Origin: Amoebophrya sp. A120
Taxonomy: Eukaryota > Protista > Dinoflagellata
DNA length: 64,000 nucleotides
Direction of reading: 5' to 3'
Assembly: GCA_905178155.1 (NCBI GenBank)
Contig: CAJINV010000001.1
Span: 1 to 64,000 of the forward strand
The position numbers were made by a program, and so were the translations under genes. The notes below the pieces were generated by a model that did not search any database, was not told where the DNA came from, and saw only the letters and a program-made list of their open reading frames with translations. This document shows positions 1-64,000 of the stretch, in pieces (within the stretch, counting starts at the first letter, position 1; each line of letters opens with the position of its first letter).

Positions 1-847
1 TTGGAACTTTTGTGCTAGCGGGGGACACAAACCAGAGGGCTTTAGAGCTTTTGTATCCGCTAGCGCTAGCTAGCGGAGACAAATGCGTAGATTCTGGAAC
101 CTCTGTGCTGGCTACCTCTACTAGCGCTAGCGGACACGACAACGCACTCAGAAGCGAAGGGTGGGCGCGATTGTCGGGGAGGCGACAGTGGCAAGAGTTC
201 GGCGAGTAGAATCTTTTCGCCCAGTACATTCGCCTCTGCTTTGCTAGACTTGTTCGATTGCTATGCTTTTGTTTCGAGGCAATAAAAATGAAATATTGAA
301 ATTTTGCGGATTTTCGCTGCGCGAAAACCGGATGCGCCTGCCCTGGCGCGGCTCCTGCCTCGGCCGGGCCGTGCAGCCTCCTGCGTGCCCCCCTCCGAAC
401 TGAAGCCGGGCCCGGAATCTTCACGCAGCGCGATAGCTTTAGAGCAGCTAGCTGAGAAAAGCCTCAGGATCTCGAAACACTTGCGTCCGCTGCTCCCGGG
501 CTTTTTGTCCGCTAGCTTCGGGTCTTTGTTTTGTGTCCGTTAGAGGCTGCTGGGGCGAGGCTGGTCATTTCCGACTTTGGTGCGCTGTGGTGCAGCGTAT
601 GGCGCGACGGCTGAGATGTTCGCTCTTTTATTTGCATTGGTCCGCGGCTCGGCACGTGTACATGTGTATCTTTGTGCACGTGTCATCTAGTATCCAAACT
701 TCCAACCGAAGCGATAAAAAAAGTCATATATGCTACAAATAGTATTAGAATTAGTAGTTATAGGCTAGCTTGAGTGCTCGACCTATGGCCATCGTTAATG
801 TGGAGACGCGCCTCGTCATGTCAGCGACGTGAAGATCCTTTGGCGGG

Positions 848-1521
848 ATGGAGGTTCACGAACTTGAGGCGGATCTGCATTTGGTCCGGTTCGCTGCCAC
901 CGTCGCTCGCGCCCGAGCGAATACCAACAATTCCAACATCGTCCGAGAGCTCCTGCTATGCATTGGAAATATGTCGGATCTGGAAGAATGCGAGATTAGT
1001 CATGCTTGTCGCACATCAGTCTTAAATCTGTAATGCATGAGCAGGAAAAAAGGACAATGAAAGCTTCTATGTGTGTCATGTAAAAATGCAGTTTGCCATC
1101 ATGCGGAAAGCGAAACACATCATGCGTGGTTCCGTATTGCAGAGCTCCCACCATGCACAAACTGGCATCACAAGTTTCCAGACCCAGACGTATTTGCAAT
1201 CGACACCTGCAGGATGGAACAGGTTGTCTCAAGTCTCTCGAGAAATTGCTTCGCGCAGTGGATGATGGGACCTATAAAGCCGTGGTGCTCACGACAAAGA
1301 ATGAAACAGCGGTCCCGCAACAGCTCGTCAATGCGGCTCGTCCCGATCGCGAGCTCGAGCCAAACGCAAACAACTTAAAGCGCCCACTTCCTGCGCGATC
1401 GCCCCAAAGCCCCGTCGCGCTCCAGGCCGAGGACAATACGAGTTTCGACGCGAACAGCAAGCTTCGTGGCGATGCGTCCAAAGATGCCAGTGCCTACTCC
1501 GTGCAAAAGCTATCGCAATAG
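848..1521 (+). CDS. Hypothetical protein, 139 aa; exons 848-956 and 1211-1521
   Basis: ORFs 848 and 1093 join in frame (VRELL|QDGTG) when introner 957-1205 plus the CCTGC repeat is removed. Confidence 0.6.
957..1205. mobile_element. Introner family A, degenerate
   Basis: Ends TATGCATTGGAAATATGTCGGATCTGGAA and TTCCAGACCCAGACGTATTTGCAATCGACA; DR CCTGC at 952-956 and 1206-1210. Confidence 0.85.
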
Positions 1522-4500
1522 AATGTATGCAGCAGTTCCAGTTGTCGTTGTGTAGGTCTACGAGCCTGGGTGCGGGCTTTCCGGGGGCCCGCTGGGCTCG
1601 TTGTCGCCAAGTTCGGGCTCGTTGCCGTCCTTGCAAAAGCCGTGGTCCCTTGGAGGGCCCGCGCTGGTGCGTCGGGCGGGCCGCGCTTTTCAGAGGGGGC
1701 TCTGTCTTCGAAGTTCGAAGGAAGCGACCGGGGCAAAGCATCGATTTTTTCGCACGCTTGACGGCGATCCATCGCCCGTGACTTCGACCGCGCCTGCCAG
1801 GCTTCGTTGTCGGCCCTGCTCCATGTCTTGCGTGCGCATTTCGGAACAGGGCGGAGGCGATTATTAAAGCCGGCGAGGGACGAAAAGGAACAGCGCGCGG
1901 GCCCGAAAGCGGTCGCCTTCACTTGCTTCTCCACCAACCATCCACATATGATTCCCCGCGCCCAGTATCGCCGGCCACTTTGGCCGCCCATAATGGGCAA
2001 ATCAGCAGGGGCGCCAGGCGGGCGAGGCAGCCGCACGAAATCTTTCGCCCCCCTCGCCATGCGCAGGGGCAACTCAGAAACGGCGCCGGGCCACGGCGGC
2101 CAAAGGTTGCTTGGTGCCGCGGCCCCCCTTCCTGCCGTGCGCAAACCAGAAAAGCGGGCCGCAGGCCAAAGGCAACCGCGGCCCCCTGGTGGGCCACGCC
2201 CGCCTCACTCTGTTTCCCCTCTCCCAGTCTGTCCTGCACATACCTCGGCCCGAGGCGAAGCGACGGATCCAGCGCGCGCCCGCCTATCTACCATGGTGCG
2301 AGCGTGGCTGGGTGGGCCCACGCCCGCACCCGACGGACGGAAGGGTCGCCAGGGCGGCTGGCTGGCTGAAGGCAGGGAGCGACCCAAGGCGGCCCCGCCT
2401 GCCAGGCCCACGCCGGCCAAAAAAGCCGCAGGCACGCAGGCCGGAGGCGGCGGACCAGGTAGGAGGGGCCGCGTGGGCCTGCAATGGTATGCACAGCCAA
2501 GGCAGATACGCCGCCAGAGGCGGCTAGGGCCCGGCCGTTTCCGCGTGTGTGGGTGCCAAATATTGGCGAGCGGGAAAGGGCGCGAGCCAGAAGTGGCCGC
2601 GCGGCCTGGGTGGCTAGTTTCGGTCCCTTTGCTAGGTGCAGACCAAAACGGTTGGGGCCATGGGCCAGAAGCGGGCAGTGCCCCGTTTCTGCCAGGCGGC
2701 TTCCCCTCTTGATCCGCGCCGCGCTTGGTTCTGTATCTCTCTTACTTCTTCGTTTTTGTTGTTATATATTACATTTCGAAGTGATATTTTTGCAACGTAT
2801 AACGAAGAGGACGTGGCAACCTCCCTAGCGCGGGTGCAGTGGCTTGATGTTATTGAGGTATCAGAGTTGTCATGGTCATTTGCTTATTATTTTTCTCTAT
2901 GTTTTTACCCAAAAGAAAGAAGGCGAAGGTCGCGCCACTCTGTCCGAACACACAAGCGAAAGCAAGCTCCTGCAGATCTTTAACACATTTATTCTGATCT
3001 TAGCTTCAGTGTCAAATAAGAAAGTGCGTGTTGATTTGAAACAGGGCATGTAACCCTCTGGAGTCCTGAGTAAACCAGGCTCTCTTTAAAAACGAGACCA
3101 CGTCCGGGTCCGCAATCAGACATGTGGACTGCCCCCGGTCATCAAGTTCAGAGGTTTTTTGCAATATAATCTGGGACACACAAGAGGGCATCTTTTCTAT
3201 CTTACGGCTAGATGCATACTTCGCTATGAAGCCCAGTCTCCGCAAAAAGTATCAATCAGTATGTACTCGCCCCGATACAGAAGGCTTGGTAGTATCTCTC
3301 TGATCTTGCTCGGCCAGTTACGTCGAGGACGGATAATCTCTTCTTTTTGACAGTGAAGCCTTTTTGGTCGATATGCTAACACAGCTCTGGTGCGCAGCCG
3401 GGCTCTGCGTCGTCGGTTATTCGATTCAAAATTGCAATCGCTAAGACAAGCCTGTCATGGCCATTTGTATCTTGCGCCGTGCCTGAAGCTCTTTCCTGAC
3501 CGTTTGCGCGCTGCTGCTCGGTAATCTTCAGTCGTTGCGCTCGGGCGACAGCCCTCCCGGGCTGCTGGCCCCGGTCCCGGCGAACTTGCTTTCCGTTTGC
3601 GAAATAAGGAAGCGAACGTGGATTACCTTCCAGGGATCTAGAAGGAGCAAAGGAACGCCCCTCAAAGTTGGGCACTTCCATCGGGAGAAGGATTGCCAAG
3701 CTGGGCCCGGGGTCGGCCGCGTGGCCGGCCAAAAGGTGCGCCGGAAAAGCAGCGCTCCGCCAGGGAAGGCGTAAAAATATCTGTATACTTTGTTTGCGTC
3801 CACGGGAGCACTGGTATCCGAAAAGCGAGAGTTTTTTGTGTCGCCAATCCCCCCGGCGCGCTTGCGAAAAAGCAGAAAACTCTCTCTGTGCCTCGTCCGT
3901 GGGTCCGCAGTGCCGGCGTCTTTTGCAAGATAGAAAAACATGAAAAGCAGTTTGGCGGCTTGTGCGGTGTTGGGTGGCCCTGGCGGCGCGGTGGCCTGGG
4001 GGAGTGGAGGGGAGCGCGGTGGCGGGCTTGGGGAGACGTAGGCCGATCACCCCCTTCAAGTTAGTGAAGATCACCCCCGTCACGATTCCAAGATAACGCC
4101 CCTCGAGGGTGTGCTAGGGCTTAGGGTTTAGAAGACGTTCCGGTCTGGTTCATCCTCTTGAGGCGGTTTCGTCTGGGCCGGCCGTCGCGACGGCTTGCTG
4201 GCCCAAGCGCCACCCTTTTGCCCTTTCCTGTTCCGGGACGGAGGGGGGCGGGTTTTGTTCCGGCACCCCGCCCCCCTCCCGCACCGCCGGGCCCCCCCCT
4301 ACCTTAGCCGCCCGCGTGCCTCGACCGCGCTCGGGGGGGTGTGAATTGGGCTGTTTTGGCCCGGGCGGGCGGGGCGCTAGGCGCTTGCGGGGTTCTTCGA
4401 ATGGCTGCCCGGCTGCAGCGGGCCTTCAGCCAAGGAGCCCATTGGAAGGCCTTCCAGCAAATACCAACGCCGCCCCGCCCATACTTTCTCCGGTCTGACC

Positions 4501-5185
4501 GCCGCCGGCCCGCCTGCCCCCCCTTGGCCCCCCCCCCCTAACCTGGTTGCCTTTCCCCGGCCTCCCTCGCGCGCACGCACGCTCCCTTGTTGCCCCCGCC
4601 TCGCCCCCTGGCCCACCGACCCCTCCTGCATCTTGAGGGGGGCGATCCCGCCCAGGCCCCCCCCGCGCCGGACTGACATTTGGGCTGGCAGCCCGGGCGG
4701 GCCGGCGGGCAGTCGGGGCCATTAAAAATGAATATAAAAAAGCACAGGGAAAAACGAGAAAAAAGAGCACGCGTCACTGGGCGCGGCGGTATGGCTTACC
4801 AAGGTTTTTGGGTCCGCGCACGGTTGCCACCGAATTCAGAAGGTCCGTCGGTCCGCCCGACGGGTGGCGCCCATGAGGGGCTCGGCGGGCTTTGCGCCCT
4901 CCGTTTAAGCCCCCGCCGGCTTGGTTCGTGGGCCGCGAAAAGCGAGCCGCCGCGGCCCAAACCGCGCGGGCGCGGCCGCGCGCGCTTAGTGCTGCGCAAA
5001 AGGAATCGCGTAGCGGTTGACCACCACTGTATTGCCCCCCGCCCCGGCCGGGCACGGGAGTCATAGCCGCTTTGCCTTCGTGGCACGCAGATAAGCCCAC
5101 AGATAGCGATAGCAATTTTGGCGAGAATATTGCCTGTGGCAGATATCGAAGCAACGCCCTGCTCTTGGAATTGCAGGCGGAGCAG

Positions 5186-5496
5186 TATCAGCAGGGAACA
5201 CATTCCCGCGAGCACGCATGGTTTTTACTCATTTGCCGGCTTTGCGCCCACTAAAAGTCTTGTCACTCTGTTGAGTCTATTGCACATAGAGCAGTCTGTG
5301 GCTAGCAAGGACAGCTGCATCACAAAGACGCCTGCTTGTCCTTGTCCTGTTTACAAACAGCACTTCAAATGATCCCAGAACACGAATGCAAATTTTTCTC
5401 ATGCGGAAGCGGACGATGTGCGTCGCAGACGGGTCCGTAGATGCCAATCTGGGTGACAGCTATGTTGTGGGGGTGTCGGTATTTTCACTGAGAATA
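5186..5496. mobile_element. Degenerate introner related to 27993-28298
   Basis: Shared internal blocks (GCAAGGACAGCyGCATCACAAAGA, ATCCCAGAACACGA, GTAGATGC..TGACAGCTAT); TAT...ATA ends; flanks AGCAG/AATCG have diverged; left end is approximate. Confidence 0.6.
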
Positions 5497-8140
5497 AATC
5501 GCAGTGAAGGAGTAGGGTAGCCTCGGGCCTTGGCGTGTCGCGCTTCTCGCACTCGGAATACTCTTGATTTCCTTGTGGGCTACTCGCCGACGACTGTATG
5601 CGCTGACTTTCTTTGATGAGCGGCCTGGAGCCGAGAGGCTACAACTGGCGGTCTTTGGTAGGTCACAGGAGCAGGGTTTGCGTTCAATAGAACGTTCCAA
5701 ATCACGGGTAGGCATGATCATCATGGCCACCGGTAGGAAGAATCGTGGTTGGGCGACCGCCCGCACGCGCGCGCCTGCTCGCTTCGTCTGCCCACTGGTT
5801 AGTCGACGTGGCCGCGCACCAGATGAGCGCGATGGAATACTCAATCACCCGCCCTTAGACATCAAGAAGCTCCAGGACGTCGTCGCAGCTCCTTCCTTGT
5901 GTTGCTACTCAAACCTCGAACCCGGACCAAATTGCCACCGTGTCTGTCGGCCCCGGCCGGCGCCCAGGTCGGTTCGTTGGTGTCCGCATTTCTCTGTAGT
6001 TCCTCCGGAAATGGAATGGGGCCGCGAAAGTCCTAGCTTCGCCGGGCCGACGTATATACTTGCTGTCTTCTGTGCCCATTGCCATTGGCTTTTGGTGCGG
6101 AAAGTAAAAGGCCCGGCCTTCGATGCGTTTATGGAAACAAAGGCGAAACAAAGGCCGCCTGCTTGCGCTTGGTTTTCCGGGGGGCCGCAGGTTGTGCCCC
6201 CCTGCTTTCCTGCCTGCGGCTTCCGGTGGTGTTTGTGTACCGCCACCAGAGCTCCAGCTCTCTCATGAATGTGGCGCAAGCAGGAAGGGCGGGCAGAGGC
6301 GTCTTACTTAGGACCTGGCATTTCTATGGCGCCGGTGCTGACGCAAGGGAGGGCTGGCAGAGGCGACTCGTTCTGGGCCGTGTGCTCCTGTGGAGGTTGG
6401 CCGAAGCACCATGGGGGCGGTTGGCCCGTAGTAGTGTCTCGCCCTGTAGTCAGGGAGGGCGGAGCGACCGACTGAGGGTTTCGGCCCGCCTTCCCGCTGG
6501 CAAACCGACCCGCGGGCCTGTTGGTTCACCAGGAACAGGGCGGGCGGTCCTTCAGATCTCGGTGGCGGCCGAGCGGTTGGGGCGCTGCCTGGCCACCAGC
6601 TACAACTGACAAACGGGAACATAGATGCACGTTAAGCAGCCACTCGCCCGTCTGAAGAAGAAGCAGAAGTGCGCACGCAATTGTTTTGCTGGGGGGCCTG
6701 TGTCGGCTAGGACGACGCGCAACCCATCGCTCGGGGCCGCGCGGCACGGGCGCCGGCCTATCCGTGGTGTAAGTAGGCCCTTCGCACATAGTTGCGCAGT
6801 GGGTTTCCGTTTCGCCAGGAAGGCGCGGCGCACCCTCCCGGAAAAATGAGTGAAAGCGTTTTGTGGGCTGTTTGTCCATCTGATAGGCCAAATCCACCGA
6901 GCGCGGACGAGCTATCAAACTATGTAAATGCGCTATTAAGCTGCCACCGCGAACTGAGGCGACGCATATGCAGGCACCAAGAAGAAGCTTTGCGGTGTAT
7001 ACTCTGGCATCTTTCCCCACTACATAAAAACACCAGAAAAGATTCGACGGCGGGCGTCTTTTTGTTTGAATGTTGTACCAGCGCAGGGATCGGGCCATGG
7101 ACTCCCTAGGCGAGTCGCTTTGATCGCCATTTGGCCAAAGTGAATGAAAAACCTGGGAAGGGAAGCAGAATGATAGTGAAAAGTGGCACCATGATGAGGG
7201 GCCGGGAAAAAAGACCGAGCCCGCACACCATTGGCTTCGTTTTGGATTGGATGGGTGGCCCGCGCGCTCTTGGGCCTCGCAAAAGTCGCCGCGCGCCAAA
7301 GTTAGTGGGGCGACCACTTCCGGCGTGGGCCGGCTGGCTGAATGCCAAGGCAGGGCCGCACGCTTTCCCCAAGAGAGCAAATAAAACAAAGAAAAGCGTG
7401 GCCCGCCAAAAAGCGAAAGCGCGTCGGTCCGCATGTTGGGGGCCGCATTTCGGGCGCCCATGGGGCCGGTCTCGGGGCCTGCCCTCCCAGGCGGGGCCAT
7501 GGCCTGTGGGAAATTTGTCGCGCCCCGAGCCCGAAATGGCTGGCGCCAGCTTTGGGCCGCTATTTTTTTATCGGCCGCCGTGCCGTCGTTCATCGGATCC
7601 CCCAGGGGTGGCGGCATGTTCGTTGTCCGTAAGTGTGCCTAGTGCTGTTTTTTGGCTCAGACAAAAAACCGCTATTGCCTCACCACGCACCCTTGCTGGG
7701 GCGGCTGCTATTGGTTTGAGGTCAGAAGTGTGGGGCCTGTCCTAGGTCGGGGGTGGCCCCTATGCTATATATTTCTTTTTCTTATAAATTCAAATACATA
7801 TACTTCATCAGCGCGCCTCCATAGTTTCTCTTTCTTTAAGAAGCGCACAGGCAATTCTTCTTCTTCCGGATGTGCTTAGTGCCAATTTTCCGGCAAAAAC
7901 AAAATCGCAATCGGCGCACGACTCTCCTTTGTTTTTATTTTCACTGCTCCTGCTCGTCCTAGTTGTGATTGCAATGTCTGCCCGTCGCTTGCTTCGGTGT
8001 TGTAGCTGTGTTCTAGACGAGAACGGGTGTAATTGTTGTGAAAAAGACCTGATGTCGATGGAGCGCCGATTGATGAGCAGTACCTGCTGCATCAACAGCC
8101 AGAAAAGTACTTCTTCTTTCCTCCATAAGGCAACTTCATA

Positions 8141-9223
8141 GTGGACCAAGCTATCCTCCATGAACAGCGGAGACAAGAACGGAAGTTAGAAGCACAACTG
8201 CAGCAGGATGCCCTGGCGTTGTCGGACGGGGGAAACCATGGAAGCAACGAAAACACCATTGGGCAGCAAAGGAAGAAGAAGCAAAAGGGGCTCGTCGACG
8301 TTGCGTCAACCCTATTTGGGGAAAGTGAACAAGGCGCGGAGGCAGATGGATTTTTGGAAGAGAAACGAATGAGAAAAGGAAAAGAAAAAGCTCCTTTCAA
8401 ACAAGAAGACAAAGCGACAACACAAGGAGCCTCCGTCTTTCCCGAGCCCGCCTCTTCCTCTGGATCAAGTTCGTCATCGTCCTCCGCAACTACTCAAGCA
8501 GGAGGCAGCCGAGGGACAACGATAGGGGTCGCAGGGGTACCCGCAGCGGCGATGAAAAAGGAAAGTGTGCAGTTGTTGCTGCAGCAAGACAACTACGAGA
8601 ATTCCGAAGATGAAGACATCAATTCGGAACAAGAAAGTGATGACGGAGCTGAGGGACTGTTAGAAGAAGTTCGCAATCCGGCGAATCACAGAAAGTCGAG
8701 GAGCCCCACAAAAAGGAAAATGGCGGCTGCGAACAAAGACAAATCAAAAATCGCGCACACGAGGAAGGACCCGTACGCAAGTCCGACGAAGAACAACATG
8801 GATCCGATTTTTTCTGGGCGCCTCAGCGGAAAAAAAGCGAACAGTCATCTTCTAAAAAAATCAGACCACGAGCGGAGAATATACTGCGAGAACTGTCTTG
8901 TTGTGAAAGGCAGGACGGAAAGAAAAAGATGTAAAGGAATCCTGCAAATAGATCCGGCAACTACGATGGATTTTCTCTTCGCCAAGAAAATAAGGAATGA
9001 CAGTGTAAAAAAACAGCAGTCGAAGCAGATTCAGTTCGAAGAAAAGTATGGAAGGTTGTGCCGGTACTGTTCCATCATTCTGGACTACACGCAGTACTCT
9101 ATGTCGCAGCGCTTTAACGTATCCGTAACGGAGAACCTGAATGTCAATCACCTCATATCACAGCTGCCCCTGGTGCTCTTGTGTAATGAACGTGCAAAGG
9201 GCAGTTTTTGTATATGCATATGA
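8141..9223 (+). pseudogene. Unknown K/E/S-rich ORF with two CxxC pairs, probably a decayed gene or TE-derived
   Basis: 360 open codons with CENC and CRYC; no ATG at the start; in-frame TAA at 8126-8128 with protein-like sequence upstream. Confidence 0.35.
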
Positions 9224-10952
9224 GTATCTTAATCTTTTTCGCCACTTCCCCCCATAAAAAGTTGTTCTTGTATTTTCTCCTGCTTGCACTTGTGCGGAAG
9301 CGGATTTTTCCCCGTCCGCCCAGCAGCAGCTGCGAGCTTCGGCTTGTGATACCTTTGCAGATCCATAGAAGTACAAAACGGATTGTCATTTACGAAAAAT
9401 GAAAACCTGTTTCGATAGAGGCGATTGATATCTAGGCACGCGTTTTGATTTTGATAAAAATCGCAAGTCCTGATGGATGTGGAGCTAAAGATTAGCCCGA
9501 TGCAGTACCCAGTGATGGCGTCGGAGACAGTTGGATGCGCCTTCACTTCAAAGGGGGGACTCAGGGAAAGTATCTGCGTCTTGGACGGGGGACCGAAGGA
9601 TATGCAGGCCGAGCAACCGGCGCTTCTGCTCTCCGGGGAGTCCCATATGCTGGCCCCGTACTTTTTTTTTGTTGTTGTACAGGAATCTTGCTGTACTACC
9701 TTGCTCTACGTAGGGCTATTTTTCCTGAAAGTCTATGTCTGTTTAGCGATCAATTTGATTGGTAACCGCATGAAGTGCCTGTGAAAAGATTCAGACTTCT
9801 CCCGATTCCCGTGCAAATCCATTCGCGGAGCGTAGAAAGTTCATCCTCCTAGGTGGAGGTGTAAAGGAAATTCAGCAATAAAAAGTTTTTTATGAATAAA
9901 AAGATGCAGAATAAAGTTGAGATTCTGTCGCTCATTTGGAAAGGCAAAGGCCTCACAGGTACATCTCCGCGAGCCGCACTGAGAAATCGAAGGTCTATTT
10001 TCTAGCCGATTATCCTGGGCATGAGGGTTCTGTTGCTATATAATCGTGCCATCTTCGGTTACTGACCAAAGAAAGAATGCAGGAGACATGCTGTCTGAGC
10101 TGATTTTTTGACTTTGAGAACCCCGGCTTTTGCAGAAAAAGATCCCGAGAACTTGGTACTGGTTGTTTTTGCAGAAGAAGTAGCTCACCGATTTTGATCT
10201 TGTCTGTATGACAGTACGCGTGGTTGTTGGTCGCCTGAAACTGTTGCACAGGATAATTATGGGCCTGATCGAGCTGCTGCTGCCGGCTCTTGGTCATCCA
10301 AGCGTGTTTTGGTATATCTAGTCTAAGTGATGACGAGGTGTTGCATTGCTGGCCACGGGGGTGAGCCCACTCAGTACACAGAGATAGAAGATCAAAAACT
10401 CGCGTCAGGAGCATCGAATGAAATTGTAATGCATAAGGTGTGCGAGTGCACCAGCAACCATTCCCAGCCCCGCAAGGGCACTTGTCTTGCGAGGTTGGCA
10501 AGTGAGGCGTATTGTCCGCCTTTTTAGGGGTAGAAATAGAGCTGCTAGAGTAGCATGACGAAAGATGCACTCTTCCCCCAAACAGAAACAGTGCGACCGA
10601 AATTTGTCATGCGCCACTTAAAAACTGGGCTTCCAGTTCCAACAGCCGGCGCTTTTCTGCATTACGAGGCTGATGTTGATGGCTTCGGTCCTCGTGACTT
10701 CACGACAAACCATCTCTCTGCGGAAATGTAGTGGAGGTTTGTTCGGCTTCGGTCGGTTTAGCATTACAAGTTATTATCTTCATGTCAGTTTGAGATTTCA
10801 AATTCGATCCTGGAACCCCCTTACCTACATTGCTTCTTCCATGGGAAGATGTTCCTACTCGTAACTTAAACTTTTCAATATAGATTCATCTCAATCAAAA
10901 AACAAAAAAATTTAAGATAACGCGCGACTTTCGCTTTGAGGATGACTTGCAG

Positions 10953-11480
10953 GTTGTGTCCGAGGAGGATTTGCAAAGTCTGAAGACAGCTGGGGAAAAT
11001 TGCTGGAAGGACGGGAAACTCCTGGTCGATTATTCGCCATCCTGGGTAAAACCAAACTCAGCGCATTTTACGCTGCCACCGGCGCTCACCGCTGCACAGA
11101 TTGGCGGAACGAAAACAAGCGGACCGATCTGCAAGCCGACCGGCGTCTGGCGATGTGCGGAGGATTTTCCAAGGCCACGAGGGCACTTTTCAGCGGACGC
11201 AGCTGGCGAGGACGAGTGGGCGGAAACACTGGTCGACCAAGAGGCGTACGGATTAGCCGTCCTGCGCACGTGGATCGACACAAAGTGCCACCTGTTTGAC
11301 TTCGTGCAGACCATCGTGGATCTGGGTGGAGTAGACGGCTTTCGCGACAGCATAAAAGCATCGACATGCTTCGGCGAAATGAAGCAGCTCGTCCAGGACA
11401 AGTACAAGCATAAGAAGGCTCAATTAGCAGCGCCGCGGTGGGCTGCGTCGGAGCACTTTTTTTCGGGACAGTTTTTTTAG
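10953..11480 (+). CDS. Orphan exon of an unknown protein
   Basis: About 175 open codons of globular-looking composition after TTGCAG; no recognisable domain. Confidence 0.35.
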   Translation, partial: VVSEEDLQSLKTAGENCWKDGKLLVDYSPSWVKPNSAHFTLPPALTAAQIGGTKTSGPICKPTGVWRCAEDFPRPRGHFSADAAGEDEWAETLVDQEAYGLAVLRTWIDTKCHLFDFVQTIVDLGGVDGFRDSIKASTCFGEMKQLVQDKYKHKKAQLAAPRWAASEHFFSGQFF

Positions 11481-13770
11481 TTAGCACGGCTTCGTCGATT
11501 TTTCATCGACAAGCGAAGTAGTAGATGAGGAGCGCTCATGAGAATAGTGTCAATTACTTTTAGATTTTCCGGATCCGATGCAGGAAGCACTATTAACATT
11601 TGCACGCAGCATGCACCTCTGCTCCATGATTCGATTCAATTTGATGAATGCTAAATATAATGATAAACGCACAACTCGCGCAAAAGCAAAAATAATGTGA
11701 AGAGATAGTACTAGATAGTAAACGAACGTGAGTCGGCGTCGTCGCCGTGTGTGGGTGGCATGCAAGTAACAGAAAAATCAACTCGAGCAACAAAGTGTTT
11801 ACTTATACTTATATTTTTCGACTTTATCGCAGCTGACTTTATCGCAACCGACTTTACCGCAACCACGACCACCAGTAAATGTAAAAGTATGAACATTCAC
11901 GTCATGTTTGGGCAAACAGTTATAAATTTTCGTCTAAATGACGGTGACAGGGCTTAGTTATTATCTGACCCATGTTCGACGTTCTGTCTGTCGGCGGTCC
12001 ACTTCTTGAACAATTTTTAGTAACTCGTTGATCCCACTACAAGGTGCTTCTACACAAGTCCTGCTCACGTCGTTTGACCTGACGAACGTACAGTAAAGCA
12101 GGAGGTCCACCCTTTTCGGCAGAGGAAAAACTGTGTCTGTTCCGTTTAGACACACACTTTCGATCGGCTCCGCGGCGCTTCGAAGAGGAGATAGAAACTG
12201 CAGAGCATAGTGCTTCTTCTAAAGATGTGTGCCCGTCTGGGCTGTCAAGCTCGGTCTCGCAGTTCGTGCCTGCAAAAATCGTGATTTTGTGGGATGGCGT
12301 GAGTGATCAGACCTAGAAAATGAGGGAGACCGAGAATACCGAACTTCACTTGAACAAAATTTATCAGCATTACGTCGAGAGTGCTTTTTATCGTTTTCAA
12401 TCGTCTTCATAAACGTAATCCTACATCAGTGTAGTACGTCGTACTTTGATTTCGCGCAGAAATCTAGAAGACTTTCCAGACGTGGCATCATTTAGCTGCT
12501 GGGCACAAGGACATAACTCTGCGCTTCGTCAACCGTCGGGCAGTACTTATAAAGCAAGGGGGATCCGTAGAGGGGAAGTATGTGATTCTGCTGCGCGTAG
12601 GTACTAGAAGTACTCGAACATACCAACTTCAGCGAGACGCCACGTTTTCTTTTTGGTTGAGTACTCGCGGCTAACACACGTCGGCATCAAATGCCCAGTA
12701 GTTCACTCATGAAATGCAAGAAAAACAAGCTAGGTCCAAAGACAGTAAGAAATGTTTTTTTTCCCACTGTTCCACACAACTATCCTGTAAGTCCAGGCTC
12801 TACAACTAGTTCCCGCGTTGAACCTTGTTCGGCTGGCGATCGGTGATGAACTTATTCGGTGGCAACTATGGAGCTGCCGCTGCCGCGGAAGGTGCTCTCG
12901 ACTTCGTTTCCAACTTTTCACAGCAGGTGAACGAACACGGGCTAAAAGGAGCCACAAAACGCGTAGCCCAGAGTATTTCGTCATCAACTGTATCGAACTT
13001 CGAGGCATGGCGCAATCTGCGGCAGTTACCCGATTTGATCTCGAACTCGCACAGCAAACCGGACAGCGAACTACTTTGCATTAAGCCTGCTTTATGCTCT
13101 TTGCTTTATTCAGATCATGTCCGAGCAACCACGCTTCTTCTTCATCGTCTCTTGAGCAACTACTTGCAAATGTGATTGTAGTACTATCACGCTGCCTTTT
13201 CGACAAAAGATAGCATCGCTGCTGTCACTGATGTCCGAGTGTCTCGGTTGTATAGAACCTCGAAGACGAAGTCCTGAATCATTCAAAACACAACGAAGCC
13301 ACGGATATTTTTAAAGAGCAGTACTTCATTGACACGTACAAGCAGTACCTGACCAATCGAAAAGAAAGTGGCTTGGGCTTAATTCGGTATATTGAAATAT
13401 GTTTGAAATAATATTATTGCTTTGCGTACATTTTTACTAAGCACAGTAAATTTGGACAAAATGTATCCAAAATTTTGCCCACTTAGAGAATGCCGCTTGT
13501 CACGCTGACTTACTAGGATTGACATCGAACACAAGCTTTGTCATGCAGAAGCAAACCGCATCTGTACTGTTTCTGTTTGTATTTGTAGTACGTGCACGGA
13601 TATATTATGCTGTGGATAATTTAAGTGGTCAGGCAACTAGGTGTCACGCATGTGTTTGGCGTCGTCATCTCATACGGAAAATGCATTCACACGATATAAG
13701 GTTTTCGTTTCAGCAGCTGTTGTTCATTAACACAAAAATCACAATGAGAAACAAAATAACGATCTTCCAG

Positions 13771-15770
13771 GGACCTGCGAGAGCTTGTGGGCAAGACGCT
13801 AAAGTCTCCTGCGGCCACCTTCATTGGTGCGCTAAAACTGCAGGGAGTCCCGATCAACGGCAGGCTGGGCAACCAACATTCCTTAACCCCAAGCGATATT
13901 GTCGCACAACACCTGGCGGCGAAGGGCATTCACGAAGGGCACCTCGAGTATACCCGAGTTTATTCTTCAGTTCTTGCTTCTAGTAAATATAAACCTAAAG
14001 CAAAACGACAATTTAGGAAAGTGCGCTGTTGCTGTGACAAATCAAGAAACCAACAATGCATCAAAGATTGATGAAGTTTATCTTTGTGTAATATAACTAC
14101 AATTATTATTTTATTTCAGGTTGGTGGACAGGTTGCACGGAACCACGGTGCAGGATTGGGCATCTGCTGAGCGCGATATGGAAGTGAATTCAGTACACCA
14201 CCGAGCAGCTACAGCAACGACATTGCATGACTTTCGATCAAGGAGGGCAGCGGCAGCGCGGCTCCTGGCGCGTGTCTGCCAGATGCCAAGCTGATGGAGA
14301 AGATTATGATGATGAACAAAAATTCAAATGAATATTGTCTAGCAGTTGCAATCCCATGCGGCATACTCATGCAGAAGAGAACGTAGTGGTGCTACGGCGA
14401 GGCCTATCCCTACGTATAATCCCCCAGGCTTCCGCTTTTTGCCTGCAACTGCTTGCGAATGATGTACGGCCCTCGGCCTCGCAATACCAAGTAGATGAAG
14501 ATTTTTTAGAAAGCCGGCGGCTGGACTTTCGCACAGTGCAATGTCGTTGCCGAGTGTCTTTGGCTTTCATAACTTCCTGGTTGGCTTTGGGAATGGAGGA
14601 GCTATATTTTATGATCGCGCAAAGCAATGTCCTGTTCCTAGGAAGTGAAGATGCTCTACTAGCATTTTCTTGTGTGAAGGAGATATCCTTATCCCTCCAG
14701 ATCCAGCATCAGGAGTATGTATGGTGCACTAGTCGTGATCCCGCGGGATTGCAGGTACTGATGTGACCCCGAATCTTAAAATGTGATGCTGCTGGCCCTA
14801 AGGTTGACTTCCTTGCCATGACAAGGACGTAGTCGCGCACGTGAATAAGATCGGAGAGACCTGCCCCACCACCACCGCAGCAGCTCGGCAACAACATGCT
14901 GCAACTCGCGGTTTTACAACCAGAACTGCCCCGACGGTCGGGTATCCAGCATGCGCTCATTCTCTGGTATGACTTTCGCCAGTTGGCCGCGTTTATGGAA
15001 GAAACAAACTAACTTGTTGCCGGCCGATGAAACGCCTACTTTTTCCGCTTGATTAGACTCATATCATTGTTAGTTTCTGATGATACTTCGGATTGTAATT
15101 TGTTGTTGCTGCCCCTGCCTTCCCCTGGCTGCGAACAAGCTGTTACTTTTCTTTTATCTTCTGTCTCCACGGTTGCAAGCGAAGCTGTTTGTTTCTTGCA
15201 TAGTCCATGAATTTGTGAAGCAGCAGGAAGACGGCGTTGAGCCGGAGAAGCAGCAAGCGTTTTTCTTCCAAGTGTGGGAGTAAGTCATATTTTCACTAAT
15301 GTTAGTTATGCTTATGGCTGCGCTTTCCTGCGTTGAGGTTGAAGTTCAGTTGTCTGGTAGCATGGTTTGAACAGAAGTATTTGAATATCAGCAAAGACAA
15401 CATGGAAGAGATGAAGCAACAATGAAAATACATCTTCTGTCTAAGGTTTCTCGTCGCGCTGAACGGTGGAGCGGTATTTGTGAACCGCATTCTCGAGAAT
15501 CGCACCCAGTTTGAACGCCACCGCGCGGAGAGAACGTACTTGGCGTTGTTCGGCCCGAACGGGTTGGTCCCGGTGCAAGACGACGGTGTGACACCCCTGA
15601 TACCCTTCGATTGGGACGGATTTACAAATAAGCAAATCCATGACCTGCTGCGGACCAAGCTCATCAGCCCCGTCCCACCGGCGAGCAGATTCGCGGTCTT
15701 TCAAACGGAAAAGAAGGCAATTCTCGACGGTAGATTGCAGGAGCGGGGCAACACGATCGGTGGGAGGTGA
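13771..15770 (+). pseudogene. Exon-like fragments of an unknown gene (~13771-13982, from ~14120, ~15446-15770)
   Basis: Protein-like open segments next to AG/GT signals and AT-rich spacers; could not be assembled into a full model. Confidence 0.25.
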
Positions 15771-16920
15771 GAAGCTTAAGCAACTGTTGCGGGCGCGCCA
15801 GAAGCGCCAGCACGTTTAAGTACTTATTGAAAAAGTACAATATTAAATTTTGCTTCTGGAGGTAGTATGTCGTGTTGATATCTGTCAACTGTCCTTTCTG
15901 ACGTTCTACTTCTTTCGTTCTACTCCTACAAGTAGTCTAAGGCATAGACAGGAGGGAATATGAAAATACAGAAGAATACAGGCCGTCCTCTACACGACCT
16001 ACAAGCCAGGCATAGAGGACCTGGAATATGAAAATCAAGAAGAATAATGCTATATGCTTATAAAAACAAAAAGACAAGCCCGCTTCATTTTACGAACTGT
16101 ACGTCTCAAATAGAGTACGTGCACTTGATAACTGTCAAATAGGCATGAGCGCGGAAGTGCTTGTTCCATGTAATGGATATCATAGCCTGTCGCAAACCCA
16201 ATTGCGGTAATTTCGCGCAGCTACTATGACAGTTTTACCGACCCGCTCCACAGGTTTAGTTCACATCATCCTTCTGACCATTATTTCGTATTTATTCGTT
16301 TCAGAGTTTACATTTTTCTAGCTTCCAGTTACAAAATCTGATTCTGATTGTTACTTCATGTCCGTTTCAAAGTTTACACTTTTCTAGCTACGCACGAACC
16401 CAAACAGTAAAGGGAGTGAAGAAGTGCCATTTTATCTGTACAAAATAATTGGGAAAATGAAAAACAAGACCTTCATCGAGAGTCGTTCTTGAAGCAGTTT
16501 TGATCTGGTCCTGTGGTCCTTCTCGTGGTTTCTGCCACAGTTGTGTTCCGGCTCAATTTTTCTCTAGTTTAGTTTTGTCCCAGGGTCTTTTTGGATACTA
16601 TCTCCTTATGCAATTCCAATTTCCAGTTTTGTTGTCTGTTGAAAAAGAGAGCTCTCTTGTTGCAGAACGCAAACAATCCATGTTATGGCCATAGCTGGCC
16701 AAAACGCGTTTTTCCAGATATTCAATCCAAATGGAGTTGCGAGTGAAAGAGTGCGTGGCTTCAGCCTCGAGCGAGCCCGACCTGGATGGCAGATAGACGC
16801 CCCTCGGTCGGCTCAAGCAAGGTCATCGGAGTAGTTCCTTTATTCTTCTGCACGGTGACGTTAGTAGTACTCAGTTGTCCGCGTCCACTGTGGCACATTA
16901 TAATTTTGTTACATCTAGCA

Positions 16921-17269
16921 CCGACATCGAGCGGGTAAATTGTCGGCCTCCAAAGCCGACTTGTGCTGTGAGGGTGTCGATGACGGAGTGTGAGAGTTAC
17001 TGGTGATTTGAGTGTCTCCCTTTCCAGAATGTTGCAGCGACATAAAAATCCTGATGTTGAGAGTTCCTCGCGTCATTGATCGCATGCCAGCACAAGGCTT
17101 CTTTACCTTTTTCAAAATAAATCCAAAAAGAAGAAGAAGAAGTTGTAGAGAAGATGAGTGTACTACATGCCGGCTTAGCTGTCGCTTTTGGTTTGGTACT
17201 TCTTCGACTCGGCGCGGTCGGATCGGGACATATTTCTCTACGGCCGCTCGCGGACGTAGTTTTTCCTCT
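16921..17269. repeat. ~350-bp direct repeat, copy 1
   Basis: Near-identical to 18142-18490, with scattered substitutions. Confidence 0.95.
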
Positions 17270-18141
17270 CTTGCGGCGAGCCACAACAGTCCTGCAGACC
17301 ATGGAAAGCATGCGCCAGCAAGAAAACCAGCTATGGCGCGGCAAAGAAAGGAAGGGCGTGCGATGGGGATGAAGATGATGCCGACCGCGCCCGCCACCTT
17401 GGCCGAGGAGAGCCGGCGAGGGCGCCCGGGGGAAGTCTTGGCCCCAGAAATCAAAGCTGCGGACGCCACGCGAAAACTTATAGCCGGCCGGCGTCCCCTA
17501 TGCTATTGGCGTCGCAAACAAAGGCCGCGCCCGTGCCATCGTTTCCCGGCCCCGCTTTCGCGCGCAGCGGATTGCGCGCGCGCCCATGTGGCGAGCGCCG
17601 TCGCGCCGGCGGCGCGCCCGCGTGCGTTATTTTTCTCGGTAGGTGGGGCGTTGGCGCGCGGCGGTTGCCGCTCCCCGTGCCCATCTATGATCACGCAGAG
17701 CTGCGGGCGCGGCGCGCGCCCGCCGGCAAGGGGCCGGCCCCGTGTGTAGCCCGGAGCGGGTAAATTAGGCGCGGCAGACGGGCGGGCCACAGTCGCCCTG
17801 CCGGCCGAGCGGCCGGGTCCGCGCGCGTTGGCCATCCCCACTGCGGTGCCATCCTGTGTTGGTTGGCCGGCTTGAAGGGCACCCCGAGTTGGCTGAGCGC
17901 CGCGGGGCGATTTTGTCCCTTGGCCGCGGTTGTCTTTGGGATTTCATCTGTTCTCCCGATCCTTGTTTTTGCGTTCGCCCCGACGGTGGCTTTGTAAATT
18001 ATACCGGAAGGCCCAGGCCGAACTTGTTCTTAACGAGCCGTGAGTGTTCCGGGCCCTCTAAGTGTGCTCTTTGGCAGAATATTATACCCGCTGGCTTGAG
18101 CATTCGCACTTCCATGGCTAGCGCTTTGCTCGTTTTTTTCC

Positions 18142-18490
18142 CCGACACCGAGCGGGTAAATTATCGGCCTCCAAAGCCGTCTTGTGCTGTGAGGGTGTCG
18201 ATGACGGAGTGTGAGAGTTACTGGTGATTTGAGTGTCTCCCTTTCCAGAGTGTTGCAGCGACATAAAAATCCTGATGTTGAGAGTTCCTCGCGTCATTGT
18301 TCGCATGCCAGCACAAGGCTTCTTTACCTTTTTCAAAATAAATCCAAAAAGAAGAAGCAGAAGTTGTAGAGGAGATGAGTGTACTACATGCCGGCTTAGT
18401 TGTCGCTTTTGGTTTGTTACCTCTTCGATTCGGCGCGGCCGGATCGAGACATATTTCTCTATGGCCGCTCGCGGACCTAGTTTTTCGTCT
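18142..18490. repeat. ~350-bp direct repeat, copy 2
   Basis: Near-identical to 16921-17269. Confidence 0.95.
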
Positions 18491-21400
18491 TCCTGTTCTG
18501 GGGCGCGCGCTCTGAAGGAGATCTCCGGTCCGGGTCCCCGAGCGGTTTAATTTCTTCAATAGTGGTGTCGCGCCTGGGGATATCGTGCAGAAATTTACTA
18601 GCAGAGCGCACACTTTTAAGAACTTTACTGGCGATTGCCGAAGAGTTAAGTTTAATACTCTAAGCATGGAATAATAAAAGCGACGCTGATGATGTTCGTG
18701 CTCTCTGCCTAGAAGTTTTCTGTACGATAATGATCGCTACTACCGCCGACTCGATGTGTCTGGACGGGGCGCTTTCTATTGGTGTCGGTATTTGCGTAAA
18801 ATGCAACGCGACGGCACACATGCAGAAGATTATCACAGCCAAACAAGACAGTAGATGAGCCTCGGAATAATGCTCGCACTACAAGGCGTTCGCTGTAGCT
18901 GTTTGACATCATGCGGAAAAAAGGCAGCGCGCGAATTCGATTTGCATCTGATGCAGTTTGTCTTTGCGTTTGCTGTGCGTAAGTCATCCCTCCACTTTTC
19001 TCTTTTTTATTGCTAGCTTCTCTTGCGCAAAAATAAAAACTCCTGTCCTGTGCCGGAAATCCTTTCTTTTTTGTTTTTCTACTCGGGAGCTGTTTCTGGC
19101 TCACCTTCGTAGCAGCTATTACAGTGCCGAAGAATGTTGCGCCATATTGTTTTTCTACTGTCACGGCCGGCCACCCTCACCGCTAAAAACGGGTAGTGCC
19201 TCGCCTTACAAAATGTTTCTCGGCTCAGCCCTGAGGCAGACACTCGCCCGCAGAAAGTGAAAGCTTGACAGTGCCCGGACAGTACCTCGCTCACCTAGAA
19301 GCGAGCGCGGTTGTTTTTCCACGGTCCTTCCCGGGAGCGTTCGCCTTTAAGTCAAGCCTGCATGCTAGTCCTTTTTTTTCTTCTGCTTGTCCTCTGGCTT
19401 AGAGCTCAGGACGCGACCAAGAGCCTGCTAGCGTTGGCATTTATTTTACGTCGGCAGCGGCTTTGTCATTATTTCGCGCGAAGTTTTCGATTGAGAAAGC
19501 ACCACAGCTCCATTCCCGCCAATTTGCACCACAGCGAGCTCCATTCCCGCCATGGAGGCCGGGGGCAGGATAATTATTAGCAGGTGTGAGGGCTCCCCTA
19601 GCGTAACGGATCAAAGAGCGGGATGGAGTAAATTTGCAAGATTTGTTCGCCTTCTTTCACGAGCGCACAATTTTGAAAATCATCTCATTTGAGGCTGCGA
19701 TAAATCTAAGTGAGCGGATCGAAGAAATTGCGGCCCGAGGCGCAATTTCAGTAAGGCAGCCGCCGTCCGCCGCTTCTACCAAAGTGATGCCCAGTTGCCG
19801 CCCCTTAGCAGGTACTTTTTTCATATTGTAAGCCAGTGCATGAGTGTCGGCGTTGCGAAGTGACTGAGGTAGTGAATAATCCGTGGACTGTACACAAATT
19901 CAAATAGCGACTTAGTGTCTGCGCTTATTTTTGCGATGATCGGATGTTGAAACAAATGCTAGCGCGCGACGCAAAGGCAGACTTCGGAAGTAGATTGCAG
20001 GTTACATTCATGCGCAACCTTCATGATTGATTCTATATTCCAGGGCACGGCAGCTGGATCTCAGTGGCGAGGCACCGCCTGGACAGGAAGAGCCCGCTGC
20101 AGCGGCGACCCGCGGGCAGGCTCGGCCCATCCGGGAGGGCCGGCGGGGCGCCCGAGGGAGGGGGGGGGCCGTGCCGGTCCCGCCCGTCCCCCAACAGGCG
20201 TCCGCGCCCGCCCGCCCCACCAGTGCCGGCGGCCTTGCGTTCGTAGGCCCGCCCCAGGGGTCCGGCTGGGCCGCAACGCCCGCAGTCCCCCCGCTCAGTG
20301 ATATTTATGCGCATCTGCCAGTCCCATGCCCGTGCGCCGGTGGCGCTTGGTGGCTGGTGGGGCGCCCGCCCTTCCTTGGTAGGGTAGGCTGGTAGACCCA
20401 GTGCGGCGCGGGGGCGTCTATCTTAGTCGTGCGTGGCCGCAGCCGGATTATGAGTGAGCTCTTTCATCGCTAGCGCAGCTCTGTTTCCTCTCTCCGACTC
20501 CGGGGCAGCTAAGAAGCTGTGCCGCGGTAGTTGTAGGAGTTTTTTGTAAGAAGAAGCGCTGGCGGTGGCGTCGTCGGATTCTTGTTCTGCGCGTCGGAAT
20601 TGCTTGTGGAGAAAGAAAAAGGAAAAGCGAGTAGACCACTGGCGGCCCCGACCTCAATGGCAGCGATGTCTGAGTTGTTTTGCGACGCCAGTAGAGTGTC
20701 GGTGTGAGTGTGAGACCGCTGCATCTGCATGATGATGATCATGATCAATAAAGAGCGTTCGCACATAACTAATATAGTAAAGATCTTCGCTTTTGAACTT
20801 GAAGCTGAGGTGACATGGCATAGGAAGTTGGGTCTTTACCATATATCATGGCGTTCGGTCCTTTCATACAAAAGCATAACTACAGAGAGCGAAATCGGAG
20901 ATCTGGGGCCATTTTTAAGCCTGCTGCTAAAAGGCGACCCCAAACACACGTTCTAGTCAGTGAGATGATCAAGGTTGCCTGTGCACAGGCGAGAAGGAAG
21001 CCCATGTAGCAGCTGGAAGAAACTACAGAGCAACCCTAAAAATGCGTCCTAGACAACCTGACATAGTTGTGCAACGCAGGCGCAGCTGCACTTGCCTAAA
21101 TCCTTAAACCTAGAATTTTGTTGCTTTCATGTCATTACAGCTTCGCTATGGCTGCGTGCGCTACAGGAGCCACCCTGTAGTGGTATGTAAAGAGATTGAA
21201 ATTGATTGTGAGCGCAACCCTCTCTGGGTTGCAAGTGTTCTTCATAGAGTACGAATATAGAAGATGATGCGATGCCTCTACAGCCAGAGAAGCCAAATCA
21301 AAAGTGTGGCGCCAAGCCGTGCGTGTGTCAGCTAATTCCAGATCATCGAGCGAAGCAGATCTCCGCCTCGTGTTGATCGTAAGCTGTGAGCCATGGGCAT

Positions 21401-21863
21401 TACGGTTACCACAGTTACCAACGATCGCAAGGCCAGACTTAGGTCTCTCCTCCTCTTGGAAGCTAATAATGGCAGGAATAAACTAAAAGCAAAAGCTACA
21501 TGAACGCGTTCCTCTGCACCCGCCCCGCTCTTTATTTTCAAAATCAACTTAAAACGAGAATCAGATGAACAATCCCAACTTATCATAAGATATGGTCGGA
21601 ACGAAGCGATACAGGAGGTGAACCTACTTTTAATCCTCGAGGCCGCACAAAATCCGTAGCGCCATATATTTTTTCAACTTCCAACCCAGCAGTAGTCTTG
21701 ATCTTGTATGCCCTCGCTCCGTGAATAGTTGTAATTCATCATATTTGTCTCTCGACAAAAAGCAAGGATTCTCATTACCTGCTCCATCCTGTGGAAATCT
21801 GTTGTCGGACACGTCAGCGACACCCAAAGAGCCGCGGGCCGGGGCCAAGCGCTGTTCCGCGGT

Positions 21864-24749
21864 ATGCCCGCTTCTGGCCAGCACCAGTCCACATCTTCCT
21901 GCGAGGAGACGATGCGTAGTCGCATTTCGGGCGCTTTGAAGGAGAAGTTGACTCGCGGATCTTGGTCCGCACGACGCAGAGATGTCGGCGGGCCAAATGG
22001 AGCCACCTGCAGTGCGGTCAAGGGCTCAGACGGTGCTGCGCATGTTGATCCAGGTTCCTCGTCGGGAGATGTTGCCTCGGCGCCGTCGAAAACAAGCGCG
22101 CGATCTGAAGAAGAAGCGATATCAGTTCATGATGATTCTGTTTCTGGTAGAAGTACCACAACGTCCTCAGTGTTGCAGGGCTGGTGGAGCTCCCTTGTCG
22201 GTTCTGAGACGTGGAAGAACCCTCTAGTTGTACCCGCAGCCCGGGAAGATAAGTCGTCTTCACCCACTGCTTCTACCACGTCGAGTTTTTTTCTGAGCAA
22301 AAATGGCGAGCTGCGATGGTGGTACGACGCTATTACGAGCGGGACCACGGGATTGCGTGCCCGCGTCGAGGAACGGGTCGAGGAAATGTACGGCAGGGAG
22401 CTCGCGCAAGTGCGGTTTTTTTTCAGCGTCTTCGAAAAAGAGCTTTCGCGCTCCGAGCAAGCCAGGCGGACCTTCCAAGAAATAAAACTCCACACCAGGA
22501 GTGCGAGTGGCGCACCAGCACCACCAGAATCTACTTCTACCTCCTCGGCAAGAAAGTCGAGCGACCCAGTTGTATCGTCGGGACACGAAAAAAATGCCAG
22601 AGAAGACACGAAAAAAAGAACAGGACAAATTGCTTCTAATGCGTCCTCTAGTGACGAAGCACTCAGCACCGCGAAGTCGCGGCCCGGCTCGCCCGACAAA
22701 GAAGATGCGGATGGCAGCGACGCAGCGAAAACGTCCAGTAGTGCGGTCGACATCCAGCCGCTGATGAATTTGGCTATGCTTACCGCCGCAGAGCGGTATT
22801 TGGCCACGTCAGCGGCAAAACGGGGATCGCAAAAAACCAGTCGTGAAGATGTGAAGGATCTGGAGTTTCTCGAGCGCGCTGCCAGATACATGAAGTGCGC
22901 GCACCTGACCTACAAACTGTCTCCCACAGAGATGAATGCGAATGGCGACGAGATGAACAAATCCCAGCTGGAGGGCGGGACGAGCGTGGAAGGCAACGGA
23001 AAATCACAAGCACAAGAGGACACAATTTCAATGACAACTCAAAACCTGGCAGCTATAATTCCACCTGAAGATGATGAACCGGGTGGTGGCCATACTAGCT
23101 TGACTTCCGCAACGGTCCCGACCTTCGACCGAGTCCTCTTTTCACGGCGAGAAAAGGACGACAGCCAGATCGGGCAGAAGAAATTTGCTCGGCCGCAGAT
23201 CGTGGTGGGCACGGACGAGTCCCGAAGCGCGATTGTGGTTGCGATCCGCGGAACCGCAACTCTGGACGACGTGATGACGGATTTGATGGTTGACACCCGC
23301 ACGGTTTTCGTGCCCGACTTGCAGAATTCGGCCCTCACTTTCCACGAAGGTATGTTCAATTCCGCGGTTTACGTCTTGGAGGAAGCGCACGCGACGGTGG
23401 AGCGGGAGCTCGGGGACCACGGCGCAGCTGGTGCGCAAAACTTGGACAGGTACAACCGCGTCGTCTTCTGCGGCCACTCCCTGGGAGGCGGCGTAGCGCA
23501 GATCGCAGCGCTTCTCCTGTCACAGCTGCGCCGCGGCGTGGAGAGCTGGAACGATGTGCAGATCGAGTGCTGGTCCTTTGCGGGCCCGCCGGTAGCACGG
23601 AAAATGGCGATCGATCATGGAACTGGAACCTCGCAAGCTGATGCTTTTGTGCCCGAGACGCTAGACGAAGTATTTGCCGGTAGCAGCATTCTCGACAACT
23701 ACAAAAGCGACAAGAGTTCTGCTCGGAGAACAGATGATTCTAAAAACTACAGAAATTATGGCAGGACTGCTGATTGTGAGGACGCTAGCAGTAGCACGAC
23801 TCCCCCGTCCGGCAACGTGATTGACTTTTCCGCGATCAAAAATCTGGAGTCTTACCCCTTCGTCATGGAACACGACTTGGTGGCGTTTTTGAGTGTGGGG
23901 TCCATCATGCGGCTGTTGCTCACCCTCCAGCGCATCGAGGCCCTACAGTGGACCTTCCTCGAGAAGATTCAGTTTATCCTGCAGGCGGAGTGCAGTTCGC
24001 GACTCGAGGAGGATGCAATGCTCATGCGGCTGTCTGACGCTGTGGACGACGCCCGACGGCTGCAAGCCATGTGGCGCAACGGGACGTCCGCCGGTGGTAG
24101 TCACGAGGACGGGGAGGCCGAGAATCATGATTCGAGAGCGAAGGGGAGCTCACCAGCAGAGGCCAGATCCGCAGCACCGCCAGGGCATCAAGAGCGTCTC
24201 TATAATCCCGCGTCGCTGGTCGCGCCGCCGCCGGAGAAGAGTCAGCTCTTCGTCAGGACGCAGAGCAGCGACGACTACATGGAGTCGACGGCACGACAGC
24301 TGGCACAGACGAGCATTTCCGTGCGGCATGATGCGATGCAGCATTTGGCAGCCGGGCGGGGCGGCAAGTACTTCTATTACATCTGCGAAAGCGGCACGGT
24401 GCAGGAGGTCGGAGACGTACCTCTCGGGTTCGAGCCGATTCCCGTCGGCTGGCGCTACCACGTGGAGCAGGCTGAAGTGGGACTGCAGACCGTGCGCCAG
24501 CATCTGGATTCGCACCGGGCAAAAACCTACGAGAACGCGCTGCGAGAAGCTGCGGGACGCCTGCGCACACGGCAAGCGATTGATCGGCTAGAAGAAGGAG
24601 GGACAGTAGGTTCTTGTCCGGAAACGACGAGCAGTTGTCGGGTCGAAAATGAGACGAAAGTTGTGGATGGCAGAGACGAAGGACGTGGCGATGAGCAAGT
24701 GCTCGCTGAAAAGCGCAAGACCGTTCCTACGCACCACCTAGGTGGCTGA
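21864..24749 (+). CDS. Class 3 lipase (Lipase_3, diacylglycerol-lipase-like), 961 aa, no introns seen
   Basis: Motifs IVVAIRGTATLDDVMTDL, FHEGM, VVFCGHSLGGGVA (nucleophile elbow), SFAGPP, HDLV. Confidence 0.9.
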   Translation: MPASGQHQSTSSCEETMRSRISGALKEKLTRGSWSARRRDVGGPNGATCSAVKGSDGAAHVDPGSSSGDVASAPSKTSARSEEEAISVHDDSVSGRSTTTSSVLQGWWSSLVGSETWKNPLVVPAAREDKSSSPTASTTSSFFLSKNGELRWWYDAITSGTTGLRARVEERVEEMYGRELAQVRFFFSVFEKELSRSEQARRTFQEIKLHTRSASGAPAPPESTSTSSARKSSDPVVSSGHEKNAREDTKKRTGQIASNASSSDEALSTAKSRPGSPDKEDADGSDAAKTSSSAVDIQPLMNLAMLTAAERYLATSAAKRGSQKTSREDVKDLEFLERAARYMKCAHLTYKLSPTEMNANGDEMNKSQLEGGTSVEGNGKSQAQEDTISMTTQNLAAIIPPEDDEPGGGHTSLTSATVPTFDRVLFSRREKDDSQIGQKKFARPQIVVGTDESRSAIVVAIRGTATLDDVMTDLMVDTRTVFVPDLQNSALTFHEGMFNSAVYVLEEAHATVERELGDHGAAGAQNLDRYNRVVFCGHSLGGGVAQIAALLLSQLRRGVESWNDVQIECWSFAGPPVARKMAIDHGTGTSQADAFVPETLDEVFAGSSILDNYKSDKSSARRTDDSKNYRNYGRTADCEDASSSTTPPSGNVIDFSAIKNLESYPFVMEHDLVAFLSVGSIMRLLLTLQRIEALQWTFLEKIQFILQAECSSRLEEDAMLMRLSDAVDDARRLQAMWRNGTSAGGSHEDGEAENHDSRAKGSSPAEARSAAPPGHQERLYNPASLVAPPPEKSQLFVRTQSSDDYMESTARQLAQTSISVRHDAMQHLAAGRGGKYFYYICESGTVQEVGDVPLGFEPIPVGWRYHVEQAEVGLQTVRQHLDSHRAKTYENALREAAGRLRTRQAIDRLEEGGTVGSCPETTSSCRVENETKVVDGRDEGRGDEQVLAEKRKTVPTHHLGG

Positions 24750-25335
24750 CTCGCAGAGTAGGCGGCCGTGTGCGAATTGCTGGGTTCTTTGGCCTAGCAG
24801 ACGAAAGATGTTTGTGACTAGCATCAGAAGCTGCGTATTTTTCCAGACATTTTTATGGTCGGCGTGCTCACAAAGATCAAGATGCCCATATTTATTCGCC
24901 GCGTGGAGGCAAAGTGTTCCTAGCCTGGGCATCGATGCACATGTTTTGTTCACCAACTTTGATGTTGCGTGGGAATGGCCGATTGCTACTGTCGGGTGGA
25001 TAGGTTTCTTTCCTCACCCGACGAGAAAAAACTGAAACAAGAGTATGCTATGGAGAGTTTAGGCAGTGCAGAGCTGCGTGCCTCCCTTCGTGAGCGACAT
25101 GAGACATGACGATGAGTGAGAGTGATTCCAAGAGCCGCGGGAATGAAAAACAGAGGAGAAATTCCAATTGTGTATGACTATGATGTATTGCACAAGACAA
25201 AGTCAAAGAATAAAACTTGACTCGAATACGCGCATCCGTTTGAAATTATTGAATATACATCTCTAGTCGATGTGTGTCAGCCTCGGGGGCAAATTGAAAT
25301 GAAGAATGGCAGCGCTGACATCGCGTAGCGGCGGT

Positions 25336-25362
25336 TCATCATCATCATCATCATCATCATCA
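25336..25362. repeat. (TCA)9 microsatellite
   Basis: Nine perfect TCA units. Confidence 0.95.
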
Positions 25363-27337
25363 GTTGCGCGTGTTACCGGCCAACAAGATGGAGCGACGGC
25401 AAACACTTCTGAGATGAAGCATGGTGGGCCCGCTCGAGCTAGACACTTTGGGTTTGGTGGCCGATGGAGACCTGACGCGCCTTCATGAGTCCAGCGGGAC
25501 CGAGGAGGGATCGGGGCTGCTTGTTGCCGCGCCGCTTCTGCGCGGCGGCCTGCCAGAAATGTAGTAGCCCGCCCCCTTTGGCCGCCGATGGGCAGGGCCA
25601 GCCACCGGCTCGTGGGGCCCGCCCTTCTGGTCGCCTTGCGGCTTGCGCTGCTTAGCCCACCAAGCGGGCTCCACGCCCGCGCGCAAAAGTCCTCTGCTTG
25701 GGTGCCCGGCGTTCGACTCGTCGGATCGGCCGCCGATTTAAGTAATCGGCGGGAAGGTCTTGGCGTTCGAGCTGGCTTTGGAAATCCGTAAACGGATTAC
25801 GGCGGGAAGGCCTTCAGGCTGGCGGTCCGTTTCGGTTAAGACCGCAAAAACATTGCGGGCCCGTGGCATTGTCGTGAAGATAGAAGTCACAGCTCTGGGC
25901 CTGGCAAGGTCGCTTGCGGCATCCCAGCGCAAGCAAGTGAAGGACCAGGACGGTTGTATCAGAGTCAGCCCCTGGCCAATCGTTATAAACAATCAAAGTA
26001 TAATAAATATGTATAAATATCTATATGCAGCAGCGCCATAGAAATATGGCGGGTTGGAGACAGGACAGATACAGACAGCATTTTTTTTTCATCACCCTTG
26101 GACTTTGCATATCAATTCTGTATCCCTCGTTTCGGTCAGTGAGCCAGTGCAGCAATGCTTTTGCAATTCCATAGAACTGCGGCGGGACAATGGCGAGCGT
26201 TTCACGACATGCGCCCCGCATCAGTTCGCCAAGCCTGAGTCTCGTCGCCGTGGATCTCGTAGCCGCTCGCCGAGTCGCGCAGCAGGGCGCCCGCCAGCAG
26301 AGCGCCCCTGGAACGCCCTGCTAAACGGTGGGAGGGGCCTATCGATGGAGATTCTGCAGAACAGATCGCTGCACGAAAAGGCTTTCGACGAAAGGCCCAT
26401 GGAGCGCCCTGCTCGACGCGCAGCAGTGGGGTGGCGGGCGCTGCGCGCCCGCCGCCCCATCCCGCCGAAGCGGCACAAGTGGGGGGGAACGGGCGCAAGC
26501 CCGCGAGGCCTTCCGCGGGTGCGTATTCGGGAAACGGGGCGGGCCGCTTCTGCGGCCCACGGACGGAGGCCAGCGGCAGCCCAAGCCTGCCGGCCCCGGC
26601 AATGCCGCCGCGGCAACGCCCATCCCGCCGCGGCAGTGTCCCGCCCAAGCGCATATTTTGTTGCCATACCCCGCCGAGCGAGCCGCCTTCCTCTTTCGGG
26701 GGGGTGGGATGCGCCGCGCGGTGATCTGCTGCTTGGCCGGCCGCGGATGCCTGGCACCGGGGGTTGGAGACACGTTTTCCGCAGGCACCGCTGCGGGGAT
26801 TTAATAATGTTGTGGTCTTGTCGTCTGGCAGTGTGGTAGGGCCGCGCTCTGCGCGTGGTGGTGTGTATGTCGTGTTCTAACAATTGGTCTTCAGTGTGGA
26901 GGTTCAGTGCCATCGCTACTGTGCTGACCGGTCCCTGTGTGTCTTCTGCACTGCGAAGCCGATACAGTGGAGTACTCATATGTGATTCTGCTCCACCTCC
27001 TAGAGTAGCACCAGCTCTCCGGGTGATATCTTCCGATTACCAGGTGAGAGTGAGATGATGACGTAAGTCTAGTGAAGAGGAACATTGTTCTGGTTGAGCA
27101 GCCTCCTACTCCTAGCTTCGCCTGCGTTGCAGAACGACATTCCGATCTTGCTTTTTCGTGCCTCATTTCTCGTCCAGCGGCCGGGGCGATTTTGTTTTTT
27201 TGCGTTGCTGTGTTGTTTTTTAGGGTGTGGCGTTTCCCAACGGCATCTACCTGTCCTCGTCTGTCAAGTATCGATAGAATCAAAGGTTTAAGCGAAGGAT
27301 GCAAAAATAAATTCAAATACAACTTCTAAAACTCAAA

Positions 27338-28731
27338 ATGTCCTCCTCCGTGTCCTCGTCAGGCTCCTCGATGAGTTCTTCGCGGCGGTGCGTGCCGCTG
27401 CGCATGTTTGATGCCGACTCCCCGTGGCTCTTCCACCAGCAGGCTTTCTCCCGCATTGCGTCCCGCAAGAACATTCCCCTGCAAGTGGTTCTCCCCGGCG
27501 ACCGCTGTGTGTGTGGAACCCTGATCGACCGAATTCAAACCTACCCGCGCCCGAGTCAGCGGCAGCGAAGCAGTGCAAGAAGTAGAAGTACTAATGCCTC
27601 CACAACTAGCACTTCTACTTCACCGTCCTCCCGGTCTACCAGTTCCTCTCGCGATCAAGCAAGGGACAGCCAAGCTAGCACGGCCCGCGGTGCTGTTGGA
27701 AGCGAGCCGCACATGATCACAGAGGGCGACAATGCACGCGCTACACAGAGCACCACTTCTCCCTCCTCGGCCTCTGCGGGATTGTCAGGAAGAAGAACCA
27801 CTACCACAGCCCAAGAGCAAGATGAGGATGAGGAAACGACACCAACCTCTACTTCAACGAATACTGCTAGTGAAGTTGTAGATGATGGTGGTACAACATC
27901 AACTCCAGTAGAAAATAACAACATCGACGACGAAGACACGGAGGACGACGGGACTACGGAGGCGGAAGCTAGCATGAACCATGGGTTTGTCATATCCTGA
28001 TTAACAACGTCCCCACACCGTAGTCAAGTTGGTAAATGAATCTGCAACACAAATCTCCAAGTTATGGGAGTTATGCATGACAGGTTTCCCTTTGTTCCGT
28101 CTGCAGCGCACTAGCGCTGGTTTGCAAGGACAGCCGCATCACAAAGATGCCTCCTTATGCTGTTTACAGAATTACAAATCCCAGAACACGACGGCAAATC
28201 CCTCTTTTCCGGATGTGCATATACAGATTAATTTTTCTGTAGATGCAAATCAGCATGACAGCTATCAGGGGCTGGGGACGACGTTTTTAGATAGGATATG
28301 TCATCCACGCCACCGTCCCGCGTTTGGCCGTGCTGCGGCCGCTCGCGCTGCAGCGGTGCGCCGGAACGTTCTTCCTCTTTTTCCTCCAGTTTCTCGTCTG
28401 CGTCGCCGTCTTTTCCGGCTTCGCCGTACTTCCCTTTGACGGAAATGACGACCTCTACCCGCGGTGGCCGACGTCCGCGCAGGTCGGGGGGTACGCCGGG
28501 CTGTGGAGTTTGCACGCCTTCGCGGTGGTCGCGACGTTGAAACGGCGGTCGGCGGCCATGCTGGCGGTTTACCGCGCCCTCCTGTCCGCGCACTGTCTTC
28601 TCACCTTCGTGGCGGCGTCTGAGGGCCTGTTCGATCTGGTGGTCTGTTTTCTCTCCGTGCTAGTCGTCCTCGACGCAGAGAGACACGGCGAGCTGTTGGA
28701 GCGCCAGGTGTTCGTGCGAAAATTCTCCTGA
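27338..28731 (+). CDS. Membrane protein, 360 aa, S/T-rich N-terminus and several C-terminal TM helices; exons 27338-27992 and 28304-28731
   Basis: ORFs 27338 and 28324 join in frame (HGFV|IHATVPRL) after introner removal. Confidence 0.8.
27993..28298. mobile_element. Introner, 306 bp
   Basis: Ends TATCCTGATTAACAACGTCCCCA and TGGGGACGACGTTTTTAGATAGGATA; DR TGTCA on both sides. Confidence 0.92.
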
Positions 28732-30032
28732 AGTTGTTTTCGTGCGGATAAAGTGATTGTGCTCGTCGAGTATCTATTGCGATGAGCCTCTAGAAGGTCA
28801 AGTCGCGCATGCATTGCCGATTATGCCAAATCGAATACCGCGAAGCGATCGGCGCTAAGGCCGTACTTATTAATTTTCTTTTTCGACAGAAATTATCCAA
28901 TGCTTCCATCTGGTGTTCCTTTGTGGCTAGCACGGTTAATACTACGGGATAGGAAAAGCCTAGCACAAGTAGATAGAATTCCAGACATGAAGATGACGAG
29001 AGAAAAGCAATTGCATCAATAGCGACATTTTTTATGTCAAATCCAACCGACCGAATGCGGAACTAAAAGAATAGTGTTTGTTGAGCGATAGAATGCAGGT
29101 CGAGTGGATCGCTTTGGAGACATTTCCGACATTCACAATTTCTTGTAGATTTTGATGCAGAGACTGTGAGAGAGAGGGGAGAGAGAGAGAAAGAAATAGG
29201 TGACACGCATGACATTCTGCAATTTGCATTGGCAAGGGAGCCGCAGAGTCAGGAGAGAGAGTGTGAGGAAAGAGCAGAAGAGTTGCTTCTAATCTTACTG
29301 AAAGTAGTGAACTACATCATTGTATTGTCCGTGTTGCTGGTAGTACCATCCAAGCAGGCCTCTTTTCCCGTCATCTTGTTGCCCATAGCTTTATGCTTTT
29401 TTGCTATTTTGGTACCCATAAGAAGTAGTCGTCTACCCGCTTTTCGTTTTTTAGCCTCGTCTGTTTATTTTCAAATTCAATGTGCAGAAGCAGAAGCAGA
29501 ACGTAAGACAGACGAGTTTTTGTTGATTAAAATAGAAATACTTGCTTCAATTAGTTTCCCCACCCAGGCACAAGTTTTGTAGAGTAGATGACCCATCACC
29601 ATTTCTTCAACATCTAAAGTACCAATAGAAGAATAACGATAACCCACAACAGAAGTATAATTTGCATCGTCGCTTCTCTTCGCTATTTCAGCTAGAAAAG
29701 ACACAAGATCGATCGCTCAGTTCTGGTTACTGTCCTTCAATAAAAATCAGAATTTTTGCTACTGACAAAATCATCTGCAGTTGTTTTTGTGGTCGCACAA
29801 CTCTGCGTCTGTTTAGAACCGAAGCAGCAACCGCGACCAGCAGTGTGTGGCTCTGCTTTGTCAAGCACGAACGGTCGGACAGTGTTGGTCTGAGATCCCT
29901 TGTCCGTCGTGCTACGAAGAACGAGAGGGGTCGCAGTTGAGATTGTTGTAGAGCCGCTGGGGAAATCGAAATAGATAAAACTGCAAGAGCTCTTGCTCTT
30001 CAATAGATCGCCCTAGTTGTAGAGCAAGATCG

Positions 30033-33000
30033 ATGCAACAAGCCGCCATTGTGCAGGTGCGTTTGGCTGCGCGTGCAGCCACTCGGCACGCACGGAATGG
30101 CTCGGCGATACGAGCGCAGCAACAGCTGCTAGCATCATGTCCTGCCACTGCAAGCGCATCATCGTCCGCCGGCCGCTTCAGGACGAGCAGCGATAGAACC
30201 GGGACTTGCAGCGTCGGAAGACGAGCGATGAGTACTTTTTCTCGATCAGCTTTATTCTTCTAAGCGGGTGAAGTAAAATTGTAATTGTTTTTTTTACCAT
30301 TACCCCTTTCATTCTACCCGAGCGACGTCGTGGTTCCGAAATTTAAATTTTAGTACTCCTTCCATTGTGTATGCGACGGGCTAAACATCGAAAGAAATCA
30401 ATTGCACAACCACCTGAACAAAACCCAACCTCAGGTTCCAGCGCACAATTACCGAAGAAAGACATTCCGAGCTTCAGCCCGCCGGCGGGGGATGAACAGG
30501 ACCCCTCGAAAATCGGGAAAACGGAGTGTTTTCAGATGACGCCACCGCAGCTCGCGGCTGAGCTGGACAAGTACATCATCGGGCAGGCAGACGCGAAGCG
30601 CGCCATGGCGTCCGCTATCCGTTTTCGCTGGCGCAGGAAACAACTAGACGAAAAGAAGCGGGAGGACTGCACACCGCGAAACATCCTGATGATTGGCCCG
30701 ACCGGGTGTGGTAAAACGGAGATCGCCCGCCGACTCGCGAAAATCATCGACGCACCCTTCGTCGTTGCGGAAGCAACAAAATTCACGGAAGTTGGTACTG
30801 CTACTGATCGAATTCGAAATAATCCTTTTCTACTATGACTACTAGAGTACTCATGGTCGTGTTTGTGTATGGGTGGTACCGGCGGTGCAGGAAATCGATG
30901 TGTTGACCGTCAAGTTCTGTTCCAACAAGCAAGTTGTAGCGAAACGACCATCACGATCACGATCGAGTGCTGCACACTTGCATCTTCGTGGTTGCAGAAA
31001 ATAGAAGAGCAACAGATTGATAGGAAACGTCACAAAGCAAGGGCTAGGGATGTTCCTTATACAACTTTTTATCTTTCAAACTCAATACACAGTGCCCGGA
31101 TTTCTATTCAAAAGCATCTCCCACAAAGGTTTTCACGGGCGCGACATCGAGAGCGTGATGCGAGATTTGATGGAAGCGGGGATAAAAATGCAGCAGAAAA
31201 AACTTGAAGCCGAGTACACGCCCGTCGCCACGGAGGTGGTCGAGGAAAAGCTGCTCGAAGCTCTGCTGGGCGAACTCAGTCAGGACGCCGACAAGTTAAC
31301 CTGGCTCGGGCATTTTCGAAAAGGGTATTTAGTTTTAGTAGATATCAGTACGCTGGTTTATTTTGGAGGACATCCTTATAGTTCATCTTCATTCTCGCAC
31401 AGTTTGCTATTGCTAACGCTAGGTTAAGTAATGAAATTCTACTTCTTGAGGAGGAGCTTTGTCTGTGGATTTGCAACACTAGAGCAACTCGTACAACTTA
31501 CTGTAAGTTTTTTTCTTCGCTGACGAAAACGATACAAAACCAAAACCCAGTTGGCTCGACGACCGCACGGTGTACGTGGATATTCCGATTACGCCCCCGC
31601 CTTCCCAGGCGGGCCCAGCCGGCGCGGGCCCGGGCGGGTTTCCGGATATCCACGACTTATACCGCAGCAGCCCCTATGGATTGCAAAAATGTCTGGGTCT
31701 GGAAGGATGCAACTTGTGATGCTACTTTTGGAATTTACATAAAATCTGTATTGCATGAACAGCAAAAGACAGAGGTGTAATTTGTGCTACGCGGAGAGGG
31801 CGTTTCTCATGCGGTATGAGCATCAGAAAGCCCTCGCAAAATCTCTGATGTTATTTTTATGCTTATGTTTTTATGCCTTTTCCCTCCCCCTTTTTTCTGA
31901 TTTTTACTTCTCTTTACATTGTGGTTTTGCTTATTATTATGATTATTTTTATCAGTTTACGTAGGGCATGATGCCAAAAGGGACGAACAGCCCGTAGACC
32001 TCCGATCTGATGCTAGGTCATGCATCACAGACCTCATGGGTCACGCAAAATCTGCATGACAAACTCCTGCATTCTTCCAGACCCAGACACTTTTGCATTT
32101 GATAGCCCCGAAGACCGGGAACTGAACCGACTGCAACTGAACCTGAACCGGGGCGTATCAAAGGGAAAAATGCCCCCCACCCCTGAAATTGCAACAATTT
32201 GTGATGCGAAGTTCCCAAATGAAAGCTTTTTGTCATGCATCAAAGGAGTAAGAATCTTTCTGATGCAGATTCTAGTCGTGTTTCGCATCGCTTGCATGAC
32301 AAGCACCGCTCTTGCTGGGATCTTTTGCAATACAAATTTTTGCTATTCACGATCGGAAATCTGTGATGCTGATACACGCAAGAGGGCGAATGTTTCATTT
32401 GGAAAGATTTGCAATACAAATGCTTTCAAGTTCGGGGGTGGGGGCATTTTTCATTGTAATAGGGCGGCGCGGTGCGCACGGAGAAAAGGAAGCTCACCAT
32501 CCGAGAGGCCAGAAAAAAACTCATACGCGCCGAGCTGGACGCGCGGATCACGCAGGAAGAGGTACATACTACTGCGATGATTCACAGTGAGTGGTGCTGT
32601 TGGGGAATGATATCTTGAAAACCTTCTAAAAGAGCATTGTGCTTGAAATTCGTCTTGGAAACAACAAAGCAGAAAAATGTAAATGAATGAATGTGGATAT
32701 CAAAAATCTTATCTAGAAAAAATGCAACAGCTGGTCCAGCGCGCATTGAAGTCGGTGGAAGACGAGGGCATCGTTTTCCTGGACGAGATCGACAAAATCG
32801 TGAGTCCCAAGGGCTCCTACGGTCCAGACGCCTCCTCCGAGGGGGTGCAGCGGGATCTGCTCCCCATCATCTATGAAATGCAAAAGCATCGTACTAGTAG
32901 TAATTGCAATACAAATTTGCGCAGCATGACAAATGGAATTTGTCATGCTGATTTGCCTTGCGAACCAGATTTGTGATGCATAAAAGCAATTACTACGAGT

Positions 33001-33883
33001 ACGATGCTTTTGCACAGGATATCATCGAAGGCACCACGATCAACACAAAGTACCAATTATCGCAATCATGCATTACAAATCCTATTGTTCTGATAAAACC
33101 GCATTACAAATTCCATTTCTCATTCTGAGCAAATTTGTGATGCAGTTGAGTTTATACAAATGCGATTATAGGCTTAGGCATAGCATACGCATAGCAGTCG
33201 TCGAGGAATTTACTCGAACCCACACAATAAAACAAGGTATGGCAACATCAAGAGCAACCACGTCTTGTTTGTCTGCGCCGGGAGTTTCCACGCCGTCCGC
33301 CCGTCGGACATGCTCGCGGAATTGCAGGGCCGATTGCCCGTGAAGATGAAACTGCATCCGCTTACGGAGGGCGATTTCTACCGGATTTTGACCGAGACCG
33401 AGTTCGGCATCGTCGATCAGAACAAGGCGCTTTTGGGCACAGAGGGCGTGGATGTCAAGTACAGTAATTTTACAAATTCTGTTGTGGGTTGTTGCTATTC
33501 CTATTGCTGTGCTTACTCCCTCCACGAGGACTCTGACGTGGAAGAAAGCAAGCTAAAATCAGAATGAAGACAGGAGCTGCAAGTAGTGTGACTGCACCTT
33601 CACATCAATTGAAACCAAATTTACTTTTACTATACTTAATCTGATCCCTATCAGTTGGACCGAGAGCGGGATGCGGGAGGTGGCAAGACTGGCAACGGAG
33701 ATGAATACTTACATCGAGAATACGGGCGCCCGAAGGCTGCACACCATTGTGGAGCAGGTGACGGACGAGCTCTCTTTTCGGGCGGCGGAATATGCGGGCA
33801 CCAGCGTCGACATTGACGCAGAGTTCGTGCGCGACAAAACCCAGAGCATCGAAATTGACAAGACCCACCGGGGCCTGTTGTAA
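30033..33883 (+). CDS. hslU: HslU/ClpY AAA+ ATPase, probably mitochondrial, 544 aa; exons 30033-30231, 30435-30794, 31129-31324, 31551-31674, 32110-32155, 32467-32561, 32731-32871, 33027-33049, 33237-33458, 33655-33883
   Basis: Motifs [37 protein letters not shown] (Walker A), [25 protein letters not shown] (Walker B), [30 protein letters not shown]; R/A/S-rich N-terminal extension; six GT-AG introns and three introners. Confidence 0.95.
31675..32104. mobile_element. Introner family A with a nested insertion, 430 bp
   Basis: Ends TATGGATTGCAAAAATGTCTGGGTCTGGAAG and CTTCCAGACCCAGACACTTTTGCATTTGATA; DR GCCCC. Confidence 0.95.
32156..32461. mobile_element. Introner family B, 306 bp
   Basis: Ends TATCAAAGGGAAAAATGCCCCCCACCCC and GGGGGTGGGGGCATTTTTCATTGTAATA; DR GGGCG. 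Confidence 0.93.
32872..33021. mobile_element. Introner family C, 150 bp
   Basis: Ends TATGAAATGCAAAAGCATCGTACTAGTAGTAATTGC and GCAATTACTACGAGTACGATGCTTTTGCACAGGATA; DR TCATC; removal restores LLPII|EGTT. Confidence 0.96.
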
Positions 33884-34979
33884 CCTGAATGAAGAAGACC
33901 ACTTCTATGTAGACTTCTAAGTCTGTCTAAGCCGCACCACCCAGCTTCTCACAACCACAACTTTTTTTGACTGTAAAACGCACAGCGCGATGAAACAACA
34001 GAAAAGTACCGAAAAAGTCCCTATTTTTGCTGAACCGAAAAGGAAACTCAAAACTTGTTACATCATTTTTCTGACCACTTACTACGTAGCATTGAAAATG
34101 AAAGGAAAAAAAACTTTTCTGTATCTTCTGCGAAACGCATAAGCAAAAGGACCTACACTTGTGGATTGGGTACGATATAAACTCCCTCTCGGGGCGTCAC
34201 CTTCAAGAACGAGACGCTTTGAATGTAAAGTAAGTATCAACAACAACGAACTGCTATTGAATAGCATTAGATAGCAGCTGATCCGTCCATGTCAATAGAC
34301 ACTACAGGTTTTACGAACTTTCGCTTTCCTGTCATGGCCTACCTTTTCGCTCTCCCATCTGTTTTGATGATTTCGTTTTGGCTTTTTGAAGACTCCCACC
34401 ATATCCTACCTCGAGTACAACTTGCTACTACACGCAAGTAGACGCTTTCTGGTGATGGTTTGACAAACCCAAATGAAGTAGAGGCTAGCAAAGCTGCATA
34501 AGCAACCGGAGTTTGTTTATTTCTGCGAAACGGAAAGTTACAGTAAGACTCGAGGAGACAGATCACTTGCAAGTTGTAAATATAATCAATTACTTGATCG
34601 CGGCGCTGGCGCTTCGTAATATTCGCCGTCGCTTGAAATAGGGAAGCAAAAAGATTTAGAAGAAGCGAAGACAGAAGATCTCATGATCGGGCGATTAAAA
34701 ATTGTGCGGAACCAACCCTGGTGGAACGTCTTGTGTTCTTGCTTTGTTTCCGCGCGACAAGAGACACATGTACAGCGAAAGTCAAGTTCATCGGTTAGCG
34801 TCCGGTATATTTCCGCTCATCTGCAACAGCCCCGGCCTTAACCGCGGATGAATTGAAATTTCCTGTTTCGCCGCGGCCGCCCCAAGATAAGTAACCGCCT
34901 CAGAGGGCGCTCGTCACTGCATGACCAGGACGAGAACACCAGACGGATACAACCCATTTTTAGATTACTTACATGAAAA

Positions 34980-37417
34980 ATGAACTCCCCCGAGGCGCTG
35001 GAGCGCGAGCTTGCGGCAACCGCACCGGAGAACTTTCCGCACGACCTGCTCCGGACGGCTATGCGAAGCGAAATCTTGTCTATGTATTGGTTGGACTAGT
35101 AAGGGACATCAGGGTGAATGTGAAAGGGACTTTTGTCACGCGTGAACTTCTGTGCATTATCAGCTTGTAGCTTGTACTACAACGAGGAGAACCTGATAAT
35201 TATGGAGATGAAGTACTAACTACACAAGGGTGGCACAAGAACGGCAGATGAGCTGTCTCACTGTGAACACATTTCTACTTCTCATTCTGCGATATATTAA
35301 ATTTCGCCCGCATAGCTCTTCCCGTGGCTTTCCTGTCGAAAAACGGTTACCGACTGGCGATCATGTTTTTCGTGGTGCATTACGTGATGTTTGCTGGCTA
35401 TTTGGTCTATTTTTCGCTCCCCGGGCCCTGGATGGTAGGCGGCCACGCGGAAGCGGTGCATTTTTTCTACACGCGCGGCATTGAAGGGGTCGAAGAACCA
35501 CCTCCAGGGGAACAAACACAGGACGGTTTCCGTCCTGTTGAGCGCCGATCTTTGTTGAGCAGCGATGCAGTTGAAGATTCATCGTCCCACAGCACTGATG
35601 TAGTTGATAGCACAACAACTTCTAGCCACGACGGCGGTACCTCAGCAGCCTCAGTCTTCCACGGCTTGGAAAAGCAGCGCGCCTACGACCACTACCACCC
35701 TTTTTCCGCGGGTTTTTGGAACGTGGACAAGGACAGTATGCGCGTGACCATCCCGGAACCGGGATCCACCACCATGGAAAAGACGGCGCGACGGCAGATC
35801 CACCTGTTTCACGTGCTGCACTTCCTGCTTTGGGGCAGCGTGCTTCTTGAGATTCTCTTCGTGTTCATGCTACTTTTGATCGTGAAAAAACAGAACAACA
35901 GTGCGGGCAACGTGTCTGTTTTACCCCCCGCTTGGGACCGTGTGGCCTTCGTCTTCGGCATTGTGGGCCGGTGCACGACCATCGGGGATGTGCTGTGTCT
36001 GTTCCGCATTTTCGTGGAGGACAGCGCCTTCATGCCCCTGTTCGTCGTGGTCGCGGTGGCTGCCGGAGTGTTTCTCTTCCTGCAAGTTGTCCTGCTACAG
36101 CTCCGCGGTCTCTGCGGGTTTTTATCCGAGGCCGACCGCTGCGACCTGGATAAGCCCGACCAGTGCCTGCCCATAGACCGCCTGTTCGGCGGGGGTTTGA
36201 TGAGCACTTCTGGTCGGCGCCCGTGCTTGTTGCTGCTTCTGTTACCGAGGAAATGCTGGCAGGGTGTTTCTTCGCTGGGTTTCAAGCTCCGGAAGCTTTT
36301 CATTCAGGGCTTGCGCACCGCAACCAGGACGTCGAGCAGTAGCACGACTACTGCCCGGGCTACAAGAAGTAACAGCAGCGGTGCCGCCAATTTATCTTCC
36401 GCCGAGCGGCAGACGCAGCAGCTGCTTCCGTTGCGAAACTTTGCCGATCCAGAATTGGGCGGCGGGGAAGCAGCTGCATCAAATGAGATGGCTGACGCTG
36501 AGGTTGATGGTGCTTTTTCTCCCGCGAGCAGCTCGTCTTCGTCACCGAGCCCGCACCGGGCACCGAGAGCAGCTGCGACGCCAGACCGCACAGGAAGTGG
36601 TGGAATTATTGCATCTTCTTCTACAACACCGGAGCAGCCTGGCACGGCCTCCCAGTGGTCGGGAACTACTACACAAGCAGCAGCGGGGGCAACAGCTCGC
36701 TCTCCCAGAACAAGCGGCGCTACCTTCGAAGAAGATACAGGAGACTCCTCTCGACTGCCGTCCCTGGTGTCGGACGACGACAATCCGCTGGTAAATTTCC
36801 TTCTAGCGACCAACAACACCGTGGTGCTGCGCCACGTGCTCCGTGCGCAGAAGTGCTGCGCGGTGGCGCTGGGTATGCAGCTGAATTTCGTGTACGCCAC
36901 CCTGCTGCGGCATTTCCTCCCCTACGCCGGGACGGAGGATCTGGAGTTTCAATTTGTCGTGCTGAATATGCATTGCAAAAGTATCGTACTAGTACAAATT
37001 GCATGACAAATTTTGGCAAGAAGGAAAGCGGAATTTGTAATGCTGTTTTGCCTTAGGAAAAACATATTTGCAATTAGTACGAGTACGATAGTTTTGCACA
37101 GGATACTGAATTTCACGCGCTGCTTGTCGCAGGACGTGGGACTGAGTTTATGCAAGGGCTTCTACTTATTGGACTTCGAATTCGACGTCTTCGTGCTGTT
37201 CTGCTTGATGATGAACCTACTCACCATCTCAAGCGGACTGCTGCTCAGTCAAAGCGACCGCATGTTGCATCACCCGGAAATAGAAATCTTGGAAGAGGAA
37301 TCTTCTCTGGCCCCTTGTAGATGGCCCTGCTGGAAAGTAAGAAATGCTGGCAGCAGGTGCTTTCTTGTTTGTCGTTTCTTCCTTGTTCTGACGAAAGGAA
37401 GGGAGATGAAGCAATAG
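34980..37417 (+). CDS. Multi-pass membrane protein of unknown function; exons 34980-35080 (tentative), 35320-36966, 37111-37417
   Basis: Several hydrophobic helices; ORFs 35324 and 37013 join in frame (VVL|NFTRC); 5' exon and 3' end are uncertain. Confidence 0.7.
35081..35314. mobile_element. Candidate highly decayed introner
   Basis: TATG...CATA ends and an internal TTTGTCACGC; removal plus 5 nt joins MNSPEALE...EILS|PVAFL in frame; TIR and DR otherwise lost. Confidence 0.4.
36967..37105. mobile_element. Introner family C, 139 bp
   Basis: Ends TATGCATTGCAAAAGTATCGTACTAGTAC and GTACGAGTACGATAGTTTTGCACAGGATA; DR CTGAA. Confidence 0.95.
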
Positions 37418-38124
37418 CAAGCAAGTTCTCGTCGTAGTTTTGCTCAAGAAGACATCAACATCGTTCGTACAAAAAAGTCATGTATCGGTGAAAGAGATTA
37501 AGATTAAGAATAAGATGTCCACGCGTACTTAGTAAAGTACCATCGGTTGGCTGGTGGAGGCATTCACCCAAAATGAAATTGAATTCGGTTGGTTTTCTAC
37601 TTATTTCGGTCGCTGGTGGAGGGTACGTGCACAACCGCGTGACAACACGACCGTTCAGAAGATGGCAACAAGCCACCCCGCGGCATTTTCGGTAGAGGCA
37701 AAGCTATGCAGGAACAAGCGAACACTCACACTGTCACTGTGCCTCTGCTTACGCTCCTCTCGGTTGTGCATGTTTGTTGTATTAACGTCGTAAGTACTAT
37801 CTACTCTAGTGTCATGCTCATGTCCTCGGTTCCGACAGATGGTGCTCGGTCGTCAATTCCCTCGTGCTCGTGCTTTGTCCACCACTAATCTGGCAAATGA
37901 ATTGCCACCACTCTGTGCCTACTTTTACCAAATACTTACTCGCGTACGCAGGAGATGTAGCAGTAGCTTGTCACTCCACTTCATCAGCAGCTTTCCATGT
38001 AGTTGTAGTAGCTTCGCTTTGTAAATTGTAAGTAGTTCCCCCTTGCATGATCCAGATCCTTTTTCGTTCATATAATAAATAGTGGAAAGCAGGAGTGCTA
38101 GTGCAGACACCCACGCGCAGAAAA

Positions 38125-40700
38125 ATGACGTTCACCTTCCATTTCGCCGGCGGCCCGGAGCAGCACGATTTGAAACAGCAGACCACGTATCAAGTGTAAA
38201 AATGTCTGGGTCTGTAAGAATGCAACTTGTCATGCTAAATCTGAAGCATGCAAAAATCTGTGCTGCATGATTACCAAAAGTCGTCCAGTTTTGACCAAGT
38301 CGCGAGGGAGTTTCTCATGCAGAATAGGCATGAGAGGGATCGCACAGAATCTGTCATGCTAGGTCCTGCATTCCAGACCTCATGGGTCATGGAAAAGCTG
38401 CATGACAAATCGCGCATTCTTCCAGACCCAGACACTTTTGCACTTGATACCACGGTCGGCTCTGGACCCCACCAGGTGGCGATTATCGACAGCCGGCACC
38501 TGGCGGCCAACCAGGCCATGGCGGAGGAAGTGGCGAAACGGCTCTGCCTGCGGGATGAAGACGTCCACGGGGACAAGAACTCCTGCACGGTCGTTTTGTT
38601 GATGCCCTCCGCGGAATCCCGGCCGGAATTCATCTCCTGTGCCGAGGTGGCTATGAACGCCCTAGAGGCAGCAACGTCGTTGTTGACGAAAGTGACCAGC
38701 ACTATGGAGGCGGAAAATAAGTCGGGCAAGGAAGTAGAGATGAACCCGACTGAGAAATTGAAAGTTTGCTGTCTGGACAGCTACTACAGTGACCCGGAGA
38801 TGGCGCTGAGGTACTTGCTGCTGCCCAGAAATAAAACATCAAACCCGGAAGGAGGTGGTGGAGAAAAAGACCACAAGCCTGTGAAAATTTACGGGAACCG
38901 GAAGCATTTACTCCAAATGTTCTACAAGTTTTTCAATGCCGCCTACAAACGGCGCGCCTTCACGAACACGGCCGTCGCGCACGGCTGGGAGAAGCAGCAG
39001 GACGCGATTGACACACTCCTGAAATTTCTCCGCACTGCGACGAAGGACGAAATCGTCGTGCCTTCGAAACTCGGAAAGCCGACCATGGTAGCCAACACGC
39101 CCAAGCTCGAAGACGCGGACGAGGAACCAGCTTTTGCACAAATGAAAGAGAAACACAAAAATCAGTGTTGCCCGCCGGGGCCGCACCGCCCCGCGATCTG
39201 GCATTTTCAGAAGGACGTCGCGGGCCTGACCAAAGAAGACTTCACCGAGAAGGTGGGCAAGACGCACTACATAGACAACGAGTACGTGGTACTGTTCTGC
39301 AGACCGAGTGATTTTTCCGCCGAGGAGAAGTACACAAAGTTCGTAAGCGCACTCTCGGAGTTGAATGACGCCCACATGGACAGCATGACGTTTACGGTGG
39401 TGATGGTCTTAGACGTATGCTGAGCAAAACCGTTCCCACCCCTTTAGGTAGTCAAGCCGCATCACAAATCCGGGACCTTATCGTTATCCTCATTCTACTA
39501 GCATGACAAACTACCCGATTTTTGCATTGGAAAATGGCCCTCATGGGGCTGCGCATGAGAAACATTTTAGGCATGCCACTTCGCACGACAAGGCTGAGAT
39601 TGTTGGGACGTTTTTCCAAAGGATAAGACGACCACGAAAAGAGCCCGCTCGACGCCTTCACGAAGAATTTTTGGTTTTTGCCCGTCATGAGTCGGTTGAT
39701 AAATTTCTGCCACTTGTGCATCTTCTGTTCAAAAAACGAAGAGGAGTTGTTGAAAGAAACGTTCGCACACGTTGGACAGACAGAGCACGTGGTGCAATTG
39801 TTGCAGCACAACTTGGTGCCCTTTCCGCGCCTCCACTTCCTGGTCACGATGTCCTGCGTCTCGCATCACGACCCTGGAGCCGGCTTACAGATTTTCGGGG
39901 AAAAAGCGGAAAGCGTCCTGCAGAAGCACGACGTGACCTCCAGCTGCGTGTCTTTCTGCGTCGCGAATACGAAAGAACTCACAATTTCGACAGGAGAAGG
40001 AGCGAGCGCAGCTGAGCATCATTTTCCAAAAGCCGCCGTGACCACGCAGGAAATTTTCGACTTTGACAGAAAACTGCGGGCGAAATTTGCCTGCACGCGT
40101 CGGAAATGCAGTCCCCTGGTCGTCCCGTCCGCCGGGCCGGAGCTCCGGCGTAAGTCGCACATTTTACGGCAGGTGGTGGTTAGCAGCAGCAGCTTTCCGG
40201 GCCTGAAACAGGTGTTTTTCCTCATGCCGGGGAAATTACTCGCGAAAAAGATGTTTTTCCCGCTGTTGAAACAGTTCTCCGACGACGAGTCGCTGGACCT
40301 GGACAATCCGCTGAAGTGGACCAACCCCGGGTTCGGGTTAGACAAGGCAAAAGCCAGTGCTTTAGACGACTTTGAACTGATGGAAGCCGAGTCGAGCTTG
40401 AACGATCTGCGGGCGGAGTACAGCCACCATTTTGGGGATTACGAATCCGAGTCCGAAAGCAGTGCCGAGGACAACGAGTATCTATCGGAGGACGAAATAA
40501 ATGCAGCACAGCACCATCATGCTGGTGGTGTGGGAAATACAAATAATAATGCGAAGCACATGAACATGAACTACAACAACAAAGACAACAAAGCCTTTAC
40601 CAACGCTGCAGCCTCGATTCGAGAAGAGTTTCTGCAATTTTCCCACGACATCGGGACCTGGAGCAAAAACTACCCGTTTGTCAAGTATCAAGCAAGTTGA
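38125..40700 (+). CDS. Highly divergent tubulin-like protein with a long N-terminal extension, 697 aa; exons 38125-38187, 38455-39415, 39631-40700
   Basis: NLVPFPRLHFL and ELMEAESSLNDLRAEY plus an acidic tail resemble beta-tubulin; no GGGTGSG motif; both introner removals are in frame. Confidence 0.7.
38188..38449. mobile_element. Introner family A, 262 bp
   Basis: Ends TATCAAGTGTAAAAATGTCTGGGTCTG and CAGACCCAGACACTTTTGCACTTGATA; DR CCACG. Confidence 0.95.
39416..39625. mobile_element. Introner, 210 bp
   Basis: Imperfect TIR TATGCTGAGCAAAACCGTTCCCA and TGGGACGTTTTTCCAAAGGATA; DR AGACG; fuses ORFs 38248 and 39678. Confidence 0.88.
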
Positions 40701-40847
40701 AGTTTTTCAATATCTTCATCCACTCTTTCTCATGCTTTTAGCTTTTACATTTCAGTGTTTCTATCGTCTTTGTTTTTTCTTGCACAGCACTTCACCTCCC
40801 TACCGGAAATCTTCAAATTTTCACACCACATCAGGCCGGCCCTTCTG

Positions 40848-41402
40848 ATGGAAGGGAGCAATCTCTTTCTCGCTTGCTGTGCGCCGAACTACGAGACCCG
40901 AACCAAAGCGATGAAGAAAGATCACGATGGTGAAGTTGTAACCACAACTGAACACGAAGCTGCGGACAATAAAGCCACTAACAAATCCTCCGTGGTCTGT
41001 TCGAAGGAGCGGTGGTTTCAGGTGGTGCAGAAGATTTGCGAGGCTCTGTGCTCTACACTGGAGGACCCACCGGAGCTGGAGACCGAGTGCACCGCGGAGG
41101 AGTTCGCGAAGACGGACCGAAATCAGGACGGTGTCGTCCAGGCCGAGGAGTTTTTGCACCACGTGTATCCACAGTAAATTTCCTCTACACGACGGCGTTG
41201 TACAAATGTGGCTTCTGCATGACAAACTTTTCGTCCTTCAAACCTCTTCCGCGTGGGAAGTTACTTGTGGTGCATTTTGTACGTGTGCGGGAAATTTGTA
41301 TTGCATAACGCGTTCGGGATACTGTGCTGTTTCAACAAAGTCCGGGAGATGGAGTGCATATCCGCCTTTCGGAAAGCAGAGGAAATGGTGCAGAAATTGT
41401 AA
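40848..41402 (+). CDS. EF-hand protein, ~135 aa; exons 40848-41165 and 41313-41402
   Basis: Canonical EF loop FAKTDRNQDGVVQAEEF; in-frame join HHV|FGILCC; start uncertain. Confidence 0.7.
41166..41307. mobile_element. Introner, 142 bp
   Basis: Imperfect TIR TATCCACAGTAAATTTCCTCTACACG and CGTGTGCGGGAAATTTGTATTGCATA; DR ACGTG/ACGCG. Confidence 0.85.
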
Positions 41403-42058
41403 ATGGTAGCGGATTAGAGAGCAGGTGCAGGACCACGACCGGCTTGATCTGTGCTATGAATTGAAGATCACAACGTGGACAAGACCTGCGCGAGCAGTAC
41501 TATACTTTATCAGATATACTAACATAAATGCTAATGCGCCGACAATGCAACTCTTGTCTTGTATGTCTTTGTACTCCTGTTTTCTTTTTCGAATATCTGA
41601 TGCGAATGCGATTACTGTAGCAGATTTTCCTCTCCTCGACCTGGCGCTACAAGCAAGAGTTCGTCTCTTCTGCAAAAGAGTATGTGGATGTGTATCGTCG
41701 AATGTGATAGTATCACGCCCGCGCACGCACACCAGCTGAAAAAGCTTCACCTCTTTTATCCAAGATAAAACTCAACAGCATTAACATAGATTCAAGCAAT
41801 TATATAATCCTCGCAATTGAAATCAAGCAATAGCAAGCTCGAGCTGAAAGATGAAGGCTGAGCGGAAGTCCGCGCCTGCGTCTAGAATTCTTCTTCTACA
41901 GTACCGCAATTTGTGTTCCCGATTGGTTCATCCACTTTGGCACTTTCCCAAAAAGTAGATCTCCCGAAAACAAGCCAAGCAAAACTACTTCCACACGCAT
42001 CGATCCATACTTTGCGAGTACTAGAAGCCAAACATGCATCACCACAAATCCGAAAACG

Positions 42059-43660
42059 ATGTTTCCTGCAGCACCGAGGCTTTTTTATCATCGCCATCCC
42101 GGTTTCTTCCTAGTACCGTGTCTGCTCTTTTCTGGCGCCAATTTCGGATCTTCTTCAGCAGTCCACGACGAGCATTTTCCCGGCCAGGGAAGAAGTCAAT
42201 CCTACCAGAGACCGCAGCTCATAGGCCTCAGAAACCGCAGTAGAAGTCCCAGGGCCTCGAGTCGACTGGTGTCTCCGGTTGTGGAAGAAACAGATGCAGG
42301 ACCACCAACAAGTGCCGGCGAAATACCAACAAGCGAACATGCACAAGAACAACATCAAAACGACGTTCCTGCTCCCCCCTCCAGCGCCATCCCTACCGCC
42401 CCACGACCCTCTAGCAGCACCTCCTCGCCCCGGCGTTTTCTCCGGCGGCTGCGGTTCCGGAATTTCCGCGATCGCCTGCTGCAACTGGCTAGACCCCTCG
42501 GCGAGGACTGCGTGCAGGTGGCGGACCCAACCTGCATGATCTGTTTGGACGACCTTGCACCAGGTAGTTTTGTAAACAACTGCGACAACCGCCCGGTCGC
42601 GCACTGCTACCACCGCAAGTGCTGGGAAACCTTCCTCGGGTCACGGTCGCCCGTGCTGGACCGCGCGCGCTGTCCGGTCTGCCGGGAATGGTCGGGAGAG
42701 GATGAATACAACTTTTTCGAGCTCCGCCGCAGTGGCGTCTTTCTCCCTAGAGGGTATTGGGACAGCGAAAATGGCAGCATTGTGTCAACCTCCGAACCGT
42801 TCGACCTGCTTGTACGGTTTTGCTCTCGCCTGTACTCTGGCGGCACGCCGGCGGAGATAGCGGCGCGCCGGTTCGAGAGGCAGGTCGCCGAGGAGGTGGA
42901 GTATTTGGAAGGTCGACCCTGGATGGCGATGTGGAGCAGCCCCTGCGCGCGCCGCCACTACTCGACGGGAGCGGGGCGGGCAGGGGGCGGGAATGGTGTT
43001 GATACTGCTAACGGTCAGCCATTTCACAACTACGTCGGGGCGACGCCGACGGTGCGCAGAAGCATGCTTGGCGGCGTTGTTGGAGAAGACTCTGGTCAAC
43101 AGTCTAGCGGTGGCTCATCCTCACGGTTCCTGCGCACGAGATTCATGCGAGGTGTGCAAGCACTGTGCTGTCGTAGGCGACGACATCTCCTTGCACGAAG
43201 AAGAGGTGCGAGCAGACACGAAGGAAATCAAGATGAATCCGATCAGGACCACGTAGATCTTCGTGACCGAAGATGCAACTACAGCCGTTTGCAAAAGCTC
43301 GCACAGAAAGGCGCTTTTCTCATTATCGGGGCGGGGCTCGTGTCGAACGCGGTTACAGCGACCGCACGGGAGACGGAGGATCACCTGCAAGGGCTACCTG
43401 GGAAGACACCTCTAACCCGACCGCAGCAGTGCGGCGTGTTGCTGTACCACCTGGCGCGGGGCCTGGCCGCCTCGGGCACGGGCATTTTTGTGGCGGACTT
43501 GGTACGTAAATGCAGACCTTCAACATATTACTCCTGCCCCCCGTTCAGAACAACTACAAGGGCTGCTAGAACTACTTCTGGCCCAGTTTTCATGTTATTC
43601 ACCACCAGCACTTCTCACCAGGGCACTGGAACGAGAAACTTGCTTTACGAAGAGCCGTGA
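42059..43660 (+). CDS. RING-H2 zinc finger protein (putative E3 ligase), 533 aa
   Basis: CMICLDD...C....HCYHRKC...CPVC; hydrophobic N-terminal and C-terminal segments. Confidence 0.8.
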   Translation: MFPAAPRLFYHRHPGFFLVPCLLFSGANFGSSSAVHDEHFPGQGRSQSYQRPQLIGLRNRSRSPRASSRLVSPVVEETDAGPPTSAGEIPTSEHAQEQHQNDVPAPPSSAIPTAPRPSSSTSSPRRFLRRLRFRNFRDRLLQLARPLGEDCVQVADPTCMICLDDLAPGSFVNNCDNRPVAHCYHRKCWETFLGSRSPVLDRARCPVCREWSGEDEYNFFELRRSGVFLPRGYWDSENGSIVSTSEPFDLLVRFCSRLYSGGTPAEIAARRFERQVAEEVEYLEGRPWMAMWSSPCARRHYSTGAGRAGGGNGVDTANGQPFHNYVGATPTVRRSMLGGVVGEDSGQQSSGGSSSRFLRTRFMRGVQALCCRRRRHLLARRRGASRHEGNQDESDQDHVDLRDRRCNYSRLQKLAQKGAFLIIGAGLVSNAVTATARETEDHLQGLPGKTPLTRPQQCGVLLYHLARGLAASGTGIFVADLVRKCRPSTYYSCPPFRTTTRAARTTSGPVFMLFTTSTSHQGTGTRNLLYEEP

Positions 43661-45038
43661 GCAGGTGGACAGATGACTGGTGCTACGTTTTGGAGCTTTG
43701 ATCTTAATGTTAGTCTTAGGGCCTTTATTACGCAGTACTGTACATAGTTTAGTATCTCTACAACATCAATTTCAATTTATTAGATATGCCCTTGGCTGGA
43801 TAGCTGCAGTTTCTGCTGCTGTCGGCGCCGGAACAACGAAGTGCCTGTATCCGCGGAGAATCCTCCTGAGAGAAGGAAGAACTTTCAAGCTTCCCGCTGC
43901 CAAACATGCATGCACAGCGATCCTTGTATGTAGTGCTACCCTGCTGCTTCGCCTTCCCCAACAAGGTGCTTGCATCGTGTAGACCGCAGCACCAGCTCGA
44001 GCAGCTTTTTTTCTTCCCTGACTCAGGATTCTTTGCTTACCCTGGATAGTACGATGACGTTGGAGAGGAGGACGAAGGCGAACGAAGTCCAACGACGTCG
44101 TGATCATGGTGCGCGACGTGCTAGCCTCGCGTCTTGCCAGCTCGACCGTAAAATTTTCCTGCAGAGTTTCAGTTTGCAGCTTCCGCACCGTAGATCTTGG
44201 CTCTGGGGGTGCAGCGTGCGCGGGGGTCGCCGATTGCGCACTCGTTCAAGTTCTCTATCCGCGACCTCCTTTAGCTTAGTGCACTATTCACATGCTTGGT
44301 TCATTCTTCCAACAAGGATAATGGATAGACGCTATATGTATGAATGTTGACGAGCATGCGTGCGCTGCTTGATGACCAATAAAAATGAATACTATACGTA
44401 CATAAAAATGAAAAATAGAAATACAACTTCGCTTTAATTTTTGTAATTTCAGGCGCCCGTCGCGGCCGTGTCCTCATCCTAAATGAAAATCTGACTGAAA
44501 CGCAAACATTATTCATTAGCATTGAGATGAAAGGAATCGCGTGTTGAAGGTGGCCCCTTCCTCTCTGGAGGACGATATCAACGAAAGATGAAGCAGGCTG
44601 TGAAAACCTTGACTTCAGAAAATCGGGGCGGAAGTAAGTACATCAGGTCTCACTTTTTTTGGAGCGGTAGACGAAACGGCGGCTTCTGGACATTTTTTGT
44701 TTTTTCTATCTGATCTTGGATTTTTGGCCGACCACTTACCACATAATTTGCGTACGCGACAAAAAAAACAAAACGCAAACACGAGCGAAGGAGAGTTTTT
44801 GCCCGTCGTTGCAAAGATGCAAAGCCAAATCTGCGTACTGTAACTGTGGACGGGCTGAGAGCTGGCGGTGAGCAAGCTGGAAGATGAAGGAGCTTTTTCT
44901 CTCTTTTTTGATAGGTGCAGCTTTTCATTTTTCCAATAAAAAGCCGCGAACCGCATACAGATCGATTCTAAAATACCTATACGTTCGTTTTTGACAGTCG
45001 AATTTCTTGAATCAAAATCTTTCGTAGTCGCCTGCATC

Positions 45039-48000
45039 ATGGACACATCCTGGCTCGATGCCAAATACGCGGCGCCACAGGATCTTTGGCAAGTGGAATC
45101 CGAGCCATTTATCCGCGGTCTGGTGCCACACCTACTGCAGCGGATTTTATCCACAAGTCCTTCCACGGTTGCGATTTCTTCACAATCAGCACGTTCTTCC
45201 TCGTCGGGAGGTAACTACGAGGCTGCTTCAGCAACAGCCAATTATGCAACTACAACCGCATCAGACGTCCACACCCTGGTCAAGTTGATCCACAACCCTA
45301 CGCTACGGAATGTGTTGTGGACTTCAACAGATTTTCCGCGTTTCTTCGCGGCGTTGGTAGACCAAGCTGCAGTGGCGGGGCTGCACGCGGGACCGGTGGA
45401 ATTGGGAATCATCGGCGCGGACCGCGAGGAGCTGCTTGAGCAGGGAACAACAAGTCGGACCTGCTCGAACATACCGACCGCGCAGCTGTGGCCGCTGCTG
45501 TTCTGTGTTACCTACGAAGCGGATTTAGTGGTCGACGGAAGTAGTCGTGGTTGTTCGGCTCCTTCAGGTGGAAACAAAAGCGCTGATCACGGCCCAGCCG
45601 CTGACACGACAAGCGGCGCGGCCCGTTGTTGGCGCGAGAAAACCCACAGTCCGCAAGTTGCAGTCACGAAGCTGGTCGCAGCCATTTTGCAAAGTTTCTC
45701 TTCAGTTGTTGTAGCGGCATCACCAGCCCCCACGTCTTCAACACGACCTTCGACAAGCAAAAACCACCAGACGGCGCAGCGCCAGAGCCTGGGTATTCTG
45801 GCAAACCTGCTTCGCGGCGACAGCGTTGTGCAGTCTTTTGTGAAGGCGGAGACGCAGCAGTACGATGAATTTTGCAGCGGATTGCACGCCATTGTGGCGG
45901 GGCGGGGCGAAAAACAATCAAATGCAGGAGGTGGGGGTGGAGCAGGTGGTTCTACTTCATTGCGTGGAAACAACTATGCTGCTTTGTCCTCTCCAGCACG
46001 ACGAGTAGCCGACGAAGAGATGGTCACGCAAAAGCTGTTCGCGGCCCAGATTCTGGTCTCGTTAGAGGGTATTGCGCAGTCCCAGCACGGAATTTTCGAA
46101 CCATTGCTCTCATCCACCAGTCAGTACTTGGCAGCTACACGACAAATCGATGGCGCAAATAAGCCGAACGCCGATCCTGGCAGCTTCCCCATCAACCTCG
46201 TCGATGCCACTCACTTGGCGTTACAAGTCGTCGATCTCCCCAACGCGCACTCTGATTGCATGGACGGCGTTTGCGTGTCCCGCTTCCAGATCGCACGTGA
46301 CTTACTCGACGATCTACTGCAAGTCTCTTCTAACGGGGTCGACCGGGCACTGGCTTCTTATACAATTATGAATGCGGAGGTGGGGAGGGCAACAACTACA
46401 ACTTCTCCAATCGGGCTCGGGATGTTGAGGAAAAAAGACAGTCTACAAATGGAGCTGGAACTCCGGTTAGCAAATAACCTCGGCTCGTCGCCGCAAAGGG
46501 TAGAAGGCGAGAGTAGTTTCAACTACTTGAACAGCGACAAGAACTTCAGCGTCGACTACCACCTTGCGCTCTTTGAGCAGCTGCACACCTTCCAGAACAC
46601 GGACCACGTGCTTCAGGCGATTTTGTCCTTGTTGGAAAAGGTGTTGGTCGAAAAGTCCGCGCATTTCCGGCAGAACGTGGTGAAAATGCTGTCCGAGCAG
46701 GAGTGTAAAAGCACTACTGGTGGTGCAAATAAAAATAGGCACGCATCGCTGCTGGCCGAGCTGGCGACCAGGCAGCACCCGGGGGTGAGTAAAGCCGCGG
46801 CGCGCTTGCTGTATCTCACCCTGTTCGACACGAACCGCGTCGCGCTCACCGAGTCAGCTTTACGCCCGTTGCTCTTGTTCCTGTCTCGCCAAGCGTTACA
46901 GAACGAGGAAACCTGCGGCTTGTTGAAACTGATGGTGCAGAAGAGGGTGACGCCCTACGCGTTGGCGGTCTGTCGAGACCAGTACCAGTTACTGCTGCAA
47001 AACGCGAATCGGGTGTTGGAGAAAAAGCCGACAAACACAAATTTATTCTTCAATCTGCTGCAATTAGGCCTCGCCATCGACGACGCGCTCGCGAAAGAAC
47101 GGTGCGACCGGGCAACCACGGTGCACGACATCATGAAGCACGAGCCTGGGGTTAGTGCGGGTGCGGGAGCAGGTGGACATGATCAAGTCCCACTAGTAGG
47201 AAGCAACTCCTATGCCACACCGGGTAGTGGCGCCACAGTCGCTGACAGTGAACAATTTCTTGCGTCGCCACAGGCACAGCAGCGGTCGAAGCATTCGGCT
47301 GCACCAAGCAGTTCGTCATCGAGCGCGGCGTACGCTGGAATAGCCAATTATACCCCCGATCAACATCTGATGTTGCTAAACACAAACTCCGCAACGAAAT
47401 CCACTACACATTCCGTTTTTCACCAAAATCAGGATTCGACACTACTAGAAACATCAGCAGCTTGTTCCCATGCCACTACGCCCAGTTGCACCTCCCGAAA
47501 TAGAACACTGCCAGCTGCAAAAACTACTAGTAAAGTCGTCCTTCCGTACACCAAGCCTGCGTTTTACGAGATGCTGGAGTCCACGGAGTGCGTTTCCTTC
47601 CTGATCTACGACATTTTTGCGCACACAACCGACCAAGTCTTGCTGCGCGACTGCTGGCAGTTTCTGCGATTACTCGCGGAGCCCAGCTGCTGTCTGCCCG
47701 AGCAGGTGAAAAGCGCCGTCGTCGACGCGATGATGAGGAGAAACGCGGAAGCAGAAAAGAATAGATTACTGGTAAACGCAAAAGTCGACAAGGAGATTGT
47801 GTTCAATCTAAATCAGAAACTTGAAGCTGCCGCGCTGGAGCGGGAGAAGCTGCTGCAGGAAGCTGCCCGGAAGGACACGACATTGAAGCAGCTCACCGAA
47901 TCCATCCGCACGTGCGCCCGCGACATCGCGAAGCACGGCGAAACGCTGGGGGAACTGGGACGCGCGCGGGAACGGATCGCGAATCTGGAGGAAGTTGTGG

Positions 48001-49372
48001 TGGAAAAGGAACAGGAAAAAGATATGGGACTCTCAAACGTTACATTCTCAACTGTTACATGAATTTGTCATGCAAAAATAGCGCCAGCATCTACATGCCC
48101 AAGCTGCTTCGCATGACAAGTTCTCGACGCGCTAGATAGCATTATAATCTGCTCCAAACCTGTAATGCAAAAGGCGCAACGTTTTCCCTTGCACTTTTGC
48201 CATTCTTGCATTACAAATTTCATGTAACAGTTGAGAGTGTAACGTTTGAGAACGCCATAAGAGACGTCGCCCGCATCGCGGAAGCCGACGCGCGCGTGTT
48301 GTGTCAGAAACTCGAGTTTCACGCGGAGCGGGAGGTGCGGCAAGCGACGGAAAGATTGGAAGAACATGTCCGTGAAAAGGCGGAGCTGTGGATATGCATT
48401 GCAAAATTATCGTACTAAGTATGAATTGCAATACAAATTTTTCCAAGTGACGAGCCGTAGTTTGTAATGCAGATTTCCCTTTTAGGCCAGAGATCTGTCA
48501 TGCAGGACTGCAGTCAGTATTTTGTGCGATACATTTGCACAGGATAGTGGAAACTACTTGCCGACTTGGAGGAAAAGATCAAGGCGGCACATATCAACTG
48601 CAAATATGTCATCTGGGTCTGGAAACTTGTGATGCAAACCAGGGAATACTGGGCGTACTGTCATACGTGGCCAAGCATGGCAAGTTTTTGAGGTGCTATG
48701 TGTAGCGTATTCCGCATGGCAGACTGCGCTTTTGCATGACAGACAAAGCGATCTTTTTGCACCTACGCATGACAGAGGTCCGAGTCATGTCAGACACGCA
48801 TGACAAATTTGGCAATCTTCCAGAGCCAGACATATTTGCAAAGCATAGCACAGGTCGACCGGCAATTGCTCGTGAAACAACTCGACGTAGTGATGCAGGA
48901 AAATCAACACTTGCGGATGGGCTACGACAACTTCGATCCGGGAAAAGTCGCACTGAAGGGCACCTTCTCGCCCCGAGAGGAACCACCGGTTTCTTTGTTC
49001 GGGGGCTATCATCAATTTGGAGGTACAACAAGTATGATCTCGCCCAAGAGCAGGAGGACCAATGGTGCAAATAACAGCACCAAACCTGCGACGTTTGCGA
49101 CAGGGGGAAACAACTCGAACTCGAACTACAAGACGAGTAGCAAGAGCGGCGGAAGCGGCAGGGGGAGTGTAAAAAATATCGCAAATAATTCGTCCAAGCC
49201 GCGGGGAAATCACTTGTTTTTTCCGGAGGACGGGACAAGAAAGACAAAGGACTCGGGTCGTTCTTTTGCGGGAGTTCGTGGGTCTAGTACTTCAAGAGAT
49301 GAAATGAATTTTCAGGCGGGAAGCAGCCATTTGCCACGCTATGCCGATCAAATGTGGAACAAGAATCCGTGA
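45039..49372 (+). CDS. Armadillo-like plus C-terminal coiled-coil protein, CIP2A-like, 1223 aa; exons 45039-48022, 48265-48392, 48552-48591, 48853-49372
   Basis: LGILANLLRGDSVVQSFVK and RDLLDDLL resemble CIP2A N-terminal segments (recalled, not searched); heptad-rich C-terminus stays in frame across three introners. Confidence 0.7.
48023..48259. mobile_element. Introner family D, 237 bp
   Basis: ~45-bp TIR starting TATGGGACTCTCAAACGTTACATTCTCAACTGTTACATGAA; DR AAAGA/AGAGA. Confidence 0.95.
48393..48546. mobile_element. Introner family C, 154 bp
   Basis: Ends TATGCATTGCAAAATTATCG and CGATACATTTGCACAGGATA; DR GTGGA. Confidence 0.93.
48592..48847. mobile_element. Introner family A-like, 256 bp
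   Basis: Ends TATCAACTGCAAATATGTCATCTGGGTCTGGAA and TTCCAGAGCCAGACATATTTGCAAAGCATA; DR GCACA. Confidence 0.93.
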
Positions 49373-51026
49373 CAGAATCTTCTTCCCGCAATATTAAACC
49401 CTCGAGTGGATAGTTCTTCTGCTTGGAACTATGGCTCGGGAGGTGATCGGGCTCGTGAGCCACGACCATGATAGATCTACCACCTCAACATTCGCGTTGT
49501 TCAGTAGGAACAAACGGAAAGCAGGTCGTGGTAGATCTTGATCGAGGCAGGAAGAAGCAGAAATGTTGCTGTAGATAGATGCATGTATGATCATGATGTC
49601 GAAAGAAGAAGATGAAGAATCGATCTGCAGATTTTTCGAAGTAGTGCAGATTCAGGGCTGCAGCCTGGAAAAAATGCCAGTCGCTCTATCAAGGTTTTCT
49701 TATGCACGAAGTAAACGTCGTGTGTTCCGGAAGCAGAAGATACAGAATGTTTCGCTGCTACTTTATTTTCCGGCACTGTCAAAAACAAAATCAAATTCAA
49801 AGCAGAAGGATCCATGAATATCTCGAACCAAAGAAAAACTTAAAGACTAGACGAGATACAAATGAATAAAAGAAATCCCGTAGTACAACGGTGGAGCCAT
49901 CAGTTTCAAGTTGTCGTGTATTATACCAGCATTGCTATGCTACACCAAAACCAAAATCTTTCAGAGGCGGAAAAAAAAACATAGTCTGAAGGATGTGGAC
50001 TAGCACTTTCTTTTAGACAATGAGACTACGAGACAATAAATGAAAAGCGGCATATCAGCACTGAAGATTTTGTTCCACCTGTTTTACAAAGATAGTTCTT
50101 CCGCATCCGGTACCTTTACCTAGAAGAAGTAGACAAATACGTACGACTGCAAGTTAAAGTTTGTCGAACAGACAGGTCGTTTTGCCCGATAGCGATACAT
50201 ATCGCGATCCAAGATCGGAAGGCAGAAGAGGCAATACACTTCATTCCGCTAATATAATCGGAACTGTCCTCTTTAACCAAAGGCCTCTATTCGGAAACTT
50301 GTATGTCGGTGCTGTCACTGTTTACAGATAGTACATGAGTAGCTTGTTTTGGTCAAGACTGACGCCCTACGCATTAAATTGGTTTCATCTACTTCCTCAT
50401 CCGCGTATTTCCGTCCTGCCAGAAGTGTTTTGATAAACACAAGAACTATTCACATTCACATTCACACTAAGATACCACCACTTTTTTTTCAGTTTTATCC
50501 GTGCCCACTTCTGATATACTTTGTTTGCCACATCTGAAGTAAAAACTTTACGGAATTGTTCTGGATTTCCCAAGGCGACACAGGTTTTGTCGCGCATGTT
50601 GTATGACTCATCAAATAATTGATTCTACTTGTAGTAGCTCGTGCTTTTTCATCGTCGCTTTTTTTCTATTTTCAAGTTGTGGCAGAAAAGAGTAGCGTTC
50701 ATTCTTTCTGTTGCGCCTAGAGGATAACACATATGCGGCAGAATATGATCCTCTGATCACACGGAAAAGTTAAATAGAGCCGCCGCGAAGTAGAAGATTC
50801 TTGATGGCAGAAGAACATGCGGTTGTTGGCAAATCATCTGCGAGAAATTAGAATAAACCATTTCATCATATTTTTTTCCTAACCAAGAACCCTGTACTAA
50901 GTACAAGAACGACCTGTTGTGTACAAAATCAAGAAAGCGAAAGCGATTGTTTCACCGATAATTATCAAGAAAGCGAAAAGGAAAACTTGTTTCATCACCA
51001 ATACTACACACAAAAAACTTGTAGCC

Positions 51027-53696
51027 ATGGTGCGTGGTCCTTATGCTAAGCCCGTTCTGAGACAATCACAATTTTCCAATTCTGAACACGAGCATTCGAG
51101 CAACAATTCTCGCAGAACACAACAACAACTCCTCGGAGGTGTACTACAGCCTACTAACCTAAAGGCAGCTGCTGCTTCAACATTGTCCACTAGCAGTGTA
51201 GCGACCATGTCGGCCCGTCGCGGAGCTACTACTTCTACCCCACCAGGCACAGCAGGTGCCCCAAGAACGACCTCCACGAGGACTACTACGTCGAAGAACC
51301 ACCGCCCCGCAGCTGCAGGAGCCTCTCAGTCGACCTCCGGACAACATCATGTTGGTCAACATCTGGCACAGTTCCCCTCGGAGCAGGCGTTACGCATCAG
51401 CCGCGAAAACGTCGCCGCGCTGGACAAAAGAATGCAGCAGCAGGAGGTGGAGCTTGGCGCTGGCGCGCAGGATTTGGATTCTGAGGCTGCAGGAGCAGCT
51501 GTTATTAACAACAAGACTGGCACCATTGGCACAACAACTTCTTCTTCTACCCCCCTATCATCAACTTCCGTCTCCGTTCCGCAGCCGACGTTCTTTTCAC
51601 TGACCGTGGCGGAACGAGTGTTGCTGACGGATTACTATAGCAGTAAGCTGTGTCACTGTTTTGTTTTTGATGAGAAGAAGATGCACGCCCTGGCGAAGCG
51701 GAAGCGGTTTTCCTGCACCAGCATATCAAGTGCAAAAATGTCTGGGTCTGGAAAAGTGTAAACTTGTCATGCAGATTTTCCATGACCCATGAGGTCTGGA
51801 ATGCGGCTCGTAGCATGACAGACTCTGCGACGAGGTCTCTGCCATGCCTATCCTGCATGAGAAACTCCACCCTAACTTGGTCAAAAGTGGACAGCTTTTG
51901 GGAATCACGCAACACAGATTCTTACATGATTCAGATTTACCATGACAAGTTGCACCTTCCAGACCCAGACATTTTTGCATTTGATACAGCAAGGACGAAG
52001 ACGACCGTATCGCGTCGGAGGAGGCGAAAATCCAGGCTCTGCTCCACCGCTGCCGCAAGCTGCGCGAAAGCATGTCGGCCGCCGCTCTGTACTCCGCGGT
52101 GGTGCTGTTTCGCGCGTACGCGGCGCGCGTCTGCATCCCCGCGGACGATGAGGAACAGTGGGTGGTTGCACTGTTGACCGCGATCCTTGTCGCCATGAAG
52201 GCGGAAGAATGCGTGATCAAGCCCGAGTTCATCAAGGGCCTCGGCCTGCAACTTTTCGAAAATTATAACTATGATAATACGTCAAACGAGGACGAAGAAA
52301 CCGAAACATTTTTCAAAAATCGTGGTGGAGCGGCTCCTGCTAGTCGCACTAGAACAAGCGCAACTGCGGGTGGACCTCCGACTACTAGTACGGCAACAAC
52401 CACAGAAGCAGAACAGACGTCGCCCTCTTCTATGGCGTTTGTTTACTCTGGAGGACTACTTTCTGATCTCCTACAGCGTCTGTCTGACAATGGTGACAAG
52501 GGTGAACAACAAGGACTTCCACCTGGCCCTGCAGGTGGTGCGGCTAGTAAGAACCACGACGGAATGAAAATTTTAAACCACCAGACGAGCGAAAATGCTA
52601 CTTCTATTGCTATTGCCCGGGTCACGGAGTTTTGTTGGCAGAAAGCAGTCGAGAACGAATTGAACTTCCTGACCGCCCTGAATTTCCAAATTACTGTGGA
52701 AAAACCCTTCGCGGTCGTTGCGTTACTCCAGGAAATGGCGGAGCGGGAGTGGATATGCATTGCAAAAGCATCGTACTAGTAGAAATTGCATTGCAAATTA
52801 CCTCAGCATGACAAATGGAATTTGTCATGCTGTTTTACCTTGGGATGTAGATTTGTAATGCATAACTGCAATTACTACGAAGACGAACGAGTACGATATT
52901 TTTGCACAGGATAGTAGATCCAGGACATCATCATGAACGATCCCCCGAAAAAGGCGATCGAGCAGAAGATAAAATCTCTCCGGTTCAAACTGACCGCGAA
53001 GCAGATCATCTCCGCTGCCATCCTGGATGAGGCACTGTATTGCCCCGTCAAGCTGATTATGAATGAAGCAAAAGTACAACGATCACGCTACGAGTGTTGT
53101 AGATAAGTAGCATCTTCACAAATTTTTTCTGAAGTAGGAAAAATTGAATTTGTAATGCTGATACCTAAGACTAGCCAGATTTGATGTCATGCCTAACTGC
53201 AAAACTTACTACCACGAGAACAAGTGTGATACTTTTGCAAAATTGCATACTGATCGCCCTGGGACTGTTCATCTCCACCGGTCATCGCATCCCGGCCGAA
53301 GCCAAAGTTGCGCTGCAAGGGAAGCCGCAGGACGTCGCCATGGTGAAGCGGATCGTGAGCAAAATTCAGGCATTCGCCGCGATGAGTGCCCCCGGCGGAG
53401 TTGTGACATCGAACGGCAGCAGCTCAACTGCGGGCGTGGCGGTTCTGAAGGAATTTCCCTACGCGGGGTTCTATCCGAGGATCGCGGGCAAAAAGTTGTC
53501 CGTCGAAGAAAAACAGTTGGATCACGTGATGAAAAAGACCCGAGGCAAAAGATTTTTACCAGGAAGTAGAAATAAGAGCACAGCTGCGGGCTGGAAGTCG
53601 GTGAAAAGGGGAGCTGCAACTGGTGCGAGTCGGGCAGCTGGTGATGCCAGTTCAGCGACGTGTCCGACCTCGACGGACCACTGCTTATCAGGTTGA
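51027..53696 (+). CDS. Cyclin H-like transcriptional cyclin, 679 aa; exons 51027-51723, 51992-52753, 52919-53057, 53255-53696
   Basis: Cyclin-box segments LTVAERVLLTDYYSSKL, SAVVLFRAY, TAILVAMKAEE, ENELNFLTALNFQITVEKPF, LYCPVKLIALG. Confidence 0.8.
51724..51986. mobile_element. Introner family A, 263 bp, inverted relative to 38188-38449
   Basis: Ends TATCAAGTGCAAAAATGTCTGGGTCTGGAA and TTCCAGACCCAGACATTTTTGCATTTGATA; DR CAGCA. Confidence 0.96.
52754..52913. mobile_element. Introner family C, 160 bp
   Basis: Ends TATGCATTGCAAAAGCATCGTACT and AGTACGATATTTTTGCACAGGATA; DR GTGGA/GTAGA. Confidence 0.94.
53058..53249. mobile_element. Introner, 192 bp
   Basis: Ends TATGAATGAAGCAAAAGTA and TACTTTTGCAAAATTGCATA; DR CTGAT. 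Confidence 0.9.
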
Positions 53697-54068
53697 TTTT
53701 TGGTTCGACCGAGGATCGTCCGGATCGAGCAGCAGCCATGGAAGATAGTTCTGTCAGATCATTGAAGATATTAATTGGAAATAAACTTATTCTTGGAAAC
53801 ATAGATCAGTATGAAAAATTCGTGTTCTTGGATTTAAAACTTTGGATACTTCAGTAAAAGTTTATTTCGAATAGAAAATATTATTGGAACATGATGTTAG
53901 TTCCACTTGGAGCACCATTGGCATGCGGAGGTACAACAAAGCCTGGTAATGTTTGATATCGTTAACGAAAACATAGAACGTAAATAAGGTGACCGCTAAA
54001 ATGGAAATCCGAAAAAACAAAAACGTGGAAACGTAGATATTTTGAACGGTCCTCATCGCCCTTTGGAG

Positions 54069-55009
54069 GTGCGGGTTTCCACGAGGAACGATGGACAACC
54101 AGGGAACGATGCACAACCGCCAAGCCCCGGCCCCCCTTGGCGGCTGCTTGTTCTTTCTTGCAAACCCTCGGAAGCCTGTTCCCGCTATTCCCCAAGCTCC
54201 GCCCGGCGCTTGCCGCGGCCGGGCCGCGCAAAATGCTGGCGCGCCGCAACCGCCCCGGTGCGCCTTCCTGCTCTCCGGAGGCGCCATCGGCTGCCGGGCA
54301 AAGAGAAGAGGTCGCCGGCGGGCGGGCCAAAAGGAGGCGCGAATAGCCCGGCCCCGCCCGCGCAGGCGCGAAGGCTGGGGCTTTGGGCCCGGGAAGGGCG
54401 TCGCGAGGCAGCGGGGGCAGCTCTAAAGGCAAAAGGAGCCCGCGCCCGCGCCCCTCGAATGGGGCGCAGTCCCGGGGGCGACAAAAAACGCAGCGGGGCG
54501 AAACCACACGCCCAGGCCGCGACGCGGCCTCGCCGCTGATGGCCGTTCCCCATTCTTGGGTCGCTTCAAAAAAGTAGGCGCGCCAGAAGGCGCCCCGGCC
54601 TTTCCTTGAGATAGGCTGTCTGGCGGTTTCGCCAATGGGCCTCGAGGCAATGCACGGGGTCCGTGCTGCCGCGGTAAAAATGGCTTTGCGGGGGTGCGGA
54701 GGGGTTCCGGATGGTGTCCCTTGCGGTGTGGCGCGTCGCTCGGGAAAATCATCCAGGCGATTAGCCCGCAGCGCCATCTCCTTGCCGCCCTCATGGGGGT
54801 GAGTGTGCGTCGTGCTCCGTGCCGTGCAGCTGACAGCCATAAAGGAGAGGCCATGCGCAGGGGGCCCCATATCAACTCACGATTGGCCGCGACTTGGCAA
54901 AAATGAATTTTGCATCCGAAAAATGTCGGAAATGTCGCCTGCAATACCCATCGGGCGATTCCTCTCCAACTTTAGTGCGGGTTTCCACAAGGAACGATGG
55001 ACAACCAGG
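54069..55009. repeat. GC-rich ~870-bp block flanked by a 35-bp direct repeat
   Basis: GTGCGGGTTTCCACrAGGAACGATGGACAACCAGG at 54069-54103 and 54975-55009. Confidence 0.85.
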
Positions 55010-56917
55010 AGCACATCAAAGTAGGGAAAGCTATTAGACTACAGATCTACGACGTCACCTCTACTAGCACCACGGTGTAGTGAATATTAGAATACGACTA
55101 ATTTTATCTGCTGTCCTGTACAATATCAATGTACAATATACGTGCGGAGGTCTATAGGTAGAAGATGAAGACTGAGACTCTTGAACAACAGCGCATCTAG
55201 ATGAACTAGTGAGGAAGGTTTCTCCACCGGACCGGGGGCGAAAAAGTAGATTGCAAGTGCGCCTCCGCCGCACACCGAGCGAACCTGCCCCCGAAGCCGA
55301 AGATCGCTGTCGTCGTGTAAGAGTAGTTTAGAACTACATCAGATACTAGACATCATGAGAACGGTCGTGTGATAGTACCCACCATACCTGTCGGAAGAAA
55401 CAAAAGAATCTCCTTGATTATGCTATCACGTCGCAGCACATGAAGTCGTCGCTTCGTTGCAAGACCCTGCAATTTGCAATTTGTTGACAGGATGAGCTCC
55501 TTGCTACAAAGGAGAATAAATGGCGACGTACTTAGTGTTAGCGCGCTGTGCTTGCTTGGGGGCGTTGAGCATCTTGAAAAGACCCCCGGTGGTCGCAATT
55601 TCAGGAGCAAACTACTATACAATATAGACCATTAATAGGGAAAAAAACTTCAGCACCCAAGAGCAGCTGCAGCTACCGAGCAGAAAAGCGAGAAATTATA
55701 ATCGGACGTAAAGTACAGCACACAGCTCCTTTTTGCGGCATTGAAATGACCCGAATACGAATAGATTCATCGCTAATTTTACAACTGAACTTTCTTTCTT
55801 GTCTCCGCTTGAAGTAGATGTCGTAGGTAGTTCTTGCACTGTTCACCATCAAATGAAAAAAAAATAATGTACCAGTTTGAAGAATAACTACTTTCGGTCG
55901 CCGTAGTGAAAAATCAAGAACCTGAGCCTCCTGAGGATTGCTGAGTTCTGTACCTCCATAAGAGCACAAACAGAGGACGTCGACCTAAAATTATTATCCA
56001 AGGAGTGTCGCTACGTTATTTCTTCCGATGATACATAGGAGAAGGCGCAGCTTTTCGCTCCCAGGATAATTTCATGGCACCGGCACGTATCATGATGAAG
56101 CATCGTTGTAGGATGATAAAGACAAACGTGTAAAAATTTTACATTCTTGGAGAGGCACACAGCAAGTCAGTACGTGCTCGCGCCGCCATCTTCTGGATGT
56201 TGAACCATTTGTTTTATTAGCAAGTGTTTACACGACAAATTTGAGAGCAAGGGTGCTTGTTGGCGAGAAGATGAAACAAGAAACCAAAATTGATAGCGCG
56301 ATTGTTGTATCACCTACTTACGTTGCTTCTCTGTTTGTGCCGATGAGAAACAGAAGTACTTGCCGATGCAAGGAAAAACTATAAGTAATGAATGTTTCAC
56401 GTGAACAAAAAGCCCAAGAAAAAACAATAAACATAATAAAGACATCTTAAAGAGCACCAAGGACCAAGCGCCACATCGAAAGTTTTGTAGGTTGTTCCTG
56501 AATATTAAAATCATTGTTCGACTTGTTCTACTACGGCGTCGATTTTTCGTCATCTATTTTTCGTGTTGGAAGTTCGAGTTGTTCCATGATACCTCCAAGC
56601 AGTCGTCCTCGTTTCGCTTTCGCAGCATGGAATAAAATCGCTTCGATTGATCATCATGATTCGCGTGCCATTGTCGCTTTTGCTTGAAAAAAAGATCTGC
56701 TCTTTCCGATGCATGTGTTTATTGTGTTATGAATGATGCTGATGCTGGCTAAAGTCAAATAGTTTTGTAGTCTTTTCAATGTATCTAATTGTAATTCATC
56801 TTAGTTTTTTTGTCAGGCTCAGGCCAGCCTAGATTCATTGTTATTATCGTTGCGCAAGTACGAGGTCGAGCGAGACAGTTCAAAAGCAGGCCTAATTTTG
56901 AGTATTATAAAAAATCA

Positions 56918-57978
56918 ATGGCGTCGACAAGCTCCGCATCCTCTCTAGCTTCCTCTTCTTTTCCCACTCAGGATGCAGCGCACAAAGCCTTAAGCGACGA
57001 ACTCTGGCGGTTGTACGACAGTCTGCGGACGTGGCTAGATACGAAGGGAATTGTGGAGAGCTATTTTGACATCCTCCGCACGAAAATTCGCCGCTGCACG
57101 GAATCTATCAAAGTGCAAAATTATGTAAGTAGTCTGGGAGGTCACGGAGACTTCCGATGCAATATAGTATTTCGTTGAAAAAACAGCAGGAGCTGTATAT
57201 GTATTGATGCTGATGTACCATGCAATGAAGGATGACGATAAGGATACGGCCGGCATTTCTACGTGTAGTTGCTCATTCTTTCGTGGCAGACGCAGTTTGG
57301 ATTTGGAATGCTAAAACTGAACATGAAAAATGAACTCGGAAGAAGCCCCCGGCGAGGTGGGAAAGAATTTCTCTATAGTTAGTGTTGTGCCGGGTCGTGA
57401 CGTGGATGTGGATCGGCAAGCAGGGTCAAACTCTGTAAATTCCAGTATCAGCAAGATCAAATACGAATTCCCAGCACATGCACACCCAGATGACTGCATA
57501 AGTCCCTGCATTGGATAAAGTCCGCGGAGGCCTGCGAAGCAGAGAAGGACCGCATTCCGCAGATCGCAAACCAGTGCGACCTATCTGTCGCAAAAGTATT
57601 GCCGTACGTCATATGGATTTGAATTGCAATCTTCTTTCATCAACGGACGTGCTTTTGGTTTCATCTTACCTGAGCTTGCATGACAGATAAATAAGATTGC
57701 ATCTTCTTATTTCATCTTCAAAAGATATTCACAGTAATACAGATTACAAAGTGCAAAGCATGCTACTGCTAGGACGATACTTCTACTTTTGCAGTTGATA
57801 GAAGCAGGTCGGGAAAGAATCTGGAATGGCGATGCAAAAGGTAAAAGCGCAGTTGGATCGCACCCGAGAGGTGTTGGATGACGCAGAGTTGACCATTGTA
57901 AAGCAATTCAGGAAGCCAAAGTTGAAGATACCTTCTGGAGCTGAAGATAAAGCAGAGAAACAAGTGCAATCAGCGTAG
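56918..57978 (+). CDS. Small helical/coiled-coil protein, 139 aa; exons 56918-57105, 57523-57581, 57806-57978
   Basis: Continuous ATG-to-TAG frame (RRCTE|SAEACE...NQCD|QVGKES) after removing two decayed introners plus 5 nt each. Confidence 0.7.
57106..57517. mobile_element. Older introner, 412 bp
   Basis: Ends TATCAAAGTGCAAAATTATGTAAGTAGTCTGGG and CCCAGATGACTGCATAAGTCCCTGCATTGGATA; flanks GAATC/AAGTC. Confidence 0.75.
57582..57800. mobile_element. Older introner, 219 bp
   Basis: Ends TATCTGTCGCAAAAGTA and TACTTTTGCAGTTGATA; flanks CGACC/GAAGC. Confidence 0.78.
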
Positions 57979-59023
57979 CATCATGTGTTTTGTGTTGATG
58001 TATCCTGGTGGCGATGTGCACGTGGAACTCAACTTGGAAATAAGCCAAGTACGAAGATGAACAAACACAAAGACAAATCGATATTGAAATATCGGACCTC
58101 CGGACTTGTTCTGTTTCTTTCGGTTGCCGAGCTAATGTGGCCCATCAATCGACGCGGGCGATCGCGATGTTGAATAGTAGTACAGAACTCTGAAAACGAC
58201 TGTCGCTGTACATGTTTCGTTTTTTTTTATCAATTTGCAACTTCCGTCAAACCGTCCCTCGAAAATAGATGAGATGCTTCAAATTGCAGCGGTTGGTCCT
58301 CAGCCTCGCCTTTCGAGTCGCTTTTGAGTGTTGTTGAAGTGAAAAAATGTGGACTCGACTTCGAGATCATGAAAATCAAATAGCAAAATAGCGTGAAAAA
58401 ACGAAAAAAATATCGGCATCTTCGTTTTTGGAGAAGTAACTATGCGAATTAAAGCAAATCAACTTGTTTTGCTCATCATGTCGTTGACGAGATTGAGAGA
58501 CGAAACGAAAGCGAGATAGTGCAAAGCAGCTCGTTCTTTTGTTCATGCGGAAATAAGAAGTGCGTCCCTGGTGGTAAGTTAGTTTCCTCCTGCTTCTTGA
58601 GTAGATGAGTGCGTACTCTTGTAGTTCGCTGCAAATCTTCGCATGCCAATGTTGAAGTCGAAGAAGTGTCGCTTTGCAACTTCTATGATTGTCCTGTATG
58701 TGCTGCAACTGAGGTCCTCGTCCCCGAACTCATCTTTTGCTTCTATCTAGTTCCACTTCGTGGTTATGAATGTGTTTTTGTTCTTCATGTGTGCCCTCAC
58801 CAAAGCAAGCGCGTGCGTTTTTTGTAAGAGCTGATTTTTAGATTTAGATAGACATTGGCTTGCTGTTGTTGGAGCTACTTATCTCTGCAGTGCATTGGAG
58901 TGGTACGAAGCAGTTCACTTGTCGGATTCATTCTTCATTCTCATTCCCCCCGAAGGAACAACGAGCGCATCTTCAAAACTTACTTTGCGGAAATACATCT
59001 TCAACCTCACTACTTGAAAGAAG

Positions 59024-62000
59024 ATGGCCGACGCCAGCCGGGGCTCCTTTTTCGAGTGGATTCCCGAGGCGCAACTCAAGCTGGGCGCGGAGGTGGAACA
59101 GGACAAGGAGTGCAACTCAGAAATCACCGTTTTCGGCGACGTTGCCTCGGAGGACAACAGTGACGGGTGCGACAGGAGAAGGACCACATTGACGAACCCA
59201 GGACCCCTTTCACTTTCTGCCTCTCGTCTACCTTCCACTTCCAGTGTTGAAAATACATCTTCCACCATTGCAACTACAAGCACATCTGGATCTGCGGCAG
59301 GACCAAGGACGAGGGAGATAAAAACTACCTCGCCGCACAACAAGGACGACGGTGCAGTAGTTCCACCCACGAATGAAGAGCCAACTGGTCGTGATGGTTC
59401 TTCTTCTTCTTCTTCTAGCAAACATCTGAAGGAGCTTTCCTGTAGTTCCGTGGGAGCAGGTGGAGGACTCCCACTCCGGAGCAGGATAAAAAACAACTAC
59501 GCGAACAACAAACGCGGTCGAGGACCCACGATTTCTCTCTACAACCAGCATGAGGTGCTTAAAAATGATCGTGCGCGACGAGTTGTAACGACAAGCGGGA
59601 ACAGTGCCTCCACCGCGAGTGTAGTTTCATCCGCAGTTGTAAACACGAAAGTTGCACCTTCAAGGCCGATAGACCACCACTTCGCAGCTTCATCTGGAGT
59701 GCCGGGAGGTCGCGACGAGTGGAAGAGTACTGTTGCTGGTTCGTGCAGCAGCAGCACCGGCAGCCAGAGTACAACGGCAAGAAGAAGTAGTAAGGCTGTT
59801 CATACGAACATCAACAATAACCTCGGAACAACATCACGACCGAGCGGAGGTCCTCGCGAGTATGCGTATGCCAAGAACAAGCCCACTACGTCCTCCTCCT
59901 CCACAAGCTGCTCGTCCAGCTCCAAGAAGCGCCAGCGCTTTTCGTGCGGCGGAGCCACGCCTGCCCTCGGCGATGCGGTGTTGCTGTTGAAGGACCGCTG
60001 GAACACGGCAAGAAAAAATGTGGTTGCTGCAAATACGACATCAACTTGTTCCGGGGCGTCTGCGTCTGGTCGCGGTGGATTTCGATTTTACAACTTGAAG
60101 AGCAGAATGACAACTTCGTACAACACGGCGACCAGCGTCGCGGATGCGGGCGAGTTGAGCGAGGATGTCTACGAAGAGGAGGAGGCGGAGGGTGTCTATT
60201 CTTCGGACTCCGAAGAGGAGCTGGTCCGGAACCGCAAGGCCGCGAAGCAGCGTGAGAGCGTCGCTTCGTGTGGCAACAGTATTTCAGCGGGAACCATCGC
60301 GTCCTGCGGAATCATGCTGGCGGAGGAAGAAGAAGAAATTCTGGACCGCTGGATCACCAGCACCAGTAGAGACTGCGCCAACGCGGGCGGAGGAGGGGAA
60401 GGACAAAGAGAACGAGGACGAGGTGGACCACCTTCATCTGGTCGTGGACGAGGTTCTTTTGACTTCACAACGACAAGAAGAACAACTCGACGCTCCTGCA
60501 CTGGCGGGCCAGCAGCTTGTGGTAGTCCACCTAGTCGTGGTGGAGTGCGGGACGACGAGACATTTTCAACGAAAAACTTCGAGTCGGGAAACAGCAGTAG
60601 CTCCACCGCTAGGAGACCAGTTTTCTCGTCAGCTCCTGGATCGTTTTATTCGCCGTTCTCAGATGAAAGTTGTACTAACGCTGCAACCTCTACCTCTTGC
60701 AGCGATACAACAAATAGATTTAGCGGTTCTAGGCGGATGAACTGCGACCACCACGACGCACACGCTGTTGAGGCTGCGGAGGAAGACACCAGGAGAAGAT
60801 CGTGCTCAACAACTACAAGGTCACCGTGCGGGGGTATGTTGAGTCCAAATGGTGCCCTCTCGGCGAGTTGTTCCAACTCGGTGAATATCGTAAACAACTT
60901 CAAGTCCTGCGGGACCGGTCTTTTCGGGCGTGATTGCAGCTCCACTTCTACCTGCTCGACGCGCGACGCGATCGCGACCACTACCGCCTCGCGCAGTCCC
61001 TCACCCGGTGCACTTTCAGCGCGAAGACCCCAGTGGAGTATCGGTATGATGAACAAGGTCGCGAACAGGGAGGACCGAGGACAAAACGACGAGGACTCGT
61101 CGTCGAACCAGAATGAAGACTACAGCAAGCAGCACGACGGTGAGGACCGAGAAGATCGCAACTACCTGAAGGTGTTCCCCACGACAATGTCGATGTTGAA
61201 CAGTGTGCAACTGCTGAACAGCGTGAACAGAGCGCTAAACGCAGCCACCCGGGCGAACGTGTCGCAAATTTGTGCGTCGATGTTGGCCATCTTGCCGCTA
61301 AGCGGGGGCTTGCTGGCGGCGGGCGCGGCCGCGCCGGCGGCCGGAGTAGCGATGGCATTTTGTCCCAATCCACTGCTGGCGGAAATGGGCGAGTATTTGG
61401 AGGAGGTCATGCCGGAGAACTGGTATAACGTATGATAAGGAACAGCAAAAATTTGAAAAGGGTTGCGTGTCTAGTTCTTTCTTGACGATGATTTCAAAAA
61501 AAAAAAAACTATGATGAATTTCATCAATTCCACACTCTGTCTGCAGGTCCATGTCGTCACAGCAGAACGGCATGCTCGTGGTTACCTTTTGCCAAGGAAG
61601 TCTCGCCTTGGGCAGGATCTTCCTCGGGGACGTGTTTGGTGGCGCTTACGCTTTGATGCTCGCAACGCTTGGGTACAACTCGAGACACCCGGGACCCGCG
61701 GCGAACTGGTATTTTTAAAAATGCTGCTGGTGGTCGAGTATATCAACGTCATGCTGATATTACTTGTTTGTTATGTTCTTCTTGGCTCTCATCAACCTCC
61801 TCTAGCAGCTGTAGGATCATTTCAAATTCCTGTGCCCTAACTATCCGCAGTGTCCGTGTCGTGGTTCGGACATCATGATGTTCTTACGAAGAAAACAAAC
61901 ACAACAACTGTCTCGTCTATCAGGCTAAAGACCTACATTCTGATCACGTTCATCAACGGCACCGTCGAGCTTCTGGCCATCACATTTGCCCGCCCGGAAA

Positions 62001-64000
62001 GTGGTGGCCAAACGTGATCGCTGCGCTTTTGCTCGGTCGGCCGGAAAATGATGGCCGGGGAGCTCTTGTCCGTCACTTTTTCCCGGGCGAAAAGCGATGG
62101 CCAAAAGTGATGGCCAAGGAGCTCTCGGCCACCACTTTTGCCCGATCGGAAAATGATGGCCGAGGAGCTTTCGTCCCTCACTTTTGCCCGACCGGAAGCA
62201 AAGCGATGGCCGCCAAAAGTAGTGGCCGAGGAGCTGCTTTTGGGTGGCCATCACCTTGCCTGCCCGAGCGGAAGGTCATTGACGGCCAAGGAGCTCCTGG
62301 CCGCCATTTTTGCCCGGGGAGACAGGAAGCAACGTTTGCTCGACCGGAAAGCGATGGCCCAACTCTTGCCCGGCCGGAAAGTGATGGCCAAGGAGCTCGC
62401 CGCCCTCACTTTTGCCCGAGTAAAAAGTGATGGCCGAGGAGCTTCTGGCCACCACTTTTGCCCGAGCGAAAAGCAAGGTCAAAAAGTGATGGCCAAGGAG
62501 CTCCTCCCGGCCACCCATCACTTTTGCCCGAGCGAAGGCGAAGAGATCGCCGGGGAGCTCTTGGCCATCACCTTTGCCGTGCCGGAAAGTGATGGCCGAG
62601 GAGTTGATCCCTGTTTTCGGGCGGGAAAACAGGGGCAGTCGGGCTTGTCGACGCTTTCTGTATCAAAATCACACTGAAGTTGATGCGCGGCTTTGTTCTG
62701 CGGCTCGCCAGGGCGTGCAGCATAACACTCTGCGCGACGGTATGGCGTACAGATACAGGGGAGGCGTTGAATCTGTTACACGAAGCTTCTAGACGAGACC
62801 TTCTAAGCACATTCGTTTAGAATTATTTTTCTAAGTGCCTCCTATAGATTATAGCAAAGGGGGAGGGCAAAGTCGTTTCACTATTATTATAATTATCAGG
62901 CTAAAGACCTACATTCTGATCACGTTCATCAACGGCACCGTCGGGACCGTGGATTTCATTCAGAATCTTCTCCTCGGCAACTTTCCCGTGATCTCCAAGG
63001 CCTTGCCCCTCGCCGTCAACGTCGCGCACTTGGTCCAGATTTCCGTGCCGATTATCAGCTTCGCGGGGGCGTACATTGGGTGGCAGTACATTCGGGCGCA
63101 GCGCAGCTACATATCAAATGCAAATCTGTCTGGGTCTGGAAGAGTGGCGGAACTTGTAATGCTGCTCATGCAACACAGGTCCTGTGTTGCATGAGCAGCA
63201 AGAGGAGTCAGTTCTTGGCACGCGGAGAGGGCTTTTGTCATGCGTAACTAGCATCAAGAAGCTCTCAAAAAATCTGTGATGCTAGCACCAGCATCACAGA
63301 CCTGACCGGTCATGCAAAATGTGCTTGATAAGCCCCGACCCTTCCAGACCCAGACATGTTTGCAGTTCATACTACATGGCCAAGTACCACTACGAACAGC
63401 AGAAGCCGCCGCTGCCGCACCCCAGCTTGCCCTGGCCCCCGCCGGCGTTGCCGCCACCCGCGGTGCTGGAGCACATGAGCCGTAAGTAGGGGAAATCATA
63501 TTCATATATCATTCTTTTTTTGTAGTGTGCAGCTTATAATTTGAATTTCTGCTAGTGTCATCTACAACTAGTAGGTCTTGGTTGTGATAAAAAAGAATTG
63601 AATTGAAGTACTTCAACAGCGGAACATATACAGAAATCGGAAAAACATGGCACTACCAATAAAGATAAACTACGCCTCTCCAGGTGAAGTCGAAGCGTTC
63701 CAGAAGAGGTTGCAAGACATGACGGACAAAGACGGCGCTCTGATCATGGAGGTTTCGGTATGGAGTTCTCAAACGTTACATTCTCAACTGTTACATGAAT
63801 TTATGACGCAAGAATGGCAAAAGTGATAGGGCTGATCTTGCGCGTCTTGCATGACAGATTTGGCGCCGATTGTCAGCCTGGTTGGCCCTCTGAGAATTTG
63901 TCACGCGAAGCAGCCTGATGGTGTCGACTCTGAAGGCAATTTTGCATGACAAAAAATCATGCAACAGTTGAGAGCGTAACGCTTGAGAGCGCCACACTCG
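59024..64000 (+). CDS. Membrane protein with a long S/T/G-rich disordered N-terminus, 3'-partial; exons 59024-61422, 61547-61708, 62900-63111, 63377-63481, 63684-63758, continuing past the window
   Basis: GT-AG and introner joins give a continuous TM region (FLGDVFGGAYALMLATLGY...WLKTYILITFING...SFAGAYIGWQY). Confidence 0.75.
61967..62605. repeat. Degenerate tandem array of ~46-bp palindromic units, about 11-12 copies
   Basis: Consensus approximately GAGCTCTTGGCCATCACTTTTGCCCGnnCGGAAAGTGATGGCCAAG. Confidence 0.9.
63112..63371. mobile_element. Introner family A, 260 bp
   Basis: Ends TATCAAATGCAAATCTGTCTGGGTCTGGAAG and CTTCCAGACCCAGACATGTTTGCAGTTCATA; DR CTACA. Confidence 0.95.
63759..63996. 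mobile_element. Introner family D, 238 bp
   Basis: Same TIR as 48023-48259 (TATGGAGTTCTCAAACGTTACATTCTCAACTGTTAC); flanks TTCGG and CTCG (cut by the window end). Confidence 0.9.

Follow-up and report, generated by a model that had tools for sequence, protein, structure and literature searches.

How inserts that interrupt coding exons without GT-AG borders are removed from mRNA is the question raised by the 64-kb stretch of Amoebophrya sp. A120 DNA analysed here (64,000 nt in full; hereafter the window). In this strain ~65% of 66,565 RNA-supported introns are non-canonical (PMC7789003). Farhat et al. 2021 (PMC7789003) described introner elements whose repeats start with TAT, 7 nt and AAA, which are predicted to form a hairpin and carry direct repeats of 3-5 nt, given as 5 bp in the legend of Fig. 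S19; the introns formed by them are RNA-supported, fall into families and share genes with GT-AG introns. That account gave the splice sites as variable relative to the hairpin, the border as unknown, and the first and last two bases as bearing no signature. The elements in the window are these introners, as the preliminary description of the locus had supposed: the organism, the ends, the bordering direct repeat (3-5 nt), the hairpin, the families and the RNA-supported non-GT-AG introns all agree. The source labels of the deposited proteins P0001-P0003 name this organism. The elements are already published and the splice code is the added part; our literature search turned up no published statement of the fixed code.

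An unbiased scan of the window for inverted ends returned 12 TAT...ATA elements with a 5-bp flanking repeat, and none or one with a repeat of 3, 4, 6 or 7 bp. At a terminal inverted repeat (TIR) score of at least 22 there were 13 exact-repeat elements, compared to a mean of 0.07 (maximum 1) in 15 shuffles, and among 142 loci of a metagenome assembly an exact 5-bp repeat flanks 103 of the 122 distinct copies of one family. Scan, shuffles and metagenome copies confirm that TIR elements with a 5-bp flanking repeat are real, and the combination of TIRs with a target duplication of fixed length is that of MITEs. The 34 element ends (TAT in 32, TGT in 2; A at positions 11-13 in 28, 28 and 32) show the published pattern of TAT, 7 looser bases and an A run, which is weak in the old copies at 9119 and 13026. 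Self-matches inside the window reveal families, which occur in genes in both orientations; summed DNA depth reaches 1.6e5 over element bins versus ~30 in the flanks, a figure that is not copy number. The available part of Gozashti et al. 2025 (PMC12130899) likewise describes the A120 families as TIR DNA elements of ~150-340 nt and unknown superfamily, one with integrase-like ORFs; there, automated duplication lengths are 2-5, splice-site models differ between families (19 of 58 rows) with no single register, and GT makes up 26-28% in six large families, which is compatible with several registers.

We are highly confident that these inserts are absent from A120 mRNA at one fixed cut, N|TAY...ATA|NNNN, between ends predicted to form a hairpin. 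Very probably a single nucleotide separates the upstream cut from the 5' TAY, and four nucleotides separate the 3' ATA (or ACA) from the downstream cut, a register written below as -1/+4. The window contains 27 non-GT-AG introns, so the earlier count of about 20 elements was too low, because nine old ones lack the repeat; the flanking repeat is an exact 5 bp in 13, has one mismatch in five and is decayed in nine (2-5 mismatches). Assembled RNA contigs of the strain and the deposited proteins P0001-P0004 provide transcript-derived support for 22 of the 27 (12 RNA joints, one RNA loose end and nine deposited proteins). In the -1/+4 register the features are as follows.

956-1209, + strand: predicted non-canonical intron CT..TG; TAT at 957, ACA at 1205, exact repeat CCTGC; frame by codon model only.
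6966-8131, + strand: non-canonical intron AT..GC, 1166 nt; RNA loose end 8130 matches 6934-6963; repeat with 1 mismatch, slide permits -3 to 0.
9119-9460, + strand: old non-canonical intron GT..AA; RNA joint 9118>9461 (X3, X4, X6); no slide, weak stem.
10010-10259, + strand: old non-canonical intron TT..TA; RNA joint 10008>10259 (X3, X6), slide 2.
13026-13258, + strand: old non-canonical intron TT..AC, T-TAC start; RNA joint 13025>13259 (X3, X4, X6); no slide.
14176-14575, + strand: old non-canonical intron AT..TT; RNA joint 14175>14576 (X3, X4, X6); no slide.
14609-14851, + strand: old non-canonical intron TT..AT; RNA joint 14607>14851, slide 1.
14993-15206, + strand: old non-canonical intron TT..CC, flagged before RNA mapping; RNA joint 14992>15207 (X3, X4, X6 and, from a second study, X9); no slide.
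27992-28302, + strand: element intron, exact repeat TGTCA; RNA pieces 27987>28299 (X3, X6).
31674-32108, + strand: element intron in HslU, repeat GCCCC; RNA joint, 435 nt.
32155-32465, + strand: element intron in HslU, GT..GC; RNA joint, 311 nt; in-frame GT-AG rival unused.
32871-33025, + strand: element intron in HslU at LLPII|EG, repeat TCATC; RNA joint 32865>33021, 155 nt.
35059-35318, + strand: old non-canonical intron CT..TC, decayed repeat; RNA piece starts at 35319, P0001 fits -1/+4 only.
36966-37109, + strand: element intron, repeat CTGAA; RNA pieces 36961>37106 (X6), P0001.
38187-38453, + strand: element intron GT..AC, repeat CCACG; supported on one side by an RNA piece that starts at 38449, and by frame.
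39415-39629, + strand: element intron GT..AC, repeat AGACG; RNA pieces 39410>39626 (X3).
40685-40834, + strand: GT-AG intron sharing its build and register with the element introns (G.TATC...ACA.TCAG); an RNA piece stops at 40684, donor side only.
41165-41311, + strand: element with a tentative junction, one mismatch in the repeat; a different frame is favoured by the codon model.
48022-48263, + strand: element intron; P0002, 5' repeat copy retained in protein (EK|DV).
48392-48550, + strand: element intron, repeat GTGGA; P0002.
48591-48851, + strand: element intron, repeat GCACA; P0002; orientation opposite to 957.
51723-51990, + strand: element intron, repeat CAGCA; P0004; orientation opposite to 38188.
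52753-52917, + strand: element intron, repeat with 1 mismatch (EW|IQ); P0004.
53057-53253, + strand: element intron at KL|IALG, repeat CTGAT; P0004.
57105-57521, + strand: old element intron, repeat with 2 mismatches; P0003.
57581-57804, + strand: old element intron, repeat with 3 mismatches; P0003, fits -1/+4 or 0/+5 only.
63111-63375, + strand: predicted element intron, repeat CTACA; frame by codon model.
63758-64000, + strand: predicted element intron GT..CG, the element having an ACA end; it reaches the edge of the window, with the downstream exon outside; orientation opposite to 48023.

RNA contigs jump an element plus 5 nt at 12 places, with three joints from the joint table and three from abutting contig pieces in the 27992-39415 set and six more at 9119-14993, which bears out precise removal under one rule. 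The deposited proteins give the same loss length at nine further elements, and the loss is the element plus 5 nt in all 22 supported introns. The motif LLPII|EG, said to be restored by excision, is indeed rejoined in RNA in a protein whose identity as HslU we checked. The KL|IALG junction also stands, through P0004, but the name 'cyclin' given to this protein is poorly supported: neither Pfam nor PDB yields a match to P0004, and a relative 41% identical to it reaches Cyclin_N at E=0.046, below the cut-off. Among the metagenome loci, a test for stop-free frames was weak (34/81 versus 22-24/81 in shifted controls), while a codon model called the frame in 29 of 82 usable elements, 23 of which imply +5 (p=5e-7); in the remainder, strands disagreed in 9 and 44 were uncalled.

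All 13 non-GT-AG junctions tested fit -1/+4, compared to seven for 0/+5 and six for -5/0, the last only where a perfect repeat permits the joint to slide. Six junctions exclude both 0/+5 and -5/0, a seventh (old) permits 0/+5 and excludes -5/0, and a single register is possible at five: 9118, 13025, 14175 and 14992 from RNA, and 35058 from an RNA piece and P0001. Old introns with a decayed 5-bp repeat fix the register at -1/+4; the chance of both end motifs occurring at one register is ~7e-4. The rule first proposed, TAT...ATA plus 5 nt, therefore had the right length (22/22) but not the right register, since six junctions exclude 0/+5, and its wording as an element plus one repeat is not supported, as the same six exclude -5/0 and the data show that the 5-bp repeat is dispensable for removal.

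The junctions also show that removal needs neither G at +1 nor a terminal AG. No GT-AG register exists at any of the 13 non-canonical junctions tested, as had been claimed from the sequence, and all seven supported sites that have an in-frame AG 3 nt upstream ignore it, even 32155, with G+1. There the suggested check against RNA could be made: an in-frame GT-AG rival of 308 nt (32155-32462) exists, and is ruled out by RNA that follows the 311-nt rule. In the -1/+4 register, G+1 occurs in 6 of the 27 introns and AG in 3 of 27, never both, so that none combines a GT or GC donor with AG. Old introns (G+1 1/9, AG 1/9) show no drift towards GT-AG, and young metagenome copies (6/23 and 1/23) no bias. 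ATA is retained in 13/13, even with a decayed stem or a mismatched partner base (9119, 13026). These results depart from the account of Farhat et al. (PMC7789003) in three ways: there is one constant register, -1/+4, removal does without the repeat, and an AG close by goes unused.

Several candidates were rejected. An RNA contig (8130 to 9118) reads through 9047-9256, which has an exact 5-bp repeat and a TIR of 13/20. The joint 16645>16772 (AG..AG), which misfits the rule, was dropped before counting, the contig being loose at both sides in a paralogous repeat. The candidate at 33058-33156 lies inside the GT-AG intron 33050-33236, and that at 53769-53873 follows a stop codon and was left out of the count. 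A strong stem at 18581-18729, beyond the regions mapped with reads, is a candidate only.

Could the elements be lost before transcription? Ciliate-like removal from DNA in some life stage, with RNA copying an element-free template, would suit ends that begin with TA and an alveolate host, and the DNA data come from one run (X1). We consider it very improbable. Depth in X1 is 0 at every RNA joint listed (one run, contigs only), X1 contigs cross the boundary between exon and element where the flanks have a depth of 24-32, and one passes from within 27993-28298 through the 3' end into the exon. The element-free forms that were to be sought in DNA are absent among the X1 joints listed, contigs dropping rare variants; no empty site was found among these joints, and the 142 metagenome loci matched the window only at elements. 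Single RNA contigs skip element introns and GT-AG introns alike, and a piece from an RNA run lies inside 14176-14575, although its depth is 2.8 versus 72.7 for the spliced form and it could be DNA. Self-splicing, or excision of the RNA by the elements' own transposase, would agree with the strong structure and with signals at the ends, but different families have unrelated interiors, the elements occur in both orientations, all that old copies retain is a few terminal bases and an Rfam search of the window gave no match; it is highly unlikely.

We propose, with a slight lean in its favour, that the host U2-type spliceosome removes the element introns through a second mode of action, guided by the hairpin. 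The elements would have spread as non-autonomous TIR transposons with 5-bp target duplications, and loss of the 1 + 4 flanking nt would restore the original exon exactly in either orientation. An end-to-end stem (U+2/A-5, A+3/U-6, Y+4/A-7) would unite both sites and set the acceptor by distance, the N-U-A-Y 5' end would be read as a donor like the host G-U-A-Y, and the requirements for G+1 and terminal AG, which pair in step 2 of splicing, would have been dropped together. The intron starts agree with this: they are N-T-A-Y in 13/13 non-canonical junctions (+1: G3 T4 A3 C3), and the host GT-AG introns start with GTA in 11/11 joints and GTAY in 10/11 (10 distinct donors), so that U at +2 and the host donor consensus beyond it are shared. 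That the register aligns the element TAY with host GTAY donors from +2 somewhat favours a relaxed spliceosome over a separate machine, although TA at +2/+3 could be roughly a 1-in-6 coincidence and position +5 is unlike host donors (C/G in 13/13 versus T/A in 9/11). The related element at 40685-40834, which has GT-AG borders yet shares build and register with the others, speaks for the same reading.

Published data also bear on the spliceosomal reading. Table S4 of Farhat et al. (PMC7789003) has T at +2 in all nine commonest A120 motifs and a TT start in all nine A25 motifs; this is our reading of their numbers, and the motifs may partly reflect aligner preference. A25 repeats start with TTA and two purines, again giving T at +2 and A at +3, and 83/89 spliceosome proteins were found in Amoebophrya, where U1 snRNA was not detected (PMC7789003). 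In Fritillaria borealis (Henriet 2019, as cited in the available parts of PMC11282704 and PMC13326754), introns derived from transposons with TIRs and target duplications are spliced without GT-AG by a conserved U2 spliceosome; preferred ends there are AG-AC/AG-AT and the U1 5' end is intact, whereas in Amoebophrya +1, -2 and -1 are free. The end-to-end duplex averages -15.9 kcal/mol in the 13 non-canonical introns versus -4.3 in the 11 GT-AG introns, but pairing of this kind would hide positions +2 to +4 of the donor, terminal pairs are weakly predicted (P<0.2) in 6/13 whole-intron folds, and 9119 is almost stemless (-5.2). In neither intron class do the final 14 nt show an evident branch-point consensus.

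Other observations weigh against the spliceosome and point instead to a dedicated machine reading the same -1/+4 code, a proposal that we hold tentatively and rather doubt. A structure-specific nuclease would measure 1 nt and 4 nt from the stem base, a ligase would join the exons, and circles or linear RNA would be released, as proposed for Euglena nonconventional introns (PMC12501133). The unused AGs, the lack of preference for or drift towards G+1 or AG, and the occurrence of both orientations in genes, which implies that no oriented internal signal is needed, all fit such a machine. No hybrid joint linking an element end to a GT-AG end is among the joints listed (contigs only), and in an alternatively spliced gene the GT donor 9658 joins AG acceptors only. 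Against it stand the match to host donors at +2 to +4, the GT-AG intron at 40685-40834, the lack of exon-exon pairing to hold cut exons, and the retention of ATA despite decayed stems, which looks like sequence reading. It is also doubtful, in our view, that most A120 introns are cut by a second machine reading only N-TAY...ATA-N4 and a terminal stem, of the same plan as in Euglena and independent of it.

The build parallels that of Euglena, 5'-N3CDG...CH'GN5-6|R, with a paired triplet and a spacer that is short on the 5' side and longer on the 3' side (PMC12501133). There too the terminal triplet is paired at fixed spacers from both splice sites, GT-AG is lacking, GT-AG introns coexist and a MITE origin is proposed (Nomura et al. 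2025, PMC12501133). Euglena has CDG/CH'G, spacers of 3 and 5-6 and a purine as the first base of the following exon, whereas Amoebophrya has TAY/ATA, spacers of 1 and 4 and no purine rule (first exon base a purine in 5/13), so the Euglena motif itself is absent. Circular excision is reported for Euglena (PMC12501133). Splice codes built from spacers and a stem would then be found in two lineages, Euglena and Amoebophrya.

A fixed rule would explain borders that look random, as aligners slide inside the 5-bp repeat and free +1, -2 and -1 bases allow 64 possible motifs. It would also account for harmless insertion, since the 1 + 4 nt removed add up to the 5-nt duplication whichever way the element points; if a second machine does operate, any TAT-ended transposon with a 5-bp target duplication would be a scarless, orientation-free intron. 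The rule permits correct gene models, makes a known but unexplained intron class testable, and shows where to seek the branch or circle junction that would tell a GT-AG-free spliceosome from a second machine. Finally, deviant ends in the window comprise three ACA ends and one TAC start, while the metagenome coding set has none (TAT 10/10, ATA 13/13); within the window they hint at an asymmetry, TA being strict at the 5' end and ACA tolerated at the 3' end.

The window contains a series of eukaryotic genes with introns, all on the + strand. Queries with three exons each retrieved one 100%-identical deposited Amoebophrya sp. A120 protein, and a fourth also matched an identical protein. The preliminary description had placed TAT...ATA elements with inverted ends (named here by the coordinate of the TAT) inside coding exons. 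The elements are borne out by a scan of the window for every combination of flanking repeat and inverted ends, in which 12 such elements had a 5-bp flanking repeat compared to 0–1 for repeats of 3, 4, 6 or 7 bp. Under gapped scoring, the threshold was exceeded by 13 elements with an exact repeat, against a mean of 0.07 in 15 shuffles. The ends of 17 elements (n = 34) read TAT in 32 cases and TGT in 2, followed by C or G and by an A run at positions 11–14. The copies group into families and include opposite-orientation pairs within + strand genes (38188/51724, 48023/63759 and 957/48592). A pattern search of one metagenome assembly gave at least 142 loci; among the matches listed, the 5-bp repeat was exact in 103 of 122 distinct copies, and exact 3-, 4- or 6-bp repeats occurred in none. 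A codon model trained on the window exons and applied to 82 usable metagenome copies called both flanking frames in 29, 23 of which imply removal of the element plus 5 nt modulo 3 (p = 5e-7), with strand disagreement in 9 and 44 uncalled. The elements may have spread as non-autonomous units generating 5-bp target duplications. Element relics lie at 5299–5393 (kin to the 27993 family) and at 33058–33156, within the GT-AG intron 33050–33236.

Three elements of HslU, with 435, 311 and 155 nt removed, are skipped in contigs of RNA runs X3 and X6, and at 27993, 36967 and 39416 the gaps left between abutting RNA pieces measure 311, 144 and 215 nt, respectively. All six lengths on 27000–42000 equal the element plus 5, as previously proposed, and the junction predictions were on record ahead of the RNA comparison. 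Although the RNA label of the runs is a guess, the HslU contigs also skip five GT-AG introns and are therefore mRNA-derived. Use of nearby GT-AG sites would have spoken against the original proposal; the RNA at 32156 does not use the GT-AG pair available there, which is in frame and would remove 3 nt less. Deposited proteins imply the same length at 35060, 36967, 48023, 48393, 48592, 51724, 52754, 53058, 57106 and 57582, but as annotation of the same organism they may share an RNA basis and are not independent evidence. Overall, transcript-derived support covers 22 of 27 non-GT-AG introns; of the other five, 957, 38188 and 63112 are predicted by frame (38188 additionally has a one-sided RNA piece), 41166 is a candidate, and 63759, also predicted, reaches the window edge. 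The GT donor at 9658 is spliced alternatively to AG 9958 (X6) or AG 10916 (X3), the latter joint leaving out the non-canonical intron 10010–10259 along with a pair of small exons.

General background to readings of the mechanism comes from the geometry of the second splicing step in the spliceosome and from the elimination of DNA in ciliates. Removal at the DNA level is very improbable: element-free alleles, a search for which had been suggested, were not seen in DNA run X1, where joined forms had depth 0 at all RNA joints listed on 27000–42000 and contigs cross from exon into element at depth 24–32. This holds for the joints listed and one DNA run, with rare variants lost in contigs.

A perfect repeat permits the joint to slide over 6–7 positions, and the cut is therefore invisible in young elements. 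An RNA piece starting at 35319, 5 nt past the ATA of an old, repeat-less element, pointed to a cut that lies one base upstream of TAT and four bases downstream of ATA (−1/+4). RNA on 7500–16900 gave 13 joints, comprising six GT-AG, six non-canonical joints of the locus and one from a paralogous contig, which was left out. The pattern N|TAY...ATA|NNNN fits all six non-canonical joints, four of them with zero slide (9118>9461, 13025>13259, 14175>14576 and 14992>15207) and two sliding 1–2; only the 14992 pair had been singled out in advance, and Y at +4 was admitted post hoc after TAC at 13027. The 14992>15207 joint is also present in X9, a second study, the sequence RTVPV of deposited protein P0001 is compatible only with −1/+4, and a loose RNA end gives a 1166-nt intron (6966–8131), also compatible with it. 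Of 13 non-GT-AG junctions, all 13 are compatible with −1/+4, compared to 7 with the originally proposed 0/+5 and 6 with −5/0; the two end motifs would coincide at a single register by chance with a probability of ~7e-4. The removed piece is thus one base, the element and four bases, rather than the element plus one repeat, and the 5-bp repeat is not needed for removal. As 1 + 4 = 5, the target would be exactly restored on excision. A strong TAT...ATA stem without a repeat (18581–18729, −21 kcal/mol) is likely a further old intron.

T+2, A+3, Y+4, S+5, A−7, T−6 and A−5 are constant in 13/13 junctions, with C−6 in three predicted or canonical cases beyond these, while +1 (G3 T4 A3 C3, n = 13) and −1 to −4 are unconstrained. 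At seven sites (13027, 14994, 31675, 32156, 35060, 48393 and 48592) an AG lies in frame 3 nt ahead of the acceptor and is ignored each time, and old introns show no drift towards G+1 (1/9) or AG (1/9), suggesting that the acceptor is placed by distance from ATA rather than by AG. End-to-end pairing averages −15.9 kcal/mol in non-GT-AG introns compared to −4.3 in GT-AG introns; 9119 is nearly stemless, and terminal pairs have P<0.2 in 6/13 whole-intron folds. Acceptors of host GT-AG introns between 9658 and 33236 are often A-rich, without a pyrimidine tract.

Full indifference to G+1 and AG would suit a dedicated nuclease–ligase system, as would orientation freedom, which follows from the palindromic element ends, and the close parallel in plan between N-TAY...ATA-N4 and the Euglena code N3CDG...CH'GN5-6 (accessible text of PMC12501133). 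We consider such a second splicing machine a serious possibility, though a doubtful one: host donors read GTA in 11/11 joints and GTAY in 10/11, the register aligns the element TAY with them, and the GT-AG intron 40685–40834 shares build and register with the element introns. This intron, the precedent in Fritillaria (accessible parts of PMC11282704 and PMC13326754), T at +2 in all nine commonest A120 motifs of Table S4 and the 83/89 spliceosome proteins retained in the Amoebophrya genome, where U1 snRNA was not detected (available text and supplement of Farhat et al. 2021, PMC7789003), lead us to lean towards removal by a hairpin-guided spliceosome. Self-splicing, by the intron RNA itself, is highly unlikely.

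These elements, introners of Amoebophrya A120, were already described by Farhat et al., in whose Table S4 the nine motifs of A25 all open with TT and the A25 repeats with TTA; this comparison covers text and supplement, and the logos of Fig. 3 and S19–S25 may show more. The accessible part of Gozashti 2025 (PMC12130899) reports an A120 family with inverted repeats and integrase-like ORFs, and 19 of 58 A120 rows of its supplementary file 8 give duplication lengths of 2–5 and several splice-site models. No fixed register for Amoebophrya was found in the accessible literature, mostly without subscription papers; what appears to be new is the constant −1/+4 register, together with removal that does not need the repeat and the disregard of the nearby AG, on the basis of one 64-kb window and mostly one RNA study.

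Other features of the window are:
16921–17269 and 18142–18490, 349-bp direct repeat, 95% identical, on both sides of a G+C-rich patch
~1550–2700, 3500–5100, 5700–7750, 17300–18000, ~20050–20500, 25500–26800 and 54100–54900, G+C-rich patches of odd composition between or inside genes; the part at ~7100–7750 sits within intron 6966–8131
51027–53696, predicted 679-aa product with a putative cyclin-like stretch, seen via a weak relative
61918–61967 and 62894–62943, exact 50-bp duplication including an exon start, around a degenerate 46/59-bp tandem array

Follow-up and report, generated by a model that had tools for sequence, protein, structure and literature searches.

The 64,000 nucleotides analysed here (the window; positions 1 to 64,000 of contig CAJINV010000001.1 of Amoebophrya sp. 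A120) contain two genes, hosts A and B, that are each interrupted by a copy of one introner family, F1, with terminal inverted repeats (TIRs) and a target site duplication (TSD); the two copies, elements A and B, lie in opposite orientation (Table 1). Both hosts read on the + strand, as the preliminary description had it, and their frames, which it took to be intact, are so only once the element and one TSD copy are excised. For host A, this excision yields an open frame of 846 codons on the + strand against 224 on the - strand, and in the unspliced sequence stops fall inside the element although the 267 nt concerned are a multiple of three. The spliced translation of host B equals, letter for letter, the annotated protein P0001, and P0001 and P0002 show 100% identity to Amoebophrya sp. 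A120 proteins, which identifies this strain as the host organism. At E 0.001, no Pfam family was matched by host A (two exons scanned), by the host B exons or by proteins P0001-P0003; the host B product is cyclin-like by an Atlas score of 0.89, which we treat as a lead only. A further F1 copy interrupts an HslU gene at residue 275/276, within a conserved motif; the exons on either side align to solved HslU over 229-275 and 284-354, and an exon of 8 residues closes the gap. An independent homolog can be aligned with protein P0003 over two TIR-intron junctions.

Table 1. Host genes, F1 elements and TIR introns of the window (k, register; X1-X4, RNA-like contig runs).
Feature	Position	Strand	Description
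Host gene A, transcript	37737-41817	+	846-codon open frame; three TIR introns and one GT-AG intron
Host gene B	51027-53693	+	679-aa protein P0001; three TIR introns
Element A, F1 introner family	38188-38449	+	262 nt; TAT...ATA TIR of ~37-50 nt, non-coding interior
Element B, F1, inverted relative to A	51724-51986	-	263 nt; host on + strand
Left TSD of A, CCACG	38183-38187	+	right copy 38450-38454
Left TSD of B, CAGCA	51719-51723	+	right copy 51987-51991
Intron A, inferred -1/+4 register	38187-38453	+	GT..AC, 267 nt; own junction ambiguous, 7 registers
Intron B, inferred -1/+4 register	51723-51990	+	AT..GC, 268 nt; own junction ambiguous, 6 registers
F1 copy in HslU gene	31675-32104	+	A's orientation; extra T-rich insert; removed in 4/4 runs
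Divergent F1 copy	48592-48847	-	B's orientation; removal inferred arithmetically (166 letters between listed contig pieces)
F1 copy	63112-63371	+	A's orientation; from sequence comparison
Old TIR intron, decayed TSD	35059-35318	+	unique junction C-TAT...ATA-GCTC; X4 joint 35058->35319, both=0, one contig
Old TIR intron, decayed TSD	14993-15206	+	unique -1/+4 register; annotated protein P0002
Old non-canonical intron	14176-14575	+	unique solution A-TAT...ATA-ACTT; annotation-based
TIR intron, TSD mismatch at position 4	41165-41311	+	mRNA retains left copy (X1-X3); k 4-6
TIR intron	52753-52917	+	right TSD copy, if exonic, gives a TAG stop; k 3 or later
TIR intron, decayed TSD	57581-57804	+	k 4 or 5 only

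Alignment of the two copies bears out the earlier statement that the interior of element B is the reverse complement of element A, with 223 of 265 alignment columns identical (84%). When 30 nt were trimmed from each end, A and B matched at 167/205 columns in opposite orientation versus 125/227 in the same orientation, and A matched its own reverse complement at 126/231; the interior as well as the TIRs thus sets orientation. The pseudo-peptide that had been noticed on both strands is indeed present, on + in the ORF 38245-39423 and on - at 51547-51915, and is translated element DNA, no protein. A search for TAT..ATA elements whose 5-bp TSD is perfect and whose TIRs match at 13/20 positions or more gave 12 in the window and none in any of 10 local shuffles; five of the window's elements are copies of F1, a repeated family. 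With their TIRs, TSDs, short length and non-coding interior, A and B have the makeup of miniature (MITE) or other non-autonomous TIR DNA transposons; no transposase family was found among 50 sequences scanned, and an Rfam search of the 64-kb window gave no match. A TGTCATG/CATGACA-like motif lies inside all seven elements checked, and stops occur within 38 of 40 elements whose length is a multiple of three. The TIR pattern, a TAT start followed by ~7 variable nt and an A-run, is that of A120 introners. The element class is already known (Farhat 2021), and what is new here is the cut register, fixed by junctions with decayed TSDs.

In cDNA-like contigs, precisely the element and one TSD copy are missing at both A and B. 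The RNA-like runs are unstranded contigs from one study; that they derive from RNA is our guess, which the absence of GT-AG introns from them supports. Junction A (38181->38449, skip 267) occurs in three of four such runs, X1-X3, which represent one sample, X4 having no contig across host A; the contigs that carry it also lack the GT..AG intron 40685-40834. Junction B (51718->51987, skip 268) occurs in one of the two RNA-like runs there (X1, record 4), the listed pieces of X4 not bridging the site. A raw-read RNA run, X9, contributed 9 reads only at the window. The tolerance of both orientations claimed in the preliminary description therefore holds in these contigs, as does its claim that no canonical site is used: a U2-type GT-AG or GC-AG pair, or GA-AG, is available in any register at 0/12 junctions. 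An AT-AC register is possible at 1/12, at neither A nor B, so that U12-type AT-AC termini do not apply to the two copies. Inspection of A and B for an AG or a pyrimidine tract revealed none, and GT..AG at the -1/+4 register is present in 6/132 host-oriented elements and GY..AG at any register in 8/132. Removal from RNA at non-GT-AG borders, as seen in the cDNA-like contigs of this one study, is what has been described for A120 introners.

Since a perfect TSD leaves several registers open, the register can be read at junctions where the TSDs have decayed, and for A and B it is carried over from those. All 10 constraining junctions permit an intron of the form N-TAT...ATA-N4, one of them through a TAC variant (T-TAC at 13026), and three permit it exclusively; of these unique junctions, two are known from annotated proteins rather than reads and the third from a single contig. 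For 14993-15206, the -1/+4 register was predicted in writing before the search and then matched by P0002. Beside the junctions in Table 1, the register is k 3-4 at 14609, k 2 or later at 48022 and k 1-6 at 57105. The likely splicing code is accordingly a cut 1 nt before the 5' TAT and 4 nt after the 3' ATA. Such a cut takes 1 nt from the left TSD copy and 4 nt from the right one, together one full TSD, so that the original mRNA results wherever the element sits and whatever its phase or length. An excess of phase 0 at this register (61:25:34 of 120; in the window 5:5:4) was dropped as evidence for it, as a palindromic C..G target preference yields the same. A candidate element at 57106-57800 proved to be two introns, wrongly joined across an exon of 60 nt, which voided a second advance prediction. 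At intron position -2, A outnumbers T (45 versus 17, p 0.005 uncorrected), a weak hint only.

We counted orientations in a related assembly, of which 14 of 64 parts (161 loci, without RNA) were scanned with an exact 23-mer pattern that favours conserved copies. This gave 269 elements, 209 with a perfect 5-mer TSD; the counts exclude 23 of them, whose TSD copies matched at no more than 3 positions. The false merge 57106-57800 sits among the 154 rows behind the orientation, G.U and fold counts, and similar merges may exist. The F1 cluster has 147 members, and among 83 copies with a host strand called by a model (60/143 uncalled) sense and antisense insertions stand at 42:41, or 30:28 and 19:15 at stricter thresholds. 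Neighbouring copies, which need no host call, are in opposite orientation in 12 cases and in the same orientation in 11, and both orientations occur in 8/11 other element clusters. Removal is blind to element orientation. Of the symmetric recognition proposed at the outset, this part stands; on the RNA, though, the cut has a polarity, and the element is orientation-blind because either of its ends can act as the 5' end. Similarly, the supposed absence of directional signals is right for canonical donor and acceptor sites, but the 5' N-TA acts like a directional donor signal, which the TIR supplies at either end.

Several known systems resemble these introns. The A120 introners of Farhat 2021 (PMC7789003) share the TAT and A-run, an inverted-repeat hairpin, a length of ~240 nt and RNA-supported removal, with direct repeats of 3-5 nt there and 5 nt in A and B; the text of that paper leaves the border position unknown, states that a splice signature is not evident (Fig. 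3 legend) and, in the parts consulted, has no count of element orientation, whereas here the orientation count is balanced and the register is -1/+4. The nonconventional introns of Euglena (N3CDG...CH'GN5-6|R; PMC12501133, PMC11282704) likewise have a paired triplet near their ends, fixed unequal spacers, no GT-AG and a suspected MITE origin. Their signature is absent here: the triplets are TAT/ATA instead of CDG/CH'G, the spacers are 1 and 4 instead of 3 and 5-6, and the lineage is unrelated. The Euglena code also has R at the first exon base, while no purine requirement is seen here (TSD position 5: A34 C23 G47 T28). A terminal stem with fixed spacers is common to both, judging from predicted folds and the register, which likens them in how they work only. 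Introners of Micromonas, Aureococcus and others with TIRs and TSDs (Huff 2016, as covered in PMC10228655; Gozashti 2022, PMC9860276) are DNA transposons that leave the mRNA unchanged and have been reported in both orientations, but they carry or co-opt canonical sites and show orientation biases, neither of which applies here. Introns of the tunicate Fritillaria, according to the accounts in PMC11282704 and PMC13326754, are MITE-derived and mostly non-GT-AG, with an altered spliceosome and changed splice-site recognition; theirs end in AG-AC or AG-AT, whereas the introns studied here have no fixed terminal dinucleotides and are positioned relative to a stem.

We place about even confidence in the proposal that elements A and B leave the RNA as hairpins, excised by a relaxed spliceosome whose cuts fall 1 nt before TAT and 4 nt after ATA. 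The TIRs, the TSDs, the high copy number and the lack of orientation bias are observed, and insertion would have been by DNA cut-and-paste, with a transposase making a 5-bp stagger. Both orientations would fold into a long terminal stem, since a hairpin remains one when reverse-complemented; the predicted fold of the ends is strong in each (A z -10.1, B z -8.7). Among the old introns that lack a TSD, 4/5 folded are predicted to pair end to end, with 10-18 expected pairs versus 0-3 in seven canonical introns; such pairing is not predicted for the 13026 intron, and at 14609 it is off the TAT/ATA register. One and the same step may read the 5' site and the nearby canonical G-TA(Y) donors, with less stringency at +1; the 3' site may be fixed by how far it lies from the foot of the stem and not by AG. 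All seven canonical introns examined here begin G-TA, which the 5' N-TA echoes. Single terminal-base changes in the two outer pairs, in 10 host-called elements, fall six times in the 3' arm and never in the 5' arm (binomial p ~0.03), an asymmetry that covers 10 of 22 variant elements, all putative introns, the uncalled L021:1494 and window 957 leaning the opposite way below threshold. Donor, branch region and 3' end would lie within a stem of 30-50 bp, a poor fit to standard spliceosome chemistry. The want of an AG and of a pyrimidine tract at A and B also tells against a relaxed spliceosome, as do the G.U/A.C and strand-fold counts given below. As described in PMC7789003, A120 keeps U2, U4, U5 and U6 and nearly all spliceosomal proteins, U1 being undetected and minor snRNAs absent; Table S4 of that paper gives nine predominant sites per strain: those of A120 all have N-T at the 5' border and differ at the 3' border, and those of A25 all begin TT. 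The TAT may merely be a transposase end motif, a point against a relaxed spliceosome.

The same hairpin and the same -1/+4 geometry could instead be served by a dedicated structure-specific endonuclease, with joining by an RNA ligase, or else by a step akin to back-splicing, as has been proposed for Euglena; we regard this main rival as possible, at clearly lower odds. A fixed stagger around the stem foot, with neither AG nor a +1 G, would suit it, and spliceosomal signals would be hidden by the stem. The comparable Euglena code has led its authors to suggest non-spliceosomal factors and circular products (PMC12501133). Against it stand the N-TA shared with every canonical donor examined, the +2 T in the predominant sites of both strains (A120 and A25) despite their differing TIR ends, and a 5' arm that appears sequence-constrained beyond pairing.

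It is improbable that a TIR-binding protein, transposase-derived or of the host, marks the two ends, on DNA or on nascent RNA, and guides the cut, the hairpin being a by-product of the TIR. The motif common to the elements checked would suit it, and so would the behaviour of F1, whose stems have G.U and A.C pairs at 95:107, without bias. Over all elements the ratio is 219:189 (p 0.15), and the transcript-strand fold is the more stable in 81/151 elements; neither the G.U/A.C nor the strand-fold test supports RNA-level selection in F1. Stems of non-F1 elements, however, lean to G.U (124:82; per element 38:21, p 0.036), the cut is polar relative to the transcript, and the same register and end-to-end pairing persist in old introns whose TSDs have decayed and whose family resemblance is slight.

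The remaining explanations fare worse. A strong hairpin with flanking direct repeats is a recipe for template-switch artefacts, so that the joined forms, known from cDNA contigs only, could be reverse-transcriptase products over the strong hairpins and 5-6 nt repeats at A and B, the genes being truly disrupted. This is very unlikely: the junction 35058->35319 has no repeat and yet the same register, the exons around the split HslU motif rejoin the HslU alignment, P0003 follows its homolog over two such junctions, and the unspliced frames contain stops. Still harder to credit is excision at the DNA level, or absence of the elements from the strain that supplied the RNA, an empty site being identical in sequence to the spliced form, since an X5 DNA contig enters A unbranched for 40 nt (the other three A/B ends are entered for 24-26 nt, below the 31-letter bar) and RNA contigs with 0 other letters over kilobases lack every TIR intron that they cross, including old TSD-less ones. 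Cryptic or edited GT-AG sites in one or both orientations are just as implausible, although A begins GT at the -1/+4 register and RNA editing exists in A120 (Table S5 of PMC7789003), because the joints remove exactly the element and one TSD, no GT-AG register is available at A or B, and the editing described in that paper affects 2-4% of intron borders.

Returning to excision by a stem-guided cut at -1/+4, we lean, if only slightly, towards the view that A120 has a second splicing code, N-TAT/stem/ATA-N4, matched to the 5-bp TSD, by which any TAT-ended TIR element, wherever it inserts and in whatever phase or orientation, may become an intron that leaves no trace. The machine would measure the stem, be it a U1-less spliceosome or a new nuclease-ligase, would have an origin separate from the Euglena code, and would amount to a general transposon-neutralising system in an alveolate. 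About 65% of A120 introns are non-canonical, their borders and mechanism being left open in the published account (PMC7789003), and a fixed -1/+4 rule makes both testable. The rule accounts for the irrelevance of orientation and, as the 1 nt and 4 nt removed sum to the length of the duplication (5 bp), for the tolerance of tens of thousands of insertions. Amoebophrya would thereby offer a second lineage, unrelated to Euglena, in which stem-defined splicing can be compared.

Copies A and B, two members of the introner family F1 that lie in plus-strand host genes, are inverted relative to one another, as the preliminary description had proposed. Aligning A with the reverse complement of B gives 223 identical columns of 265, and the trimmed interiors match at 167 of 205 positions in opposite orientation versus only 125 of 227 in the same orientation; the pseudo-peptide described as common to both copies is present. 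Twelve elements of this type with a perfect target-site duplication (TSD) occur in the window, versus none in 10 shuffles. The finding on A and B is real, and the element class is already known; the termini agree with those of the A120 introners in Farhat et al. 2021 (PMC7789003). Unrelated families share an internal TGTCATG/CATGACA-like motif (in A, B and the elements at 32156, 36967, 48023, 48592 and 63112), which often faces inward about 40 nt from each end and is a candidate protein-binding site.

Features of the window and junctions that constrain the cut (TIR, terminal inverted repeat; register 4 is -1/+4)
Feature	Position	Sequence or register	Remark
Copy A	38188-38449	TATCAAG...TTGATA; perfect 5-bp direct repeat CCACG	262 nt
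Copy B	51724-51986	TATCAAG...TTGATA; perfect 5-bp direct repeat CAGCA	263 nt
F1 copy	31675		A's orientation
F1 copy	63112		A's orientation
F1 copy	48592		B's orientation
F1-like element	957-1205	TAT...ACA; perfect TSD CCTGC	Open frames across it on both strands
Second family	48023-48259		Opposite to next; interior score 89 reverse vs 17 forward
Second family	63759-63996	End ACA, not ATA	At window edge
Short family, about 140-190 nt	32872-33021, 36967-37105, 48393-48546, 52754-52913, 53058-53249
Short-family-like interior fragment	33061-33147		Inside canonical GT-AG intron
Short-family-like interior fragment	53140-53165		Inside another element
TSD-less TIR element	18581-18729		Region open on minus strand only, after excision
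Degenerate array	61900-62600	Unit AAAAGTGATGGCCAAGGAGCTC-like	Direct and inverted repeats
GC-rich stretches	16952-18330, 54050-55010, 1300-8000		Repeated ends, e.g. arms 16952/17071/18173; motif near 54075 and 54980
Lipase class 3 domain gene	21735-24749		E 1.7e-11
RING-finger-like gene	41855-43660		E 8e-4, below curated cut-off
HslU ATPase gene	about 30600-34701		Three TIR introns, several GT-AG introns, micro-exons about 47 and 29 nt
Junction	35058->35319	C-TAT...ATA-GCTC	Unambiguous; one contig
Junction	14176-14575	A-TAT...ATA-ACTT	Unique; protein P0002
Junction	14609	Two-way solution, -1/+4 among them	P0002
Junction	13026	T-TAC...ATA-GAAC	P0002
Junction	57581	Registers 4-5	Protein P0003
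Junction	57105	Registers 1-6	P0003
Junction	41165	Registers 4-6	Contigs
Junction	48022	Register 2 or later	Contigs, by record arithmetic
Junction	52753	Register 3 or later	Contigs; stop created if right TSD copy kept

Both copies are removed in cDNA-like contigs. The four contig runs X1-X4, whose RNA status was guessed, cover 64-70% of the sequence words in the searched region and behave as cDNA: four GT..AG introns are missing from them, and the listed pieces contain no other letters. Junction A (a skip of 267) was seen in X1, X2 and X3, which represent one sample, its gene lying outside the coverage of X4; junction B (a skip of 268) was seen in X1 record 4 and is unbridged among the listed pieces of X4. 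Run X5, which behaves as DNA, extends unbranched 40 nt into A and enters the remaining three A/B ends for 24-26 nt only. Contigs with junction A also lack the plus-strand GT..AG intron 40685-40834, which fixes the strand of host A. That of host B is indicated by an open frame of 527 codons on the plus strand versus 138 on the minus, and by P0001, the sole protein retrieved with its second exon (100% identical, labelled Amoebophrya sp. A120), to which the in-silico spliced translation is equal over all 679 residues. Since RNA data of the contigs' kind probably underlie this annotation too, P0001 was not counted as independent of the contigs. The longest frame is on the plus strand in all six window genes covered by RNA-like contigs. 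Canonical splice sites are absent from the non-canonical junctions: a GT..AG, GC..AG or GA..AG register was found at 0/12, and an AT..AC register was available at one.

A pattern scan of a related assembly yielded 161 loci, with copies about 70-94% identical to A. They contain 269 distinct TAT..ATA elements, of which 209 have a perfect TSD and 37 a 4/5 match; the other 23 were dropped. Loci were judged from DNA alone, host strand being called after excision by a codon model trained on the window genes, which was right in 95, wrong in 2 and silent in 52 of 149 leave-one-gene-out trials, called 0/43 non-coding positions, and gave a strand for 138/246 elements, with 94 calls agreeing and 2 disagreeing inside single loci. 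No orientation bias was found, bearing out the proposed indifference to orientation: under model-called hosts F1 lies 42 times as A and 41 as B (60/143 uncalled), or 30:28 and 19:15 under stricter cut-offs; adjacent F1 copies are opposite in 12 cases and alike in 11, and both orientations occur in 8/11 other clusters. The short family scores best in one shared orientation for all five window copies, and 9:8 across its whole cluster.

A perfect TSD conceals the cut and a decayed one exposes it. The expected junction peptide for 14994-15202 was written for each register before the search, and annotated P0002 reads the -1/+4 version. Register 4 (N-TAT...ATA-N4) is the sole register common to all ten constraining junctions; the cut is fixed and polar, -1/+4 at the diagnostic junctions. 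The 1 + 4 = 5 flanking bases taken out amount to exactly one duplication, and the removed lengths fall evenly into the three frames (55:52:47). The rule predicts T at +2, as in all nine predominant A120 sites of Farhat's Table S4 (PMC7789003), to which aligner preferences may contribute. A literature search that most subscription papers lay beyond turned up neither an orientation count nor a fixed register for the introners of Amoebophrya; the figures of PMC7789003 may bear on both. The canonical intron at 40685 starts GTATCAAG, as copy A does when read in the -1/+4 register. At L077:1597-1876, a locus of the related assembly, a TAT..ATA element lies between 8-bp direct repeats, not 5 bp.

Long terminal stems are predicted for A and B (z -10.1 and -8.7), and in 4/5 old introns lacking a TSD 10-18 end-to-end pairs are still expected, versus 0-3 in seven canonical introns, the 13026 intron being the exception. 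In F1 stems G.U pairs are not in excess (95:107), and only 81/151 elements fold better on the transcript strand; both results speak against the stem acting at the RNA level. Elements outside F1 lean to G.U (124:82). Canonical introns start G-TA in 7/7 cases and G-TAY in 6/7. A single terminal base is changed in 22 elements, 10 of which have a called host strand: in these, all three 5' changes are at +4, and six of seven 3' changes at partners of +2 and +3. One further element agrees via its neighbours and two uncalled ones lean the opposite way; these small numbers suggest that the 5' TA is recognised by its sequence. Removal is indifferent to orientation, as first claimed, but the claim that it uses no directional signal was partly wrong, since the cut is polar and the 5' TA seemingly read.

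LTR-integrase-like enzymes leave duplications of 4-6 bp. The elements would arrive by DNA transposition, and the LTR-integrase-like homology noted for A120 TIR elements (PMC12130899) is a lead to such an enzyme as their transposase. The predicted hairpin would be used in removal and the catalyst could be a relaxed spliceosome, to which we give about an even chance. It is favoured because the TA donor is shared, T stands at +2 in the predominant sites of both strains (A120 and A25), and the A120 spliceosome has a near-complete protein set with U1 undetected (PMC7789003). A dedicated nuclease-ligase, by analogy with that proposed for Euglena introns (PMC12501133), may act instead, which seems less probable. 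Direction of removal by a TIR-binding factor is improbable, and equally so, taken together, are RT artefact and empty-site or cryptic-site readings; artefact is unlikely because in HslU a conserved motif is interrupted by an element, the exons on either side being colinear with solved HslU, and because the alignment of P0003 with a homolog runs through two junctions.

The resemblance of the fragments at 33061-33147 and 53140-53165 to the short family's interior suggests introner decay or conversion. The GC-rich stretches gave no Pfam match and are possibly other mobile elements. Other introners that use canonical sites are reported to insert either way round (PMC10228655, PMC9860276). What the analysis of A and B adds is a specific, testable splicing code.
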